A DNA stretch of 56,483 nucleotides from the NCBI GenBank assembly GCA_023382875.1, contig JAHDXH010000005.1, forward strand, positions 1 to 56,483, in the 5' to 3' direction. This DNA comes from Patescibacteria group bacterium (GTDB lineage: Bacteria; Patescibacteriota; Microgenomatia; UBA1400; PJMF01). The notes below the pieces were generated by a model. That model saw nothing but the letters and a program-made list of their open reading frames with translations. It made no database searches and had not been told where the DNA came from. A program made the position numbers and the translations under genes. Positions 1 through 56,483 of the stretch are shown one piece after another (the first letter of the stretch is position 1; every line of letters starts with the position of its first letter).

Positions 1-181
1 CACTTTCAGAAATAATTTCGACCGCATCGAAACTGTCACCCAATACTGATTTAAGCTCTTCAATCAAATCTCTGAAATATTGACTCGATGGAATTGTCAG
101 ACCATTTTCGACGGACCAGTTTTTTAATAATAAATTAGTATCAGCAGATACTAAATAAGGTTTAATAAATTGTTCTTTCAT
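1..181 (-). CDS. 5' part of a hypothetical protein (runs off the window edge)
   Basis: ATG at 181 opens MKEQFIKPYLVSADTNLLLKNWSVENGLTIPSSQYFRDLIEELKSVLGDSFDAVEIISES with no stop before position 1; not in the ORF track. Confidence 0.75.
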   Translation of the reverse strand, partial: MKEQFIKPYLVSADTNLLLKNWSVENGLTIPSSQYFRDLIEELKSVLGDSFDAVEIISES

Positions 182-225
182 TTTATTTTTTATGTCGCGA
201 AATCAGCCATTTTTGGTACAGGTAC

Positions 226-251
226 AAAAAACCCGCTTCTTCAGCGGGGTG
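226..251 (-). terminator. intrinsic terminator (attenuator 3:4 hairpin)
   Basis: minus strand CCCGCT-GAAGA-AGCGGG followed by TTTTTT, about 45 nt upstream of the ATG at 181. Confidence 0.8.
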
Positions 252-278
252 TGACTGTCTTCGCTATAAAAAATAAAG

Positions 279-350
279 TTAAATCACCCCGCTGTCTGCG
301 TGGGTGTGATGAACAAAAGATAGTGATTTTTTTATTAAGTTAACTAACAT
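279..350 (-). promoter_or_regulatory. putative His-rich leader peptide of a transcription attenuator
   Basis: ATG...TAA encodes MLVNLIKKSLSFVHHTHADSGVI; its 3' end CAGCGGGGTG is the exact complement of the terminator 5' arm CACCCCGCTG. Confidence 0.7.
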
Positions 351-359
351 AAATTGGGG

Positions 360-433
<74 letters not shown>

Positions 434-464
434 ATGTTTTGCCACCGTTCTCGACAAAGAATTC

Positions 465-548
465 TGGTGCCCAGGAGAGGACTTGAACCTCCACAGCTTG
501 CGCTATACGCACCTCAAGCGTACGTGTATACCATTTCACCACCTGGGC
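465..548 (-). tRNA. tRNA-Leu(GAG)
   Basis: GCCCAGG/CCTGGGC acceptor, TACGC-TTGAGGT-GCGTA anticodon arm, long variable arm, CCA end. Confidence 0.95.
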
Positions 549-595
549 TTAGAACTAATATTTTACCACGCTCGGGGAAAATCGTCTTTGGGATT

Positions 596-1522
596 TTATT
601 TATAGTTGGCAGTAAAGGCTTGCAAGGTCTTAGCCGAATTATAAAGCTTTACCACTTCTTCTTCGGAAAGTTTGGCCATTAAAATTCTCTCAACACCTTC
701 TCGACCCAAAACACAGGGTACTGATAAAGCAACATTACTCAAACCATAATAATCATTCAAAGGAACTGACAATGGCAAAACCGTTTCTTCATCGCGCAAA
801 ACCCCATTCATAATTTCAACAATCGCAGCGGCGATGGCGTAATAGGTAGCACCTTTGGCATCAATAATTTTATAGGCAGCATTTTTAGCTTGAGAATAAG
901 CTTCATTAGCAAACTCCATCGAGAAATTTTTGAGCTCAGTAATATTTTGACCACCCACAGATGCAGAGGAGATAACTGGGAATGAACTATCGCCATGCTC
1001 ACCTAAAATGTAGGCGTGAATACTGCCAGGATTAACTTTAAGCTTCTCTGACAAATGACTTCTAAAACGAGCTGTATCAAGAATTGTGCCCGAACCAAAA
1101 ATCTGGCCAGGGGTAACTTTGACCACTTGGTTTGCTCTATAAGTCAAAATATCAACCGGATTGGAAACAATACACACCACTGCGTCTGGAGCAGCTTTCA
1201 TGATCTTGGGCATGGCGTCTTCAATAATATCAACGTTTTTCTTGACCAACTCCAGTCGGGTTTCACCAGGCTTTTGCGCCACACCGGCGGTCATCACAAT
1301 AAACTGACAACCCTCGAGGTCTTTATAACTATCTGTTGGAATTATTCTGGCTGACTGTAAAAAGGGGAGAGCGTGCTCGAGGTCAAGAGCTTCACCTTCG
1401 GCTCGCTTTTTATCCCTCGAAAACAAAACTAATTCGTTCGGAGTTCCATCAATCAGCATCGCAAACGCTGCCGTCACACCAACGTGACCACAACCAATAA
1501 CACCGACTTTAATAGAACTCAT
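596..1522 (-). CDS. ldh: L-lactate dehydrogenase
   Basis: GxGxVG Rossmann motif, AGVAQKPGETRL loop (Gln specificity residue), DTARFR, GEHGDS; start placed at MSSIK after an AAGGA RBS. Confidence 0.92.
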   Translation of the reverse strand: MSSIKVGVIGCGHVGVTAAFAMLIDGTPNELVLFSRDKKRAEGEALDLEHALPFLQSARIIPTDSYKDLEGCQFIVMTAGVAQKPGETRLELVKKNVDIIEDAMPKIMKAAPDAVVCIVSNPVDILTYRANQVVKVTPGQIFGSGTILDTARFRSHLSEKLKVNPGSIHAYILGEHGDSSFPVISSASVGGQNITELKNFSMEFANEAYSQAKNAAYKIIDAKGATYYAIAAAIVEIMNGVLRDEETVLPLSVPLNDYYGLSNVALSVPCVLGREGVERILMAKLSEEEVVKLYNSAKTLQAFTANYK

Positions 1523-1620
1523 ACTTTCCTTACTTAGTTTGTACAAGTCAAATATAGCAATTTTTCGGGATGATTGTCGATTGGAAAGCCGAGTAAAGGA
1601 TGTTATAATTTCTCTCTCAA

Positions 1621-1696
1621 GCCAAGCTAGCCAAGTTGGTCACGGCGCATGTCTGAAGAACATGAAATTGAGGTTCGATTCCTCAGCTTGGCACCA
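1621..1696 (+). tRNA. tRNA-Phe(GAA)
   Basis: GCCAAGC/GCTTGGC acceptor, CATGT-CTGAAGA-ACATG, CCA end; TGTTATAAT promoter upstream. Confidence 0.93.
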
Positions 1697-1709
1697 ACAA
1701 AGAAAAAGG

Positions 1710-1868
1710 TTATTTACCAATAAAGGTCATAATCAGGTGTTTAATAAGCTGAGCAATCGCTTTAACACCTTCTGACCCGTAAATAACAACTTGTTTTAAA
1801 ATCGCTTCAATACCTTTACCGGTACTGGAATTAAAATCTGTTTGTTTGATCGAATACGGATTTGACAT
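1710..1868 (-). CDS. 52-aa hypothetical small protein
   Basis: MSNPYSIKQTDFNSSTGKGIEAILKQVVIYGSEGVKAIAQLIKHLIMTFIGK fills the gap between two tRNAs; TATAAT lies 11 nt upstream; below the ORF-track cutoff. Confidence 0.55.
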   Translation of the reverse strand: MSNPYSIKQTDFNSSTGKGIEAILKQVVIYGSEGVKAIAQLIKHLIMTFIGK

Positions 1869-1920
1869 AATTAGGAGTGATTATAAAATATAAGAGTCAA
1901 TTAACATAGTATAGATAAAT

Positions 1921-1993
1921 GCGAGAATAGCTCAGTTGGTAGAGCGCCTCCTTGCCAAGGAGGAGGTCGCGGGTTCGAGCCCCGTTTCTCGCT
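1921..1993 (+). tRNA. tRNA-Gly(GCC)
   Basis: GCGAGAA/TTCTCGC acceptor, CCTCC-TTGCCAA-GGAGG anticodon arm. Confidence 0.95.
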
Positions 1994-2001
1994 CATTTTT
2001 T

Positions 2002-2613
2002 TTATCTATTATCTAAGCTATACCACAATGCCAGGCAAGCATAAGAACGGTATGGCGACCAAGTTTCCACTTTTTTAGCTAAAGTTTCTTTTTCCAAGAT
2101 TTCTGGACCATAAATTTTGATCATGGCGTTTTTCAAACCGAGATCACCAGGAGAGAAAACGTCATTTCTGCCCATGGTAAAAATCAAAAACATCTCAGCA
2201 GTCCAGCGACCAATACCTTTAACCTTGACCAAATCAGCCACAATTTCTTCATCGCTCAAAGTTGGAAAAGCTTCAAAATTAACCTCGCGATTCATCACCG
2301 CTGCAGCCAAAGCTCGAATATAGCGAGCTTTAGCCCAGGAAGTGCCGATTTCACGATAAACCGATTCTTCTTTAGCCAAAACCAAGTTGGGAGTAGGGGA
2401 GCGCTCGGGAAATAAATCAAGGAATCGACCAATGATCGCATCAGCAGCTTTCATACCTAGCTGTTGAGCGACGATATCTTGGCAAAGTTTGGCGAAATAA
2501 GTTTGCGGATCGGTATTGGCAACTAAAATTCGCTCCGGCATTTTTTCCAAAAAAGGAAATAAAACCGGATCGGCTTGGCGAAAATGAGTCAGGATATCAG
2601 CGTATTTGGTCAT
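2002..2613 (-). CDS. DNA-3-methyladenine glycosylase 2 family (AlkA/HhH-GPD)
   Basis: IVAQQL, HhH motif [27 protein letters not shown]. Confidence 0.9.
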
Positions 2614-2633
2614 TACGGCCCATTATCGCACAC

Positions 2634-3356
2634 CTATTTTCCAAAAATACCGCGGTAACGATCGACGAGGGAAAACTTTTTATAAAAGGCCTCGACCACT
2701 AAATCCGTTGCGTCTTCAATGCTATAAAAAGCGGTATTCAAAACCATGTCGTAATAACTAGATTTTTTGATGTCGCGTTTGAAGTACTTTTTGACAAATT
2801 CAGCTCGGTCTTGTTCCACCTTCATCACTCTTTCTCTGGCTTCACTCGCGCTCAAACCTTCATACTTAACAGCCCGAATCTGGCGAATAGCCTTTGGAGC
2901 AGTGATGCGAACATGCAAACCTTTAGCTTTAGGGGTAATAAAGTTGGCTCCACGGCCTAAAATCACCACATGGCCTTTATAGGCATAAGCCAAAATTACT
3001 TTGCACAACTCAGAAATATATTTGTAATCACTTACATAATCCTTGTTGAGGTGGGAGTGGACCAAATCTTCAATCGAAGTACGGGCTTTTTCATCGATGG
3101 TTTCGATAATTTTGTTGCGCATTTTGGTCGACTGAGCAATTTCTTCGATAATCTGATGATCGACATATTCATAATTCAATTTTTTGGCGACTCTTTGGCC
3201 GATCAAAGCCCCACCACTTCCCGGCTCACGAGCCAAAGTGATAAATGGAGCAGTAAACAAACCTTCGGGAACAGACGAATTAGCAAATGTTGCACTCTTA
3301 CGAATACCAGCCAAATTGATCATTTTATTGATAAAGGGGTAGTAATGGAGTGACAT
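2634..3356 (-). CDS. cytidylate kinase-like family protein
   Basis: ITLAREPGSGG P-loop variant, VILGRGANF, YDMVLNT. Confidence 0.85.
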   Translation of the reverse strand: MSLHYYPFINKMINLAGIRKSATFANSSVPEGLFTAPFITLAREPGSGGALIGQRVAKKLNYEYVDHQIIEEIAQSTKMRNKIIETIDEKARTSIEDLVHSHLNKDYVSDYKYISELCKVILAYAYKGHVVILGRGANFITPKAKGLHVRITAPKAIRQIRAVKYEGLSASEARERVMKVEQDRAEFVKKYFKRDIKKSSYYDMVLNTAFYSIEDATDLVVEAFYKKFSLVDRYRGIFGK

Positions 3357-3421
3357 ACTTTACTATAGCTTGATCAAGATAAAATGACCATGCTTATGCA
3401 ATATGTATGATGAAGTATGAC

Positions 3422-3504
3422 AAATAATAGCCATCATCTTTCTCAAATGATTGGTGATTCATTCCTTCATCAACATCATTTTCGAAAAACGATGGCTATT
3501 ATTT
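3422..3504 (-). repeat. GA-mismatch hairpin element, copy A
   Basis: long imperfect inverted repeat with apex TGAT-GAAGGAATGA-ATCA; same architecture as 22312-22388 and 49020-49094. Confidence 0.8.
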
Positions 3505-3529
3505 ACTAAATTAATCTCCAAATTCTGCC

Positions 3530-4138
3530 TTATCCCTGTTCAAACTTTTCTGGATATAGCTGTCTTAGTGAAACAGAATTGGCATCTCTTTCGGAGATTA
3601 TAAGTTGTTCGTGACTAATTGGCCACTCGATATTCAAGTCAGTATCAAAAAGATTAATCGCTTTATCGCCAGCTTTATCACGATTAGCATAAAGTTCATC
3701 AACCAAATAAACATAATCAGCTGGACCTTCCAAAACCACAAAGCCGTTAGCGATACCCTGAGAAACAAATAAAGCGCCAGCCAAAGCCCCTTCACCACTG
3801 CCCAGCAAAAATTTGACGTGCTGACCAAAAGTGGGTGACTCGGGACGAATATCCACTAAAACACTCATCACTTTACCAGTTACCACCGTTATTAGCTTAT
3901 CCCAAGCTTCAGCGTGGAAACCACGAATGACATTAGTTTCTGAATGAGATAAGTTGACCTGCTTTGCCACAAAAGCTCGACCAGTTATTGCCTCCACCTC
4001 TGGAATTCTAGCGATTTCGGCATAAAAACCCCGGTGGTCAGCAAAAGCGTGGTGTGGCAAAAAATATAAACCCTCAAGCGGTGTTTTATAAACATCTTCA
4101 GCAATTTTAAGCTCTGGGGTGGGTTGGTAGGTCTGCAT
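3530..4138 (-). CDS. rfbC: dTDP-4-dehydrorhamnose 3,5-epimerase family
   Basis: DHRGFY, QVNLSHS, RGFH, VDIRPESPTFG, IEWP...S.RD cupin motifs. Confidence 0.85.
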   Translation of the reverse strand: MQTYQPTPELKIAEDVYKTPLEGLYFLPHHAFADHRGFYAEIARIPEVEAITGRAFVAKQVNLSHSETNVIRGFHAEAWDKLITVVTGKVMSVLVDIRPESPTFGQHVKFLLGSGEGALAGALFVSQGIANGFVVLEGPADYVYLVDELYANRDKAGDKAINLFDTDLNIEWPISHEQLIISERDANSVSLRQLYPEKFEQG

Positions 4139-4165
4139 ATATACGAGTATTCTATAATATAGGCA

Positions 4166-4948
4166 ATGATTATCAAAAACTCAAATCAAAGACATCAATA
4201 TTTTGAAGCTTGTCGCATCTCAGTTGAGATTTTAAAACAACTTTACGACCAAGTAGCTATTGGCGTTGTACCGATCGAAATCGACCAATTAGCAGGGAAA
4301 CTTTGTGAAAAATATGGTGTCAAACCAGCCTTTTATGCCGTCCAAGGCAAAAAGGGTATTTATGGTTATAACACCTGCATTCAGGTTAATGATGTGGCGG
4401 TGCACGGCATTCCTGATTCTGTTAATCCCATCAAGTCTGGCGACTTGGTTAGCATCGACTTTGGCATTATTTATGAGGGTCTTTATACCGACCACTGCGT
4501 AACGGTTGGTGTGGGTGAAGTTAGTGAGGCAGATAAAAAACTTTTGCGAGTGGGTCGAGAATCTGTTTTAAACGCTACCAAACAAGCTGTTACTGGCAAT
4601 CACACTGGCGATTTGGGCTATGTCATGGAATCACAAGCTCGCCAAGCAGGCTTTGATACGCTCAAGGAGTACATTGGCCATGGTATTGGCACTGGACTTC
4701 ATGATGAACCAGAAATCCCAGCCTACGGCCAACCACACACTGGCGATCCACTACACAGAGGTGAAGTCATTTGCGTTGAATCCCAAGTGGTAGCTGGTCA
4801 ACCAAAGGTTAAAACTGACGCCGATGGTTGGACAACTAGAACCAGAGATGGCGAAAATGCGGTGATGTTTGAGTTTATGGTCATGGTCGACAATACCAAA
4901 GGTATTATCATGACTCCCACCCAAGATTGGCCACTAATTAAAAAATAA
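4166..4948 (+). CDS. map: methionine aminopeptidase type I
   Basis: VHGIP, GDLVSIDFG, D..T, GHGIG..LHDEP, E metal ligands. Confidence 0.92.
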   Translation: MIIKNSNQRHQYFEACRISVEILKQLYDQVAIGVVPIEIDQLAGKLCEKYGVKPAFYAVQGKKGIYGYNTCIQVNDVAVHGIPDSVNPIKSGDLVSIDFGIIYEGLYTDHCVTVGVGEVSEADKKLLRVGRESVLNATKQAVTGNHTGDLGYVMESQARQAGFDTLKEYIGHGIGTGLHDEPEIPAYGQPHTGDPLHRGEVICVESQVVAGQPKVKTDADGWTTRTRDGENAVMFEFMVMVDNTKGIIMTPTQDWPLIKK

Positions 4949-4961
4949 GTTCAAAAGCAAG

Positions 4962-5288
4962 TTAACTTTTATCTGCTTTTTCCTCTTCAACTTCCAATTT
5001 TTGGAATTGACCACGGCGGTAGAGCACACCGATCACGCCATAAACAGCCAAATCGATAAATGTCTCTTCAATAGTTTCATTAGCAGGTTCGCCGCCAGTC
5101 ATTAAAAGGTTTTTAAGACGTTCAGCTTTTTCACTAATACGAAAGGCCATGCCTAACTCTTTGCCAGACAAAATGTTGCCTTTACCGTAATCTTTATGCT
5201 TTTTAAGAAACATTTCCAAAAGCTCAGCATTAACGTTTTCAAATGCTTGGTCTAATGTTTTTGGGGTAACGATCTTTGTTTTTGACAT
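4962..5288 (-). CDS. DUF1599/nucleotide-modification-associated all-alpha domain protein
   Basis: KKHKDYG...K.ERL..L...ET..D.AVY pattern typical of this family. Confidence 0.7.
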   Translation of the reverse strand: MSKTKIVTPKTLDQAFENVNAELLEMFLKKHKDYGKGNILSGKELGMAFRISEKAERLKNLLMTGGEPANETIEETFIDLAVYGVIGVLYRRGQFQKLEVEEEKADKS

Positions 5289-5316
5289 AAATATATATAA
5301 ACCGATCAGAATAAAG

Positions 5317-5344
5317 TTGACAAGTACAAAGTCCTTCGTAAAAT
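5317..5344 (+). promoter_or_regulatory. sigma70 promoter, leaderless transcript
   Basis: TTGACA-16 nt-TAAAAT, then 6 nt to ATG 5351. Confidence 0.7.
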
Positions 5345-5350
5345 ACTTCC

Positions 5351-5587
5351 ATGGTCGAAAAAAGAGAACGTAGATCGCCAGAATTTTATGTCTTAATTGA
5401 GTACGAAGCTCGATGTGAGTGCTGTGGTTTTGAGATTGCTGACGATCTTCAAGATGCCAATGAAAGAGATGGTATGGCCAATGTGCGCGCTATTTGTGAG
5501 GGCTGGCATTTCACCACCAACCGCATTGCTAATCACAACTGTAATGGCACCTTAACCATCATGACCAAAACTACTTATTGGGTTTAA
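5351..5587 (+). CDS. small putative zinc-binding protein
   Basis: CECC...WH...HNC ligand set; strong promoter directly upstream. Confidence 0.65.
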   Translation: MVEKRERRSPEFYVLIEYEARCECCGFEIADDLQDANERDGMANVRAICEGWHFTTNRIANHNCNGTLTIMTKTTYWV

Positions 5588-5600
5588 CTTTTTGAAAATG

Positions 5601-7106
5601 TTACTGGCCGCACTGATTTTTGAATTCCACCACAAATAAAGTGTAATCGACAATATTTACTTGGCCATCATCATTAAGGTCACTAACTTTTTGATTATTA
5701 TTTGCTGATCCAGCCAAAAGCTCAGAAACTAAGATTGTATAGTCAGCCAGATTGACTTTGCCGTCTTGATTGAAATCAGCTCGGCAAGCTGGCGCTGGCG
5801 TGGTAGAAGGTGTTGCTGACGGAGTTACTGATGGGGTTGCGTTAACAACGTTAGAAGATTTTTCCAAAGTAAAAACCTGCACTCCTGATTTTGCCACCAC
5901 ACCGCTCATATAATTATCGTTTCCAACTTTTTCCACCACTAAACTCTGACCGTAACGATCATCGTTGGCAAACAAAGGCTTAAAAGTACTCATGTCAAAG
6001 CCACTCGGCAATTTAATCTGATTTTTAGTTTCAAGATCAGATTGTGAGTTGGTATTTAGCACAATAATGAAAGCTTTGTCGCCATGAACAAAAGTGGCTA
6101 CATGCAAACGTGGTTTACCAAACACACCAGGAGTGGTGTCTTGATATGTATACTCACCATTCAAAATTGCCTCCACCAATTCACCATTAATGTCCTGTCT
6201 CAACTTTTTCCATTCAGTCCATAATTCTGTCTTGGTAGATAGATCGCCACTTTCCTCCCAGTATGAATAAGCCAAAATACCTTCCAATCTTGTAACTACT
6301 GCCGCCCAAGTCATGTTGCGAGTTTCCACTGGGTTTGGATAACGTTCACCACCCCAAGCAAATGCCTGCAAATTAGCAAAGACAGCTTTATTGGCTGGCG
6401 CTTGCTCGCGGGCATATTTTAAGTAGGCAAAATTTTCTTCCAATGGGGCATTAGCAAATGATTCATCATTGTTACCAATCGGATATGTTTGAGTGCCCAT
6501 AATATCCATTGCCTCATGATATTCGCCGAAAAGATATTTAGCCGACTGGCCAGATTTAAAAGGATAACCGCCCCCAGACCCATAAATAATTTGGGTGGCA
6601 CCATTGGCTTTGGCTGAATTTCTAACCACATCTGCTTCTTGCTTGGCTTGATCAGGATTAATGCGTGGATTAGAGTAGGGGACATTAAAATCATCCAACA
6701 CATTCCAGCCGATTAAGGTGAGCTCATCTTTGAACACCTGTGTCCATTTATCCAAACTAGGTTTGTAATAAGACGCAATAATGGTCATACCATATTTTTG
6801 CGCCTCCGCTCTGGCTTCCTGTGTACTTTTTTCTGCATCTGGACCAGTAATCACCAACTGCAAAATATTAAAGCCGGCTTCACCCATTTTTTTAACATCT
6901 TCAACCATACCTGCCCCGTAACGATTCTTAACATCAGAAACATGATAAAAACCAAAGGGATAAAAAGCCTGCCCATCTTTTTGCACCACGCCATCGTTTC
7001 TGATGGTGATAATCGGATTTGCAGCTCGAATTGATTTAGTGGAAACAAAAAAACCAGTTACTAAAAGAAGCAACAGCAGTGATTTAAAAAAGACTGCCTG
7101 TTTCAT
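5601..7106 (-). CDS. secreted glycoside-hydrolase-like protein with C-terminal dockerin
   Basis: signal peptide; FYPFGFYH/WNVLDD/YPI TIM-barrel-like region; Pro/Thr linker; duplicated DFNQDGKVNLADY / DLNDDGQVNIVDY Ca-binding loops. Confidence 0.75.
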   Translation of the reverse strand: MKQAVFFKSLLLLLLVTGFFVSTKSIRAANPIITIRNDGVVQKDGQAFYPFGFYHVSDVKNRYGAGMVEDVKKMGEAGFNILQLVITGPDAEKSTQEARAEAQKYGMTIIASYYKPSLDKWTQVFKDELTLIGWNVLDDFNVPYSNPRINPDQAKQEADVVRNSAKANGATQIIYGSGGGYPFKSGQSAKYLFGEYHEAMDIMGTQTYPIGNNDESFANAPLEENFAYLKYAREQAPANKAVFANLQAFAWGGERYPNPVETRNMTWAAVVTRLEGILAYSYWEESGDLSTKTELWTEWKKLRQDINGELVEAILNGEYTYQDTTPGVFGKPRLHVATFVHGDKAFIIVLNTNSQSDLETKNQIKLPSGFDMSTFKPLFANDDRYGQSLVVEKVGNDNYMSGVVAKSGVQVFTLEKSSNVVNATPSVTPSATPSTTPAPACRADFNQDGKVNLADYTILVSELLAGSANNNQKVSDLNDDGQVNIVDYTLFVVEFKNQCGQ

Positions 7107-7123
7107 AGAACAAGTAAATTTAA

Positions 7124-7558
7124 TTAACTAGCCAAAATTCCTTCAGCCCAAGTGGCGGCCTCGTTGACTCGGTCATCATCAATAAAACCATCGACTTTAT
7201 GTGGAGTACCAATCAAAGTAGCACCAAGTTCACGCAATTTAGCTTCAACTTTTTCTACAGCACCACAATAATGGATGTAACTAGTATCGCCAAGACCAAT
7301 CAAAGCAAAACGTCGACCCTCCACACCACTCAATTGATCCAAAAATTCTTCACATACCAAATTCATATTACCCTCATCCCAAGTTGAGGTAACAAAAATT
7401 ACCAAATCAAAATCTGCAAAATTTTCTCCTTTAGAGTTATCTGCATCTTTGACTTCAAATTGATGATCTGGATGAGCGGCAGCCATTTTTTCACTGAGTT
7501 GTTCGGATAACATGGCTGAGTTGCCACTCAAAGTTGCATAAAGGAATAAAATTTTCAT
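7124..7558 (-). CDS. flavodoxin
   Basis: YATLSGNS FMN motif, TSTWDEG, GLGDTSY..YCGA. Confidence 0.9.
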   Translation of the reverse strand: MKILFLYATLSGNSAMLSEQLSEKMAAAHPDHQFEVKDADNSKGENFADFDLVIFVTSTWDEGNMNLVCEEFLDQLSGVEGRRFALIGLGDTSYIHYCGAVEKVEAKLRELGATLIGTPHKVDGFIDDDRVNEAATWAEGILAS

Positions 7559-7698
7559 AATCCTATGGTACTGGAAACAGGACTTTTTGCAACTTATTAA
7601 CTTAAATAAGTAACTAATACATATTATGTGCTTGTTAAGCTTAATACGTAAAGATATGATTACCGACGTTGTTCGCTCTTACTAGGAGATCATTGAAA

Positions 7699-7890
7699 AT
7701 GCACTACGTAACTTACGGCGAGAAAACTGGTTTTGAAAATCGCACTCGAGGTTTTATTGGTGGCAATGGAGCCGACTCGAAAGCGAAATCCCTAATCGCG
7801 CAGGGTCATAAAATAGTCAGAGTGATGATGGGAAACCAGCTAGCTTGGGCTTACAACAATGGTGAGATTCACTACTATTCCAGACGGTGA
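7699..7890 (+). CDS. hypothetical protein
   Basis: AGGAG RBS upstream of ATG 7699; 63 aa. Confidence 0.55.
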   Translation: MHYVTYGEKTGFENRTRGFIGGNGADSKAKSLIAQGHKIVRVMMGNQLAWAYNNGEIHYYSRR

Positions 7891-7994
7891 CTCACTAGCA
7901 AACCACTAACAGCGGCATCGCTCACCAGCATGTCCGCTGTTTTTATAACTTCTTTTGGAGTCAATTTAGCCTTGGGGTATAATATAGCAGTCAG

Positions 7995-8068
7995 GCACCA
8001 GTAGCTCAGCGGATTAGAGCGCCAGTCTTCGGAACTGGGCGTCGGGGGTTCGAGTCCCTCCTGGTGCA
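7995..8068 (+). tRNA. tRNA-Arg(TCG)
   Basis: GCACCAG/CTGGTGC acceptor, CCAGT-CTTCGGA-ACTGG anticodon arm. Confidence 0.93.
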
Positions 8069-8115
8069 CTTTTTTGTCTGGCCATGATAAAATTGCTCCT
8101 TCTAAAGACACAAAT

Positions 8116-8189
8116 GGGTCAGTAGCTCAGTCGGTTAGAGCACCTGCCTCTTAAGCAGGGTGTCGAGGGTTCGAGTCCCTCCTGACCCA
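8116..8189 (+). tRNA. tRNA-Lys(CTT)
   Basis: GGGTCAG/CTGACCC acceptor, CCTGC-CTCTTAA-GCAGG anticodon arm. Confidence 0.95.
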
Positions 8190-8258
8190 CATTTAATCTC
8201 AATCTCCCTCCTTCACCAATATTTTTTCAGCTGTTAAGATGTTTATGAGGTAAAAAAC

Positions 8259-8915
8259 ATGACCAACTACGATCACGGCTATAAACCTAGTTACATCGAA
8301 GGACCGAAAGGCCAGCTTCAAGAAACTCACTTTGACACTAGAGAAATGCTTGATGCGGTTCGCGACCATTTTGATATGCCCATGGCCAAATTTTTCACCT
8401 CTGGTTTACCAGAGAGGGGAGTACCAGCGCTTTCAGAATTAATTTTTGCCGCTTTTTCCAGAGAACCTGAGCGCTATATTGTCGAAGGCCACTTGGATGC
8501 CATAACTTTAATTGGTGACGTTTTACCAGATACTTTTAGAGTTGCTGCAGAAAATGAAGTTTTTGACCCAAAACTGGCCAAACGGATTTTTGATATCGCC
8601 GGTAGTGAAGGCATTGATACTGCTATTAGCTACGTCTTTAATGCTAAACCTTTTGGACCAGACACCACTAACGAAGGTGGCAAACTCAATGTCGACAATG
8701 ATCGTTTTAAAAACGATGGCTTAAACCACCCTGACACTGGCGAAAAGCTTTATAAAATCTGTCCCGGCTTTAGAGTTGCACAAGCCATCGAAAGACAGCT
8801 CGTCACTGCTTTTAGAAAAATTTTAATCCATCCAGAAGTTCAGGATTTAGATGTCACCTTACCCCCAGGTGTTTCCGTGGGCGACAGATGCAAAGACATC
8901 GTCCAATCTCTCTAA
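8259..8915 (+). CDS. hypothetical protein
   Basis: 218-aa ORF with GAGGT RBS; no family recognised. Confidence 0.75.
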   Translation: MTNYDHGYKPSYIEGPKGQLQETHFDTREMLDAVRDHFDMPMAKFFTSGLPERGVPALSELIFAAFSREPERYIVEGHLDAITLIGDVLPDTFRVAAENEVFDPKLAKRIFDIAGSEGIDTAISYVFNAKPFGPDTTNEGGKLNVDNDRFKNDGLNHPDTGEKLYKICPGFRVAQAIERQLVTAFRKILIHPEVQDLDVTLPPGVSVGDRCKDIVQSL

Positions 8916-8934
8916 ACTGAAGCTGTTTTTGAGC

Positions 8935-9735
8935 TTAGTTGAGCAAGTATCCGCCATCAACCACTATCTGAACACCAGTCATATAACTAGACATATCAGA
9001 GGCAAGGAACAAAACTACTTTACCAATATCGTCGGGAACACCCATTCTACCCATTGGGACATCCATTTTTTGATACTCTGGGAAACGCTCGGTAGTATTT
9101 TGTTTACCACCACTTTGCATCGATACCACTCCTGGAGTTAAAATTCCACCTGGAGCAACACTAGTGACAGTAATATTATCCTTGGCTAGTTCCAAAGCAA
9201 CATTCTTCATAAAGCCAAAAACTCCGTGTTTTGAAGCATCATAATGGGCCAAACCAACACTGGATGGATGCAGTGAGTCAATGGAAGTAATATTGATAAT
9301 TTTTCCTCCCTGACCACGCTTTTTCATTTCTTCTGAGACGTATTTGGTCATCAAAAAGACACCACGCAAGTTGGTAGCAATCACTTTGTCGAAATCAGCG
9401 CTTGTCATTGAAGCCAGAGGGTTGAAGGGGAAAATACCAGCGTTATTAACCAAAATATCAATATGTCCGTATTGATCCAAAACATCTTTAACTAACTCTT
9501 GAACTTCATCTTCTTTAGACACATCAGTCGAGGCACCAGTAGCCTCCCAACCCTTGGCGATTAATTCTTCGGCAGTTTTTTGAGCTTCTTCCAATCTACG
9601 ACCAGCAATCACAACCCTTGCACCAGCCTCAGCCAAACGATAAGCAATTCCAAAACCAATACCCGCCGCCCCACCAGTCACAATCGCTACTTTACCTGAT
9701 AAATCGAGGAGCCCGGCATGGGATGTAATTTGCAT
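8935..9735 (-). CDS. short-chain dehydrogenase/reductase
   Basis: TGGAAGIG, LVNNAG, YDASK catalytic motif, VDGG C-terminus. Confidence 0.92.
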   Translation of the reverse strand: MQITSHAGLLDLSGKVAIVTGGAAGIGFGIAYRLAEAGARVVIAGRRLEEAQKTAEELIAKGWEATGASTDVSKEDEVQELVKDVLDQYGHIDILVNNAGIFPFNPLASMTSADFDKVIATNLRGVFLMTKYVSEEMKKRGQGGKIINITSIDSLHPSSVGLAHYDASKHGVFGFMKNVALELAKDNITVTSVAPGGILTPGVVSMQSGGKQNTTERFPEYQKMDVPMGRMGVPDDIGKVVLFLASDMSSYMTGVQIVVDGGYLLN

Positions 9736-9777
9736 ATTAACCTAAGGATAAACCTTTTTGGATCTTTGTGCCAATTA

Positions 9778-11028
9778 TTAGGACTTAAAAGGAGGTGTTT
9801 GACTACGATTTAAAAGTTTTGCCCATTTTTGCACCATAAAATTATCTCGCTGATGACCAGCGCTCACTGTAAATTGAAGTCTCTTGCCATCACCTCTCAC
9901 AAAAGGCTTGTCTTGACCATGCCACCAATTTTTTAGTTTTGTACTAACAAGACTAATCACATCACCAAAAGTTGAAGTGGTGACATCACTTATGCCTTTG
10001 CGGACAAAAACGCGTTCATCAACAGAGGAGGGAGAAGCCTGAGCAATTTTTAATGCCTCGCTTAGAGCAACTTGTTTTTTAAGAGCCAATTGCTCAAAGT
10101 CTTCGCTGGGAACCGATTGGTCGAATTTTTTACTTAAAAAAGGATTAAGTTTGGCCAAAAAACCACTTTCACCACCATAAAGCTGCCTATAAGATGGATT
10201 AGTCAAATAAATTCTAGCTGCATCCAAACCAAACCCTAGTGGTAATTGCAGCGCTCTTATCACCCTCAACAACCGATTCTTATATTGATGATCGGCGGGG
10301 TTGTCCAATAAAACTTGCATTTTAGCTCTCTCGTCATCACTTAAACAATCGAGCGTTTCCATCGCAACTAAAGCCCCCATCGAAATTCCATCCAAACGCA
10401 AATAATCTACCTCCGGTAAAATTTCCCCAATATAGTCAGCCACTTGCTCACCATGTGCCTTAAAACCATCGTTTTTAACTCGTTCATGCCATTCTGGAGT
10501 AACGTGACCCCAATCCGAGTTAGCTGAACCAAAAACTCGAACTTCAATTTCTGGCAAAGTTTCACCTCTTCTCCAAGCTCCGACTAAGCGTGGCAAGTCA
10601 GCATAAGCTTGTTGGTAAACGTAGTCCCATAAAGTAAAAGGGTGACCAACGGGTGGAGGAGAAATGCCTGGTAAAAATAAAGTGGTGCGTCGCTCTGGTT
10701 TTGTCGCCAGCTCAGCAAGGTCGGAGCCCACGGCAACCTCTCGGCGCGGCACTTTCCCAGCTAAAATTTTCTCAAACAGTCTAGTCACATTTACAACAGT
10801 GACGGGAAAATCGGCTTCAGGTGTCCTTCTAACTTCAAAGTTTTCAATACCTTGACGGTCGATTTCAGAGGCGATTTCGACTATTAATTCAGCTGATTCT
10901 GGAGCCTCCAACCTAGCTTTCTTTTCCACTATTTCACGAAAATGACTAAAAAAACTAGATTTTAGTGGCTCTGTTTCTTTAGCCTCCAAAACACCACGAT
11001 GGGAAAAGTTACGCTCTATTCCAGGCAT
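9778..11028 (-). CDS. hypothetical protein, probable alpha/beta-hydrolase fold
   Basis: FLPG oxyanion-like motif, GISMG nucleophile elbow, C-terminal AGH. Confidence 0.6.
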   Translation of the reverse strand: MPGIERNFSHRGVLEAKETEPLKSSFFSHFREIVEKKARLEAPESAELIVEIASEIDRQGIENFEVRRTPEADFPVTVVNVTRLFEKILAGKVPRREVAVGSDLAELATKPERRTTLFLPGISPPPVGHPFTLWDYVYQQAYADLPRLVGAWRRGETLPEIEVRVFGSANSDWGHVTPEWHERVKNDGFKAHGEQVADYIGEILPEVDYLRLDGISMGALVAMETLDCLSDDERAKMQVLLDNPADHQYKNRLLRVIRALQLPLGFGLDAARIYLTNPSYRQLYGGESGFLAKLNPFLSKKFDQSVPSEDFEQLALKKQVALSEALKIAQASPSSVDERVFVRKGISDVTTSTFGDVISLVSTKLKNWWHGQDKPFVRGDGKRLQFTVSAGHQRDNFMVQKWAKLLNRSQTPPFKS

Positions 11029-11304
11029 TTATTCCTGCGTCTCTTGTTTTTTACTATTCAAATAAGCCTGACGATATTCTTTGGGAGTAGTGGGGTAAAA
11101 AATTCCATGCTCAGCCAAATGTTTGAGCTCAATGTCTGTGGCTCGACCCGCTCTAGCGTGACGAATCATCCGGGTAAATTGAAACTTTTTCCACCAACCA
11201 ACTTCTTGGGCTGTTGCCTGAGTTTCTTCATCTTTTGGTAGGTCATCTTTGGCTCGGCCCTCAACTTGATTGATGAATTTTGCGTACTCTGGATTTCTAG
11301 CCAT
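11029..11304 (-). CDS. hypothetical protein
   Basis: start at MARNP, 9 nt after TGCTATAAT; abuts the next gene. Confidence 0.65.
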   Translation of the reverse strand: MARNPEYAKFINQVEGRAKDDLPKDEETQATAQEVGWWKKFQFTRMIRHARAGRATDIELKHLAEHGIFYPTTPKEYRQAYLNSKKQETQE

Positions 11305-11326
11305 ATGACAGAGATTATAGCAAAAC

Positions 11327-11353
11327 AAAAAGCCCAGTGATTTCTCACTGGGC
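11327..11353 (-). terminator. intrinsic terminator of the RRM gene
   Basis: GCCCAGTGA-GAAA-TCACTGGGC plus T-tract on the minus strand. Confidence 0.8.
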
Positions 11354-11386
11354 CCAAAATATTGCTATTTTAAGTGACTAAATAAA

Positions 11387-11773
11387 TTAGTCGCGGTAGC
11401 CACCACGGCCACCACCACGGTTGTAACCACCTCGGTCACCACCACGGTTATTGTCGAAGCGACGTGGTTTAAAACCACCTCTGTCTTCTCTTGGCACTCT
11501 TGGCTTAGCTACGTTAACCACCATGTCGCGACCATTGAGGTCACTACCATGAAGGGCTTCGATAGCGGCTTGAGCTGCTTCTTCAGTAGTATATTCAACA
11601 AAACCAAAACCTTTTGATCTTCCTGAAAACTTGTCAGTTAACAAACTGACATTCACTAATTCACCATATTGAGAGAACATCTCGCGGAGATCTTCTTCAG
11701 TGGTGCTGAATGGCAAATTACCAACAAAGAGTTTTTTGTTATTCACCTCTTCTGGTTGAAAATTGTCGTTCAT
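11387..11773 (-). CDS. RRM RNA-binding protein with Gly/Arg tail
   Basis: RNP2 LFVGNL, RNP1 KGFGFVEY, RGG tail. Confidence 0.93.
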   Translation of the reverse strand: MNDNFQPEEVNNKKLFVGNLPFSTTEEDLREMFSQYGELVNVSLLTDKFSGRSKGFGFVEYTTEEAAQAAIEALHGSDLNGRDMVVNVAKPRVPREDRGGFKPRRFDNNRGGDRGGYNRGGGRGGYRD

Positions 11774-12005
11774 AAATTTGGCTTCTTTTTAAGTAAAGAA
11801 GCGTCCTACTTCCGGCGCCGAACACTAACTCGAGCGATGTGCGCCTAATTAATACTACAATCTCTATTAATTTCTTAATCTGAAAAAGTGGAAAAATTCG
11901 ACTATTCGATAGGTGAAATATAACTTAGATTGAGCCTTCATTATACACCTCACTTGGGAAAATTGATAGTGGCAAAGCCAATTATCAAGGCTAAAATTAA
12001 CCGTC

Positions 12006-12362
12006 ATGATTTACACCTCCACCGTCCAAAAAGGCCAACAATTGGGCAGACAGATCAGTTTCCCAACACTCAATTTGGACCCTAATATTTTGCCCAGCAC
12101 ACAAAAACTTGGTGTTTACCAAGCCACAGTCATAGTGAATAAAAAAGAATATAAAGGTGTGTTATTTTTTGGACCCAAAAAAACCTTTGCGGAAATAACC
12201 AATGTTCTAGAAATCAACTTATTAGATTTTGATCAAGAGATTTATGGTCAAAGTGTATCTTTTACTTTAGGCAAATTTATTAGACCTGTTATCAAGTTTT
12301 CTTCTCTTGATGAACTTAAAAAACAAATCGCTAGAGACGTAAAGCTGGCTTGGCCAAATTAA
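12006..12362 (+). CDS. stand-alone riboflavin kinase domain
   Basis: G..LGR...FPTLN, GVY, E..LLDF..EIYG, FIR...KF.S..EL..QI..D; no FAD synthetase domain. Confidence 0.85.
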   Translation: MIYTSTVQKGQQLGRQISFPTLNLDPNILPSTQKLGVYQATVIVNKKEYKGVLFFGPKKTFAEITNVLEINLLDFDQEIYGQSVSFTLGKFIRPVIKFSSLDELKKQIARDVKLAWPN

Positions 12363-12374
12363 TTTTTTTCCTGA

Positions 12375-13280
12375 TTAAATCTTATCTTGGTTAAGCTGCG
12401 ACATTCTCCAAATTGAAAACAGCAAAGCACCTGCGGCTAAATATTGACTAGTAGCCAAGGTAGTTTTGTACAAAACCAAATCAATAATCACAGCGGTCAA
12501 AGGGAAAACTAATTCTAAAATGGTGGCGACCCCGACCTTAGTTTTTTTCAAACCTTTGTAATAAATCCACAACGCCAACATTCCAGTAGAAAGAGCAATT
12601 GTGATCAAGCGGCCAAACTGAGAAAGAGTCGGCAAGACCAAGCTCGCACTCTGACCCAAAACGAAAACTCCGATCAAGGACATCAAAGTAGTAAAGAAAA
12701 ATCTCAAACCAGTAATATAAGTATCAGAGTTATCCTTGAGGGCAAAACGAGAAACTGCAGTTGATGAACCCCAGGCAAAAGCTGCACCAACAGCGAATAA
12801 AGCCGCGATACCTGTCTGAGCGCCTGTCGCAAAGTTAACATCACCATCTGGGAAAGTGACAAAATAAGCTGCCACCAAGGCAAAACCAGCCCATACAAAG
12901 TGCTCTTTGCTAATTTTTTCTTTGAGCAAAACTACTCCGGCCAAAGTCGCAAAAATGGGCTGCAACTTTTGGAGCAAGAACACAACAGAAAAAGGAATAA
13001 ATTGCACTTTGAGCAAAGCAGTCGTAAACCATAACGTACCCAGCATTCCAGACAACATACTGACCCACAAAATAGCCAACCAACCAGAACGACTCAAAGT
13101 TTCTTTTTTAGCTGCGGCAAAAAGAGCCGGCAAAATTAAAATCAACCCAATTAAGTGCTCATAAAAAACAATGGTAATCGGAGGCAAAGAAAAAAGACTA
13201 CGTCTTAAGACACCATCTAGTCCCCACAGTACCGCTGCGATAACAATTAAAGTCGGGCCGTAGGAGAGAATTTTTTTCAT
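12375..13280 (-). CDS. DMT/EamA family transporter
   Basis: about 10 hydrophobic helices, two EamA repeats; start at MKKILS 8 nt after TGTTATACT. Confidence 0.88.
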   Translation of the reverse strand: MKKILSYGPTLIVIAAVLWGLDGVLRRSLFSLPPITIVFYEHLIGLILILPALFAAAKKETLSRSGWLAILWVSMLSGMLGTLWFTTALLKVQFIPFSVVFLLQKLQPIFATLAGVVLLKEKISKEHFVWAGFALVAAYFVTFPDGDVNFATGAQTGIAALFAVGAAFAWGSSTAVSRFALKDNSDTYITGLRFFFTTLMSLIGVFVLGQSASLVLPTLSQFGRLITIALSTGMLALWIYYKGLKKTKVGVATILELVFPLTAVIIDLVLYKTTLATSQYLAAGALLFSIWRMSQLNQDKI

Positions 13281-13343
13281 CGGCGCCAAGTATAACAAAT
13301 CAGGCACTCGATAAAATAGCCATTTTTTGATATAACCTCAAAC

Positions 13344-16271
13344 ATGCTTAAATTTCTAACCGACTTATTTGATGATAATAAGAAAACGCTTGATAAATAC
13401 AGCAAAATTGTTGAACAAATCAATAATTTAGAGCCAACTCTCAAAAAACTTTCCGACGAAAAATTGGCTGCTCAAACCAAAAAATTCAAAACTCAAATTG
13501 CCCAAAATCTTAAAAACGGCAAATCTGAAGCAGAAGCTTTGGATGAAATTTTGGTCGAAGCTTTTGCCACCGTTCGTGAAGCCTCAAGACGTGTCTTGGG
13601 CATGCGCCACTTTGACGTCCAACTTTTGGCTGGTATTGCTCTTCATAAGAAAAACATCACCGAACAAAAAACTGGTGAAGGCAAAACTTTGACTGTGACT
13701 GCACCTCTCTATCTCAATGCTTTGTTGGGCAAAGGTGCTCACCTAATTACCGTCAACGATTACCTGGCCGAAATTGGTGCGGGCTGGATGGGTGCACTTT
13801 ATAACTTCTTAGGTCTAAGTACTGCTGTCATCATTCACGATCAATCCAAGATGTTTGACCCAAACATTGTGTCTGAAGATCGCGGTGACGAAAGACTGGA
13901 GCACTTCGCCAATATCACTCGCCAAGAAGCTTATTTAGCTGACATTACCTACGGTACTAACAATGAATTTGGCTTTGACTATCTACGCGACAACATGGTG
14001 CAAACCCTATCCCAAATGACTCAGCGCCAAGATTATCCCCATCACTATGCGATTGTGGACGAAGCTGACTCAATTTTGATCGATGAAGCTAGAACTCCTT
14101 TGATTATTTCCGCTCCTGATTCCGAGCCAACTGCCAAATATTATGAATACGCCAAATTAGTTCAAACTTTGGTCAAAGATATTGACTACAAAGTCGATGA
14201 AAAAGCCAAGACTGCCAATTTGACCGACTTAGGTGTCAAAAGAATTGAACAAAAATTAGGTGTTAACAATCTTTATGAAGAAAGTTTCGATACCATTCAT
14301 TTGGTCGAATCTTCTCTCAAAGCCAAAACTCTATACTCCCGCGACAAAGAATATATCGTTCGTGAAAACCAGGTCGTGATTGTGGATGAACACACTGGTC
14401 GTTTGATGTTTGGTCGCCGCTATTCTGATGGCTTACATCAAAGTATCGAAGCCAAAGAAGGTGTTCCAATCCAACAAGAATCTAGAACTTTAGCTACTAT
14501 TTCCATTCAAAACTACTTCAGAATGTACCACAAGCTTTCTGGTATGACTGGTACAGCTGCTACCGAAGCTGAAGAGTTTAAAAAAATCTACAACACTGAA
14601 GTTTTGGTTATTCCTACCAACCAATCAGTCGTCAGAGTTGATCGTCCTGACGTGGTCTATAAAACCACCGCTGCCAAATATTCTGCCATCGTCAAAGAAA
14701 TTGAAGAAATTCATGCTCAAGGTCGGCCAATTTTGGTGGGTACTAAATCCATTGAACACAACCAAATCATTTCCAACTTCCTGAAGAGAAAGAAAATTGA
14801 ACATCAACTTTTGAACGCCAAAAATAATGAAAAAGAAGCTTTTATTATCGCTGATGCGGGTAAGAAAAATTCCATTACTGTCGCTACCAACATCGCTGGT
14901 CGTGGTGTCGACATTGTCTTAGGTGGAGCTAAACCAGAAATCAAAGACTTCAAAAAAGAAAAAGCTGGCGGCAAAGTTGATGAAGACTTAGTCAAATCAC
15001 TAAACCTACCTCCAGCTATTGATCCAAGTAAATACAAACTCAAGGAGTACGCCAAAGCTTTGGCCGATTGGAAAAAAGCCCACGAGGAAGTTGTGTCCTT
15101 AGGTGGTCTTCACATCATTGGTACTGAACGTCATGAATCCAGACGTATCGACAATCAGCTCCGTGGTCGCTCCGGCCGTCAGGGTGACGCCGGTTCATCT
15201 CAATTCTTCTTATCACTAGAAGATGACATCATGAGAATTTTTGGCGGAGAACAGATTTCCAAAGTCATGGACTTCTTAAAGATCGAAGAAAATCAACCCA
15301 TCGAACACAGCATGATTGGCAAGGCTATTGAATCAGCTCAAGTCAAAGTCGAAGGTTTCTTCTTTGACCAACGCAAGCGCTTGGTCGACTTTGACGACGT
15401 CATGAATAAGCATCGCGAAATTATTTATAAACGTCGCCGCCGTTTGCTCGAACTAGGCAGTGATGAAAACAAAAACGCCAAATACCAAGATGACAATTTG
15501 CGTGATGAAATTTTGACCTACCTCCATAACGAAGTAGAGGAGATGGTCACCCTTCGAGCTCCACAAAGTTTCACTCCTGACGAATACGAAGCCATCGTCA
15601 AAGAATTCACCAAACTTATTCCTTTTGATTCAGCCTCACAAAGAGAGTTACAAAAAAACCTCTCCCAAAAAACCAGAGCTGAGGAAATCATTGGCGATCT
15701 CAATGACATCATTGACCAAACTTATGAAGCTCGTGAAAAAACCATGGGCAAAGAAATGGTGAGACAAATTGAAAATTATGTTGTTTTGGCTTCTGTGGAT
15801 GAAAAATGGATGGAACATCTTGAAAACATGGACTCGCTCAAAGAAGGTATTTGGCTTCGTGGCGATAAAAACATGGTCTTAAGTGAATACAAAAAAGAAG
15901 CTTTCACTATGTTTGAAGGTTTGATTGGAAGCATTGAGTCGACTATTGCTAGCCGTATTTTCCGCGTCCAACCAGCTAAACAACAACCAATCAGAGTCAT
16001 GCCTAAGCAAGTCATTGAAAGCAAACCTTCAATCGCTGACAGCTTGGAAGCCGAAGTTGAACAAGCTCAAGCAGCTAGTATGGGCACCAGCAACAACGGT
16101 AGCACTCAAGGCTCTATTTCTGATTTAGCAGCCGCTCTCAAAACTGCCAAAGCGCCTAAAAAAGTTTCGCCTGGTGTGAAATACGAAAAAATCGGCCGCA
16201 ATGACCCCTGTCCTTGTGGATCTGGAAAGAAATACAAGAAGTGTCACATGCTGATTGATGGACAAGGTTAA
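13344..16271 (+). CDS. secA: preprotein translocase subunit SecA
   Basis: TGEGKT, DEADSILIDEARTPLIIS, QLRGRSGRQGD, C-terminal GRNDPCPCGSGKKYKKCH. Confidence 0.98.
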   Translation: MLKFLTDLFDDNKKTLDKYSKIVEQINNLEPTLKKLSDEKLAAQTKKFKTQIAQNLKNGKSEAEALDEILVEAFATVREASRRVLGMRHFDVQLLAGIALHKKNITEQKTGEGKTLTVTAPLYLNALLGKGAHLITVNDYLAEIGAGWMGALYNFLGLSTAVIIHDQSKMFDPNIVSEDRGDERLEHFANITRQEAYLADITYGTNNEFGFDYLRDNMVQTLSQMTQRQDYPHHYAIVDEADSILIDEARTPLIISAPDSEPTAKYYEYAKLVQTLVKDIDYKVDEKAKTANLTDLGVKRIEQKLGVNNLYEESFDTIHLVESSLKAKTLYSRDKEYIVRENQVVIVDEHTGRLMFGRRYSDGLHQSIEAKEGVPIQQESRTLATISIQNYFRMYHKLSGMTGTAATEAEEFKKIYNTEVLVIPTNQSVVRVDRPDVVYKTTAAKYSAIVKEIEEIHAQGRPILVGTKSIEHNQIISNFLKRKKIEHQLLNAKNNEKEAFIIADAGKKNSITVATNIAGRGVDIVLGGAKPEIKDFKKEKAGGKVDEDLVKSLNLPPAIDPSKYKLKEYAKALADWKKAHEEVVSLGGLHIIGTERHESRRIDNQLRGRSGRQGDAGSSQFFLSLEDDIMRIFGGEQISKVMDFLKIEENQPIEHSMIGKAIESAQVKVEGFFFDQRKRLVDFDDVMNKHREIIYKRRRRLLELGSDENKNAKYQDDNLRDEILTYLHNEVEEMVTLRAPQSFTPDEYEAIVKEFTKLIPFDSASQRELQKNLSQKTRAEEIIGDLNDIIDQTYEAREKTMGKEMVRQIENYVVLASVDEKWMEHLENMDSLKEGIWLRGDKNMVLSEYKKEAFTMFEGLIGSIESTIASRIFRVQPAKQQPIRVMPKQVIESKPSIADSLEAEVEQAQAASMGTSNNGSTQGSISDLAAALKTAKAPKKVSPGVKYEKIGRNDPCPCGSGKKYKKCHMLIDGQG

Positions 16272-16273
16272 AC

Positions 16274-16304
16274 AAAAGAAGCTCGCCATTGTAATGCGAG
16301 CTTC
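16274..16304. terminator. hairpin terminator between convergent genes
   Basis: GAAGCTCGC...GCGAGCTTC stem flanked by an A-run. Confidence 0.65.
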
Positions 16305-16325
16305 CAGTTGTTGTGTTTTCCTTCA

Positions 16326-16955
16326 TTATCTAGGCTGACGATAAAGATAGGGCGTTCCGTTCAGATTTGCCTTGAGACATTGCGCGAAGTGCCAATAATC
16401 CCATGGCCCAGCAAATACTGTGTCATATTTACCTTGCCTGCAACTTGGTAGATGAAAAGCAAAGTGGTCAAGTTTTCGATTCAAGGCGCTTTCAATATCA
16501 ACCGCCGAGTATTCGACTACAGTACCAACGCTGAAAATATGCTCATGAGAGTAACGAAGCATTGTCATCTGCCTTGAAAACTCCGACCTTTGCCACTCTG
16601 GAACACCACCGGCAGAAACCTTCCACCAACTAGAGCCATAACAAGTAGGAAGACTTCCTAAATCAGAACTGACGATATTAAACAACCACTTCTTATGTGG
16701 GTAATTTTCTTCCCACCAGCGCGGACCAATCGTCTGCAGAGCATGTTGACCTGATTCGATGGCTTGACCAAGACTAAAACGATGCACCATTTGTCTGGCA
16801 ATTTGAAAGAGCTGAGTGCTTTTGACATCTGCCACACAAGTGCGGTCAGGATGCCAGCGCTCACTTTCGTGAGCCTGCAACTGTGCTTGCCATTCGTCAA
16901 TGCAAGCTTGCTTAATAACCCTTTGCGGGTCAATACTTACCATGACACACCTCAT
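16326..16955 (-). CDS. hypothetical protein
   Basis: 209-aa Trp-rich ORF filling the intergenic space; no family recognised. Confidence 0.65.
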   Translation of the reverse strand: MRCVMVSIDPQRVIKQACIDEWQAQLQAHESERWHPDRTCVADVKSTQLFQIARQMVHRFSLGQAIESGQHALQTIGPRWWEENYPHKKWLFNIVSSDLGSLPTCYGSSWWKVSAGGVPEWQRSEFSRQMTMLRYSHEHIFSVGTVVEYSAVDIESALNRKLDHFAFHLPSCRQGKYDTVFAGPWDYWHFAQCLKANLNGTPYLYRQPR

Positions 16956-17045
16956 TTGAATTAGAAAATCAGAACGACCGGGAATTATACCATTTTTGCC
17001 AAAAATGCCCGTTCCTTCTGTCTAAAGGAGTGATAAAATACTCCG

Positions 17046-17669
17046 ATGTCTGCAATCACCAAACACCTCCAAGCAGTCAAAGCCATTTTCACCAATGATC
17101 ATTTTGTTTATACTTCCGGCAAGCACGGTAGTGTTTACATCAATAAAGATTCCCTTTATCCGCACACCAAAACGACAGCTAAAATCTGTCAGATTTTAGC
17201 CAAGAAGTGTGCTCACTTAGAAATTGACACTGTTGTTGCTCCCGCCCTCGGCGGGATTATTTTATCCCAATGGATTTCTTATCATCTGACTAAGCTCAAA
17301 AATAAAGAAATTTTCGGAGTTTACGCTGAAAAAGATCCAGAAAAAACTTTTATTTTCACCAGAGGTTATGACCAATTTGTAAAAGGAAAAAAGGTTTTGG
17401 TTGTGGAAGATCTAACCAACACCGGTGGATCGGTCAAAAAAGTTGTTGATGTGGTTCGTGAATATGGTGGGGAAGTGGTGGGCGTATGTGTCATGGCCAA
17501 TCGCGACCCGCACTTGGCTGAAAAAAATCTTTTTAATGCTCCTTTAATCGTTGGCACTCAAATCCCAGCAGAAGCTTGGGAAGAGAAAGATTGCCAGCTT
17601 TGTAAGAACAATGTTCCCATTAACACCAAAATGGGCCATGGCAAAAAATATGTTCAGTCAAAAGCTTAA
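17046..17669 (+). CDS. pyrE: orotate phosphoribosyltransferase
   Basis: HFVYTSGKH, PRPP motif VLVVEDLTNTGGS; upstream of pyrF. Confidence 0.85.
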   Translation: MSAITKHLQAVKAIFTNDHFVYTSGKHGSVYINKDSLYPHTKTTAKICQILAKKCAHLEIDTVVAPALGGIILSQWISYHLTKLKNKEIFGVYAEKDPEKTFIFTRGYDQFVKGKKVLVVEDLTNTGGSVKKVVDVVREYGGEVVGVCVMANRDPHLAEKNLFNAPLIVGTQIPAEAWEEKDCQLCKNNVPINTKMGHGKKYVQSKA

Positions 17670-18549
17670 TCAAGCAATTTTAGACAAAAACTCCCGACTC
17701 TGCGTCGGCCTCGACCCTCGACTCAACCTTATTCCTTCTTCCATTCTCAATAAGTCCATCCAACAATTCGGCAAGACCAACCAGGCCGCCGCTACAGCCA
17801 TCTTTATCTTCAATAAACAAGTCATTGATGCGGTCTTACCTCACGCTGCTTGTGTCAAACTACAAAGCGCCTTTTATGAACAATTTGGTAGCGAAGGCGT
17901 GAAAGCATTTTGGAACACTGCTGAATACGCGAAAAAACTAAATCTGCCAGTCATCGCGGACATTAAAAGAGGCGATATTGACTCAACCGCTACCGCCTAC
18001 GCTGAAGCTTATTTAGGCGGTGGTGATTTATTTGGCGAAAAACAAACCACCCCCATCGACTCAATCACCATCAACCCATTTTTAGGCGAAGATTCGCTCG
18101 AGCCATTTGTCAAAATCGCTCATGAGACCAACAAAGGTCTATTTATCTTGGTCAAAACCTCCAATCCCGGCAGCAAAGATTTACAAGATTTGGAAATAAA
18201 TGGCCAAACCGTTTCTCAAAGAATCGCCACTTACCTCTCCAAGCAAAACACCAAATTAGACGAATTTGGCTACGGATTAATTGGCGCCGTTGTCGGAGCC
18301 ACTTATCCAGAACATGCCAAACAACTGCGCCAGCAAATGCCAACTTCAATTTTCTTAGTCCCAGGCATTGGTGCTCAAGGTGGCGATCCGACTTTACTCA
18401 AAAATTTCTTTGATAAAAATGGCCTCGGAGCCGTCGTCAACTCTTCTCGGGGCGTAGTCTTTTCCTTCGAAGAAAATGACAAAAGATATCTTAAAAAAAT
18501 TGCTCAAGCTGCCCAAGATACAAAAGAATTAATTAATAAAAACCTATGA
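17650..18549 (+). CDS. pyrF: orotidine-5'-phosphate decarboxylase
   Basis: LCVGLDP, DIKRGDI, KTSNPGS, GAVVGAT, LVPGIGAQGG, NSSR; start at ATG 17650. Confidence 0.93.
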   Translation: MFSQKLNQAILDKNSRLCVGLDPRLNLIPSSILNKSIQQFGKTNQAAATAIFIFNKQVIDAVLPHAACVKLQSAFYEQFGSEGVKAFWNTAEYAKKLNLPVIADIKRGDIDSTATAYAEAYLGGGDLFGEKQTTPIDSITINPFLGEDSLEPFVKIAHETNKGLFILVKTSNPGSKDLQDLEINGQTVSQRIATYLSKQNTKLDEFGYGLIGAVVGATYPEHAKQLRQQMPTSIFLVPGIGAQGGDPTLLKNFFDKNGLGAVVNSSRGVVFSFEENDKRYLKKIAQAAQDTKELINKNL

Positions 18550-18866
18550 TCTCACCAGACAATCCATGCTTTGGCTGCACCGCTCACCGCGGTGGGCGAG
18601 AAATTAAAGCACCTTGTTGTCATGACTCAGTACTTAGAGTTGATAGCGAAGAATATACTCGACTTTTTCTACAGCCATACCTGAACAAAGAAGTGAATGT
18701 TGAAGAATCCTTTGTCGATGGTCAGATGTATTTTTATGTTTATTTGTTAGGCAAATGTCCGCATCTCACAGATGAGGGTTTGTGTGGGGTGGAGGAAGCC
18801 AAACCCAAAGGCTGTCGGGCAGCCGTTCCCAAACATTTCCGCTTCTGTGTTAAGTCAGAAACATAA
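18546..18866 (+). CDS. YkgJ/CxxCxxCC-type cysteine-cluster protein
   Basis: CxxC...CC...CPHL...C...KP..CR pattern. Confidence 0.7.
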   Translation: MISPDNPCFGCTAHRGGREIKAPCCHDSVLRVDSEEYTRLFLQPYLNKEVNVEESFVDGQMYFYVYLLGKCPHLTDEGLCGVEEAKPKGCRAAVPKHFRFCVKSET

Positions 18867-18886
18867 CAATATACTATAATCATTTT

Positions 18887-19783
18887 ATGAAACTCATTTC
18901 CGGTACATCCAATCTTCCTTTAGCTCAAAAAATTGCCGACCAATTGGGCTCACCACTCCTTGATGTGGAAATCACTAAGTTTGCTAATGGTGAAAAAAGA
19001 GTTTGGGTCAAAGATAAAATTGCCGGCGAAAATGTTAGCTTGGTCCAATCTTTTAATAATCCTGTAGATGAAAATATTGTCGAAACTTTACTCATCATCG
19101 ATGCCCTAGAGCGCGCTGGAGCGCGCCACATCAACTTGATCATTCCTTGGATGGGTTATTCACTTCAGGATAAAGTCTTTAGAGAGGGTGAACCAATCGC
19201 CGCTAGAGTTATCGCTGACTTGCTTTCCAACTCACATGCCAAACGAGCGGTTTTACTCGACTTACACAACTCAAGTATTCCTGGATTTTTCTCGATTCCC
19301 ACTCAACACTTACTGGCTCTCAATCCTTTCGCCGAATACATCAGAGAAAATTTCAACCAAAATGAAACTATCATTGTCAGTCCTGACTTTGGTGGCTTGA
19401 AAAGAGCTCGCACCTTTGCCGAGCTACTAGGACTTGAGCTCGAAAATATCGACAAACATCGTGACCTTACGACCGGCAAAGTTACCCCCAAAGGCGTCAC
19501 TGGTGATGTCGAAGGCAAAATTTGTATTATCTACGATGATGTCATCAACACCGGCGGAACAGTGGTCGAAGTCGCCAAATTCCTCAAAGAAAAAGGTGCT
19601 AAAGAAGTGCACTTCTTAGTGACACACGGACTTTTTGCTGGCGATGGACTGATGAAAATGGAAGATCCAAGCATTGATAGTGTCGTCATCACCAACTCTA
19701 TTCATCACCTTAATCTGCCGCCAAAAATTAGAGTGATTGATGTGTCAAAATTATTGGCTGATTCAGTCAAAACTTGGGTCTAA
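18887..19783 (+). CDS. prs: ribose-phosphate pyrophosphokinase
   Basis: F.NGE, YS.QDK, DLH, VSPD.GG, DDVINTGGT, THGLF. Confidence 0.95.
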   Translation: MKLISGTSNLPLAQKIADQLGSPLLDVEITKFANGEKRVWVKDKIAGENVSLVQSFNNPVDENIVETLLIIDALERAGARHINLIIPWMGYSLQDKVFREGEPIAARVIADLLSNSHAKRAVLLDLHNSSIPGFFSIPTQHLLALNPFAEYIRENFNQNETIIVSPDFGGLKRARTFAELLGLELENIDKHRDLTTGKVTPKGVTGDVEGKICIIYDDVINTGGTVVEVAKFLKEKGAKEVHFLVTHGLFAGDGLMKMEDPSIDSVVITNSIHHLNLPPKIRVIDVSKLLADSVKTWV

Positions 19784-19897
19784 TTTTTTTAGCCAAAAAG
19801 CTCGTGTTATAATTTCGACAGAAATATTTTTTGATCGCCAAAAAAAATGTGATCAAAAGCCCTGGCTCCTAACCAAGGTTCGAAACTCTGTTTCGAA

Positions 19898-20051
19898 ATA
19901 GATGAGGACAAGTCTCGACCCTAACTCATCCGGCTCTGACCGTCACCAGCAATGAAGCTTAGAAATTCTAAGAAACCAAGGTGGTACCGCGGGTCAACAA
20001 CTCGCCCTTGCACACTAAATTAATACATTAGTGGTTGAGGGCGAGTTTTTT
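19898..20051 (+). promoter_or_regulatory. T-box riboswitch (Pro) with terminator
   Basis: T-box AAGGTGGTACCGCG; antiterminator CAAGG..CCTTG; terminator ACTCGCCCT..AGGGCGAGT+T6; short stem GATGAG..CCT-AA-CTCATC carrying a Pro codon. Confidence 0.88.
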
Positions 20052-20074
20052 GTTATCTCAACCAGAAAAAATAT

Positions 20075-21751
20075 ATGAAATACTCAAAACTTTTTGGCAA
20101 AACCTCATACGGCGACCAAAGCGGTTCAGGCATGATAAGCCACCAGCTATTAACTAAAGGCGGTTTTATTCGCGAGTCAGTTGCAGGACGTTACTTCTTT
20201 TTACCACTGGGGTGGAGGGTTCAAGAAAAAATTAAAGCTGTAATTAAAGATGAGATGGACAAAGCAGGGGCACAAGAAATGATTTCACCTGTTCTGCATC
20301 CTCTCGAACTGTGGAAAGAAACCAACCGCACCAACACGGCTGGTTTTGAGCTGATGCAAGTCACCGACCGTCGTGGTGGCGAATTTGCCCTTGGTGGTAC
20401 TGCAGAAGAAATGTTTGTCGATGTAGTTAGAAAATTCAATCTTTCTTACAAAGATTTACCTTTCAATATTTATCAATTCTCAACCAAATTTAGAGATGAA
20501 TTAAGAGCTCGAGGCGGCTTATTACGCGTCCGCGAATTTGTCATGAAGGATGCTTATTCTTTCCATACTGATGCTGAAGATTTCAAAAAAGAGTACGACA
20601 AAATGGCAGAGACCTATACCAAAATTTATCAACGCCTCGGATTGGAAACTCGCGTCGTCAAAGCTGATAACGGCTATATCGGCGGAGAATATTGTCATGA
20701 ATTTCAAGTTGAGCATCCTGAAGGAGAAGGCCGTTTCTTTGTTTCTGAAGATGGTTCTTATTGTGCACATGAAGATATTGCTGAATTTGCCAGAGATGAA
20801 AAAAACATTGGCGAAACTGAAGACGAATACCAGGTTGTCGATGCAGTTCGCGGTAAAACCATGAATGATGGCGTCGAACTTCATGGCAAACCTTTATGGC
20901 AACAAATAAAAAATGTCATGTTCGCTGACGAAAAAGGTAATTTGATTTTGGCTGTTATTAGAGGTGACTTAGATGTCAATGAAACCAAACTCAAAAATTT
21001 ATTAAAAGCTGCTCAACTGAGAGCTGCCGAAGACAATGAAATTTATGCCCTGGGCAGTGAGCCAGGCTTCATTTCTCCCGTAGGCATGAAGGGTAAAGTA
21101 AAAATTGTGGGTGATATTTCACTAAGAACAATCAAAAATGGCTACACCGGTGCCAATCAAAAAAATAAGGATGCCCTCAATGTCAACCTTGGTCGTGACT
21201 TCGATTTAGATTTGGAAGGTGATATTGCTATGGCAGAAGCCGGCTTTTTGAGCCCTGATGGTCAGAGTAAATTAGAGGAAAAAAGAGGCATTGAAGTAGG
21301 TAACATTTTCCAACTTGGATACCATTACTCCAATCTGATGAAGGATGCCAACTTTGTTGATAAAGATGGCCAGAAAAAACCCTACTACATGGGTTGTTAT
21401 GGCATTGGCCTTGGTCGCACTTTGGCCACAATAGTTGAGAAGCATCACGATGAAAAAGGCATTATTTGGCCAGAAAACATTGCTCCATATCAAGTTCATT
21501 TGATTGATATTAATGAAAATGAAAAAGCTCAAATGATTTATCAAACATTGATTGAGGCTGGCGTTGAAGTTTTGTGGGATGACCGCAGTGAAAATGCGGG
21601 TCGCAAATTCAACGACTCTGATTTACTAGGACTACCCATCAGATTAGTGGTATCTAAAAAAACTGGTGATCAAATTGAGTGGAAAAAACGCAGCGAAACT
21701 CAAGCCGAATTAATCAACCTTGACCAAGTGTTGGAAAGACTGAAACAATAA
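20075..21751 (+). CDS. proS: prolyl-tRNA synthetase with insertion/editing domain
   Basis: FRDELRARGGLLRVREF, EPGFISPVG, GIEVGNIF, MGCYGIG. Confidence 0.97.
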   Translation: MKYSKLFGKTSYGDQSGSGMISHQLLTKGGFIRESVAGRYFFLPLGWRVQEKIKAVIKDEMDKAGAQEMISPVLHPLELWKETNRTNTAGFELMQVTDRRGGEFALGGTAEEMFVDVVRKFNLSYKDLPFNIYQFSTKFRDELRARGGLLRVREFVMKDAYSFHTDAEDFKKEYDKMAETYTKIYQRLGLETRVVKADNGYIGGEYCHEFQVEHPEGEGRFFVSEDGSYCAHEDIAEFARDEKNIGETEDEYQVVDAVRGKTMNDGVELHGKPLWQQIKNVMFADEKGNLILAVIRGDLDVNETKLKNLLKAAQLRAAEDNEIYALGSEPGFISPVGMKGKVKIVGDISLRTIKNGYTGANQKNKDALNVNLGRDFDLDLEGDIAMAEAGFLSPDGQSKLEEKRGIEVGNIFQLGYHYSNLMKDANFVDKDGQKKPYYMGCYGIGLGRTLATIVEKHHDEKGIIWPENIAPYQVHLIDINENEKAQMIYQTLIEAGVEVLWDDRSENAGRKFNDSDLLGLPIRLVVSKKTGDQIEWKKRSETQAELINLDQVLERLKQ

Positions 21752-21763
21752 TCCTAATTAACT

Positions 21764-22102
21764 ATGGATCAAAATTACAAAAATTTAGTTTTTACCAAAC
21801 ACGCTTTGGAAAGATTGGGCGACAGAAGCATCTCAATGGATGCTATTTGGCAGACCGTTAGCCATCCGGATAAAAAGTTCAAAAACGATGGCAATAGCAC
21901 CAAATTTATTCGCAGAGTAAATGGCCGGAAAATTCATGCTGTAGCCACCTTTCTAAATAAAGAAAATAAATGGTTGGTTGTTTCTGTCTGGGTGAGGGGA
22001 GAAGATGACAAGCAACCTTTAGTCTGGCAAATTATTACCTTACCATTTAAAATCCTGTGGTGGCTTGTAAAAGCGATCTTTAAAACCCTGAGCAAAAATT
22101 AA
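21764..22102 (+). CDS. DUF4258-like protein with amphipathic C-terminus
   Basis: FTKHALERL..R.I motif, VVSVW strand. Confidence 0.6.
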   Translation: MDQNYKNLVFTKHALERLGDRSISMDAIWQTVSHPDKKFKNDGNSTKFIRRVNGRKIHAVATFLNKENKWLVVSVWVRGEDDKQPLVWQIITLPFKILWWLVKAIFKTLSKN

Positions 22103-22311
22103 AAACTCAACCTATAACAGTTTTTTTCATAGCCAATAAATTTGTTATACGTTCTCTTTTCAACCCTTTTTGGGGCTGGGTTTTTTCTGCGTCAATGTAT
22201 ATATTACTATCAATATCCCGGTGAGGAGCCCGCTGCGATCAACTAATTTTAAGTTGACTGCGGCGGGTAATTTTTTATCCATTTTCCAAAAAAAACAAAA
22301 GACAAACTCGT

Positions 22312-22388
22312 AATTAGTAATATTATTTTTGAGTTGATCTTGATGAAGGATTGAGTCACACATCAATGAAAAAATAATATTACTAATT
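22312..22388 (+). repeat. GA-mismatch hairpin element, copy B
   Basis: 19-bp perfect basal stem, GA/GA, GTTGAT/ATCAAT, apex TGAT-GAAGGATTGA-GTCA. Confidence 0.8.
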
Positions 22389-22418
22389 CTCGATGTTAGT
22401 CTGGTGTATACTACCTTC

Positions 22419-23291
22419 ATGGACAGAAAACTCATTGTTACCCACCACGCACCAGATTTAGACGCCGTCGGCTCAGTTTGGATGCTAAAACGCTTTGACG
22501 CTCAAGATTTTGCCGATAGTCATTTAGCTTTTGTTAACCCAGGTGAACAAATCAGCCTCGCCGAAGCTGAAGAACAAGGTTTTCAACTTCATGAAGTTAC
22601 CCACGTCGATACCGGACTTGGTGAATTTGATCACCACCAGCCAGAACAAGCTGGACCTAACATTTGTGCCACTTCATTAGTTTACGACCACGCTTGTCAA
22701 ATTCATCCCGAATTAAGTGAAGACAAAGCTCTAAAAATTATTGTCAAATATATTACAGAAATCGACCACTTTGGTGAAATTTTTTGGCCCAATGCCAACG
22801 ACACCAAATATCACTTCATGATCCATGAATTAATTCGTGGTTTAGAGTACCTAGAGCCCCATAACGACGAGTCGCAGATGCAATTTGGGCTAACATGCCT
22901 TGATAGCGTTTATGCCGTTTTAACCCAGCACCTAAAAGCTGAAGAAATCATTGAAGAAAAGGGCGAGAAATTTAAGTTAAGTTTTGGGGAAGCGCTGGCG
23001 CTCGACACTAGAAACGACGACACTCTCAAAGTCGCTCAAAAAATGGGCTATGTCCTAGTTGTCAGAAAAGATACAAAGCTTGGCAATATTCGTATTAAAG
23101 TTCGTCCTGATGCCCCAATTGATTTGAAGCCCCTTTATGAGAAAGTTTTGAAAAATGATAAAACCGGTACCTGGTTTTACCATGCTAGCGGCAAGATGCT
23201 TATCAATGGCTCGGTCAAGCATAGAAGTCAAACTCCCAGTCCATTATCATTAACTCAAATAGTTGATTTAATCAAAGAAGTTTATGAATGA
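22419..23291 (+). CDS. DHH/MYG1-like phosphoesterase
   Basis: THHAPDLDA, VDTGLGEFDHHQ, CAT, IDH motifs; leaderless start 6 nt after TATACT. Confidence 0.7.
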   Translation: MDRKLIVTHHAPDLDAVGSVWMLKRFDAQDFADSHLAFVNPGEQISLAEAEEQGFQLHEVTHVDTGLGEFDHHQPEQAGPNICATSLVYDHACQIHPELSEDKALKIIVKYITEIDHFGEIFWPNANDTKYHFMIHELIRGLEYLEPHNDESQMQFGLTCLDSVYAVLTQHLKAEEIIEEKGEKFKLSFGEALALDTRNDDTLKVAQKMGYVLVVRKDTKLGNIRIKVRPDAPIDLKPLYEKVLKNDKTGTWFYHASGKMLINGSVKHRSQTPSPLSLTQIVDLIKEVYE

Positions 23292-23661
23292 AACTAATTG
23301 CCTTTTTTGCAAAATTATCGCTAAACAAATCCCCAGCACTATTCGCTATGAAGATGAAAATTGGCTAGCCTTCGACGACATCCATAAATCAGCTCCAGAA
23401 CATGTTTTACTTATCCCAAAAATCCACTACAAATCTCTAGAAGAGGTAGAAGCTAACGACAGCCAATTTCATAACGATCTACTTAAGACAGCTAGAAAAA
23501 TCGCTAGCCAAATTGGTATTAACGATAACTATAAGCTTTTTATGAATGTGGGCGACAAAGTTCAAATGATCCACCACCTTCACCTCCACCTCATGGGCGG
23601 TTGGTCAAAAGACATTACTACCGAGGAATTGGACAATCAATCTAATCAGGTTTTAAATTAA
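23284..23661 (+). CDS. HIT family (HinT-like) nucleotide hydrolase
   Basis: CLFCKII, HVLLIPK, HLHLHLMGG triad. Confidence 0.92.
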   Translation: MNETNCLFCKIIAKQIPSTIRYEDENWLAFDDIHKSAPEHVLLIPKIHYKSLEEVEANDSQFHNDLLKTARKIASQIGINDNYKLFMNVGDKVQMIHHLHLHLMGGWSKDITTEELDNQSNQVLN

Positions 23662-25721
23662 TTTTTAAAAACTGAAATCAAAAAGCCAATATGCTCATCA
23701 GCGGTTTTACCGATTAAGTCCAAGCCTTCATTAATATCGTCTCTTGAAACGTTGGCGGCAAAAGATTTGTCTTTGAGTTTTTTCTTGACTGATTTTGCTT
23801 CCATATCAACGAAGCCATTTGGTCTCATCAAAGAAATTGCATGCATCAAACCAGATAGTTCATCGCAAGCAAATAAATATCTTTCAATCAAAGTTTCTGG
23901 ATTTTTGCCAGTTCTACCTGGCGCATGAGCTTTAATCGCTTCAATCAAAACACTTGGATAATCGGTCAAAATTTCGGTGACAGCTTTATTAGGATGTTCA
24001 TCTGGGAACATTTCCCAGTCCAAATCATGAAGTAAACCAGCTTGATACCAAAGTTCACTATCTTCACCAAGTTCTTGGGCGTAAGCCTCCATCGCTCTTG
24101 CTACCATTTGGCAATGGTGACGCAATGCTTCACTTTTAATATATTCATCCAATAAAGCTTCAGCTTGAGAGCGAGGCGGTAATCCAGCAGTTGCCTCAGC
24201 TTTTGGCTTGGAAGCTGGAGCTGACTTAACAGCCGGCTCTGTGGATTTTTGAGCTTGGCCATTTTCCTGAGAAACTGGTCTGATTGGTCTTAGAGTAGGG
24301 AAGGCAATGACTTCTTTAATACTCCAAGTATTAGTTAAGAACATCACCAAACGATCAATACCCATACCAATACCTCCGAGTGGTGGCATACCATATTCCA
24401 TTGCTTCCAAATAATCTTCATCCATTGGATGAGCTTCGGCATCGCCGGCTCTCATTCTTTTTTGTTCACCAGCAAAAATATTTCTTTGGTCGATCGAATC
24501 GGTAATCTCACTCCAGCCATCAGCTAATTCTTTACCACCAATGTAACACTCAAATCTTTCAGCAAGCTTATCATTGTGACGATGTTTTTTAGCCAAAGGA
24601 CTAACGTCACGTGGATAATCTCTAACCCAAGTTGGAGCAATTAAATGACCCGTCACTAATTTATCAAACAAACTAAACATTGCTTTGCCTCTGGTATATT
24701 CACCAATCAATTCAATGTTGTTTTGGCGCATTTTGGTTTGAATCTGCTCATCACTCATCTCCTCAAACTGGATGTCTGCATATTTGGCCAGAGCCTCAAC
24801 CATGGTAATTCTTTCCCATTTTCCACCCAGATCAACTTCTTGGTCGTAAACTTGAAGCATAGTGGAGCCATTAAGTTTTTGCACCAAGTGTTTGATCAAA
24901 GCTTCTGCGGTATTCATCATGACGTCGTAGTCAGCATAGGCGTGATACCACTCAATCATAGTGAATTCTGGTTGGTGAGTCTGGTCAATGCCTTCATTTC
25001 TAAAGTTGCGAGCAATTTCAAAAATTCTTTCATAACCACCAACAACCAATCTTTTCAAATAAAGTTCAGGAGCTAAACGCAAATAAAAATCAGTATCCAA
25101 AGCATTCATGTGGGTAGTGAATGGAGTAGCATTAGTACCACCATAAAGTGGTTGCAAAATTGGAGTTTCGACTTCGATAAAGTTGTATTCGTCTTGCAGG
25201 AAGCGACGCACTTCGCGAAGAATCAGCCAACGAGCGTCGAGAATTTTTTTGGTTTGAGGATTAACCAATAAATCTAAATATCTTTTTCTAAAACGAACTT
25301 CTTTGTCATCAGAGGCATTCCAAGCTGATGGCAGTGGTCTCAAGGCTTTGCCGTGGAATTCAAAATCAGAGGCAGTAATTGTAATTTCACCGGTGCGAGT
25401 TGGTGCAACTTCGCCTTCAACACCCAAAAAGTCACCAGCATCAATAAAGGTCAGTTGAGCAAATTTTTCACCCAAGTTTTTGGCATGAAGTAAAACCTGA
25501 ATTTTGCCAGTAGTGTCCTGTAAATCTAAAAAGACAACCTGGCCATGAGCTCTAATACTCATGATACGACCAGCAGTTTTAACACTTTTGCCATCGCTAG
25601 CCAAAGCTTCAGCAACAGAGTGAGTTTTGTTGTAAAAATATGGATGAATAGTTACACCCATATTTTCTAAGCTTTGTCTTTTTTCTTTTTTCGCCTGAAT
25701 TGTGTCGTCAATTCTTGACAT
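23658..25721 (-). CDS. lysS: class II lysyl-tRNA synthetase fused to a C-terminal HD domain
   Basis: OB anticodon domain, YLRLAPELYLKRL, FRNEGID, YGMPPLGGIGMGIDR; after a linker, H...GLLHDLD...H...D HD-domain motifs. Confidence 0.93.
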   Translation of the reverse strand: MSRIDDTIQAKKEKRQSLENMGVTIHPYFYNKTHSVAEALASDGKSVKTAGRIMSIRAHGQVVFLDLQDTTGKIQVLLHAKNLGEKFAQLTFIDAGDFLGVEGEVAPTRTGEITITASDFEFHGKALRPLPSAWNASDDKEVRFRKRYLDLLVNPQTKKILDARWLILREVRRFLQDEYNFIEVETPILQPLYGGTNATPFTTHMNALDTDFYLRLAPELYLKRLVVGGYERIFEIARNFRNEGIDQTHQPEFTMIEWYHAYADYDVMMNTAEALIKHLVQKLNGSTMLQVYDQEVDLGGKWERITMVEALAKYADIQFEEMSDEQIQTKMRQNNIELIGEYTRGKAMFSLFDKLVTGHLIAPTWVRDYPRDVSPLAKKHRHNDKLAERFECYIGGKELADGWSEITDSIDQRNIFAGEQKRMRAGDAEAHPMDEDYLEAMEYGMPPLGGIGMGIDRLVMFLTNTWSIKEVIAFPTLRPIRPVSQENGQAQKSTEPAVKSAPASKPKAEATAGLPPRSQAEALLDEYIKSEALRHHCQMVARAMEAYAQELGEDSELWYQAGLLHDLDWEMFPDEHPNKAVTEILTDYPSVLIEAIKAHAPGRTGKNPETLIERYLFACDELSGLMHAISLMRPNGFVDMEAKSVKKKLKDKSFAANVSRDDINEGLDLIGKTADEHIGFLISVFKN

Positions 25722-25771
25722 ATTAATTTTCTTTCTTCTCTAGTATGTATATTATAACCTGATAAATTAAC

Positions 25772-25802
25772 AAAAAACCCCGCCTTTTAAGTGCGGGGTT
25801 TT
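25772..25802 (-). terminator. intrinsic terminator after greA
   Basis: AACCCCGC...GCGGGGTT stem with T-tract. Confidence 0.8.
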
Positions 25803-25817
25803 GGATTTTCTTAACGT

Positions 25818-26303
25818 TTATTTGATTTCATCTATTACGTAAGTCACCATCCCCGCAGGGGCCTTAACCTGAGCCTTGTCATCCTTGCTCTTACCAAGTA
25901 ATGCTTTGCCGATAGGTGATTCACTAGAAACTTTGCCTTCAAGTGGGTTAGATTCGAATTCACCCACAATATGGAAAGTGAATTTTTTATTTGGTTTGCC
26001 ATCAATGTGAACAATGACAGTGGTACCCATACCAACTTTTGATTTGCTGGTAGTAGCTTTGACAATTTGAGCTGTGTTCAAAACATCTTCGATTTCACTA
26101 ATTCGTGATTCAAGGAAGTTTTGCTCTTCTTTGGCATTGGTATATTCAGCATTTTCACTCAAGTCGCCATGAGCGCGAGCTGCAGCCACTCTTTGCACCA
26201 CGTGAGGCAATTTAACCTCTTTGAGCTCTTTGAGCTCTTGGCCTAATTCGTCAAATCCTTGTTGCGTCAACTGAACAGTTTTTTTGTATTGTTTTGCTGG
26301 CAT
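25818..26303 (-). CDS. greA: transcription elongation factor GreA
   Basis: ARAHGDLSENAEY, SPIGKALLG; start MPAKQ after AGAAAGG. Confidence 0.95.
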   Translation of the reverse strand: MPAKQYKKTVQLTQQGFDELGQELKELKEVKLPHVVQRVAAARAHGDLSENAEYTNAKEEQNFLESRISEIEDVLNTAQIVKATTSKSKVGMGTTVIVHIDGKPNKKFTFHIVGEFESNPLEGKVSSESPIGKALLGKSKDDKAQVKAPAGMVTYVIDEIK

Positions 26304-26452
26304 AATTGCCTTTCTAATAATCGTCCCGACACTACTTGAGGGTCGGGAGCGTTTCATCAATTTTTTTGTCCCCACAAGTTTATAATCAACCAACAGTTAT
26401 GTACAGGCTTTATCTACTCGAGATAAATAACCCATAGTTTATGAACAAAAGC

Positions 26453-28213
26453 CTACTTAACTGTAACTGACTTGGCTAAATTTCTTGGTTTATCAGGATC
26501 TAAATTTTTAGCTTTAGCCAAATATAAACCCAGCAATTGTACCAGAACCGCTTCCAGTAAAACGTTAGCATTTGGAACTGATTCAAAAGATAACCATTCA
26601 TCAAAAACCTGATGAAAATAGGGTGAAATACCAAGTATTTTACCCCCACGTGCTTTAATTTCTTCAGCATTGGCCAGAATATTAGCATCTTCCTCATCTC
26701 CACCCACAATCACAATTGTCCAAGTTCCTGGTTCAATTAAGGCAATGACTCCGTGTTTGAGCTCACCACCAGCAAAAGCTTCAAAGTGCAAATAAGCAGC
26801 TTCTTTTGCTTTGAGAGCGCACTCCAGAGCAATGGGGTAGTGAACACCACGTCCCAAAACAAAAACATGATTTTGTATACTCAAAAGATTTGCTATTTTT
26901 GCAACTTTGTCTAAATTTTCCGCTAAAAATAGCTTTCTAATATTTTTACTAGCCAAAGCCAAATTCTTAGTGGTTGCTTTGAGTTGTTTATTTAAACTAG
27001 AACAAATCAACAGCCAAGCGGTTATTTTTGCCACAAATGCTTTGGTAGAAACCACGCTGATTTCGGGACCAGCTTGCAGATGAAAACTTAAAGTTGATTC
27101 TCGGTCCAATGTCGAACTAATCCGATTAACTAATGCCAACAACTTTCTTTTCTTTTTCTTCAAAAATCCAACCTGCTCAATTAAATCAATAGTTTCACCA
27201 CTTTGTGACAAAAAAATTGGCAAAGTACTTTTTTTTATATTTTTCAAAAACAAACTCGCTTCACCCCCAGAGTAGGCTGTAGCAATGCGACTAACTTGGG
27301 CCAATAAATATTGACCAATCAAAGCTGCATAATAAGCTGTGCCGCAGCCGATCAAAAAAAACTCATCGTGTTGGTTTAGCAAAGATAAAAGCGATTTTTC
27401 TTGATTTTTGTAAGTGGAAATTAGCTTTTCAATGACAGTTGGAATTTCATTGATTTCCTTTTCAATAAAAAAATCGAAACCATCTTTTTGTAAATCTGAT
27501 ACTTCAAGATCTAGCATCTGCCAAGTAATTTTTTTACTTTTTTTAGTCTTAGCCGAGAAAAGCCGATCGCCAATGAAAACTTCACCTTCCTTAATGAAAT
27601 AAACTTTTTTTGTGTATGGAAGAAGGGCAATAGCATCACTGGCAAAATAATACCCGCCATCATTTTGACTAAAAACTAGTGGTGAACCATGACGATATGC
27701 CAAAACATTGTTGTTTTTCTTATCCAAAACAACAAATGCATTCAGTCCTTTAACTTTGGCCAGTGATTTGAAAAATGCCTCCTCAACTGACAGACTTTGG
27801 GCATTAAATGCCAAAAGATGAGCAAAGACTTCTGAGTCTGTCTCTGATTTGAAAACTAAATTAGGAATTTGTTTTTGTAACTCATCTTTAAGCTGTAAGT
27901 AGTTTTCAATAATTCCATTGTGAACAATTGCAAACCGACCATCAAAACTAAGATGCGGGTGAGCATTCTGCTTTGTCACGCCACCATGTGTAGCCCAACG
28001 CGTATGACCAATGCCGGCCAAAGAATCTGAGGTATTGGCAAGAACCGTACTGCCAATTTTTCCCGTGTCTTTTTCAACCAAAATTGTGTCATTTTCTATT
28101 GTCGCCACACCCCATGAATCATAACCACGATATTCAAGAGTTTTAAGTTCAGTCAATATTTCCCTATTTATAGCTCTTTTTTCTTTTACCACCATCCCAA
28201 AAATTCCACACAT
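26453..28213 (-). CDS. glmS: glutamine--fructose-6-phosphate aminotransferase
   Basis: start MCGIFG (Ntn Cys), LEYRGYDS, GHTRWATHG, SQSGET, ELKHG, PRNLAKSVT. Confidence 0.97.
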   Translation of the reverse strand: MCGIFGMVVKEKRAINREILTELKTLEYRGYDSWGVATIENDTILVEKDTGKIGSTVLANTSDSLAGIGHTRWATHGGVTKQNAHPHLSFDGRFAIVHNGIIENYLQLKDELQKQIPNLVFKSETDSEVFAHLLAFNAQSLSVEEAFFKSLAKVKGLNAFVVLDKKNNNVLAYRHGSPLVFSQNDGGYYFASDAIALLPYTKKVYFIKEGEVFIGDRLFSAKTKKSKKITWQMLDLEVSDLQKDGFDFFIEKEINEIPTVIEKLISTYKNQEKSLLSLLNQHDEFFLIGCGTAYYAALIGQYLLAQVSRIATAYSGGEASLFLKNIKKSTLPIFLSQSGETIDLIEQVGFLKKKKRKLLALVNRISSTLDRESTLSFHLQAGPEISVVSTKAFVAKITAWLLICSSLNKQLKATTKNLALASKNIRKLFLAENLDKVAKIANLLSIQNHVFVLGRGVHYPIALECALKAKEAAYLHFEAFAGGELKHGVIALIEPGTWTIVIVGGDEEDANILANAEEIKARGGKILGISPYFHQVFDEWLSFESVPNANVLLEAVLVQLLGLYLAKAKNLDPDKPRNLAKSVTVK

Positions 28214-28258
28214 AAATGTGCCTTTCACAAAAGACCAAAAGGGAGAGTTGGTTGTGCA

Positions 28259-28430
28259 AAATGCCTCTTTATTTTTGATCTCACGATCAACTTTTGAAGA
28301 CAAATTTAACGATGACACCACACCGAAGGGTTTCCGCAGATACTCAGCTCAAATTAGTTGAGCTGGTCCGATTGTGCTTCAAAGCACCCCTTTCCTCGTT
28401 TCCTAGTTTTCATCCTAGGCCACACGCCAT
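28259..28430 (-). ncRNA. glmS ribozyme-riboswitch (variant)
   Basis: in the glmS 5' leader: GGCGTGTGG-P1(CCTAG/CTAGG)-AACGAGG-AAGGG...ATCGG...TGCGG-CCCTT-CGGTG/CATCG-TTA, then P4 with CAAAA bulge and GTGA tetraloop; element order matches the canonical glmS RNA. Confidence 0.78.
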
Positions 28431-28493
28431 AATAATAATGAACTCATCTGCCATTTTGGCAAATAAATAACAATCACATCATAACACGGCGGA

Positions 28494-28922
28494 TTAAATA
28501 CCAGCTTTTTTGGTTTTTTGAGCAACTTTAAGCTCGAGCATAGCCAGCTTAAGAGAAGCCTCTGCCATCATCAATTCGCGTTGATCTTCAGATTTGGCCA
28601 TAGTTTCTTGAGCTTCTTCAATAGCTTTTTGGACTTTTTCCATAGAAATGTCGCGAGCATAAATCGCCGAGTCAACCAAAACTGTCACTAAACCAGAAGG
28701 ATTAACGTCAACGAAACCCTTAGCAATAACCACATCTTGCTCATGACCATCTTGAGTAAAGCGTAAACTACCAGTCTCTACTTGAGAGAGGAGAGCAGCG
28801 TGATGAGGCAGAATAGTAATCTCACCCTCAGTGCTGGGCAAGGAAACCTTATCCACCACTTCTTCTAGGAGCTTTTTTTCCTGAGAAATAATGCGGAGAG
28901 TGAGTTTACTTTTTTCTGACAT
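28494..28922 (-). CDS. atpC: ATP synthase epsilon subunit
   Basis: EGEITILPHH beta-domain plus C-terminal helices; operon position. Confidence 0.92.
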   Translation of the reverse strand: MSEKSKLTLRIISQEKKLLEEVVDKVSLPSTEGEITILPHHAALLSQVETGSLRFTQDGHEQDVVIAKGFVDVNPSGLVTVLVDSAIYARDISMEKVQKAIEEAQETMAKSEDQRELMMAEASLKLAMLELKVAQKTKKAGI

Positions 28923-28938
28923 TAATTAAATTTCGAGT

Positions 28939-30342
<1,404 letters not shown>

Positions 30343-30362
30343 TTAATTCCTTAAAATTTCCT

Positions 30363-31232
30363 TTACACAGTTAAAGTTGCAGTCGCAATATCGAGAAGTT
30401 CACTAGTAATTGCAGACTGACGAGATTTATTAAAGACTAACTTCAATTCATCGACTAATTCATGAGCGTTTTCACTTGCATTCTTCATGGTCACCATACG
30501 AGCAGAGTGTTCACTAGCTCTTGATTCTAAGAAAGCTTGATAAATTGAGTTTTCAATATAAAAAGGCAACAAATTGGTCAAAATTTCTTTAGCACTAGGC
30601 TCAAATAAATAGTCAGCCTTTACCACCTTTTTTTGACCATCAGTCACTTCACCAACCACTTCTTCTTTGGCCATTGGCAAAAGTTCTGCCACTCTTGGTT
30701 TTTGCGACAAAGTGTTAATGAAATCCATATAAACTAGACCAACAGAGCGGAAATCTTGCTTTAAATAACCATCGATCACCATCTCACTAATCGCCACTAA
30801 GTCTGAAGTTGTAACTTTTTCGGCTATATCAGTAAATTGAGAATGAATTTTAAATCCACCTAAACGGCAAAAGTGCACAATCTTTTTTCCGACTGCCACA
30901 ATTTCACCATCGGGATGCAATTTTCTCCAGGCATCCATTTTTTTGAATAGTTGGGTGTTCAAACTACCGCACAAACCTTTGTTGGTACCAACGACCAACA
31001 AGATATCTTTACCTGTGAAATTACGAGAGAGCAGAGGATGCAATGATGGGTCAGCTTGTGCAGCGAGTTTCTGCAAAGAGTCCTGCAAAGCCAAAGCATA
31101 GTGACGAGCTAAAATAGCTTGATCCTGAGCTTTTTTCATTTTGCTGGCAGCTACCATTTCCATTGCCTTAGTGATCTTGGAAATGTTAGAAGCAGCGCTG
31201 ATGCGGCGTTTGATTTGTCTAGCGTTAGCCAT
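30363..31232 (-). CDS. atpG: ATP synthase gamma subunit
   Basis: [34 protein letters not shown]. Confidence 0.97.
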
Positions 31233-32886
31233 TATTGTCTGAGTTTACTAAAGCACTGTTATTATTAAATTCCTTAACTGCAGCTTCAAGTTCGGCTTCA
31301 GTGGTTTCGATAATTTTAGCTTCCTTAGTGATACTCTCCAAAATAGCCGCATGCTCATCGCGCATGAAATCTAGATAAGCAACTTCCCATTCTTTAATAT
31401 TATTTGTATCAATTTTGTCTAAGTGGCCTCTGACGGCTGCAAAAATGATCACCACTTGTTCTGCAACAGATAAAGGAGTATCCCAACCTTGTTTCAAGAT
31501 GGCATTAACTCTTTCACCTCTTTCAAGTTGAGCTTTGGTTTTATCATCAAGATCAGAAGAAAATTGAGCGAAAGCTTCAAGCTCTCTAAATTGAGCCAAC
31601 TCCAATTTCATCGTACCAGCCACTTGCTTCATAGCTTTGAGCTGAGCAGCAGAACCGACACGAGACACTGATAAACCAACGTTAATAGCTGGTCTCATAC
31701 CTTTGTTGAACAAATCAGCTTCAAGATAAATCTGACCATCAGTGATAGAAATCACGTTGGTTGGAATATAAGCAGAAACGTCATTAGCTTGGGTTTCAAT
31801 GATTGGCAAAGCAGTAATAGAACCACCACCATGCTTTTCATTCAAACGACAGGCTCTTTCGAGTAAACGAGAGTGCAAGTAAAAAACGTCACCTGGATAA
31901 GCCTCACGACCAGAAGGTCTTCTCAGTAAAAGTGAAATTTCGCGGTAAGCTTGAGCATGTTTTGATAAGTCATCATAGACCACCAAAACGTCTTTGCCTT
32001 TACCCAAGAAATATTCAGCGATAGCGACACCAGCATAAGGTGCCAAAAATTGTTGAGCAGCAGTAGATGAAGCAGTAGCGGAAACGATCACAGTGTAATC
32101 CATAGCACCACGCTCTTCCAAGATACCTCTAGTTTGCGCCAAAGAAGAACCTTTTTGACCGATACAAACGTAAACACAAATTACGTCCTGACCTTTTTGG
32201 TTCAAAATTGTACCAAGCGCCACTGATGTTTTACCAGTTTGGCGGTCACCGATAATTAGCTCTCTTTGACCACGGCCGATTGGAATCATAGCGTCAATAG
32301 CTTTGATACCAGTTTGCATTGGTTGAGTCACTGATTGACGAGACATAACACCAGGCGCAACTCTCTCGAGAAGCATCATTTTGTCAGCCTTAATAGGTTC
32401 ACCACCATCGAGTGGAACACCTAAAGAGTCAACGGTACGACCAATAATTTTATCGGAAACTGGCAAAGATAAAATTGTGCCGGTTCTTCTGACAATAGAA
32501 CCAGCGTGAAGATGTTCAGCGCTATCTAATGCCACAATACCAATGTCTTTTTTATCTAGGTTTAAAGCTAAACCCTTTTTGCCATTACCTAAGTCAATTA
32601 ATTCTCCAGCTTGAACATCATCAAGACCTTCAACTTTGGCAATACCATCACCAAAGGTAGTGACAAAACCGACTGATTCTTTGGTCAAGTCTTTACCTTC
32701 AATTTTTGCTCTCAAAGTAGCGTCAAGCATTTCTGAACCAACTTGAATGGATAAACCACCTAAAACTGATTCATCAATCTTTTCTACAAATTGCAGATCA
32801 GAACCATATTTTTTAATGGCAGCTTTTTTGATTTTTTCCAGTTGACCACTTGAAAGTTGGCTGGCTGAAGTAATTTTGACTAACAT
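31225..32886 (-). CDS. atpA: ATP synthase alpha subunit with N-terminal fused delta C-terminal domain
   Basis: [27 protein letters not shown]; first ~63 aa (ITSA..L...[13 protein letters not shown]...LD.TL) match the delta/OSCP C-terminal domain. Confidence 0.93.
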
Positions 32887-32893
32887 AGGTTAT

Positions 32894-33379
32894 TTAAATT
32901 GCCTTAAGCAATGATTCCAATTCAGTATCAATTAAGGCAGCGTGCTTCTTAGCATCGAGTGACTTACCGATAACTTTTTCTGCGGTAGCCAAAACTCGAG
33001 ATTCGAATTCTGCTTTAATTTGAGCTTCTTGTTTCTTTTGAGTTTTTTGCCAATCAGAAACCATTTTTTCGATTTCTGCTTGAGCTTTTTCGCGAGCTTC
33101 AGCTAACAATTCTTTTTCTTTGTCTTTTGCTTTTTGTTTAGCTTCTTCGATTAAATCAGCTGCTTTTTGGTCAGTAGCTTTTTTAACTTTTGCTTTGTAA
33201 GCTTCGATTTGTTCTTTTTCTAACAAAGTTTCACCAGCAGCTTTCTGAGCATCGGCGATTCTTTGTGCTCTTTGATCAAGAATTTTAGTAATTGGTTTAA
33301 TTAACAAGAAGGTTAATGCACCAAAAACAACGAAAAAGTTGATTGCCTGAAAAAGGATTTGTGCGATTTGGATTTCCAT
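32894..33379 (-). CDS. atpF: ATP synthase b subunit
   Basis: QAINF TM helix, KPI..LDQR, long coiled coil. Confidence 0.9.
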   Translation of the reverse strand: MEIQIAQILFQAINFFVVFGALTFLLIKPITKILDQRAQRIADAQKAAGETLLEKEQIEAYKAKVKKATDQKAADLIEEAKQKAKDKEKELLAEAREKAQAEIEKMVSDWQKTQKKQEAQIKAEFESRVLATAEKVIGKSLDAKKHAALIDTELESLLKAI

Positions 33380-33401
33380 ATATCCCTCCTTCTTTTAGGT
33401 A

Positions 33402-33617
33402 TTAAACGAACTTGATAATTAAAGCCACGACCAATGAGTAAATAGCGATAGCTTCAGCGAAAGCCATACCCAAAATCATATTGGTTTGGATGGTACTAGC
33501 AGCTTCTGGGTTACGACCGATTGCTTTCAAAGCAGCGGCAACGATGACACCAATTGCTAAAGCTGGGACTGCACCACCTAAGGCCATTGTTAAACCGACA
33601 CTAAGTGAATCTGACAT
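33402..33617 (-). CDS. atpE: ATP synthase c subunit (H+-type)
   Basis: RNPE loop; conserved Glu in AFAEAIAIY without the Na+-type Ser/Thr. Confidence 0.95.
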   Translation of the reverse strand: MSDSLSVGLTMALGGAVPALAIGVIVAAALKAIGRNPEAASTIQTNMILGMAFAEAIAIYSLVVALIIKFV

Positions 33618-33659
33618 AATTCTCCTTTTTTATTATTTTTTTCTACTAATTTTTACTAA

Positions 33660-34604
33660 TTAATGCTCGTCATGGCTAATGGTAGCCATATTGAAAAATA
33701 CTAAACTGAGCATCGAGAAAACGAGAGCTTGAATAAAGCCAACAAAGATTTCCAAGCCGTAAAATGGCATTGGAGCGATAACTGGCACTAAGAATAAGAT
33801 AACAGCCAACAAAACTTCGCCTGCAAAAACGTTGCCAAATAAACGGAAAGCGAAAGACATAATCTTAGCCAATTCCAAAACCAATTCTAAAATTCCCACA
33901 AAGAACATAATTGGACTAGAGAAATTAAAGAATTTTTTCAAATAACCAAATTTCAAATATTTGAAACCAAAGAGTTGGGTAACAAAAACGGAAATAGCAG
34001 CTAAAGCAATAGCAGTATTAAGGTCGGCGGTACCAGCTCTGAATAATGGAATAAAGGTTTTACCATGAGCTTTTTCACCAGTGGCAGCTTCCTCTGAGTG
34101 AGTTTCTCCTGCAGTTGCAGCTTCCTCAACATGTGTTTCATCACCAACAACTTCTAGGGTCTCAACATGATCAGTAGTTTCAATCACTTCGACAGTTGGT
34201 TCAACTTCACTTGCCTTGACTTCAATTGAAGGTAAGCGAGCTTCTTTTGGTTCATGGGTTAAACCAATGGTACCAACGCCAGGTAATAAGCCCAACCAAT
34301 TATTAAGTAAAATCCATAAGAAAAAACTAGCGATGAACGGCAAGAAAACTTTGGTTTTTTTGCTATTGTGAGTCACAGAGTTAGTGAACTCATAAAGCAT
34401 CTCCACAATCATCTCTGAAAAATTTTGGAAGGCACCTGGCCTTCCAAAAACATCGCGAGTATTGAGTTTCTTCTTTGCAATAAGTGCAAAAAGAATAAGA
34501 ATAGCGCTGACAATAAGAGAAGTTAAAATTGAGTTCGAAATCGGGATGTTAGCAAAATAGGAAATAGTTTCTGCTGAAATTGAGATGTGTGGTCCTGAGG
34601 ACAT
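33660..34604 (-). CDS. atpB: ATP synthase a subunit
   Basis: NNWLGLLP, TADLN, SFAFRLFGN, IQALVF. Confidence 0.95.
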   Translation of the reverse strand: MSSGPHISISAETISYFANIPISNSILTSLIVSAILILFALIAKKKLNTRDVFGRPGAFQNFSEMIVEMLYEFTNSVTHNSKKTKVFLPFIASFFLWILLNNWLGLLPGVGTIGLTHEPKEARLPSIEVKASEVEPTVEVIETTDHVETLEVVGDETHVEEAATAGETHSEEAATGEKAHGKTFIPLFRAGTADLNTAIALAAISVFVTQLFGFKYLKFGYLKKFFNFSSPIMFFVGILELVLELAKIMSFAFRLFGNVFAGEVLLAVILFLVPVIAPMPFYGLEIFVGFIQALVFSMLSLVFFNMATISHDEH

Positions 34605-34702
34605 AATTCGTGCCTACTACTAGTTATTTTATTAATAGGATTCTCTTGAACAACGACGATTTTACACATAGTTTACCCATTGACAAGTGTTAAATCAAGA
34701 AA

Positions 34703-36544
34703 TTATTTGTTGAGAACCAAAACAGCATCATAGCTGCCTTTTAAATCTTCGGTTTTAATCTCGCTTGAGTAGGTAAAAGCGAGATCGGTGGCCTCTTCCA
34801 CCAAGGTTAGTAATTGTGAGTTTTCCTCAGCCATTAGTAAGTAATTGCCCGCTTCGTAATCACCGCGAGCGTTTCCAGTATCTACGTCAACAAAATCAGC
34901 ATCAGTCAACATTTTTTTAATCGAGCTAGCGTAACCAGCTTTTGAGGTAGCATTGACAACCAAAACACTTAATTCACTAACTTTTAATTGAGCTGCTGGT
35001 GAAGCAGTGGGAGCTGGATTTTCCACCACTGGGCTTGGCGAGACAGTAGTCGTAGCCACTGGAGTAGGGGAAGGTGCACTTTGTTCAGAAACGGTCAAAT
35101 AACTAATTCCCAAACCAACGCCAATACCTACAGTCAAGAAAAAGACCGCCACTGACACAAAAATCATTTTCAACATGGAATTAACTCCGGTTTTATTCTT
35201 AATCACCGGCTTATCATTTTTGACGGTTTTACTAACAATTGGTTCAGCAGTTTTTGGTTCGTTCACAATTGGTTTTTCATCAGCTTCCTTTACAGCAAAG
35301 CGACTTAAAGCTTCATTAGGATCTGATTTTTCACTATCTTCGTTTTTCTCAACTGGTGCTGCAGCTTTTTCTGCAACGTTTTTGGGCGGAAAAAGGTTGT
35401 CATCCTGCATATTTTCTAATATATCATCAGCTGGCTCTTCTGTCTTGTTTGTATCGTTTACATCGTTTGACTCTTCTGGAAGTTGAGCTAGATTGATTTT
35501 TCTCTCTACATCCTCTTGTGCAATGGGCACAAGCTCTACCTCTGTACCAATAACTCTAGGGGTACTAGGAGCTGGCAAAGGTTCATTTACTTCATCCTCC
35601 CCAACCTCATCCTTGGCTGGTGCTGGTTTTTTTATCTCATCTTGGTCTTCTTCATCCCCATCTTTGGTCAACGGCTCAACTGCCACCAGTAAATCCTCAT
35701 CAACTTTTTCGATATTAAAGGCTGGAACATTAAATTCTGGTACCGCTAAGGTCTTAGCTCCTGCTTCAATAATCTGCCTGACGTAGGGAGGTACTTCTGG
35801 ATTTTCTTCACTAAAATTGGTCAATTGTTGAGTGGGTAAAGTTTTGTTGAGTAGTTCTTCAATTTTTTTCTCAACTAATTCATTAGTGAGAAGATACATG
35901 GTCTGAATGCTTGGCTCAGCACCACGCAAAGTTTTGACCGTTTCGGCAATTTTCTCCACATCAACAACCTCTGCACTTGTAGCCTGATCAACACCAATGT
36001 AATGCTGAACTAAGTACAAGTTTTCTCCCATTTGAACCAAACTTAGCGATGGTTCAAGAGAAATCAAAGCCTTAATAGTCCAACTTAAAGAAACCACTTT
36101 GGAGATTTTGATATCGTTTTTAGTAGCAGCATCGTAAATTGGCGCCAACAATGATCTTTCGATCGCGCTTAGCTGAACATTGGATTTTTCACCATATTGT
36201 GTCAAAACAAAGTGGTGAAGCTGGTGGGTTTTGGGTGTTAAACCCAAAGAAGGGAATAATTCTTCAGTGATTTGTTTATCTATTTTAGTTTTGGCTTTTT
36301 CACCAATTTCCAAAATAGTGTTAGTAAAGAAAAAATCTGGCAAAACCAGAACATATTCTTCTTTATCAAGTTTAGCAAATAGCTTTTGAATGTTTTCTAC
36401 AATAAAAACATCGTTATTTAAATACTCGCCGTTAATTTGTCTGAAGTTTTGTAAAGCAAAATCGCCTTGTTTTTTGGCTGGCAAAAGCTCAGTCACGTAA
36501 GCAACATCAGAGAAAATATAGAGTAGCTTCTTGGAATCGAGCAT
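34703..36544 (-). CDS. membrane protein with C-terminal LytR_C domain
   Basis: N-terminal globular domain, acidic linker, one TM, PT linker, VLVVNAT..AGYA...GNA LytR_C motif. Confidence 0.75.
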   Translation of the reverse strand: MLDSKKLLYIFSDVAYVTELLPAKKQGDFALQNFRQINGEYLNNDVFIVENIQKLFAKLDKEEYVLVLPDFFFTNTILEIGEKAKTKIDKQITEELFPSLGLTPKTHQLHHFVLTQYGEKSNVQLSAIERSLLAPIYDAATKNDIKISKVVSLSWTIKALISLEPSLSLVQMGENLYLVQHYIGVDQATSAEVVDVEKIAETVKTLRGAEPSIQTMYLLTNELVEKKIEELLNKTLPTQQLTNFSEENPEVPPYVRQIIEAGAKTLAVPEFNVPAFNIEKVDEDLLVAVEPLTKDGDEEDQDEIKKPAPAKDEVGEDEVNEPLPAPSTPRVIGTEVELVPIAQEDVERKINLAQLPEESNDVNDTNKTEEPADDILENMQDDNLFPPKNVAEKAAAPVEKNEDSEKSDPNEALSRFAVKEADEKPIVNEPKTAEPIVSKTVKNDKPVIKNKTGVNSMLKMIFVSVAVFFLTVGIGVGLGISYLTVSEQSAPSPTPVATTTVSPSPVVENPAPTASPAAQLKVSELSVLVVNATSKAGYASSIKKMLTDADFVDVDTGNARGDYEAGNYLLMAEENSQLLTLVEEATDLAFTYSSEIKTEDLKGSYDAVLVLNK

Positions 36545-36592
36545 GCCTTTAGTATGGGGAAAGTTTGTCTTTTTGGCAAGACCTACAAAAAC

Positions 36593-36620
36593 AAAAAAAT
36601 CAGCTTTCGCTGATTCTTTT
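36593..36620 (-). terminator. terminator after rnpB
   Basis: AATCAGC-GAAA-GCTGATT plus T-tract. Confidence 0.75.
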
Positions 36621-36625
36621 GATGT

Positions 36626-36937
36626 TTTGCAGTCAATAAGCCAGATTCTGTATTAACTATGATCTATCTATGCCTGAGACACTATCGCCACTAGGGAACA
36701 AAACCATTTCTTTCTCTTTCGAGAAATGAGCGAAATTCGCCAGTTGCAGCAGGGAGGATTGCCACCAATTTCTTGGCACGCGGTCGCTTCGTCGTTTCAC
36801 CCGGCGCCACCCGGTTCGTCACTGTTGCTCTAACTGTCTTAAAACTTAAGTTCTAATCTCTAGCTTTCACTAGACACCCTTTCGTTCGCTGTCCGGACTT
36901 TCCTCTTGAAAAAATCAAGCCATAGTCTAACTGCAAC
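36626..36937 (-). ncRNA. rnpB: RNase P RNA
   Basis: conserved GAGGAAAGTCC near the 5' end and ACAGAATCTGGCTTAT near the 3' end; P1 TTGCAGT/ACTGCAA; TATAAT just upstream. Confidence 0.92.
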
Positions 36938-36990
36938 AATAATTATATCCTATAATGATGGAAATATCAAGTTAAAAAAATCAAGAATAT

Positions 36991-38007
36991 CTAGAAGAAC
37001 TTGAGATTATTTTCTTTAACCAAAGTGTAAACGCTTCTTAAAACGATGTAGCAGGGGATAGCGAGCAACGCTCCCACCACTCCACCCAATTTGAAACCAA
37101 TCAAAATAGTCACGATTGCCACCAGCGGGTTAACATCAGCATTTTCTTTCATGATTTTGGGGACAATGATGTTGTTTTCAAGTTGTTGGACCAAAATATA
37201 GAAAATTGTCACAACAACTCCTAAAACTGGACCACCGTGAATACTAGCCAAAATCACCGCTGGAACAGCTGCAACCGTTGGACCAAGATTAGGCAAGATT
37301 TCTAGTAACCCAGCAATAATTGCTAGTGGCAAAGCAAAAGGTACACCTAAAATTCCTAAACCGGCATAAGTCAAAAGTCCGATCACCAACATTAAAATCG
37401 CCTGACCTCGAATCCAACCGCCAAGCTGTGACTCCAAAGATGATAAGAATTTTTCAGCCATCTCTAAATGTTTTTTATCGCGTGTAAACCAACTAATTTT
37501 TTTGTGTAAATGTGGTCTGTCCATCATGATGTAAAAAGACATCACCATCAAAGTAAAGAAAGCAAAGACGCCATTAAAAGTAGAACTAATCAATGAAAAA
37601 ACCATACTCGCACCATTACCAACCTGACCTAAAAGTTGCGAAGCTTCTTGAACAGTCAAACTTAAGTCGCTGATTTCTTGTTGGAAAAAAGGAATTTGAA
37701 CACTCTTCAGGAAGTTATATGCCTCAGCCAAAAGGGGAGGCAAAACAATTGCCACCATCAAACCTAAAGTCAAAATCATCATCAAATAAACAATCAAGAT
37801 ACTTAGTGGGCGAGGAACGTGGAGCTTGCGATGTAGTTTATCAACAGCCGGTCGCAAAGCAGTCATGATAATAAAAGACAAAAATAGGGCAGTTAAAATA
37901 CCACCGATCTGAAACAAGAAATAAACAGTAAACAAAAAAGCAAAAGTGAAAATCACAATGCTAGGAGAAATAGTAACTGCGTGTTTTTGATTAGAAGATA
38001 GCATCAT
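36991..38007 (-). CDS. AI-2E family transporter
   Basis: hydrophobic; LEILPNLGP, QQLENNIIVPKIM, GALLAIP motifs. Confidence 0.9.
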   Translation of the reverse strand: MMLSSNQKHAVTISPSIVIFTFAFLFTVYFLFQIGGILTALFLSFIIMTALRPAVDKLHRKLHVPRPLSILIVYLMMILTLGLMVAIVLPPLLAEAYNFLKSVQIPFFQQEISDLSLTVQEASQLLGQVGNGASMVFSLISSTFNGVFAFFTLMVMSFYIMMDRPHLHKKISWFTRDKKHLEMAEKFLSSLESQLGGWIRGQAILMLVIGLLTYAGLGILGVPFALPLAIIAGLLEILPNLGPTVAAVPAVILASIHGGPVLGVVVTIFYILVQQLENNIIVPKIMKENADVNPLVAIVTILIGFKLGGVVGALLAIPCYIVLRSVYTLVKENNLKFF

Positions 38008-38027
38008 ACTCTTTGAGTATAACAGCT

Positions 38028-39047
38028 TTATGAATTGCTGAGCAGAATAAAATTCTTAACCAAATTTATTGCCTCATCACGCCAATTTTCTTTATTTGTT
38101 TCAAACCATTTAACTTCTGGTCGATTCTTCCACCAGGTTAGTTGACGCTTGGCATACTGAAATTCTCTTAAAGTCCATTTTTCCAGCGTTTCAGATTTTT
38201 CAATTTGCCCATCAAGATACGCTTGAATTTCCCTTACCCCAGTGGCAGAGAGTAGTTGTTTATTTCGTCCGTACTGTTCAAACAAATCAGCAAGTCTACT
38301 GACTTCTTTTTTAGCTCCATCAATAAATCTTTCTTCAACTCTAGAAAAAATTTTGGTTTTAATATTATCCAATTCATCTTTTAACCCAATCACTAAATGA
38401 CGATCTGGCTTGAATAAATTTTCTGCTACTTCTTGGTCCACCCCTAATTGGTTTTCTTTTTCCCACATGGCAATTTCAATGGCTCGTGTCAATCTGGTGG
38501 GATTGAAATAGTCAGAGTTATTCAGTTTTTCCAATCTTGCTGGCGAAATTTCCTTAAGTTTGTTTTGCAAATCTTTCAAATTTAGCTGCGATAATTCAGA
38601 TCTTAGCTCAGAATCTGGCTTAATATCTAAAATAGGCGAGGGATTAAACAATTGATCATGATAAAGACCTGTTCCACCCACCAAGATTGGTAGGCGATTG
38701 CTGAGCCAAGACTCCTCAATTACTTGTTTGGCGAAGCTACGAAAATGGCTGACTGACCACTCGGCTTGGTAGGGTAGAATCGATACGCCATAAATTCTGA
38801 GATGATCTTTTTCATAAAAACAATTTGAAATTTCTTCACCAAAACTTTGGACAAAACCTTCTGGGATATCGGCTCCAGAAATAATTTTCAAATCCTTATA
38901 AACCTGACGTGAATCAGCACTAATTAAATTAAAACCTTTATATGGAGTATCTTTCAACGATTCACACAAAGCCAAAGCTAGACTGGTTTTGCCAACGCCA
39001 GTTGGTCCAACAATAGAGAGAAGTCTTTTTTGATCAGAGAAATCCAT
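38028..39047 (-). CDS. miaA: tRNA dimethylallyltransferase
   Basis: GPTGVGKT, ISADSRQVY, VGGTGLY, QYAKRQLTW. Confidence 0.93.
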   Translation of the reverse strand: MDFSDQKRLLSIVGPTGVGKTSLALALCESLKDTPYKGFNLISADSRQVYKDLKIISGADIPEGFVQSFGEEISNCFYEKDHLRIYGVSILPYQAEWSVSHFRSFAKQVIEESWLSNRLPILVGGTGLYHDQLFNPSPILDIKPDSELRSELSQLNLKDLQNKLKEISPARLEKLNNSDYFNPTRLTRAIEIAMWEKENQLGVDQEVAENLFKPDRHLVIGLKDELDNIKTKIFSRVEERFIDGAKKEVSRLADLFEQYGRNKQLLSATGVREIQAYLDGQIEKSETLEKWTLREFQYAKRQLTWWKNRPEVKWFETNKENWRDEAINLVKNFILLSNS

Positions 39048-39091
39048 GAAGATATTTTATCAAAGAAAATCTGAGCCAATAATGTGTCTAC

Positions 39092-39796
39092 CTAAACAAT
39101 AGGTGGATTAGGAGGAACTACATTGCTGTCAGTTTTAATTTGAACACTTGTTTTAGTTTTTTTATTAAATTTGTTAAGAAAAAATAAAACAATCGTAAGT
39201 AGCAAAATGATTAGAGGTATCGCAATTAAAATAGGACTAAATTGATTCTGACTTTCTCTAATATCTGCAGCGGGTGTACTTGCAACAGGAGTAGATCTGA
39301 TTTCTTTTTCAATTCCAACTTCGCCAAGATTTATAGCCATATCTTTAATCACAGCCACTGATTCAACGTTATAACTTTTTCCCCAAGTAGTTTTGTATAA
39401 GTCAAATGCAACAGGATTAAATATACGCTCACGCAACACTTTGGCAGAAAAATTTGGTCTTGCCGTAATTAATTCTAAACCATTCTCCAACCAGATGTGA
39501 ACAGTTTCTGGATCATTATTTTTACTGTCGTACCGATAAAAAGATTTATCAGGCTGGCCATATTGATTAACGTATGAACTAAAAATCACACTATCTTTGT
39601 TATGAGAAATTGACTTTAAAACCAATTTATCGTTTTCAAAATAATAATAGTCAGCATTGAGATCTAAATTTGCTCCGTATCTAAAAATTTCTCTTCCTTC
39701 TACAATTGATTTTTTTAGAGGCTCACCCAACTGTAAAATCACTTGAGATTTAGACTGTCCTAAAATAATTTTTTGCTGTGTATTTGTTTCTGTCAT
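39092..39796 (-). CDS. hypothetical protein with C-terminal TM helix
   Basis: LGQSKSQV...LGEP and YGQP repeats (BLIP/SmpA-like), TM near the C-terminus; starts 3 nt after the upstream stop. Confidence 0.7.
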   Translation of the reverse strand: MTETNTQQKIILGQSKSQVILQLGEPLKKSIVEGREIFRYGANLDLNADYYYFENDKLVLKSISHNKDSVIFSSYVNQYGQPDKSFYRYDSKNNDPETVHIWLENGLELITARPNFSAKVLRERIFNPVAFDLYKTTWGKSYNVESVAVIKDMAINLGEVGIEKEIRSTPVASTPAADIRESQNQFSPILIAIPLIILLLTIVLFFLNKFNKKTKTSVQIKTDSNVVPPNPPIV

Positions 39797-39799
39797 ATT

Positions 39800-42412
39800 T
39801 TAGTTTTCAAAAAACATTGAGCAAAATTCTTTAACATTGGGCGTATCATCCAACATTTCTGGTCTTGCATTATATTCACTACATTCCCAAGCCAAGGATT
39901 CGACGGTTGAATCACGATAGCTGTCACCAACAGGGTTATCTTCAGTATAAAGAACAATCCCATCTAATTCTGCCACACCAATATACGCTTCCAAAATAGT
40001 GCAACTATTACCAGATGGACAGTATTCAGATTCAATCACCAAGCTATCTGCCGCATGAATCATTTCATGAGTTAAAACTGATTCACCAGAAAAAAGGAGA
40101 GATTCATCAGAAATAGCAATTTGACCCTCACCCCATGCACAACCACCCGTAATTGTGTTAGCTGGATCATCGGCAGTATCACAAATATCTTGTTGAGATG
40201 CAGCTGAATATAAATAGACATCAACATCAATTTGAGAGAATAGATCACTGTTTAGTGTGTTCAATTGTTCTTGAACCAATAAAATTTGAGCACTATTAAC
40301 TCCGCCAGCATAATCAAACTCAATATTAATATTTTGATGATCTTGTTCAATTTCGCTGACCAAAGCTATGTTTTCCAAATCTGCATTGGAACTAACCACA
40401 GGATAATCGTAACTCAAATATACAGTGTTCCAACTTCCAGAAGGCAGACACTCATAATGCAAGCCGTCACTGCCGACAATTACATCTCCACTGTTAACAG
40501 TGATTGAATTACCTTCTGCATTTTTACCGTTACATGTGGAACTTGAACCAGAAAAATCAGGTGCACCACTCACCACATTGTATCCACAGTATTGACCTTC
40601 AATACAAGCCAAAGTTCCCGTAGCCACAGCATTTTGATAAGTATTATTAGCTCCAATTAAGTTTGATAAATAGTCACAAGAAGATCCGCCAGTCATCTGA
40701 GCATTCGGACCCTCGCAATATTCTTGATATATCTCATTAGCTTGTTCGCTATTCGTAAGAATATTTGCAGATGCTTCATTGGTTGTTGTCGTGTTGGTTT
40801 GAACCATATTTTCAATAGTGGTCCACTTTTTTATATAAGCTTGTTCTGCTGCCACGTCATCAATAGCTGCCTGCAAATTTTGACAACTGGAAACAGAAGT
40901 GTAATTAGCACCACCGCCAACACAAAGCCTTTGGTAATTTTCTCTCGCAACCTCAAGCCTTATATTTCCACTATTTAAACCCTCTGTAATTGTATTTACA
41001 GTTGAAGTATTGCTGGCAACTCTTTCGTTCAGGGCATTCCAACCCGCAGCAGATGAAGTTTTTTCCTCGTTAATAGCTGCCTGCAAATTTTGACAAGCAG
41101 AGGAAGAGGTTTTCTGTGCAGCTGCTCCGACGCAGTATTGATCATATGAAATTTGAGCTGCCTCAACATCCATGACACCCGAATTAATCGCATTGACTGC
41201 ATAATTAACGCTATTAGTATTTGTCACTACAGTGTCATTAATTGCTGTCCACTTGGCAGTTTCTGCTTGGTTAACTAAAGCCTCAATCTCGTCCAACTCA
41301 GATTTTAAGGAATTACAAGCCGATGAGGAAGTTTGCTGAGCTTTGGCTCCCTGGCAGTATTCACGATAAACTGAACGAGCTTCGTTGAAATCCATGGTTC
41401 TTTCGTCTAGGCCACCTATGGCATAACTCACTTGCTCAGTATTATTAGTAACAGCGTCATTAATTGCTGTCCACTTGGCAGTTTCTGCTTGGTTAACTAA
41501 AGCCTCAATCTCGTCCAACTCAGATTTTAAGGAATTACAAGCCGATGAGGAAGTTTGCTGAGCTTTGGCTCCCTGGCAGTATTCACGATAAACTGAACGA
41601 GCTTCGTTGAAATCAACGCTTCGATCGTTCAATCCACCAAGTGCTGAATTTACTGCGCCGGTATTACCAACGACAGTGTCATTAAGTGCTGTATAGCGAA
41701 TATCTTGTTCCATGTTGGTTAACTTATTGCTCAAAGATTTACATCGATCAGTGTCAGTTGAATCGACATTGCTTCTACAGTATTGGTCATAAACAGCTCT
41801 AGCATCTTCATATTCAGCGTCACCTTCAGCTACATCTTTTAAGGTTGCGACTAACGCTAATGATGAAGTGTCATTTGGATCTGTAATCCCGTCATCAGGG
41901 TGGCTCCACAAACCATCTACACACTGCTGACGAATACCGCCGCGATTATCATATGCTCCTGCCGCGACCTCGGTCCCATCCCAATTACGACAGCCTCGTT
42001 GTGGCTTGTTGGCATTTTGCTCGGCAATAATTTGACTTGGATCAACATTGCCATCATCAGGAAGCGTCCATAATCCACCAACACACTGCTGACGAATACC
42101 GCCGCGATTATCATAAGAGCCCTCAGTAGCAGCCTCTCCATTCCAATAAGTACAACCTGAAGCTTGTTGGCGTACGTCCTGCTGCATTTGCGATAAAACC
42201 ATTGCCGAAACACCACCAACGAGTAGTAAGGCAAAAATAATCACACTAATCAAAAGTTTTAAGGATAAACGCCTTTTTGGTTTAAGAGTAAAGGAGGAAT
42301 TGCTAACCATAGTAGGGGAGGCTAATTTTGCCTGATTTCGGCTTTGCCACACTTGCTCGTTCTTTTTTTTGAACAAGCTGTTCACATTGGAAAAATGAAC
42401 AAAATTCGCCAT
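39800..42412 (-). CDS. membrane-anchored repeat protein with C-terminal HExxH (zincin-like) domain
   Basis: N-terminal TM, two 54-aa Cys repeats, several 70-74-aa Cys-pair repeats, LTHEMIHA. Confidence 0.8.
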   Translation of the reverse strand: MANFVHFSNVNSLFKKKNEQVWQSRNQAKLASPTMVSNSSFTLKPKRRLSLKLLISVIIFALLLVGGVSAMVLSQMQQDVRQQASGCTYWNGEAATEGSYDNRGGIRQQCVGGLWTLPDDGNVDPSQIIAEQNANKPQRGCRNWDGTEVAAGAYDNRGGIRQQCVDGLWSHPDDGITDPNDTSSLALVATLKDVAEGDAEYEDARAVYDQYCRSNVDSTDTDRCKSLSNKLTNMEQDIRYTALNDTVVGNTGAVNSALGGLNDRSVDFNEARSVYREYCQGAKAQQTSSSACNSLKSELDEIEALVNQAETAKWTAINDAVTNNTEQVSYAIGGLDERTMDFNEARSVYREYCQGAKAQQTSSSACNSLKSELDEIEALVNQAETAKWTAINDTVVTNTNSVNYAVNAINSGVMDVEAAQISYDQYCVGAAAQKTSSSACQNLQAAINEEKTSSAAGWNALNERVASNTSTVNTITEGLNSGNIRLEVARENYQRLCVGGGANYTSVSSCQNLQAAIDDVAAEQAYIKKWTTIENMVQTNTTTTNEASANILTNSEQANEIYQEYCEGPNAQMTGGSSCDYLSNLIGANNTYQNAVATGTLACIEGQYCGYNVVSGAPDFSGSSSTCNGKNAEGNSITVNSGDVIVGSDGLHYECLPSGSWNTVYLSYDYPVVSSNADLENIALVSEIEQDHQNINIEFDYAGGVNSAQILLVQEQLNTLNSDLFSQIDVDVYLYSAASQQDICDTADDPANTITGGCAWGEGQIAISDESLLFSGESVLTHEMIHAADSLVIESEYCPSGNSCTILEAYIGVAELDGIVLYTEDNPVGDSYRDSTVESLAWECSEYNARPEMLDDTPNVKEFCSMFFEN
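41234..41614. repeat. 159-bp perfect intragenic direct repeat (41234-41392 / 41456-41614)
   Basis: identical copies 222 bp (74 codons) apart. Confidence 0.9.
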
Positions 42413-42439
42413 AGATACTAATCAGTATAATTCAGATAT
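42318..42439 (-). repeat. duplicated promoter plus N-terminus (second copy at 46092-46213)
   Basis: 122 bp with 5 mismatches, all synonymous. Confidence 0.9.
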
Positions 42440-42476
42440 TGCTTTCAGCACAACAACGGCAAAATAGGAAAAAATA

Positions 42477-45400
42477 TTAAGGACTTACCACCCAAACCAC
42501 CTGATAGCCAGTTTCTGGATTTTCCACCAAATCTGAATTAACTTCAAGAGGAGCGGTGGCTAAAATTACACCTCCAGAACTCTCCATATTTCTAATTTCT
42601 TCATCACTCAAAATGGTTACATTAATGTTTGAATCTGGTGGAACACCCGCTAATGTTGATTGAAGATCGTCATTAACTTCAATATTAAGATTTAGTGAGG
42701 TATCGCTACTAGAATTGGTTGGGTTAGAAATCAGTTGATAAAAGTCCAATCTGTTTGGCAACGGCAGAGTGAAGTTAAAGTCATCTTGCTGTACATTTAT
42801 TCCCATCATCTGACTTTGTGGTAAATCACTCGAATTACCATTCAAAGGTATATTTTCGTTTAATCTCGCTTGCTCGTTTGATAAAGAAACATCAAATGAT
42901 GCATCGGCAAAATTATCATAATCATAACTTCTAACTACCTGCCCGAAACTAACCATGCGATCAGGGGTTAAATTTTCACCACTTTCACTCCTTACTGTAA
43001 TATTGTAATTATAATTACTTGGTTTATAAAAGTTCCCTTCCTGCATGGTGCTCGTAATACCCTGAGCATTAGAAATGGCAACTTCAAAAGCTGACACATT
43101 TGTCAAACCAGCTGATGGATTATTCATAATGTCATCACCCCCAAAATTAGACGAACTCAGATTATTCCAACCAGATAAATATGTTGATGCGGGCACAACA
43201 TCACCACTTGAATTCATAACCACACTATCGTCAGTAATAAACGTTTCGTAATAATCACTTGGACCCAAGACATGAAGTTCTTCATGAATCAAGCCTGTGG
43301 CAACGGGCACGTTGTAAACCGAGTTACCAATATTAACGGGCTGAACTGTTAAGCCATTGACCATGGGGTCATTATCAAAGAAAAGCCAGTTCATATTTGG
43401 AGGCCAAGGGACTTCTTCACCACCAATCACCGCAGTTGGAATATTGGCTATACCAGACTTTGGTTGATGAAGAATTTGCTGATTAATTAGCTTGTCAGGA
43501 ACAACCACAATTCTAAGATTAATCGTAGATGGGACCAAAATTCCCCTTGCTCTAGCATCCTCCAGATTTTGAGTCATTGGATAAACATAAGTTAAATATT
43601 CCAAACCTACCAAAGACATATTTTCCAGACCATCGGAACAGGTACTACATTGTATTTGAACTCCATTTCTGTAGTCACTTTCACTCACCACAATTACACC
43701 ATTAAAATAATTGGCATTCATACCATCTCTTGCTTCGTTATATGCAGCAATAAACTCTGGATCATCAAAGTTATGACCTCCTGCTCTGTAATTTTCCTGC
43801 CATTGAGCATAAAGTTCTGGATTTGATTGCCACAACTCTGCAGCTACTTCTTCCCATGTATCAGCCTCAATTACAGTAGTATTTTCTCTAGCAATTTCAT
43901 CAAATTCCTCCAAACTATCTGCGCTCGCAAATGAATCATTCAAGCTAATTACTGAATCATTATTTCTAAGCTCTTCCACATTACTTGATCCATCAAGTAA
44001 TGGCCTAACCCAATTAGTTGGATTAATCACCAAATTTGTATTGTTATCATTATTTCCAAATAGATCTATACCAAAAGCTGAACCAACCTTGTCCAAAAAA
44101 GTCACCACCAAATTTTCTTTAGGTTGGTGTTTTTCCAATTCAGCATTTAAATTAGCGCACAAAACTGGAGATACTACAGCTCCAGTACAATATTGGTTGT
44201 AAGTATTTTGTGCTTCATCCAGAGTAATATCGCCACGGCTCAATAAAGATTGAGCAATTAAAACATCTCGGTTATTCATTCCAATTACCGTAGTTGGATT
44301 AACAATTTCATTGATTGGCTGAAGGACGTTATTAACAACGGTTTTACCAAGATTAATAATAAGCGCTAGGGGATTATCAGATGGATTTAAGACATATACA
44401 CCATCTTCCATTGAGCAACTATCAACCGCCGAGCTTTGTTGAGAAGCTTTATAGCAGTCAGCTAGTGTTTTATAACCGCCACCTTGACCTGCTGTGCGGT
44501 TGCATATAGATGATGACGCTTGTTCGACCGTTTGATCATCACAAGGATCTTCGAAAACCCTACCTCCATCGCCATCGTTAGCAATCTGCTCCTCTACAAC
44601 TTCGATTCGAGCTGATAAGCGACTACACATGGATGTAGATGTTTGTTGAGCTGTTGAACCAACACAGTAATCATCATAAACCCTTTGCGCATTTTCCAAG
44701 CTGCTAGACTCATCGCTAATTTGTGTAATGGCAGAACTAACCACACTGTTATTAACAGCCACAGCTTCTTCCAAAGCTTGCCAACGAACACGATTAGCTT
44801 CGTCACGCATTGCCTGAGTCAAACTTTCACAAGCACTGGTGGACGTGGTTCCATAATTAGCGCCAGCTGTTTCTGGGTTGCAGTAAGAATTGTAAACATC
44901 ATTGGCTTGAGCGTAGTCAAGATTTGATTGACCTAAAGCCATAGTTGTTTGAGAAACTTCATTAGTATTGGCATTTACCTTATCTTCCAAAGCTTGCCAA
45001 CGAACACGATTAGCTTCGTCACGCATTGCTGATTCCAAAGAATTACAGGCAGATGTAGAAGTATAGTTATAATTTGAACCTGCAGTTGATTGATTACAAA
45101 AACTATTAAAGGTTGCGCTGGCTGCAGCATAATCAATGCTCTGACCCTGCAAGCCGGTGACAGCTGCTGTCACAGCGTTCGTATTACCACTAACCTTTTC
45201 ATCCATAGCTTGCCAACGCATTTCATTTGCTTCCTCACGCAAAGAACTATCTAAAGAGCTACAAACAGATTTGTACTCATCCAACGGATTTTCACGACAG
45301 TGCTCATTGTAAACAGCTGAAGCTTGAGAATAATAATCCTTCCTTCATCCAATCCACCAATGGCTCTAGAAATTTCGTCGCGACCTTCTTGAACTGGATT

Positions 45401-46186
45401 AGACCACAATCCACCTTCGCAATGGCCAGATCCAGATGGACCTTCAACATCGCAAACCCATCGACCTTCATTATTACAATTACTACCCTCAACATATTTT
45501 CCGCACTGTCTGGTGCCGATATTGGCACTACAGGTAGGATCACAGCGACCATTTGTACACATCATTAGCCCTTCGCAACATTTTTCACCCACACCTGGTC
45601 TTGTGCCATTACCACCACAGCCAGTCACAGCGCATTCTTGGTCAATCCAGCGATTGCAAGTTTGAGTTGCTTTGCGGCAACCCGCAATACACCCACCGCA
45701 ATAAATCTCATCGCCCGCGCAGGCAGAGCCACCCCCACCAGAGGATGAGGAATTTTGTGCTCCAATTCCAGTAGTCCCACTATTAGTTAAATTATTAGTT
45801 GAACTATCTGCAGTATTGTTGGTGCCTGGATTTGACCAATAACCATTTTTACAAACTTGAATCACACCACCTCGATTATCTGATGCACCTTCAACCGCAG
45901 GCTCACCATTCCAATAAGTACATCCTGTAGCGCGCTGCCTAACATCTTGCTGAATCTGAGACAAAACCATAGCCGAGGCACCTCCGACCAACAAAAGAAC
46001 AAAAACAATGATGCCCATTAAAACTCTTAATGAGAAACGCTTTTTGGGCTTGATTAATGACAAAGGAACGGAGTTATCGGATAAAGTTGGCGAGGCTAAT
46101 TTTGCCTGATTGCGGCTCTGCCACACTTGCTCGTTCTTTTTTTTGAACAAGCTGTTCACGTTAGAAAAATGAACAAAATTAGCCAT
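42477..46186 (-). pseudogene. paralogous membrane-anchored repeat/zincin protein split by a 1-nt frameshift near 45333
   Basis: ORFs 45251..46186 and 42477..45284 join into one protein if one base is restored (GGLDEGRI[D]YSQASAVYNEHC); C-terminal LIHEELHVLGPSDYY. Confidence 0.7.
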
Positions 46187-46250
46187 AGATACTAATCAGT
46201 ATAATTCAGATATAATTCACCCTGCAATACTAGTTCCTAAAAAGGGTGAT

Positions 46251-47177
46251 ATGTATAAAGTAATTCTCCGCCACGAGCAAAATGAACCAATCCAACTTTT
46301 GAATGATTTTGTCCCTGATAGTTGGATTCACATGGAGGAACCCTCACTCAAAGAAATTGATACTTTAGTTGATCAATTTGAACTAGACCCATGGATTGTG
46401 GCTGATGCTCTCGACCTTTTTGAACTTCCTAGAATTGAAAAAGACGAAGACAAACTTTATTACTTTGCCCGTTATCCCATTTACACCCCAGAACTTGACC
46501 AAATCGGCACCGCACCGCTTTTGATCGTGATCGGGAAAAATTTCTTCATTACCATTTGTCCCAAGAAATTTGCCAATGTTTCCTTATTTGAAAAAGGAAA
46601 AATTGACTTTCAAACCAGCCAAAAAGCCAATTTGCTTGGCGAAATTCTTTCCACTATCGATGATGAATATGAAAGCTTGATTAAAAAACTCTCCAAGCAA
46701 ATCAAACAACAAGCTTCAAATTTTGAGAAAATCACCAACAAAAAAATTACCCAGTTCGTCAACTTTGAAAACGTCTTAGATGATTTGCTTTTTAGTCTCT
46801 ATCCAACTTCGATTACTTTGGGTCGCTTACTCAAAGGTCGCTTCATGAAATTGGGTGAAGAGGAAGAAGAACTCATTGAAGACTTGATCCAAAACAACGA
46901 ACAGTTAACTAAAATGTGTGAAAGTAATAGCAAAAGAGTGATTAATACGAGAGAAGCTTATGCCAATATTTTGTCCAACAACTTGAACAAAATTATGAAG
47001 CTTTTAACGGCCGTAACAGTTATTTTGACCATTCCTACTATGGTGTCAGGAATCTTTGGCATGAACGTCGCCATTCCTTTGTCTGACCATCCGCTGGGGT
47101 TCTGGATCATTATTGTTTCCACCGCTTTCTCAGCAATTGGGCTCTTCTTCTTCTTTTTACGACAAGATTGGATATAA
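46251..47177 (+). CDS. corA: CorA family Mg2+ transporter
   Basis: ELPRIE, LNKIMKLLT, GIFGMNV signature, two C-terminal TMs. Confidence 0.92.
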   Translation: MYKVILRHEQNEPIQLLNDFVPDSWIHMEEPSLKEIDTLVDQFELDPWIVADALDLFELPRIEKDEDKLYYFARYPIYTPELDQIGTAPLLIVIGKNFFITICPKKFANVSLFEKGKIDFQTSQKANLLGEILSTIDDEYESLIKKLSKQIKQQASNFEKITNKKITQFVNFENVLDDLLFSLYPTSITLGRLLKGRFMKLGEEEEELIEDLIQNNEQLTKMCESNSKRVINTREAYANILSNNLNKIMKLLTAVTVILTIPTMVSGIFGMNVAIPLSDHPLGFWIIIVSTAFSAIGLFFFFLRQDWI

Positions 47178-47188
47178 TCGTTTCACGC

Positions 47189-47265
47189 GCCGCGGTACCA
47201 GAGTGGTCCAATGGACAGGTCTGCAAAACCTCGTTTCGCGGGTTCGAATCCCGCCCGTGGCTCCA
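47189..47265 (+). tRNA. tRNA-Cys(GCA)
   Basis: GCCGCGG/CCGTGGC acceptor, AGGT-CTGCAAA-ACCT, U discriminator plus CCA. Confidence 0.92.
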
Positions 47266-47282
47266 TGTTATAATCTCCTCCT

Positions 47283-48266
47283 ATGTCGACAACAAAAGAA
47301 CCCAAAAAAACCTCTAAAAAGGCAGAAGCTCCTGAGCTTCTTATTGCCAACACTGAAATTAAAATTACTATCCCAATCGCTACCGCCAAAGAAGCTTATA
47401 AAAAAGCTTTGGCCAAATTAGCTCCCAAAGTCAAAACCGCTGGTTTTAGACAAGGCAAAGTTCCTACCCACATTGCTGAAGAATCAATTGGCCAAATCAA
47501 TATTATCGACCAAGCTTTGCAAGATTTAGTTCCAGATCTATACATCGAAGAAATCAAAAAATCAGGAAAAACTCCATTAACTAACCCAGACATTAAACCA
47601 ATCAAGCTCAATATGAACGAAGATTGGGAATTAGTGGCTGAGATCGCGGAAAAACCAGTTTTCAAGCTCGGTGATTACCAAAAAATCGTTAAGAGTGCCA
47701 AAAAAGACGCTGTTAAAGAAATCGAAGTAGAAGAAACCAAAGTTCATGATCACTCTCACGAACATGATGGCCACGACCATCCAGTGGAAAAACCAACCAA
47801 AGGTCATGAAGGCAAACACACTCACAAATTAACTGACAAGCAAAAAGAAGATTTGACCTTGAGTGTCATCTTCAAAAAATTGGTTTCAGAAATCAAGCCT
47901 CAAATTCAAGAACTTTTCCTTAGAGAAAAAGTCCGTGCCGAACTTAGAAGACTCGAGCAAGATCTAAAACAAGTTGGCATGACCCTCGATGATTATTTGG
48001 CCAAGCAACAAGTGACTTTCGAACAATTCTCTCAACAACTAGCTGTCATGCACCTTGGACAAGTTCAACTCGAATTCATTCTTCAAGAAATCATTACTGA
48101 AGAAAAATTGAGTGCCACTCCAGAAGAAATCTCAGCTAAAATCAAAGATATCACTGATAAGTTAGACAAAAAAGCTTTGCAAGACTTTGATGAAAAACAA
48201 TATCATCCTTACTTCGTGACTGTAATTGAACGAGATAAGGTAATTGATTTTTTACTCAAGTTGTAA
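47283..48266 (+). CDS. tig: trigger factor lacking the PPIase domain
   Basis: GFRQGKVP ribosome-binding loop and C-terminal chaperone domain joined by a His-rich linker. Confidence 0.88.
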   Translation: MSTTKEPKKTSKKAEAPELLIANTEIKITIPIATAKEAYKKALAKLAPKVKTAGFRQGKVPTHIAEESIGQINIIDQALQDLVPDLYIEEIKKSGKTPLTNPDIKPIKLNMNEDWELVAEIAEKPVFKLGDYQKIVKSAKKDAVKEIEVEETKVHDHSHEHDGHDHPVEKPTKGHEGKHTHKLTDKQKEDLTLSVIFKKLVSEIKPQIQELFLREKVRAELRRLEQDLKQVGMTLDDYLAKQQVTFEQFSQQLAVMHLGQVQLEFILQEIITEEKLSATPEEISAKIKDITDKLDKKALQDFDEKQYHPYFVTVIERDKVIDFLLKL

Positions 48267-48267
48267 T

Positions 48268-48296
48268 TTGACAATCTGGCGCAAATGTCCTATAAT
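48268..48296 (+). promoter_or_regulatory. consensus sigma70 promoter
   Basis: TTGACA-17 nt-TATAAT upstream of ATG 48321. Confidence 0.8.
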
Positions 48297-48320
48297 TCGC
48301 TAACTTTTAGTGATTAATTT

Positions 48321-49010
48321 ATGGATCCATTTGCTAAAGCACTCCAGTCGCAAAGCAAAGCTCGAACCGGTTACAAAGCTCCCACTCTGTCACCAGAACT
48401 CGAGAAAAATTTTAATTCCCAAAACTTGCCTCAAAACAGTGGTTTAAATCCATTTAGTGAAGCCTTAGCTCGCACTGGTGGTAAATCCGTCGCTGATTTT
48501 GGCAATTTTAATCAAAACATGTCTGAACAAGACATGGAACGCCAGCAAGAAGAACTTCTTAAAAAACAAAAAAAAGAAGCTTTACGCCAAAAACTTCACA
48601 AAGAAATCAACCCCGTTGATCTTTCTGAACTTTATTCAGCAGGGGAGAGACGTACTAAAAAACAACTCGAGGAAGTCAGAAAAGAACTTCGCATGTTTGC
48701 TCTTGAAGTAACCAAACTTTATAAAGAGGTTGATGTAGCTTTGTTCCAAGAAGTGGTTAATCCAGGTCAAACTGGTGTTGGTTTACGCGCTTACTTTGAC
48801 AAATTAAGAGAATTTATTAAACTTTTAAGACAAAAAGTTCATTCCGCTCGAACTTGGCTCAATGTTCAATCGAACAAATCCAAGAAAAAACGTGCCGCCA
48901 AAGGTAACAATCGCACTGGTATTGAAATTAGTGGTCAAAGCCACGAGCAGACTAAAGCTGTTTTTGACCAGATGCACCACGAGCAATCATCGTCTTATAC
49001 AGGTGGCTAA
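48321..49010 (+). CDS. DUF5660-like CPR protein
   Basis: coiled coil then PG..G....YFD.L..FI..L..KV.SA.TWL...KKK pattern (recognised from memory, not searched). Confidence 0.6.
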   Translation: MDPFAKALQSQSKARTGYKAPTLSPELEKNFNSQNLPQNSGLNPFSEALARTGGKSVADFGNFNQNMSEQDMERQQEELLKKQKKEALRQKLHKEINPVDLSELYSAGERRTKKQLEEVRKELRMFALEVTKLYKEVDVALFQEVVNPGQTGVGLRAYFDKLREFIKLLRQKVHSARTWLNVQSNKSKKKRAAKGNNRTGIEISGQSHEQTKAVFDQMHHEQSSSYTGG

Positions 49011-49019
49011 AATAATCAA

Positions 49020-49094
49020 AAAATATTTAGTCTTTTGAGATTGATCTACGATGAAGGATTGAGTCTGAATCAATCGAAAAAGAGAAAATATTTT
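49020..49094 (+). repeat. GA-mismatch hairpin element, copy C
   Basis: TCTTTT-GA-GATTGAT...GAT-GAAGGATTGA-GTC...ATCAATC-GA-AAAAGA. Confidence 0.8.
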
Positions 49095-49866
49095 ATTGTT
49101 TGATTTTACTCAACTTTATAAAACGATTTTGCCCGAATTCATCTCTAAAAAGCTCCATTTGCCAATCTTTTCTATATTGACTGAAGTCTAAAAGAGAGTG
49201 AGTGTGATCGATTTCCAAAAATACATCGCCATCATCGGCAAGGTATTCACTAACCTGATCGAGCAAACGATAAATCAAACTTAACCCCTCTGGACCACCC
49301 TTAAGGGCCAAATGCGGCTCAAAGTCTTTGACACTGGAGTCCAAATGATCAACACGTTCACTAGGAATATAGGGGAGATTGGCAACAATCACATCGAATT
49401 TCTCTTTAGGATAATCATTGAGTAAATCAGAGGTGAGAAAATGAAACTTAGACAAATCTTCCTCCCCAAGCAAGTTTTCACCATTTTGTCGAGCGACTTC
49501 CACCGCTTCCTTTGAATAATCCGACAAATAAAACTCAAAATCTGGTTTTAGCTTGGTCAAAACAAAGCCAAGACTCAAGCCAATTGCACCAGAACCGCAG
49601 CCAACATCAGCCAATTTAAGATTTGATTTGGATAATTTTTTTTCTCTAATTGTTGTCAAAACCAAATCGACCAACTCTTCTGTTTCTACTCGAGGAATTA
49701 AGACATTTTCATTAACGACAAAAACATGACCAAAAAACTCCGCTTTACCGGTCACGTACTCGACAGGTTGTTCACCAATTTCACTCCATTTATCTTGTGG
49801 GTATGAAAAACGTGCCAAGTGAGTTTGTTCGCGTGGTGAGAGTCGACGGCTGGGGTTTTTTGTCAT
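49093..49866 (-). CDS. prmC: release factor glutamine methyltransferase
   Basis: PVEYVTG, VLIPRVETEELV, DVGCGSG, ANLPY, EP.LAL.GG. Confidence 0.92.
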   Translation of the reverse strand: MTKNPSRRLSPREQTHLARFSYPQDKWSEIGEQPVEYVTGKAEFFGHVFVVNENVLIPRVETEELVDLVLTTIREKKLSKSNLKLADVGCGSGAIGLSLGFVLTKLKPDFEFYLSDYSKEAVEVARQNGENLLGEEDLSKFHFLTSDLLNDYPKEKFDVIVANLPYIPSERVDHLDSSVKDFEPHLALKGGPEGLSLIYRLLDQVSEYLADDGDVFLEIDHTHSLLDFSQYRKDWQMELFRDEFGQNRFIKLSKIKQ

Positions 49867-49888
49867 AAAATCCGTGAAGAACGGAATG

Positions 49889-49965
49889 TGGTGAACCTAA
49901 GAGGACTCGAACCTCTGACCTCTTCAATGTCAATGAAGCGCTCTAACCAACTGAGCTATAGGTTC
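49889..49965 (-). tRNA. tRNA-Val(GAC)
   Basis: GAACCTA/TAGGTTC acceptor, CTTCA-TTGACAT-TGAAG, CCA end. Confidence 0.95.
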
Positions 49966-50076
49966 ATGAACAGAAAGCTATTATACTAGGTCAAACTCCT
50001 AAATACAAACTTCAATTTACCTGATATAATAGTCCTTCGTTATTAAAGTATAAATTAGAAAAATAATAACAACTTT

Positions 50077-50628
50077 GTGATAAATAAAAACAACTTTAGA
50101 CATGGACAACCTAAAAAAGAATTCGTCGTAGCGAACCACAATATTCGCTTCCCCGAAGTCAGAGTTTTGTCCGAGTTTGGTGAAATGATCGGAGTAATGT
50201 CCTCAGCAGAAGCCTTGGACAAAGCCCACCAAGCAGAAAAAGACTTAGTTTTAGTCACAGAAACAGCTAAACCACCGATCGTTAAGATCATTGATTTAGC
50301 CAAGTACAAATACCAACTGCAACAAAAAAAAGCAGAAGGTCGTAAAAAAGCAAAGACACAGGATATCAAAGAAGTTCGCTTGACCCCATTCATGGGCGAA
50401 GGAGACTTTGTCGCCAGATTGAATAAGGTTATTCAATTTTTAGAAAAAGGTGATAAAGTAAGACTTTCTTTGCAATTCAAGGGAAGAGCCATTACCAAAA
50501 AAGAATTTGGTTTTGATCTCTTCACTAGAGTCTTTGACGCAACAACAGAAATCGCTACTACCGAAATTGCCCCCAAAATGATGGGCAACAAACTAGTTGC
50601 ACAATTAATGCCGGTTAAGAAAAAATAA
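50077..50628 (+). CDS. infC: translation initiation factor IF-3
   Basis: N..I...EVR, DLVLV...PP.VKI.D..KYKY, KEVRL, GDKV; non-ATG start (GTG or adjacent ATA). Confidence 0.95.
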   Translation: MINKNNFRHGQPKKEFVVANHNIRFPEVRVLSEFGEMIGVMSSAEALDKAHQAEKDLVLVTETAKPPIVKIIDLAKYKYQLQQKKAEGRKKAKTQDIKEVRLTPFMGEGDFVARLNKVIQFLEKGDKVRLSLQFKGRAITKKEFGFDLFTRVFDATTEIATTEIAPKMMGNKLVAQLMPVKKK

Positions 50629-50644
50629 ATAATCTTGGAGTAAT

Positions 50645-50848
50645 ATGCAAAAGTACAAGCAAAAAACCAGAAAAGGTGCTGCTAAAAGATTCAAAATTAC
50701 CGCTACTGGTAAAGTTTTGAGAAGAACTCAAAACATGAGACATTTGCGCAGTAACAAAAGTAAAAAAGCTAAGCGCGCTTACCGAGTGCCAATCGAAGTC
50801 ACCGGCAAATGGGCTAAAAAAATCAAACACATGCTTGGTTTGAGATAA
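50645..50848 (+). CDS. rpmI: 50S ribosomal protein L35
   Basis: KTRKGAAKRFKITATGK. Confidence 0.95.
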   Translation: MQKYKQKTRKGAAKRFKITATGKVLRRTQNMRHLRSNKSKKAKRAYRVPIEVTGKWAKKIKHMLGLR

Positions 50849-50868
50849 ACTGAAGAAAGAAATAAATT

Positions 50869-51222
50869 ATGCCAAGAGTTAAAGCTGGCACAACCAGACA
50901 CAACCGCCACAAAAAAGTCCTCAAACTAACCAAAGGTTTCAGAGGCACTAACAACAGATTATTCAAAAGAGCTCAAGAAGCTTTGCTTCACGCTGGCCAA
51001 TACGCTTATGTTGGTCGCAGACTTCGCAAAAGAGACTTCAGAGCCCTTTGGATTACCAGAATTACTGCTGGATTAGCTATGGCTGAAGCCAAAGTTAGCT
51101 ACTCTAGATTCATCAAAGCCCTCAAGGACAGTAAAGTTGAATTAAACCGCAAGATGTTATCAGAACTTGCTGTTTTTGACTTTAGTGCCTTTAAAAAACT
51201 TGTTGAAAAAGTGCAGGGTTAA
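50869..51222 (+). CDS. rplT: 50S ribosomal protein L20
   Basis: MPRVK, RKRDFRALWITRI, LNRKMLSELA. Confidence 0.97.
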   Translation: MPRVKAGTTRHNRHKKVLKLTKGFRGTNNRLFKRAQEALLHAGQYAYVGRRLRKRDFRALWITRITAGLAMAEAKVSYSRFIKALKDSKVELNRKMLSELAVFDFSAFKKLVEKVQG

Positions 51223-51248
51223 TCTGAAGTAAAAATTAAGAAAAATCT

Positions 51249-51275
51249 AAGCCCCGCACTCAAGCGGGGCTTTTT
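51249..51275 (+). terminator. terminator after rplT
   Basis: AAGCCCCGC-ACTCAA-GCGGGGCTT-TTT. Confidence 0.85.
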
Positions 51276-51297
51276 AGATGCTGTTACAATAATGCCT

Positions 51298-52380
51298 ATG
51301 ACTATCGATGAACTAAAACAAAAAATTGAAGCTTTAACTAATGAACTTCAATCACAAAAAGCTTTGACTGAAACTGTCAAAAATCAATATTTAGGAAAAA
51401 AAGGTCATTTTAATATTTTGGCCAAAGTCATTGCTCAAATCGATAATCAAGATAAAAAAGTCGCTGGACAACTGCTCAATGAGTTAAAACTCAAACTCGA
51501 AAATCACTTTTCAAATACAACTTCAAAGAAACAAACCAAACAAATTGACTTCACTTTGCCAGGGCTCCCACAAGACGTTGGCCATTTACACCCCATTTCG
51601 CAGGCCATGGAAGAAATTACCAACATTTTCGAAAAAGTCGGTTTTACTCGCGTTCGCTATCCAGAAGTAGACTGGGATTGGTATGTTTTCGAAAGTCTTA
51701 ATATGCCACCAAGCCATCCTGCGCGCGATGAATGGGAAACTTTCTTTGTCGATGCTCCAGAGCCAGCTCATGATTTGACTTATGATGCCAAAGAACCACG
51801 CAAACGCCACCCCAGCTTAGTTGGCGGCAAAATGGTTTTGACCACTCACACCTCCAATGGCCAAGTGCGGGAAATGGAAAGACTTAAAAACCCTCCAATT
51901 CGCATGATCAACATTGCCAAATGTTATCGTCGCCAACAAGATGCCACTCACACTCAAATGTTCCACCAGTTCGAAGGCTTAGTGGTTGATAAAGGTATTA
52001 ACATTCAACACCTCAAAGGCACTTTAGATTATTTTGCTGAACAATTTTACGGTCCTGGCACCAAGTCCAGAATCAGACCATTCCATTTCCAATTCACTGA
52101 ACCAAGTTTTGAAGTTGATTTTAGTTGCCACATTTGCGGAGGCACTGGCAAGAAAAATGGAGAAAAATGCAAGTTCTGTAAATCTGGCTGGCATGAAGTG
52201 GGTGGAGCGGGTATGGTTCACCCCAACGTATTGAAGGCTGGTGGCATTGATCCAGAAATTTATACTGGCTTTGCTTTTGGTTGGGGAGTGGAAAGAACTT
52301 ACACTCTCAAAGAAGGTCTAAACATCGACGATATTCGCTTGCTTTACAGTGGCGATTTAAGATTTTTACGTCAATTTTAA
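51298..52380 (+). CDS. pheS: phenylalanyl-tRNA synthetase alpha subunit
   Basis: HPARD, THTS, FHQFEG, FTEPS, GFAFGWGVER; CxxC..CxxC insert; start probably 51298 (7 nt after TACAAT), alternatively 51292. Confidence 0.96.
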   Translation: MTIDELKQKIEALTNELQSQKALTETVKNQYLGKKGHFNILAKVIAQIDNQDKKVAGQLLNELKLKLENHFSNTTSKKQTKQIDFTLPGLPQDVGHLHPISQAMEEITNIFEKVGFTRVRYPEVDWDWYVFESLNMPPSHPARDEWETFFVDAPEPAHDLTYDAKEPRKRHPSLVGGKMVLTTHTSNGQVREMERLKNPPIRMINIAKCYRRQQDATHTQMFHQFEGLVVDKGINIQHLKGTLDYFAEQFYGPGTKSRIRPFHFQFTEPSFEVDFSCHICGGTGKKNGEKCKFCKSGWHEVGGAGMVHPNVLKAGGIDPEIYTGFAFGWGVERTYTLKEGLNIDDIRLLYSGDLRFLRQF

Positions 52381-52411
52381 TTTTTTATTTATTTATGAAC
52401 CTAATAAAACT

Positions 52412-54358
52412 ATGAACATCTTAATCCCACACCCTTGGCTACTTGAACATTTAGACACCAAAACTCAACCAGAAAAAATTCGCGAATTGGTTTCATTGTG
52501 CGGACCATCTATCGAAAGAATTTATGAACGAGAAGGGGAGAATGTCTATGACATTGAGGTCACCACCAATCGTGTAGATTCCATGTCTATTCGTGGCATC
52601 GCCAGAGAAGTCGCTGTTATCTTAGATCAATTTGGCGAACAAGCTAAGTTAAAAAAACTTACCTTGCCAAAAATTAGCCAAGACCAAGACGTCAATCTGC
52701 CATTACCAAAAATTACCAATGATCAGACTTTGTGCAAAAGAATCACTTGCGTGGTTTTGGATCAAGTTAAACGCACACCAACTCCCGACTGGATGGCTAA
52801 AAGACTTGTTCAGACAGACATGAATGTTCATGACAGCGTGATTGATATTACCAACTACATCACCCACGAATTAGGACATCCCTGTCACGCTTTTGACTAC
52901 GACAAACTAATGAAAACTGGCGGCGAAATCATCGTCACTACTGCCAAAAAAGGTGAGCATTTTGCCACTTTGGACGGCAATGAATTCAAAACTGTGGGCG
53001 GAGAAGTAGTTTTCAAAAACGGCCAAGGCGAAATTATTGATTTACCTTCAATTAAAGGCACCGCCAATACCTCCATTGATGAATCTACTACTCGAGTTCT
53101 ATTACTTTTAGAATCCATCGTCGCCCAAAAAGTGCGCTTTGCTTCCATGAGTCATGCCATTCGCACCACCGCTGCTCAACTAATGGAAAAAAATGTTGAT
53201 CCAAACTTAATCATGCCAACCCTAGAACTTGGTGTAAAACTTTACCAAGAATTATGCCAAGCCAAAGTGGCCAGTGCTGTTTACGATGATTTTCCCAATC
53301 AAAATCCTACTCAACCTATCGCTACCAAATTAGAGACCATCAACAATTATCTGGGAGTTTCTTTAGAAGAAGATGTGATTGTGACAATTTTGGAAAAATT
53401 AGGCTGTGAAGTTTTGAGAAAAGACAAAGATAAAGTTATTGTGGTCACTCCACCAACATTCCGACCAGACCTAGAAATTGCCGCCGACATTGTCGAAGAA
53501 ATTGCCCGTATTTATGGTTACCACCGTTTGCCCAGCAAACTCATGGACACAGCTATTCCTTTGGATAAACCCAAACACACCAATTTCGAAGTCGAAAATC
53601 GAATCAAACACTTTTTGGTTGATCGCGGTTGGCAAGAAATTTATTCTTACTCATTAGTCAGTGAAGTTTTAGCTGGACAATCTGGTTATCCACTAGAAAA
53701 CCACCTCAAACTGCAAAACCCTTTGACTGAAGACAGGGTTTATTTGCGTCGCTCACTCATCCCATCACTGGTCGAAGTAATCGAGGGCAATCCTTTGGAA
53801 AAACAATTGGCTGTTTTTGAATTGGCCAATGTATATCATCCTGATGCTAAACAAAAACTTCCTACTGAAGAACTCCATTTAACCTTAGTAACTTTGAGAA
53901 ATTACCGGGAGGCAAGGGGAGTGGTAGAAGCTTTACTTAGACAATTTTTCATTGAAAACTTAGAAATTGATGAGACGGGTCAAATCTTAATTGAAGAAAG
54001 TAAAATTGGTGAAGTCAGACAAGAGAGTAACCTGATTGCTATCGACATTGTCATTGCCAAACTTTTACCTTTGATCAAAAAGCACCCAACTTATGAGCCA
54101 ATCACCAAAACCAGTTTCATTGCTGAAGATATTACTTTAACTTTGCTTGAATCAGTAGCGGTGGGCAAAGTCATTAAAACCATCAAAAACCAATCTCCAC
54201 TAATTGAAAAAGTTGAATTAATTGATCAATACCAACAAAACTACACATTTGCCATCAAATACCATGACCCAAGTAAGAATTTGAGCAACACTGACATCGA
54301 GCCCGTGCGCGAAAAGATTCTTACTAGCGTAGCTAACATGGTGGTAAAGAATGTTTAA
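52412..54358 (+). CDS. pheT: phenylalanyl-tRNA synthetase beta subunit (no B2 OB domain)
   Basis: TTNRVD.MS..GIARE directly after the N-terminus, DITNY, RPDL...DIVEEIARIYGY. Confidence 0.93.
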   Translation: MNILIPHPWLLEHLDTKTQPEKIRELVSLCGPSIERIYEREGENVYDIEVTTNRVDSMSIRGIAREVAVILDQFGEQAKLKKLTLPKISQDQDVNLPLPKITNDQTLCKRITCVVLDQVKRTPTPDWMAKRLVQTDMNVHDSVIDITNYITHELGHPCHAFDYDKLMKTGGEIIVTTAKKGEHFATLDGNEFKTVGGEVVFKNGQGEIIDLPSIKGTANTSIDESTTRVLLLLESIVAQKVRFASMSHAIRTTAAQLMEKNVDPNLIMPTLELGVKLYQELCQAKVASAVYDDFPNQNPTQPIATKLETINNYLGVSLEEDVIVTILEKLGCEVLRKDKDKVIVVTPPTFRPDLEIAADIVEEIARIYGYHRLPSKLMDTAIPLDKPKHTNFEVENRIKHFLVDRGWQEIYSYSLVSEVLAGQSGYPLENHLKLQNPLTEDRVYLRRSLIPSLVEVIEGNPLEKQLAVFELANVYHPDAKQKLPTEELHLTLVTLRNYREARGVVEALLRQFFIENLEIDETGQILIEESKIGEVRQESNLIAIDIVIAKLLPLIKKHPTYEPITKTSFIAEDITLTLLESVAVGKVIKTIKNQSPLIEKVELIDQYQQNYTFAIKYHDPSKNLSNTDIEPVREKILTSVANMVVKNV

Positions 54359-55601
54359 TCAAAAAACCAAAAGTTTAATTAATCATCTGTTAATCTCTGC
54401 CTTAATTTTTGCTATTCCGAGCAACCTATTTTTAGTGCTCACAGAAAAAACCGCCTATGTTCATGGACTAAGAATTGATTACCTATTGCCCAAATTTTAC
54501 TTGAGTGACATTATTTTTTTGTTGTTAACTTCCTGGGTCTTTTTTAGCAAGCAAATAAAATTTCCCAAATTTGAGATTAAAAATAATCTATTTTTAATTA
54601 CAGCCACTGGAGCCTTTTTACTTTTTCAGCTCATAACCAAACAACCGATTGTCGTTGGTTGGCAAATTATTAAAATCATTGAAATAGTCTGGTTGATTTT
54701 TTTACTCAAATCGCTTTGGCCAAAATTAAAACCTTCACTAATTTTAATTAGCACTAATGTAGTTTTAATTTTTCAATCCACAATTGGTTTATTGCAATTT
54801 TTCAATCAAAAATCTGTCGCAGGGTATTGGTTACTAGGAGAACCCAATTTAGCTCGACCAATTGACCTAGCCAAACAAATAATCTTTGGCCAAAACTTAA
54901 TTTTGCCTTACGGCACGACTGCTCATCCAAATGTTTTGGCTGGATTTATTGCTGCCATTTTGATTTTAAATATTTTGTTATTTAAGAAAATCAAACCAAA
55001 TAAATTAGCAATTTTTTCCTTAGGTTTTTCCAGTTTCTTAGGTATAGCTGCTCTGCTTTTAACAGGCTCTTGGTCTGCCGGACTATCACTGATTATCGCC
55101 TTAATATTAATCAAGCTAAAGCCAACAAGTAAAAATTTAATAGTAATGATGATTGCGATTTGGGTTGTTTCGACCATCATCATCAGTAAAGCCAATATTT
55201 TTCTTAATACTACCAATCCTTCCATCGTGCGGCGCCAGTATCTCAACCAATCTGCAATCATGATGTTAATAGATCATCCACTAGTTGGGGTTGGACTCAA
55301 TAATTTCACCACTCAGGTAGAAAAATATAGTCCAACTAGGGAAGTGGTTAGGTTCACCCAACCAGCACATAACACATTTCTCTTAATTTTAAGTGAGATA
55401 GGAATTCTAGGCGTAACTTTTGCTATTTTTTGGTTGAAAAAACTTAACAAGCCTTGGATTTGGTCTCTGACCATGACCTGTGCCACCATTTTGCCGATTT
55501 TGACCCTAGATCATTATCTTTATACTCTCCAAACAGGAAACTTGATTTTCGCCACTTTGCTACTAAGTTTTAAAAACTTCTTAGACCCACGCCAGAAATA
55601 A
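54351..55601 (+). CDS. O-antigen ligase/Wzy_C family membrane protein
   Basis: many TMs; YGTTAHPNVLAG, HPLVGVGLNNF, PAHN motifs. Confidence 0.85.
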   Translation: MFNQKTKSLINHLLISALIFAIPSNLFLVLTEKTAYVHGLRIDYLLPKFYLSDIIFLLLTSWVFFSKQIKFPKFEIKNNLFLITATGAFLLFQLITKQPIVVGWQIIKIIEIVWLIFLLKSLWPKLKPSLILISTNVVLIFQSTIGLLQFFNQKSVAGYWLLGEPNLARPIDLAKQIIFGQNLILPYGTTAHPNVLAGFIAAILILNILLFKKIKPNKLAIFSLGFSSFLGIAALLLTGSWSAGLSLIIALILIKLKPTSKNLIVMMIAIWVVSTIIISKANIFLNTTNPSIVRRQYLNQSAIMMLIDHPLVGVGLNNFTTQVEKYSPTREVVRFTQPAHNTFLLILSEIGILGVTFAIFWLKKLNKPWIWSLTMTCATILPILTLDHYLYTLQTGNLIFATLLLSFKNFLDPRQK

Positions 55602-56106
55602 ATTCTTGTTCTAGAATATCTCTTTGCACATCTAAAGTTGGAGTTCCTTTTCTTAAGGTAAACCTGATGTTTACATATTGAGTCAATTTGTCCTGGCTTT
55701 GAGTACAATCAAAATAGGGACCATTTGTAATATCGACATCTCCAGATGTTAAAAATTTAGTAGAGTTTGAAGCAATTTTTGCTTTGCTATCTGATGGATC
55801 AATTGTTTTATTTAACAAGGTTTCGCCGCTATCAATAGAAACAAAAGCAATTGAAGTCATATTTCTTTCGCAGACTTGATTATTGTCGTTAGCAACAAGC
55901 TGAACAGCATTTCTAAGCAAAAATTCCATTTGGGACATAACATACTCACCTTCATGCTTAATCAACTGCATTCTTGTTACCTTAGTATTGCCTAACAAGA
56001 AAGTCATGAATAATGACGAAGCAGATAGCATCAACATCACAGATAAACTAACTACGATTAAAAGTTCGATCAAAGTAAAACCAGATAGTTTAGAGTGTCT
56101 GTTCAT
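55570..56106 (-). CDS. type IV prepilin-like protein
   Basis: class III signal SG|FTLIELLIV; start at MNRHSK. Confidence 0.88.
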   Translation of the reverse strand: MNRHSKLSGFTLIELLIVVSLSVMLMLSASSLFMTFLLGNTKVTRMQLIKHEGEYVMSQMEFLLRNAVQLVANDNNQVCERNMTSIAFVSIDSGETLLNKTIDPSDSKAKIASNSTKFLTSGDVDITNGPYFDCTQSQDKLTQYVNIRFTLRKGTPTLDVQRDILEQEFISGVGLRSF

Positions 56107-56483
56107 ATTTTTTAAATAATTGAATGAGGTTAGTGGAGCGGGGAACATTACCGTCAATCCAATTAACTACAATCTCGACTCTAATTTCTTCAGCTGAAAT
56201 AATGTTAACCAAAGCCTCTCTAACAAAAGATGTACCAGCAATTTTTTGATCATCATCACAAGCTCCAGTATTCATAGCTTTAAACTGCGCACTATCACTA
56301 GCCAAAGAATTAAGACAATATGTTCCTGAACTTAAAACATCATAATATTGACTCCAACCCAACAAAACTTTTTCTCTTCTAAAAACCTCCATTGCTTCTT
56401 GGGCGCGAGTGGATGCCAAAACTTTATATTTACTAACTGAACTATTTTTAACTGACAAAACCAAACTAGAAGCCACAGCGGTC
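56090..56483 (-). CDS. 3' part of a PilV-like minor pilin (5' end outside window)
   Basis: hydrophobic N-segment, A...AQEAME..R, V.I.V.W pattern; overlaps the next pilin gene. Confidence 0.65.
   Translation of the reverse strand, partial: TAVASSLVLSVKNSSVSKYKVLASTRAQEAMEVFRREKVLLGWSQYYDVLSSGTYCLNSLASDSAQFKAMNTGACDDDQKIAGTSFVREALVNIISAEEIRVEIVVNWIDGNVPRSTNLIQLFKKYEQTL

Follow-up and report, generated by a model that had tools for sequence, protein, structure and literature searches.

The minus strand of a Patescibacteria contig very likely carries a transcription attenuator of the leader-peptide type, in which a translating ribosome would sense the supply of charged tRNA-His, as judged from its sequence and from homologous loci. 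The contig of 56,483 nucleotides, hereafter the window, is C5 of the 1.0-Mb genome G000 (29 contigs, 96.9% complete). By its sequence, the attenuator would very probably switch on the gene of an enzyme with a phosphoribosyltransferase (PRT) fold during histidine shortage, in an uncultured bacterium unable to make histidine. What was shown in silico comprises the sequence anatomy and how far it is conserved, the competing pairings, and the fold of the protein. The coordinates of all features are collected in Table 1.

Table 1. Features of the His leader locus, its surroundings, and a further leader of genome G000 (window positions unless a contig is named).
Feature	Position	Strand	Source
Upstream gene, 316 aa	ends at 596	-	ORF list
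tRNA-Leu (GAG), first of the upstream tRNA pair	465..548	-	ARAGORN; Rfam tRNA, 53.9 bits
tRNA-Val (TAC)	357..434	-	ARAGORN; Rfam tRNA, 72.7 bits at 360-433
Leader peptide ORF, 23 codons plus TAA, MLVNLIKKSLSFVHHTHADSGVI*	279..350	-	ORF list; homologous uORFs in relatives
Regulatory codons CAT CAC ACC CAC (His14, His15, Thr16, His17)	300..311	-	sequence; His runs kept in homologous leaders
Segment 1, 5' arm of hairpin 1:2, overlaps His15-His17	298..306	-	sequence and fold
Segment 2, CAGCGGGGTG, alternative partner of segment 1 or 3	285..294	-	sequence, masked folding
Segment 3, CACCCCGCTG, partner of segment 2 (antiterminator) or segment 4 (terminator)	242..251	-	sequence
Segment 4, AGCGGG (237-232), plus T6 (231-226)	226..237	-	terminator scan
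Outer helix, 264-252 with 209-197	197..264	-	MFE fold
Regulated gene, first 60 codons, ATG at 181, runs off the contig	1..181	-	ORF list
Third HH leader, MQNINMHHNVWYYTPTGRCVFLMR*	G000:C1:3404-3478	-	uORF and terminator scan

Anatomy and predicted folding of the leader

Upstream of the leader lie a gene that looks like a lactate/malate dehydrogenase, judged by reading its sequence, and a pair of tRNA genes. The 3' end of tRNA-Val is placed at 357 by ARAGORN and at 360 by Rfam, so that the gap to the ATG of the leader ORF at 350 amounts to 7 nt or 10 nt, respectively, which leaves no space for a separate promoter. Reading of the sequence likewise revealed neither a promoter of its own nor a Shine-Dalgarno (SD) site for the leader ORF in G000, and tRNA-Leu is the likely source of the transcript entering the leader. 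The absence of an SD site is no objection, since this genome hardly uses them (13% of long ORFs compared to 9% in shuffled controls). RNA and DNA contigs from four of 24 listed runs were compared with window positions 1-1600, and the RNA contigs matched nothing beyond tRNA-like pieces and a small part of the upstream gene.

The leader ORF has His at three of four consecutive codons, i.e., CAT at 311-309, CAC at 308-306, and CAC at 302-300. Hairpin 1:2 is formed by 306-298 pairing with 292-285, with one bulged A, and the UAA stop codon (281-279) follows segment 2 after 3 nt. Segments 2 (294-285) and 3 (251-242) are exact reverse complements and can form a 10-bp 2:3 helix. An intrinsic terminator was detected by the terminator scan at 248-226, with a G+C-rich stem of 6 bp (CCCGCT at 248-243, AGCGGG at 237-232), a loop of 5 nt, and a T6 tract. 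The sequence-only reading had described a 23-aa uORF with H14, H15, and H17 starting 10 nt past tRNA-Val, a hairpin 1:2 over the His codons, exact 2:3 complementarity, and a CCCGCT/AGCGGG terminator followed by T6, and all of these features were recovered, the 10 nt being the Rfam distance. Furthermore, an outer helix surrounds the terminator hairpin together with a second small hairpin built with the T tract. Its 3' end lies 16 nt ahead of the ATG of the regulated gene, and no T run follows it in G000.

Points that speak against an attenuator include that the leader holds only three His codons, with a Thr between them, and that initiation would take place 7-10 nt after a tRNA.

The fold energy of the leader alone is unremarkable (z-score of -1.62; 9 of 200 shuffles fold equally well), so that the argument is built on homologous loci and not on stability. 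We applied masked folding, in which the ribosome footprint is withheld from pairing. A ribosome whose A site holds the first or second His codon allows the 2:3 helix (-20.4 kcal/mol) and no terminator, and one whose A site has advanced to the last His codon or the stop codon gives the terminator. When the unmasked transcript is cut at the U tract, the minimum free energy (MFE) structure already favors 2:3 over the terminator, which means that termination must rely on the order of folding, with 1:2 forming first. In the L015 group of relatives, unlike in G000, the masked MFE structure retains the terminator, and this energetic order has also been reported for the E. coli trp leader. A longer 2:3 helix by way of an AACGT/ACGT repeat was considered as well, and by eye it showed no covariation among the leaders.

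Based on these structures, the switch would work as follows. The transcript would most likely start at the promoter of tRNA-Leu/tRNA-Val, and a ribosome would initiate at the AUG at 350. With plentiful His-tRNA, the ribosome would reach the UAA and cover segment 2, the 3:4 terminator would form, and transcription would stop at the U6 tract. With scarce His-tRNA, the ribosome would stall when its A site reaches His codon 14 or 15 and leave segment 2 exposed, which would pair over 10 bp with segment 3 once the latter has been made. The terminator would thereby be blocked, and RNA polymerase would read through into the gene at 181 in a presumably His-dependent manner.

Conservation of the His frame and of the helices

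Homologues of the regulated gene were gathered by protein, disregarding their upstream DNA; species genomes supplied six loci, and metagenomes the best 80 out of 175. This yielded 80 upstream regions (79 loci plus G000), 77 of them with at least 200 nt, and 67 non-redundant regions. A forward-frame HHH was found in 30 of the 67 regions compared to 1/67 in reverse frames (mean of 0.36 and maximum of 2 in 200 shuffles), and HH in 44/67 compared to 11/67 in reverse frames (mean of 13.6 in 200 shuffles); the loci are kin, so that such conservation counts overstate independence. No other amino-acid triplet displayed a comparable asymmetry between forward and reverse frames in the 67 regions. At the codon level, 44 of the 67 loci have a (CAY) run of at least two within 300 nt upstream and 30 have a run of at least three, with the runs comprising 83 CAT and 39 CAC codons, and the remaining 23 loci have no run of at least two in that interval. 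An in-frame ATG 4-30 codons upstream without an intervening stop was present for the His frame in 35 of 44 cases, compared to 5/44 and 2/44 for the other two frames.

Close relatives share similar leader tails (HHHHASSGVI*, HHHLLTSGVI*, HHSLAASGVI*, and HHYHATSGVI*), and distant relatives with 34-40% protein identity have very different ones, such as HHHNQLFLEEIGCG*, HHHIGLFREEINFG*, and HHHKKGLY*. The RNA arm that copies the 3' arm of the terminator is read in different frames in different lineages; in G518 and G520, the His frame MLIKDVQNQLRHHHHAI* is retained and the frame of the "SGVI" tail is shifted by one base. As the arm copy occurs in varying frames and the His frame is kept, conservation concerns the RNA in the case of the arms and the codons in the case of His. 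Some homologous leaders share peptide tail and helices with the leader described here, but follow -35/-10 boxes of their own and are not preceded by a tRNA. In several of these promoter-driven homologues, the -10 box was located by eye 6-8 nt before the ATG of the uORF, a spacing that suggests leaderless translation.

We then considered the relation between the uORF and the terminator. Thirty-five leaders were chosen for showing a His uORF and a terminator-like site, and in 33 of these the site follows a (CAY) run of at least two; the other two leaders lack such a run. Among the 33, an antiterminator segment matching the terminator is present in 27 and fails in six. Homologues thus keep a His uORF and terminator, which the sequence-only reading had put forward as a check on itself, with the counts for HHH (30/67 compared to 1/67 reverse) and for the antiterminator (27/33) in its favor. 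Twenty-four loci lack an adjacent short ATG-started HH uORF with terminator. Three of them have both before the preceding gene of the operon, and the other 21 have no His uORF with terminator within the flank examined. Six such loci were inspected, five of which retain the scaffold with a single His codon.

Pairing was scored over an alignment of 14 G000-type leaders. The 2:3 antiterminator was paired in 92.1% of cells (41-64% in slid controls), its core of 8 bp was paired in all 14 leaders, and a double change from G-C to A-U was found in this helix in G001, a genome of the same genus. The terminator hairpin was paired in 97.5% of cells and helix 1:2 in 82.1%. The equivalent of the outer helix reached 90.2%, three of its pairs show changes in both partners (11 cells), and most relatives have a second T run after it. 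Together with masked folding and the conserved His frame (35/44), the layout of a ribosome-mediated attenuator, as originally proposed for this locus, gained support.

The regulated gene and other genes behind His leaders

The remainder of the regulated gene was found at the start of contig C1 (G000:C1:1-681), and by comparison with the full-length, 94%-identical protein P0047 (300 aa), the assembly gap has removed no more than residues 61-74. The sole Pfam family listed for the protein, PF00156, scored 18.4 bits and thus below its cut-off of 26.3, all NCBIfam matches were far under their cut-offs, and a HisG domain (PF01634) was not found in it by Pfam. Structural data were obtained by AlphaFold (AF2) for the 51%-identical relative P0001 in place of the G000 protein itself (pLDDT of 93.1, pTM of 0.89). 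Residues 12-195 of this model match type-I phosphoribosyltransferases (Foldseek E = 4.5e-6), including OPRT 2wns (Z of 11.4, rmsd of 3.6 over 123 residues) and APRT 2dy0 (Z of 10.8), with PyrR and PurR also among the fold matches (Z of 7.2-7.3). The conserved C-terminal ~100 residues had no structural match among those listed. The PRPP-loop motif DDV..G.T is invariant in the family alignment, and a profile search against the PDB matched the PRPP loop alone (OPRT 2wns, E = 6e-5). In the ESM Atlas, only clusters of hypothetical proteins were retrieved, one of them with PF00156 on 14% of its members, and none of the sources searched returned an informative family name. By the model of its relative, the product is an enzyme-like protein of ~300 aa, whose core is predicted to be that of a type-I phosphoribosyltransferase and whose C-terminus carries an additional domain of ~100 aa. 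The sequence-only reading had not recognized a His-biosynthesis enzyme in the downstream gene.

The PRT-fold gene is sporadic: out of 401 genomes of the class, eight have it, and a copy was not detectable in G001. Two further candidate relationships were considered. An anti-phage PRTase/SLOG defense system (PADLOC) gave only weak matches at the level of the loop (E = 0.002-0.007), and the idea was dropped. A second PRT-motif gene nearby (G000:C1:2323-3102) was rejected as a relative of the family, with a BLASTP match to the loop only (E = 0.012), and has no homologue in the collected loci of the family.

To characterize the surroundings of the homologues, 115 flanking ORFs from the 67 loci were compared to Pfam. 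The most frequent neighbors were SLOG cluster-4 (LOG-like) proteins at 31 loci, followed by HisRS at nine, PfkB kinases, AstE/AspA-type deacylases, and HAD hydrolases at seven each, TrpR-family proteins just upstream at six, nucleoside hydrolases at three, HisG as a separate gene at two (L038 and L060), and an ammonia-lyase at one. According to PMC9413887, the TrpR family takes in the predicted histidine repressor HisR/YerC of Firmicutes.

HisG, HisA/F, HisD, and IGPD (HisB) were all absent from G000, and each of these searches was positive in 14 of 14 control genomes. HisG is likewise missing from five further genomes that carry the PRT-fold gene, and four are clearly without PF00977. As the canonical his enzymes are absent, the PRT-fold enzyme would act outside the canonical pathway in these organisms.

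The whole G000 genome was also searched for further His leaders. Out of 8450 short ATG-started ORFs, 29 have at least three His in four codons. Four of the 29 lie between genes, and a terminator follows two of these four. The two are the leader described here and a sister leader, MNKTVLLLTKVAHHTHS*, which stands with its terminator directly before hisS (contig C6). A looser rule gave 62 intergenic sites with a uORF and terminator, of which three have HH; the third HH leader heads an operon convergent with the regulated PRT-fold gene, which encodes a second PRT-motif protein, a HAD phosphatase, and a nucleoside hydrolase of the inosine-uridine type. In masked folding, each of the three HH leaders of G000 behaves like an attenuator. 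Of 30 relatives, counting G000, nine have a His uORF before hisS, each of them with a terminator; in the remaining 21, a His uORF before hisS was absent and a terminator-like site was found in just one (L138, far upstream).

A 15-nt core of the leader was furthermore traced through 286 genomes of the order, 10 of which contain exact copies. Only exact matches were used, as copies with one mismatch were about as common as a reversed-pattern control. In G001, the gene after the leader has as best PDB match an entry named "Histidine racemase" (9cr6, E = 7e-17), followed by GNAT. In G594 and G587, it belongs to the aromatic-amino-acid/histidine ammonia-lyase family (PF00221, E from 8e-173 to ~1e-173). 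In G518 and G520, a racemase-like N-domain, recognized by eye, is fused to HisRS, and in G020 the leader precedes an unknown protein of 247 aa. G015 has an exact copy of the core without a uORF and was set aside. No leader element is located behind the tRNA-Val of G001; as this genome lacks both the leader at that site and the PRT-fold gene, the arrangement in G000 appears to be local.

Alternative readings, known systems, and meaning

The hairpin and T6 could be only the terminator of the tRNA-Leu/tRNA-Val transcript, with the uORF, the His codons, and the 2:3 complementarity arising coincidentally through similar hairpins. The start of the leader 7-10 nt after tRNA-Val with no promoter between would fit this, as would the modest fold z-score of just -1.62, and because the hairpins share arm sequences, 2:3 complementarity follows automatically. 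However, leaders with their own promoter and without a tRNA upstream are not merely tRNA terminators, the His frame is conserved among homologues, and G001 has no element after its tRNA-Val, yet has a leader elsewhere. The reading that the hairpin just ends the tRNA transcript, which had been raised as an alternative from the outset, is thus disfavored, and we consider its probability minimal, as the promoter-driven homologues in practice exclude it. An output other than termination, in which the uORF senses His-tRNA and controls downstream translation initiation or message stability, appears highly improbable given the canonical stem with T6 in G000, the lack of an SD site to sequester in this genome, and the position of the terminator-like site after a (CAY) run of at least two in 33 of 35 leaders, which had been chosen for a His uORF and such a site. 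In its favor, the outer helix (264-252/209-197) stops 16 nt before the ATG of the gene, some attenuators sequester the ribosome-binding site instead, as described in PMC9413887, and at least one relative (G069) is without a clean terminator after the uORF. A translational output is possible for some relatives.

PRT-fold proteins such as PyrR are known to bind leaders, and the RNA might also be a switch whose reader is not the ribosome, but uncharged tRNA-His on the CAY run in a T-box-like manner, the PyrR-like PRT-fold product, or a protein of the TrpR/HisR family. The His codons are complementary to the anticodon of tRNA-His, PyrR and PurR are among the fold matches (Z of 7.2-7.3), a TrpR-family gene lies just upstream in 6 of 67 loci, and the outer helix covaries although the classical model does not need it. 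Nevertheless, no T-box or other Rfam match was obtained for the leader, an upstream ATG opens the frame of the CAY run far more often than the other two frames (35/44 compared to 5/44 and 2/44), the scaffold also stands before non-PRT genes, which argues against autoregulation, and G000 has no TrpR-family gene beside the leader. We therefore regard a factor-read switch as highly improbable and retain the ribosome-mediated attenuator.

Compared to known systems, the attenuator resembles enterobacterial hisL (RF00514) in its short ORF with clustered His codons inside segment 1, its mutually exclusive 1:2, 2:3, and 3:4 helices, and its intrinsic terminator before the regulated gene. Enterobacterial hisL has seven His codons in a row, whereas the G000 leader has three. 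The latter would regulate just one gene, that of the PRT-fold protein, and its genome has no his operon; it is also located directly behind tRNA genes and has an extra enclosing helix. The Rfam models for His_leader (RF00514) and T-box were searched against window positions 1-700 and six related loci without a match (for His_leader at E ≤ 10 and E ≤ 1, respectively). With E. coli trpL, the leader shares the choice between 2:3 and 3:4 by the position of the ribosome; its regulatory codons are His and not Trp, and the resemblance to Rfam Trp_leader at 223-321 (21.6 bits, E = 0.078) is below the gathering score of 41, so that it is not a member of that family.

Among type-I phosphoribosyltransferases (OPRT, APRT, XPRT, and UPRT), the regulated protein is matched by the fold of P0001 residues 12-195 and by the PRPP loop DDV..G.T. 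It differs from them in its Pfam and NCBIfam scores below cut-off, its extra C-terminal ~100 aa, and its link to histidine regulation, which the known enzymes do not share.

Proteobacteria and Firmicutes have documented His leader peptides (PMC2965389, PMC9413887). The former places them before a hisS paralogue or hisZ in bacilli, and the latter before his operons and transporters in the B. cereus group, Peptostreptococcaceae, and Erysipelotrichales. The leaders of Firmicutes have 3-5 His codons with a terminator and antiterminator, and serve hisS-family and biosynthesis genes (PMC2965389, PMC9413887). G000 likewise has a His leader before hisS, but belongs to another phylum, and the targets include a PRT-fold enzyme as well as racemase-like and lyase-like genes. 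The word Patescibacteria is absent from PMC9413887, and our literature search found no report of leader-peptide attenuation in Patescibacteria/Candidate Phyla Radiation (CPR).

Neighborhoods and sister leaders link the PRT-fold gene to histidine, and it plausibly serves the acquisition or salvage of this amino acid, as far as sequence comparison can tell. It is thus a candidate member of a histidine-starvation regulon in bacteria unable to make histidine. More tentatively, the His leaders may mark an undescribed regulon for histidine acquisition or salvage in His-auxotrophic CPR bacteria, with the PRT-fold enzyme conceivably acting on a compound related to imidazole or histidine in a PRPP-dependent step. 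The members proposed for it are hisS, the His-racemase-like and histidine-ammonia-lyase-like genes (the latter possibly acting in reverse), the deacylases, and a ribose-phosphate module, which would consist of the PRT-fold enzyme, SLOG/LOG-like proteins, the nucleoside hydrolase, and the HAD phosphatase. If true, such a PRPP-dependent step would be a reaction unknown from any characterized phosphoribosyltransferase.

CPR/Patescibacteria are believed to rely on other organisms for their amino acids, and little is known of how they sense and answer a shortage. The attenuator, itself of a kind already known, would extend leader-peptide attenuation to a phylum for which we found no report of it, probably fed by the transcript of a tRNA operon and in a genome that barely uses SD sites. 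A conserved His-codon leader would furthermore act as a built-in label for genes wanted when histidine is scarce, and by this label the PRT-fold family and its racemase-like, lyase-like, and LOG-like companions become candidates for histidine scavenging.

His leaders elsewhere in the source genome

The genome from which the window derives (G000) contains two further leaders, both located outside the window. The second leader of the genome lies directly upstream of hisS and comprises both an antiterminator and a terminator (a stem followed by T6), with a TATAAT box positioned 6 nt upstream of its ATG. A comparable His leader precedes hisS in 9 of 30 relatives, with G000 counted among the 30. 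The third leader, also equipped with a terminator, forms the head of an operon comprising a small ORF, a second protein with a phosphoribosyltransferase (PRT) motif, a HAD phosphatase, and a nucleoside hydrolase, and this operon is convergent with the PRT-fold gene behind the probable attenuator of the window. Regarding translation initiation, a GGAG/GAGG/AGGA core at −20 to −4 was found for 13% of the long ORFs in the whole genome, compared to 9% in shuffled controls, and the usual anti-Shine–Dalgarno sequence is present at the 16S rRNA end. Initiation in G000 seems to occur largely without Shine–Dalgarno pairing.

Locations of leaders and associated elements in G000, the same-genus genome G001, and related loci (L numbers)
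Feature	Sequence	Location	Strand
Leader upstream of hisS	MNKTVLLLTKVAHHTHS*	G000:C6:18292-18345	minus
Leader at the head of the PRT-motif operon	MQNINMHHNVWYYTPTGRCVFLMR*	G000:C1:3404-3478	minus
Homologous leader with the region behind it, including a histidine racemase-matching gene	MLINIALYQNNHHHHAISEVI*	L145 (G001:C1) 835-2386	
TrpR-family ORF continuous with leader	…KAKIHHHHVISGVI*	L027/L028 1049-1381	
Direct repeat	TTAGCGT-ATTAGCA type	L015 400-460	
Outer helix		L015 540-610	
Outer helix		window 197-264	

The scaffold in front of other genes

In relatives, the same scaffold of uORF, competing hairpins, and terminator precedes different genes. The gene behind the G001 leader has a histidine racemase as its best PDB match (9cr6, E = 7e-17) and is followed by a GNAT acetyltransferase gene. 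At L169 (G518) and L171 (G520), the leader lies upstream of a fusion protein, in which an N-domain of ~235 aa, racemase-like as judged by eye, is joined to HisRS; the His frame of this leader (…RHHHHAI*) stops at TAG, and the SGVI tail usual in close relatives is one base out of register. Furthermore, genes of the histidine/aromatic ammonia-lyase family are preceded by His-codon leaders at L178 (G594) and L182 (G587). Starvation-induced histidine degradation would be paradoxical, unless these enzymes catalyze the reverse reaction or use another substrate. Leaders that retain the RNA scaffold with only one His codon (e.g., …TFAHQSRLFLEEIGCD*) were found in the upstream regions of the PRT-fold gene homologues at L053, L065, L072, L077, and L092, which suggests that either a single regulatory codon is sufficient or these copies are in decay.

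Nested terminators and TrpR/HisR-family genes

In L015, its equivalents, and the window, the terminator hairpin lies together with a second hairpin inside an outer helix that shows covariation. In the L015 type and the window, this second hairpin pairs with the U tract of the terminator, and most relatives carry a second T run after the outer helix, resulting in nested terminators.

Several leaders are associated with TrpR/HisR-family genes. As the TrpR-family ORF at L027/L028 continues without a frame change through the His-codon leader, the 3′ end of the repressor gene may itself serve as leader peptide. At L015, L016, L017, L177, L178, L182, and L183, a direct repeat of the TTAGCGT-ATTAGCA type, located just 3′ of the TrpR/HisR-family gene and 5′ of the uORF, overlaps the −35 box and is a candidate operator. 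If so, these loci would be under double control by repressor and attenuator.

Follow-up and report, generated by a model that had tools for sequence, protein, structure and literature searches.

A lineage-restricted family of intergenic hairpins with a conserved purine-rich tip in a Patescibacteria group bacterium

Introduction

Small genomes of symbiotic or CPR type are thought to be very poor in repeats and mobile DNA, and to our knowledge few lineage-specific non-coding elements have been described in them. Among bacterial repeats, the REP/BIME/REPIN sequences with RAYT transposases are lineage-specific, short imperfect intergenic palindromes that lie by gene ends in either orientation and can serve as 3′ barriers of mRNA, and ERIC/IRU, Correia and BOX-type elements are transcribed, hairpin-forming intergenic repeats that are sometimes processed or alter mRNA stability. 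Phage T7-type RNase III hairpins are long and intercistronic, have conserved internal loops, number about ten per genome and leave a protective 3′ hairpin. Integron attC sites are sequence-variable hairpins at the 3′ ends of genes, recognised as a folded single strand via unpaired features.

The hairpins described here were found in a window of 56,483 nt (contig JAHDXH010000005.1, assembly GCA_023382875.1). The 11 copies in this genome resemble REP and REPIN elements in being repeated, imperfect intergenic palindromes in either orientation at gene ends; however, each copy has stems of its own and the tip alone is conserved, the reverse of REP, which occurs in hundreds of copies, and a Y1/RAYT gene was not found here. 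ERIC/IRU, Correia and BOX elements align over their full length and have conserved terminal repeats, whereas the arms here covary or are unrelated. Any likeness to the T7-type hairpins would be one of working only, those being all in sense in one transcript while 3 of the 11 copies here are antisense. In attC the base is conserved and the tip variable, the opposite of the present arrangement, and cassette arrays are absent here. The position just after stop codons resembles that of intrinsic terminators, as do two copies with a GC-containing base and flanking A and T runs, but the majority are AT-rich and lack a T run, and two lie behind an ordinary terminator-like hairpin.

Results

Three long hairpins in the window

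Three hairpins, A, B and C, lie in the window at the coordinates and on the strands given in a preliminary description, and all fold as long hairpins. Copy A (3422..3504, minus strand) has 14-bp perfect outer arms and inner stems, and its 53-nt conserved core at 3437..3489 (minus strand) scores 72.2 bits with the covariance model; the tandem GA is at 3483-3482 and 3444-3443, the middle stem is AAATGAT/ATCATTT and the apex is at 3471-3456. Copy B (22312..22388, plus strand) has 19-bp perfect outer arms around a core at 22324..22376 (plus strand, 63.7 bits), with GA at 22331-22332 and 22368-22369, the middle stem GTTGAT/ATCAAT and the apex at 22342-22357. It is located approximately 50 nt downstream of an ordinary GC-rich terminator-like hairpin. 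Copy C (49020..49094, plus strand) has a right arm that ends where the convergent gene at 49093-49866 has its stop codon, and its core at 49031..49083 (plus strand, 70.4 bits) carries GA at 49037-49038 and 49076-49077, the middle stem GATTGAT/ATCAATC and the apex at 49050-49065; it is of the subtype in which the 5′ loop has 4 nt and the 3′ loop is TGA. The letters of all three middle stems were as previously described, with GA flanking each stem on both strands.

Folding energies of A, B and C were -38.2, -27.9 and -20.8 kcal/mol (z -7.6, -6.0 and -3.1), and 0/200, 0/200 and 1/200 shuffles, respectively, folded equally well. The 16-base apex pattern occurs three times in the window, against 0.00 expected from 100 shuffles. 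The gap from the stop codon of the upstream gene to the 53-nt core is 40 nt for A, 221 nt for B and 20 nt for C.

A small family restricted to two sister species

Covariance-model searching showed that there are further copies, with a total of 11 in this 1.008 Mb genome including A, B and C (63.7-77.4 bits), and six more were present on contigs of a sister species with 85-92% identity (genome divergence 13%). The copy sets differ between the species: for two of the six sister copies this genome has no equivalent, and no sister contig turned up for four of its seven pattern-matching copies. No real match to the family was seen when 185,579 species genomes were scanned with 20-mers, in IMG/VR, or in any of 60 relatives; it is not a family that CPR genomes have in common. 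The proposal that the hairpin is undescribed held, as only tRNAs and glmS reached the Rfam 15 gathering score in the window, and at E<=10 seven further loci gave scattered chance matches of miRNA and snoRNA type, none of them recurring. The hairpins are a lineage-specific small repeat of a known general kind, with a new architecture, rather than an RNA class of wide occurrence.

What the copies share is a core of about 53-70 nt. From its base, approximately 5 T-rich/A-rich bp are followed by a symmetric GA/GA mismatch (sometimes AA/GA), a helix of 6-7 bp, a small asymmetric loop, a helix of 3-4 bp (GAU/RUC) and a 10-nt purine-rich tip, GAAGGAWTGA, in which AAGGA is invariant in 17/17 copies. 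The subtype with TGA adjoining the 3′ strand of the middle stem accounts for 4/17 copies, and the core carries four TTGA(T)-type words. The tip is approximately 90% identical among copies whose basal stems have no common sequence, indicating that the copies are not simple young duplicates of whole hairpins. AAGGA is also the commonest Shine-Dalgarno (SD)-like 5-mer of the organism, found in 40 of 634 start regions compared to 6.5 expected.

Covariation and polarity of the folded strand

Support for the fold is strong. In an alignment of 17 sequences (16 distinct), 97.9% of the 239 cells pair and 12 of the 15 pairs change on both sides; the covariation score was reached by 0/500 shuffles, slid controls paired at 27-57%, and RNAalifold independently recovered the same structure. 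Orthologues show the same behaviour, with stems changing while the tip and pairing are kept. The copy at C3:38841 has GACTAAC/GTTAGTC and GAC/GTC, compared to AGTCAGC/GCTGACT and GAT/ATC in its sister orthologue, and the basal stem of C3:38693 differs from its orthologue by two fully compensated changes.

The folded strand is the GA strand, as it is more stable than its complement in 17/17 copies and the basal stems contain 18 G.T but 1 A.C mispairs (binomial p 8e-5, with orthologous pairs not independent). Core pairs gave 14 G.T and 1 A.C, a count that overlaps five inner basal pairs. Together, covariation and the G.T versus A.C asymmetry back the earlier suggestion of selection on a single-stranded fold.

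Outer arms of local sequence

Most copies are AT-rich, comprise 28-37 pairs and have no T run. Their basal arms are unrelated from copy to copy and match nothing else in the genome. Arms finish at or within the stop codons of rpoD, a pilin gene, a methyltransferase gene and a giant ORF, and one stops 3 nt from the end of a tRNA. At least one arm is of local origin: 11 nt of it are the last codons and stop of the giant ORF. The C-terminus of this ORF ends in WW-(I/L/V/M)-(V/I/L)-N, which 49 of 51 homologues retain, and it is likewise preserved at the loci of 13 relatives that have no such hairpin.

A terminator scan called none at A or B, and a GC-rich stem followed by a T run, as in intrinsic terminators, was read from the sequences of 2/17 copies. 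The preliminary description had stated that the GC stem of ordinary terminators is lacking; this applies to most copies, but the copies at C3:73915-73991 and L025 have a GC-containing base with flanking A and T runs and look like bidirectional terminators.

Genomic context and candidate partner genes

All copies are intergenic and adjoin unrelated housekeeping genes, with no functional theme found among the neighbouring genes. The GA strand had been described as always sense to the upstream gene, which is true of the three copies in the window but not of the genome as a whole, where six copies are sense, three antisense and two ambiguous. In the antisense copies (C1:109463, C4:15496 and C6:10954; 3/11) the GA strand is antisense to the gene on either side, and another two copies point away from the nearer gene. 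By GC skew, five copies are on the leading and six on the lagging strand of replication. The sister-species orthologue at the rpoD site is inverted and slightly displaced. Copies B and C16 are both downstream of ordinary terminator-like hairpins and may therefore be little transcribed. The RNA-library evidence for the element is one contig, without strand.

No target-site duplication and no clean empty site was seen, with a single candidate alignment that was non-significant (p 0.19). As regards the features of a MITE, the inverted parts covary and terminal inverted repeats are not conserved in sequence. Searches of this genome, which is 96.9% complete, gave no matches for CsrA (PF02599; three control genomes positive), the L7Ae family (PF01248; seven control genomes positive) or Y1/RAYT/HUH transposases (PF01797; six control genomes positive), and neither a reverse transcriptase nor TnpB was found. 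The only recombinases found were two tyrosine recombinases (Phage_integrase-domain genes).

Discussion

We tentatively favour the explanation that these hairpins are a young, lineage-restricted family of structured intergenic repeats similar in kind to REP, ERIC or Correia elements, with outer arms from local sequence. Single-strand foldability is maintained for one polarity, that of the GA strand. The acting molecule would most likely be RNA, and between cistrons or at the ends of transcripts it may serve as a stable barrier or terminator-type hairpin whose tip would show the commonest SD-like word, AAGGA, to a putative factor, which would be the 30S subunit or else a protein. DNA palindrome processes (template switching or arm-arm recombination) could copy and flip the element and lengthen its arms. 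Several observations speak against this explanation. Where the GA strand is antisense to both neighbours, and in the two further copies that point away from the nearer gene, known transcripts would bear the complementary strand, copies B and C16 are possibly little transcribed, restriction to two sister species with apparent turnover is more in keeping with a selfish repeat than with a regulatory RNA, the searches identified no partner protein, and compensatory changes in a DNA palindrome may come from templated arm-arm correction in the absence of RNA selection.

The main rival, raised as an alternative in the preliminary description and still standing, we regard as the less probable explanation though a substantial one: a non-autonomous mobile element, folded as a single-stranded DNA hairpin, whose tip and GA mismatches are read on one strand by an enzyme encoded elsewhere or not assembled, the outer arms being made or captured at insertion. 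Orientation that is random with respect to transcription (6/3/2) as well as replication (five leading, six lagging), confinement to one species pair whose copy sets differ and whose copy at the rpoD site is inverted and slightly displaced, and unique, local arms all fit such an element, and DNA hairpins tolerate G.T wobbles too. However, known single-strand transposons have a lagging-strand bias that is absent here, no Y1/HUH transposase, reverse transcriptase or TnpB gene was found but only two tyrosine recombinases, neither a target-site duplication nor a clean empty site was seen (candidate p 0.19), and the ongoing loss of A.C but not G.T after insertion requires selection in place. That the family is a functionless DNA palindrome, its tip conserved only through youth, its pairing kept by arm-arm templated repair and its orientation flipping freely, is improbable. 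The very narrow distribution, the inverted orthologue, and the failure to find a partner or a theme among neighbouring genes are what it would lead one to expect, but templated correction would also remove the GA/GA mismatches and asymmetric loops and would not yield an 18:1 G.T:A.C bias tied to tip polarity. Nor does youth account for a tip that is approximately 90% identical beside basal stems with no common sequence, or for tip positions that have stayed invariant at a genome divergence of 13%, including where all the stem pairs have changed.

The remaining explanations are less probable still. The AAGGA word in the exposed loop places a GGA where a CsrA/Rsm-type protein would bind, as had been proposed, but with no CsrA gene found in a 96.9% complete genome (three control genomes being positive), a single site per hairpin, no overlap with start sites and mixed orientation, this idea is hardly tenable. 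We consider it very unlikely that the tandem G.A pairs form a kink-turn for an L7Ae-type protein, as in a box C/D-like RNP site: the 4/17 copies of the TGA subtype can be drawn as a bulge followed by G.A/A.G, and there are weak, non-significant Rfam matches to C/D snoRNA models, but 13/17 copies have variable letters in place of a conserved GA beside the helix on the strand opposite the bulge, the symmetric basal GA/GA has no bulge, and an L7Ae-family gene was not found. A site that a protein binds as duplex DNA, or else a small switch that works by inversion, would suit the orientation-free distribution, the four TTGA(T)-type words and the locus inverted between species; this too has little probability, since covarying stems, G.T-not-A.C mismatches and long unique arms are left unexplained, and the flipped segment at the rpoD site is far shorter than those of known invertible switches.

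A more speculative form of the explanation, which we think improbable, is a new kind of enzyme-less, self-palindromising element. Only the core of approximately 55-70 nt would be copied, the stem would be gained by inverted copying of flanking DNA up to coding sequence, and the element would persist because the cell uses the one-strand hairpin, for instance to cap transcript ends by binding the 30S subunit or a protein.

The family combines a fixed tip and mismatches with free stem pairs, a folding-strand signature, and arms of local sequence that extend up to stop codons. Its narrow distribution restricts its general importance. Should the element act as RNA, it would be a small, portable module for transcript ends whose recognition surface is defined; should it act as DNA, it would be a mobile hairpin for which no transposase is known. 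Both readings offer a concrete 53-nt model. A self-palindromising element, if true, would be a new route for the spread of structured RNA or DNA modules in tiny genomes.

Structure of the GA-hairpins

The three hairpins of the preliminary description were present where it had placed them, at 3422-3504 (copy A, minus strand), 22312-22388 (copy B, plus strand) and 49020-49094 (copy C, plus strand), with the middle stems and flanking GA dinucleotides that it had reported. Folding energies of copies A, B and C were -38.2, -27.9 and -20.8 kcal/mol (z against shuffled sequence of -7.6, -6.0 and -3.1, respectively), and a 16-base tip pattern occurring three times in the window was absent from 100 shuffles. 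The whole assembly (1,008,149 bases, 29 contigs, 39% G+C, 96.9% complete) was searched by motif and with a covariance model (R1, from alignment A3), and both searches agreed on exactly 11 copies, scoring 63.7-77.4 bits: the further copies lie on contigs C1, C3 (three), C4 (two), C6 and C16, in addition to A, B and C on C5. No second large hairpin family was found in this genome.

Together with copies from a sister species, 17 copies (16 distinct) were compared. Pairing was retained in 97.9% of 239 cells, falling to 27-57% when the partner was slid as a control, and RNAalifold predicted the same helices. The covariation proposed earlier was borne out, with 12 of 15 pairs altered on both sides and none of 500 shuffles matching the score. 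Invariant or nearly so were the GA (or AA)/GA mismatch, the TGAT/ATCA topping the middle helix and the tip GAAGGA-W-TGA, whose closing helix is GAU/RUC or, in one compensated case, GAC/GUC. A small internal loop distinguishes two subtypes. Beyond the core the arms are long and copy-specific, unrelated from copy to copy, and bring the hairpin to 28-37 pairs in all; copies B (22385-22395) and C6 (approximately 10925-10935, minus strand) share a right flank of about 10 bases beyond otherwise unrelated arms.

In every copy a very short frame can be read in the tip (start, Lys, Asp/Glu, stop; for example 22340-22354 in the window), with an in-frame TTG or GTG just upstream of those tips that have no ATG. 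This three-codon frame, like the short frames that begin in the core, was set aside as probably a chance result of conserved DNA. Self-cleaving ribozyme cores, compared by eye, did not match.

Distribution

The window had no GA-hairpin match in Rfam at the gathering score, and a search of seven further loci at E≤10 gave nothing consistent; the window does carry a glmS ribozyme/riboswitch match at 28249-28439 on the minus strand (51.9 bits; gathering score 37). The covariance model had no real match in 60 relatives (one same-genus genome, 35 representing other genera within the family and 24 from the order). A lone 25-bit match in one of them (G042) had neither tip nor fold, and rerunning the model on the five nearest genomes at E≤10 gave 13 weak matches, of which the 10 examined were all false. 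A 20-mer scan of one genome per species (185,579 species) returned five matches, about the chance expectation and to the tip part only, and none of 25 loci from IMG/VR was a full match with the fold. In a metagenome scan, true copies occurred only on contigs 85-92% identical to this genome, which by their sequence belong to a sister species and hold six copies on four contigs, plus a duplicate. Samples containing both species come from wastewater and sludge. The same-genus genome G001 (71-79% identical over compared stretches) has no copy. A DUF5660 protein encoded nearby is a lead, and only that, to a Woesebacteria-like CPR lineage. No published description was found in Rfam or among the titles and abstract openings matched in a literature search. 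The GA-hairpin is a real, structured and undescribed element confined to one species pair.

Genomic neighbours and orientation

Adjoining genes are unrelated housekeeping genes, encoding NUDIX, phosphoglucomutase, NDK, YbeY, RpoD, SSB, S18, pilins, a methyltransferase and others; a DUF4258 domain is encoded by the gene that precedes copy B (21764-22102, plus strand). The GA strand, which carries the tip and the tandem GA mismatches, had been described as always sense to the upstream gene. This holds within the window but not for the whole family: six of the 11 copies (A, B, C, C3:73927, C4:13837 and C16) are sense to the upstream gene, three (C1, C4:15496 and C6) are antisense to both neighbours, and two copies stand back to back in one convergent gap, each pointing away from the nearer gene. 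Copies specific to the sister species are sense to an adjoining gene. Tabulation against replichore, as had been proposed, placed five copies on the leading and six on the lagging strand by GC skew, and no replication-strand bias was seen among the 11.

Copy C16 has the same strand as a 16S rRNA gene and lies 219 nt past its 3′ end. That gene ends at 6502 on the plus strand of contig C16 (L016:1-1282); after it come an ordinary terminator-like hairpin, the GA-hairpin and a convergent pilin gene, and not a 23S gene; a 114-aa ORF listed opposite the 16S strand is spurious. Ordinary terminator-like hairpins precede both copies B and C16, and the copy at C3:73915-73991 and that of locus L025 have A and T runs on both sides, resembling bidirectional terminators. 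Around A and B, promoter and terminator scans did not rise above background. The eight tRNA genes of the window lie within 360-548, 1621-1993, 7995-8189, 47189-47262 and 49892-49965; outside it, two GA-hairpins abut tRNA genes.

The folding strand

The complement was less stable than the GA strand in all 17 copies, a difference due in part to the GA mismatches themselves. The mismatch pattern is more telling: in the copy-specific basal stems, the GA strand had 18 G.T and one A.C mismatches (orthologous pairs not being independent), and the modelled pairs had 14 and one, a count that has the inner five basal pairs in common with the first. Tip polarity therefore predicts the wobble-tolerant strand in stems that have no common sequence, which points to a single-stranded fold of the GA strand, as RNA or DNA, and to selection on that fold continuing in place.

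Changes between the species and origin of the arms

Two orthologous copies are nearly identical in the sister species. At C3:38841, the seven pairs of the middle helix have all changed, as has the tip helix, with full compensation, while the invariant tip letters are kept. Downstream of rpoD, the sister species has its copy in inverted orientation, approximately 24 nt farther from the stop and with different outer arms; in the GA frame the inner basal stem is common to both species, with a purine-purine mismatch and then a G.T wobble. In another sample, a relative has 126 other letters in place of this stretch, and the rpoD-tRNA spacer of G001 lacks a hairpin and has diverged too far for events to be polarised. 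This genome has no counterpart of two of the sister copies. Inversion, stem change and private copies show the family to be dynamic. An empty-site comparison of the sister copy at L028 with contig C10 of this genome gave alignment p values of 0.19 and 0.12, which are not significant and do not define an insertion boundary. Beside the inverted hairpin, a stretch of about 3 kb with a DUF2326 protein gene (C4 15730-17472, minus strand, adjoining a tRNA gene) corresponds to about 1.6 kb of other DNA in the sister species and looks like a variable island.

Arms reach their limit at a stop codon, within one, or 3 nt away from a tRNA end. At C3:38841, 11 nt of one arm are the final codons and stop of a 5,335-residue ORF (C3 38897-54904, minus strand), whose homologues span 2,940-7,758 residues, bear a precomputed label for an integrase SAM-like N-terminal domain and almost all share the last seven residues. 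Of 51 homologues, 49 retain this C-terminus, as do 13 loci in other genera where such a hairpin is absent; this arm therefore predates the hairpin, and its opposite (10 of 11 complementary) was fitted to it. Either inverted copying or insertion into an older hairpin may have produced the match, part of which is an 8-base self-complementary sequence. G001 had no DNA match to the end of the giant gene. No guide-like role of the stems was indicated, the arms having no significant match elsewhere in this genome.

Expression and translation signals

Sequencing runs containing this DNA were found. One RNA-library contig identical to this genome spans L069 2993-3271, the C4:15496 hairpin with its adjoining tRNA; it has no readable strand or ends, the library may contain DNA, and uncovered parts are uninformative. 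The tip centre, AAGGA, is the commonest Shine-Dalgarno-like word before starts (40 of 634, 6.5 expected) and is capable of pairing with the 3′ tail of the 16S rRNA of this genome; AAGGA and AGGAG are about six-fold enriched 4-20 nt before the ATG starts of long ORFs. In place of such a word, many genes carry a -10-like box directly before ATG, which suggests from sequence that leaderless or very short-leader mRNAs may be common in this genome. The words most enriched genome-wide at 4-20 nt before the ATG of long ORFs were the -10-box-like GTATA, TATAC, TATAA and ATAAT (for example 22405-22421 in the window).

Interpretation

Our preferred but tentative reading is a young intergenic repeat that is kept foldable on one strand, most likely an RNA hairpin at transcript ends with its tip for recognition, and spread and flipped by palindrome-type DNA events. 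It would be like REP and ERIC in being a small intergenic repeat and unlike them in its unusual build. Traits of REP/RAYT, ERIC, Correia, attC, T7 RNase III sites, K-turns and CsrA served for comparison. The three copies antisense to both neighbours speak against a role as RNA. The main rival, a hairpin mobile as single-stranded DNA and served by a putative enzyme, would also suit a fold of one strand and a dynamic family; family search of this 96.9% complete genome gave no match to Y1_Tnp, RVT_1 or the TnpB zinc ribbon and found only two tyrosine recombinases, and we consider this reading rather unlikely.

A palindrome of no function would fit the narrow distribution, the inverted orthologue and the unrelated adjoining genes, and is made improbable by the mismatch pattern and by a near-invariant tip on arms that share no sequence. 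The CsrA-type partner proposed in the preliminary description from the tip was not supported, no CsrA gene being found by family search of the same genome, and L7Ae was likewise unmatched; recognition by CsrA, a K-turn and a site read as duplex, the last set against the strand signature, are each very improbable. On the preferred reading, the GA strand would act as RNA at transcript ends, and palindrome-type events may have spread and flipped the element. While its range is narrow, one species pair, and the mechanism is a proposal, the architecture and strand signature of the GA-hairpin are striking.

Follow-up and report, generated by a model that had tools for sequence, protein, structure and literature searches.

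The window analysed here, a stretch of 56,483 nucleotides from a Patescibacteria group bacterium, carries on its minus strand a complete F-type ATP synthase operon. Its first three genes encode subunit a (atpB, 33660-34604; 314 aa; Pfam ATP-synt_A), subunit c (atpE, 33402-33617; 71 aa; ATP-synt_C) and subunit b (atpF, 32894-33379; 161 aa; ATP-synt_B). They are followed by one open reading frame of 553 aa in which an OSCP domain precedes those of the alpha subunit (31225-32886), and then by the genes for subunits gamma (atpG, 30363-31232; ATP-synt, E 3.7e-85), beta (atpD, 28939-30336; PF00006 and PF02874) and epsilon with its C-terminal helical domain (atpC, 28494-28922; ATP-synt_DE_N and ATP-synt_DE), all on the same strand. 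The atpF stop codon ends at 32894 and the ATG of the fused frame lies at 32886, leaving 7 nt between them in a genome that is small (~1 Mb) and tightly spaced. For subunit a the genome holds the single match atpB, and for subunit b atpF is the sole match above the cut-off; the a-subunit also contains an extended acidic insertion (residues ~117-185).

Domain composition of the fused protein

Three segments may be distinguished within the fused gene: a delta/OSCP C-terminal domain (residues 1-63; 32698-32886, minus strand), delimited by Pfam, an AlphaFold2 (AF2) model, Foldseek and dN/dS; a junction of eight residues (64-71, EGKDLTKE; 32674-32697, minus strand), delimited by alignment of fused and free forms; and F1 alpha proper, comprising the beta-barrel, the nucleotide-binding and C-terminal domains and the stop codon (31225-32673, minus strand; PF02874, PF00006, PF00306 and TIGR00962). 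In a profile scan, as had been proposed in the first-pass annotation, residues 3-63 correspond to OSCP positions 105-166 of 172 (PF00213; E 2e-11, 44.7 bits against a cut-off of 22.3) and residues 72-136 to ATP-synt_ab_N, followed by ATP-synt_ab and ATP-synt_ab_C. The NCBIfam atpA model TIGR00962 scores 743 bits, against a curated equivalog cut-off of 484.45, with residues 65-544 covering model positions 20-501. The match begins at position 20, and the alpha N-helix (positions 1-19), which binds delta, is absent from the fused protein; in the alignment of fused and free forms, the delta C-domain and the junction stand where that helix would be, and the junction also replaces the end of the last helix of delta. 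[quoted passage not shown]

Structural prediction agrees with this division. The full-length AF2 model, built from 66 aligned sequences, has a mean pLDDT of 79.6; within it residues 1-62 (pLDDT 82-90) form a unit of two helices with four strands, and the junction has a pLDDT of 74. Compared with solved alpha chains, this model reached VIA-align Z scores of 47-49, although a structure search with it picked up alpha alone and the delta part needed a fold of its own. Modelled separately, residues 1-70 have a mean pLDDT of 72.4, and in a Foldseek search with that model, ranks 1-44 of the matches listed are exclusively delta/OSCP chains (TM on query 0.67-0.82, rmsd 1.2-2.8 A), including the E. coli, PS3 and Chloroflexus deltas and the engineered fusion chain 9jc1_I. 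The module thus resembles canonical bacterial delta and mitochondrial OSCP (PF00213) in the sequence and fold of the C-terminal domain, but the N-terminal helical domain by which these proteins cap the alpha3beta3 axis is absent here.

A six-frame search (E<=10) of the whole genome (1.008 Mb in 29 contigs, 96.87% complete) returned one OSCP match, namely the fusion itself. Ahead of the ATG the OSCP match seems to continue, over positions 85-104, but this stretch is interrupted by two TAA codons and overlaps with atpF, read in a different frame, and it was taken as noise. The first-pass annotation had described a single frame opening 7 nt past atpF, whose first ~63 residues resemble the C-terminal part of delta/OSCP and run in frame into the alpha barrel, with neither the N-domain of delta nor the N-helix of alpha present and no separate atpH; in each of these respects the description is confirmed.

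Independent assemblies and selection on the delta module

That the junction might be an assembly deletion missing from relatives, a concern raised with the original observation, is answered by the wider record. When residues 1-140 were compared with 5.8 billion clustered proteins, the best 120 of 195 matches included 21 protein clusters of 550-553 aa carrying both OSCP and alpha domains, with N-terminal identities from 100% down to 58%. These clusters derive from NCBI, JGI, ENA and Logan; the longest contig reaches 1.05 Mb, and one cluster bears the name Candidatus Pacebacteria bacterium. With residues 1-66 as the query, all 15 matches fall in the same set. At the nucleotide level, the segment 32300-33300 is unbroken, with 0 gaps, in contigs of four runs from four studies (wastewater, freshwater, sludge and lake water, with 0, 5, 5 and 34 substitutions, respectively), a comparison that concerns assembled contigs rather than raw reads and in which the present DNA may itself stem from the wastewater run. 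In the most distant run (X7), 30 of the 33 listed differences are synonymous, including all five in codons 1-66, which encode the delta part.

Measured against a genome of the same genus (G001), dN/dS is 0.14 in the delta part, with dS saturated at 1.6, 0.89 over the eight codons of the junction, 0.29 in the alpha barrel and 0.08 in the remainder of alpha. These ratios indicate that the delta module is under purifying selection. Selection on this part would be expected even if no more than one of the three copies were ever used.

The fused gene is genuine and conserved and belongs to the only F1Fo ATP synthase of a Pacebacteria-like bacterium of the candidate phyla radiation (CPR). Assembly artefact is excluded as an explanation, and the broader suggestion of an artefact of assembly or sequencing, or of a pseudogene, has nothing in its favour and retains a vanishingly small probability given that independent assemblies agree without indels, that the architecture is common to 21 clusters, that 553 codons remain open in frame and that the differences are mostly synonymous.

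Delta forms in related genomes and other fusions

The gene order a-c-b-delta-alpha recurs in 41 related genomes, within which the form of delta varies. In distant relatives in the order, delta has 113-136 aa and keeps part of the N-domain; other forms have 95-103 aa or, commonly, 65-82 aa and consist of the C-domain alone. Deltas of 128-146 aa carry C-domains in tandem, with two OSCP stretches detected in four genomes (G002, G014, G017 and G010), and a further tandem delta, in G009, is assigned by reading-frame size and OSCP search. Finally, delta is joined to alpha in G000, G001, G004, G029 and G036. In a sample of the order, 105 of 131 genomes gave an OSCP match, five of which lie in alpha-sized frames (G000, G029, G360, G343 and G036); the survey of CPR bacteria envisaged in the first-pass annotation has thus found the same fusion in several lineages of the order. 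In a sample of the class, a match was obtained in 192 of 301 genomes, and of the best 150 matches (92 further ones were found) nearly all begin no earlier than OSCP position 44, in frames of ~75-160 aa; the tally takes in one unpublished genome, G106, on which none of the conclusions depends. Short or C-domain-only deltas are, on this sequence evidence, the rule in the order and the class. The 136-aa delta of one relative (G011) has no significant sequence match in the PDB, hence no link can be drawn from the partial N-domains to the N-domain of the Chloroflexus delta.

The fused lineages number five (G000 with G001, G004, G029, G036 with G343, and G360). Their junctions differ, and the alpha N-helix is absent in all. 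By alignment, which includes G360, the fusions leave delta a few residues into its last helix and resume 8-18 residues later in the barrel, whereas in unfused alphas 31-59 residues precede the GDG motif in 27 of 27 measured; a 28th, from G009, has no GDG match and still keeps its N-terminal segment. The N-terminus of G036 aligns with the delta C-domain but, at 16.1 bits, scores below the Pfam cut-off.

A maximum-likelihood tree of alpha (41 rows, 508 columns, delta columns dropped, LG+G4, quick search; G360, from a further family, left out) places the fused rows in four positions: the G000 clade adjoins G012, which has a C-domain-only delta; G004 adjoins G015 and G003 (support 97); G029 adjoins G025 (support 97); and G036 stands alone. 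Two sequences intended as outgroups, P0026 and P0066 (source names Vitreimonas and Pseudomonadales), were placed inside the CPR clade and were rejected as such, and only P0113 serves as an outgroup. Forcing all fused rows together worsened the likelihood by 219 log units (p-AU 1e-143), while forcing G004 with the G000 clade was not rejected (p 0.08), the groups for these topology tests having been named after the tree was seen. The sequences point to at least three independent origins of the delta-alpha fusion, and probably five.

The loss of the delta N-domain appears ancestral to the clade and would long predate fusion, because short or C-domain-only free deltas prevail in the relatives. The first-pass annotation had read the interface between the delta N-domain and the alpha N-helix as replaced by a covalent link; both losses are real, but a single event is contradicted by the free C-domain-only deltas of 65-82 aa that are common in relatives. 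Judged from these relatives, the ancestor would already have had a free delta made of the C-domain alone, and a single deletion that spanned the stop of atpH and the start of atpA and kept the frame would then have made the fusion, taking ~10 residues of the last helix of delta together with the ~25-residue alpha N-helix.

Natural delta-alpha fusions are, as a kind, already in print. The Discussion of the paper on the engineered PS3 enzyme (PMC12229609) mentions fusions that lack the delta N-domain, in Acidaminococcus fermentans and in the UniProt entries G4Q3K6 and A0A1I2C5T3, and a survey preprint of October 2026 (bioRxiv 10.64898/2026.10.01.756066) describes, in its main text, fusions of delta with alpha and of b with delta, reports that deltas are short in CPR bacteria and puts forward additional stalks. 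As described there, these cases resemble the present one in that delta or its C-terminal part precedes alpha and a multi-stalk enzyme is proposed. The main texts of the two sources name no CPR delta-alpha fusion, recurrent origin or alpha N-helix loss, although their supplementary figures may include CPR cases. A literature search found no solved or experimentally examined natural delta-alpha enzyme, returning only the remark in the PS3 paper and the 2026 survey preprint, and a search for a paper on CPR atpH returned nothing relevant. New here are the CPR instance, the repeated origin of the fusion within a single order, the fact that the alpha N-helix is consistently lost, a Chloroflexus-type Fo and a graded series of delta forms around the fusion.

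In the mycobacterial b-delta protein, delta is joined to b, is present once per enzyme and retains its N-domain. This is likewise a stator fusion involving delta, and its delta C-domain (7jg5_d) is among the Foldseek matches (TM 0.80). Among 1.84 billion representatives, 11,629 matched the profile at E<=0.001, and 33 of the best 150 cover the delta C-domain through the barrel in one stretch. Pfam was run on 20 picked proteins, two of which (P0237 and P0241) look chimeric; the types encountered comprise helix-less fusions like the present one, fusions with a spacer of 27-35 residues, full-length delta-alpha proteins, b-deltaC-alpha triple fusions and deltas with three OSCP stretches. The few source names among the profile matches are Erysipelotrichaceae, Ruminococcus, Clostridium and Candidatus Collierbacteria. 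ESM Atlas clusters combining OSCP with the alpha barrel (scores 0.82-0.89) offer a lead only.

Stalk number in the fused enzyme

In F-ATP synthases, the proton cost of each ATP is set by how many peripheral stalks and a-subunits are present. To our knowledge, this number was thought to be fixed at one until 2025, a view changed by a construct of the Bacillus PS3 enzyme and by the structure of the Chloroflexus enzyme. In the former, as described in the main text of the report (Ueno et al., Nat Commun 2025, PMC12229609), residues 2-104 of delta were removed and residues 105-178 joined to alpha by a short linker. In the resulting enzyme as many as three b2 stalks are present, with one a-subunit apiece, but it is heterogeneous, with one to three stalks per particle and two on average, and contains on average about twice the wild-type amount of a and b. 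Its H+/ATP ratio is 5.8 vs 3.0 in the wild type, and it makes ATP at about half the proton-motive force, from which its authors conclude that the delta N-domain on the threefold axis limits the enzyme to one stalk (PMC12229609).

The natural protein closely parallels this construct. Searched by sequence against the PDB, residues 1-140 find their best match in the engineered fusion chain 9jc1_I (E 5e-18), which is also a Foldseek match of the delta C-domain model (TM 0.77, rmsd 1.5 A); in both, the delta N-domain is absent, the C-domain (from OSCP ~105 on) stands in frame before alpha and there is no free delta (PDB 9JC1). The two differ in that the engineered chain (580 aa) retains the N-terminal region of alpha in full according to its published description, whereas the natural chain of 553 aa has neither the alpha N-helix nor the end of the last helix of delta; moreover, stalks were counted in the engineered enzyme, whereas more than one stalk in the natural one is a prediction. 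With the alpha N-helix lost, binding geometry may differ from that of the engineered enzyme, which keeps it.

The Chloroflexus aurantiacus F1Fo, as reported in its structural description (PNAS 2025, PMC12002316; PDB 9ITJ-9IU0), has a shortened delta N-domain, two stalks and two a-subunits. It supplies the best solved relatives of the present subunits a (9itj_T, E 2e-62, 214 bits; next match 76.6 bits), b (9itj_U, E 1.6e-13) and c (9itj_H, E 1.1e-13), and its delta C-domain shows the highest identity, 37%, among the Foldseek matches listed. The insert in subunit a occupies an equivalent position in the two enzymes, after GLLPGVG(T/S)IG. As a marker of multiple stalks this insert was rejected, since the fused G029 and G036 have a short loop; the long insert shared with Chloroflexus is a trait of the clade, independent of fusion. 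Unlike the present protein, in which the delta N-domain is absent and the C-domain sits on alpha, the free Chloroflexus delta is described as having a four-helix N-domain that dimerises and joins the two stalks (PMC12002316). The Chloroflexus Cys135-Cys173 pair is missing here, and the linker is without Cys.

Taken together, these comparisons allow a model to be proposed for the fused enzyme. The fusion is real and very probably serves as the stator attachment, every alpha carrying a predicted stalk-docking delta C-domain. By analogy with the PS3 construct and the Chloroflexus structure, each alpha3beta3 head would offer three equivalent docking sites around a threefold axis free of the delta N-domain, and more than one stalk should therefore fit, so that two or more b2 stalks, every one paired with an a-subunit, could attach to one complex. 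With extra stalks the H+/ATP ratio would be higher, and the enzyme could run when proton-motive force is low. The possible change of stator stoichiometry suggested in the first-pass annotation thus finds strong outside support, by analogy, in the engineered PS3 enzyme as its main text presents it. That the native enzyme does carry more than one stalk is a reading towards which we lean with modest confidence, and the model as a whole, joining a real fusion by in-frame deletion to three docking sites and a possible multi-stalk enzyme of higher H+/ATP, is likewise slightly favoured.

It is also quite possible, if less probable, that the native enzyme remains single-stalked, one delta C-domain holding a b2-a unit while two stay empty, with the fusion a neutral or gene-saving result of genome reduction after loss of the delta N-domain. 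The sporadic occurrence of the fusion (five of the 131 genomes sampled from the order), the small genome of ~1 Mb with its tight gene spacing, and close relatives that seem to do as well with free C-domain deltas all fit such an account, as does the report that single-stalk particles occur even in the engineered enzyme (PMC12229609). However, nothing seen in the operon would hold a and b to one unit, and in PS3, by the same report, removal of the delta N-domain together with fusion of the C-domain sufficed, with nothing else altered, for extra stalks and a-subunits to assemble (PMC12229609).

In solved enzymes the alpha N-helix packs with the delta C-domain and b. Loss of this helix and of the end of the last helix of delta alters that canonical three-part contact, and the N-terminal module might in consequence no longer dock b, persisting as a remnant or serving some other purpose (assembly, for instance, or capping the crown), with the stator held otherwise. 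This appears improbable, as the module is under purifying selection, keeps the delta C-domain fold, has no delta-like counterpart elsewhere in the genome and was fused independently several times, while the C-terminus of the atpF product is conserved between fused and unfused relatives.

A more far-reaching proposal, offered tentatively and on balance doubtful, is that the whole CPR order, and perhaps the class, runs multi-stator F-type ATP synthases. After loss of the delta N-domain, three solutions might have been reached: free C-domain-only deltas able to occupy the N-helix of every alpha, proteins with deltaC-deltaC in tandem that tie two sites, and the delta C-domain placed on alpha, the fusion arising at least three to five times with the useless alpha N-helix dropped on each occasion. 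If this were true, the order would provide a natural series tuning H+/ATP in cells without a respiratory chain, and that series would share its stock with the two-stalk Chloroflexus enzyme.

A search of the 96.87% complete genome did not find a complex I/Mrp-type antiporter subunit, a cytochrome bd oxidase or an H+-pyrophosphatase, and, speculatively, a cell in which proton-motive force is scarce would be well served by an enzyme geared to a high H+/ATP ratio. The operon presents a compact, single-copy natural candidate for a delta-alpha enzyme, for which relatives with free, tandem and fused delta C-domains provide ready points of comparison, and the natural loss of the alpha N-helix probes which of the stator contacts are really needed.

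Subunit a and other frames in the window's genome

Subunit a of the window carries a long acidic insert at residues about 117-185 (window 34050-34256), following GLLPGVGTIG, and the a-subunit of the two-stalk Chloroflexus enzyme (PDB 9ITJ) has its own unique aH3-aH4 insert at this same site. The corresponding linker measures either 24-25 aa or 54-100 aa in relatives, and among those compared the long form tracks clade, not fusion. Directly upstream of atpB lies a 613-aa ORF (34703-36544, minus strand) with a weak Pfam match to LytR_C that falls below the cut-off (E 8e-4); in many relatives, an ORF with the same conserved C-terminal ending is likewise found upstream of atpB. In this genome, a third ATP-synt_ab match is located within a 464-aa frame (C3:31562-32194, E 4e-30).

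Possible second F-ATPase genes among relatives

In several related genomes there is a further F1-like alpha, diverged to 33-37% identity and adjoined by a weak delta-C-like match, as in G014 (C3:42207-43731), G015 (C9:37731-39323) and G002 (C17:109847-111341), with others on G027:C37, G030:C17, G003:C10 and G040:C57. The window's own genome contains none of these second alphas with a delta-C-like neighbor. In addition, some genomes of the order possess a second OSCP (delta/OSCP) match that lies in a frame of approximately 200 aa and spans OSCP positions 15-171, which corresponds to a full-length delta (G032, C2:76859-77338; G030, C14:34493-34966; others include G339:C15 and G344:C9). In G030, an alpha of 41-42% identity is situated close to this match on the same contig. 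The gene content of the genomes with a full-length second delta thus suggests that a second, ordinary F-ATPase is present there. Two alphas placed within this CPR family by the alpha tree, P0026 and P0066, are labeled Vitreimonas sp. and Pseudomonadales by their sources, and the bins may be wrongly labeled.

Fused and repeated delta C-terminal domains

Two metagenomic proteins, P0253 (751 aa) and P0268 (a fragment of 557 aa), read in a single chain from ATP-synt_B through delta-C to a full alpha, and each is a putative b-deltaC-alpha triple fusion, although either may instead reflect a chimeric gene call. Repetition of the C-domain is seen in four proteins labeled as Clostridium species by their source records, P0122 (364 aa), P0125 (412 aa), P0152 (360 aa) and P0174 (349 aa), in which Pfam finds two to three OSCP stretches, that is, a full delta plus additional C-domain copies. 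In relatives of the same family, a delta of 128-146 aa consists of two C-terminal domains in tandem (G002, L025:792-1226; G014, L026:812-1240; G017, L022:764-1201; G009, L018:718-1158; G010, L032:3057-3440), with two OSCP stretches per protein in G002, G014, G017 and G010. The two halves of the G010 delta are nearly identical, and this duplication is therefore recent. The word “tandem” does not appear in the main text of a 2026 preprint (bioRxiv 10.64898/2026.10.01.756066). A tandem delta could link two alpha sites, or two stalks.
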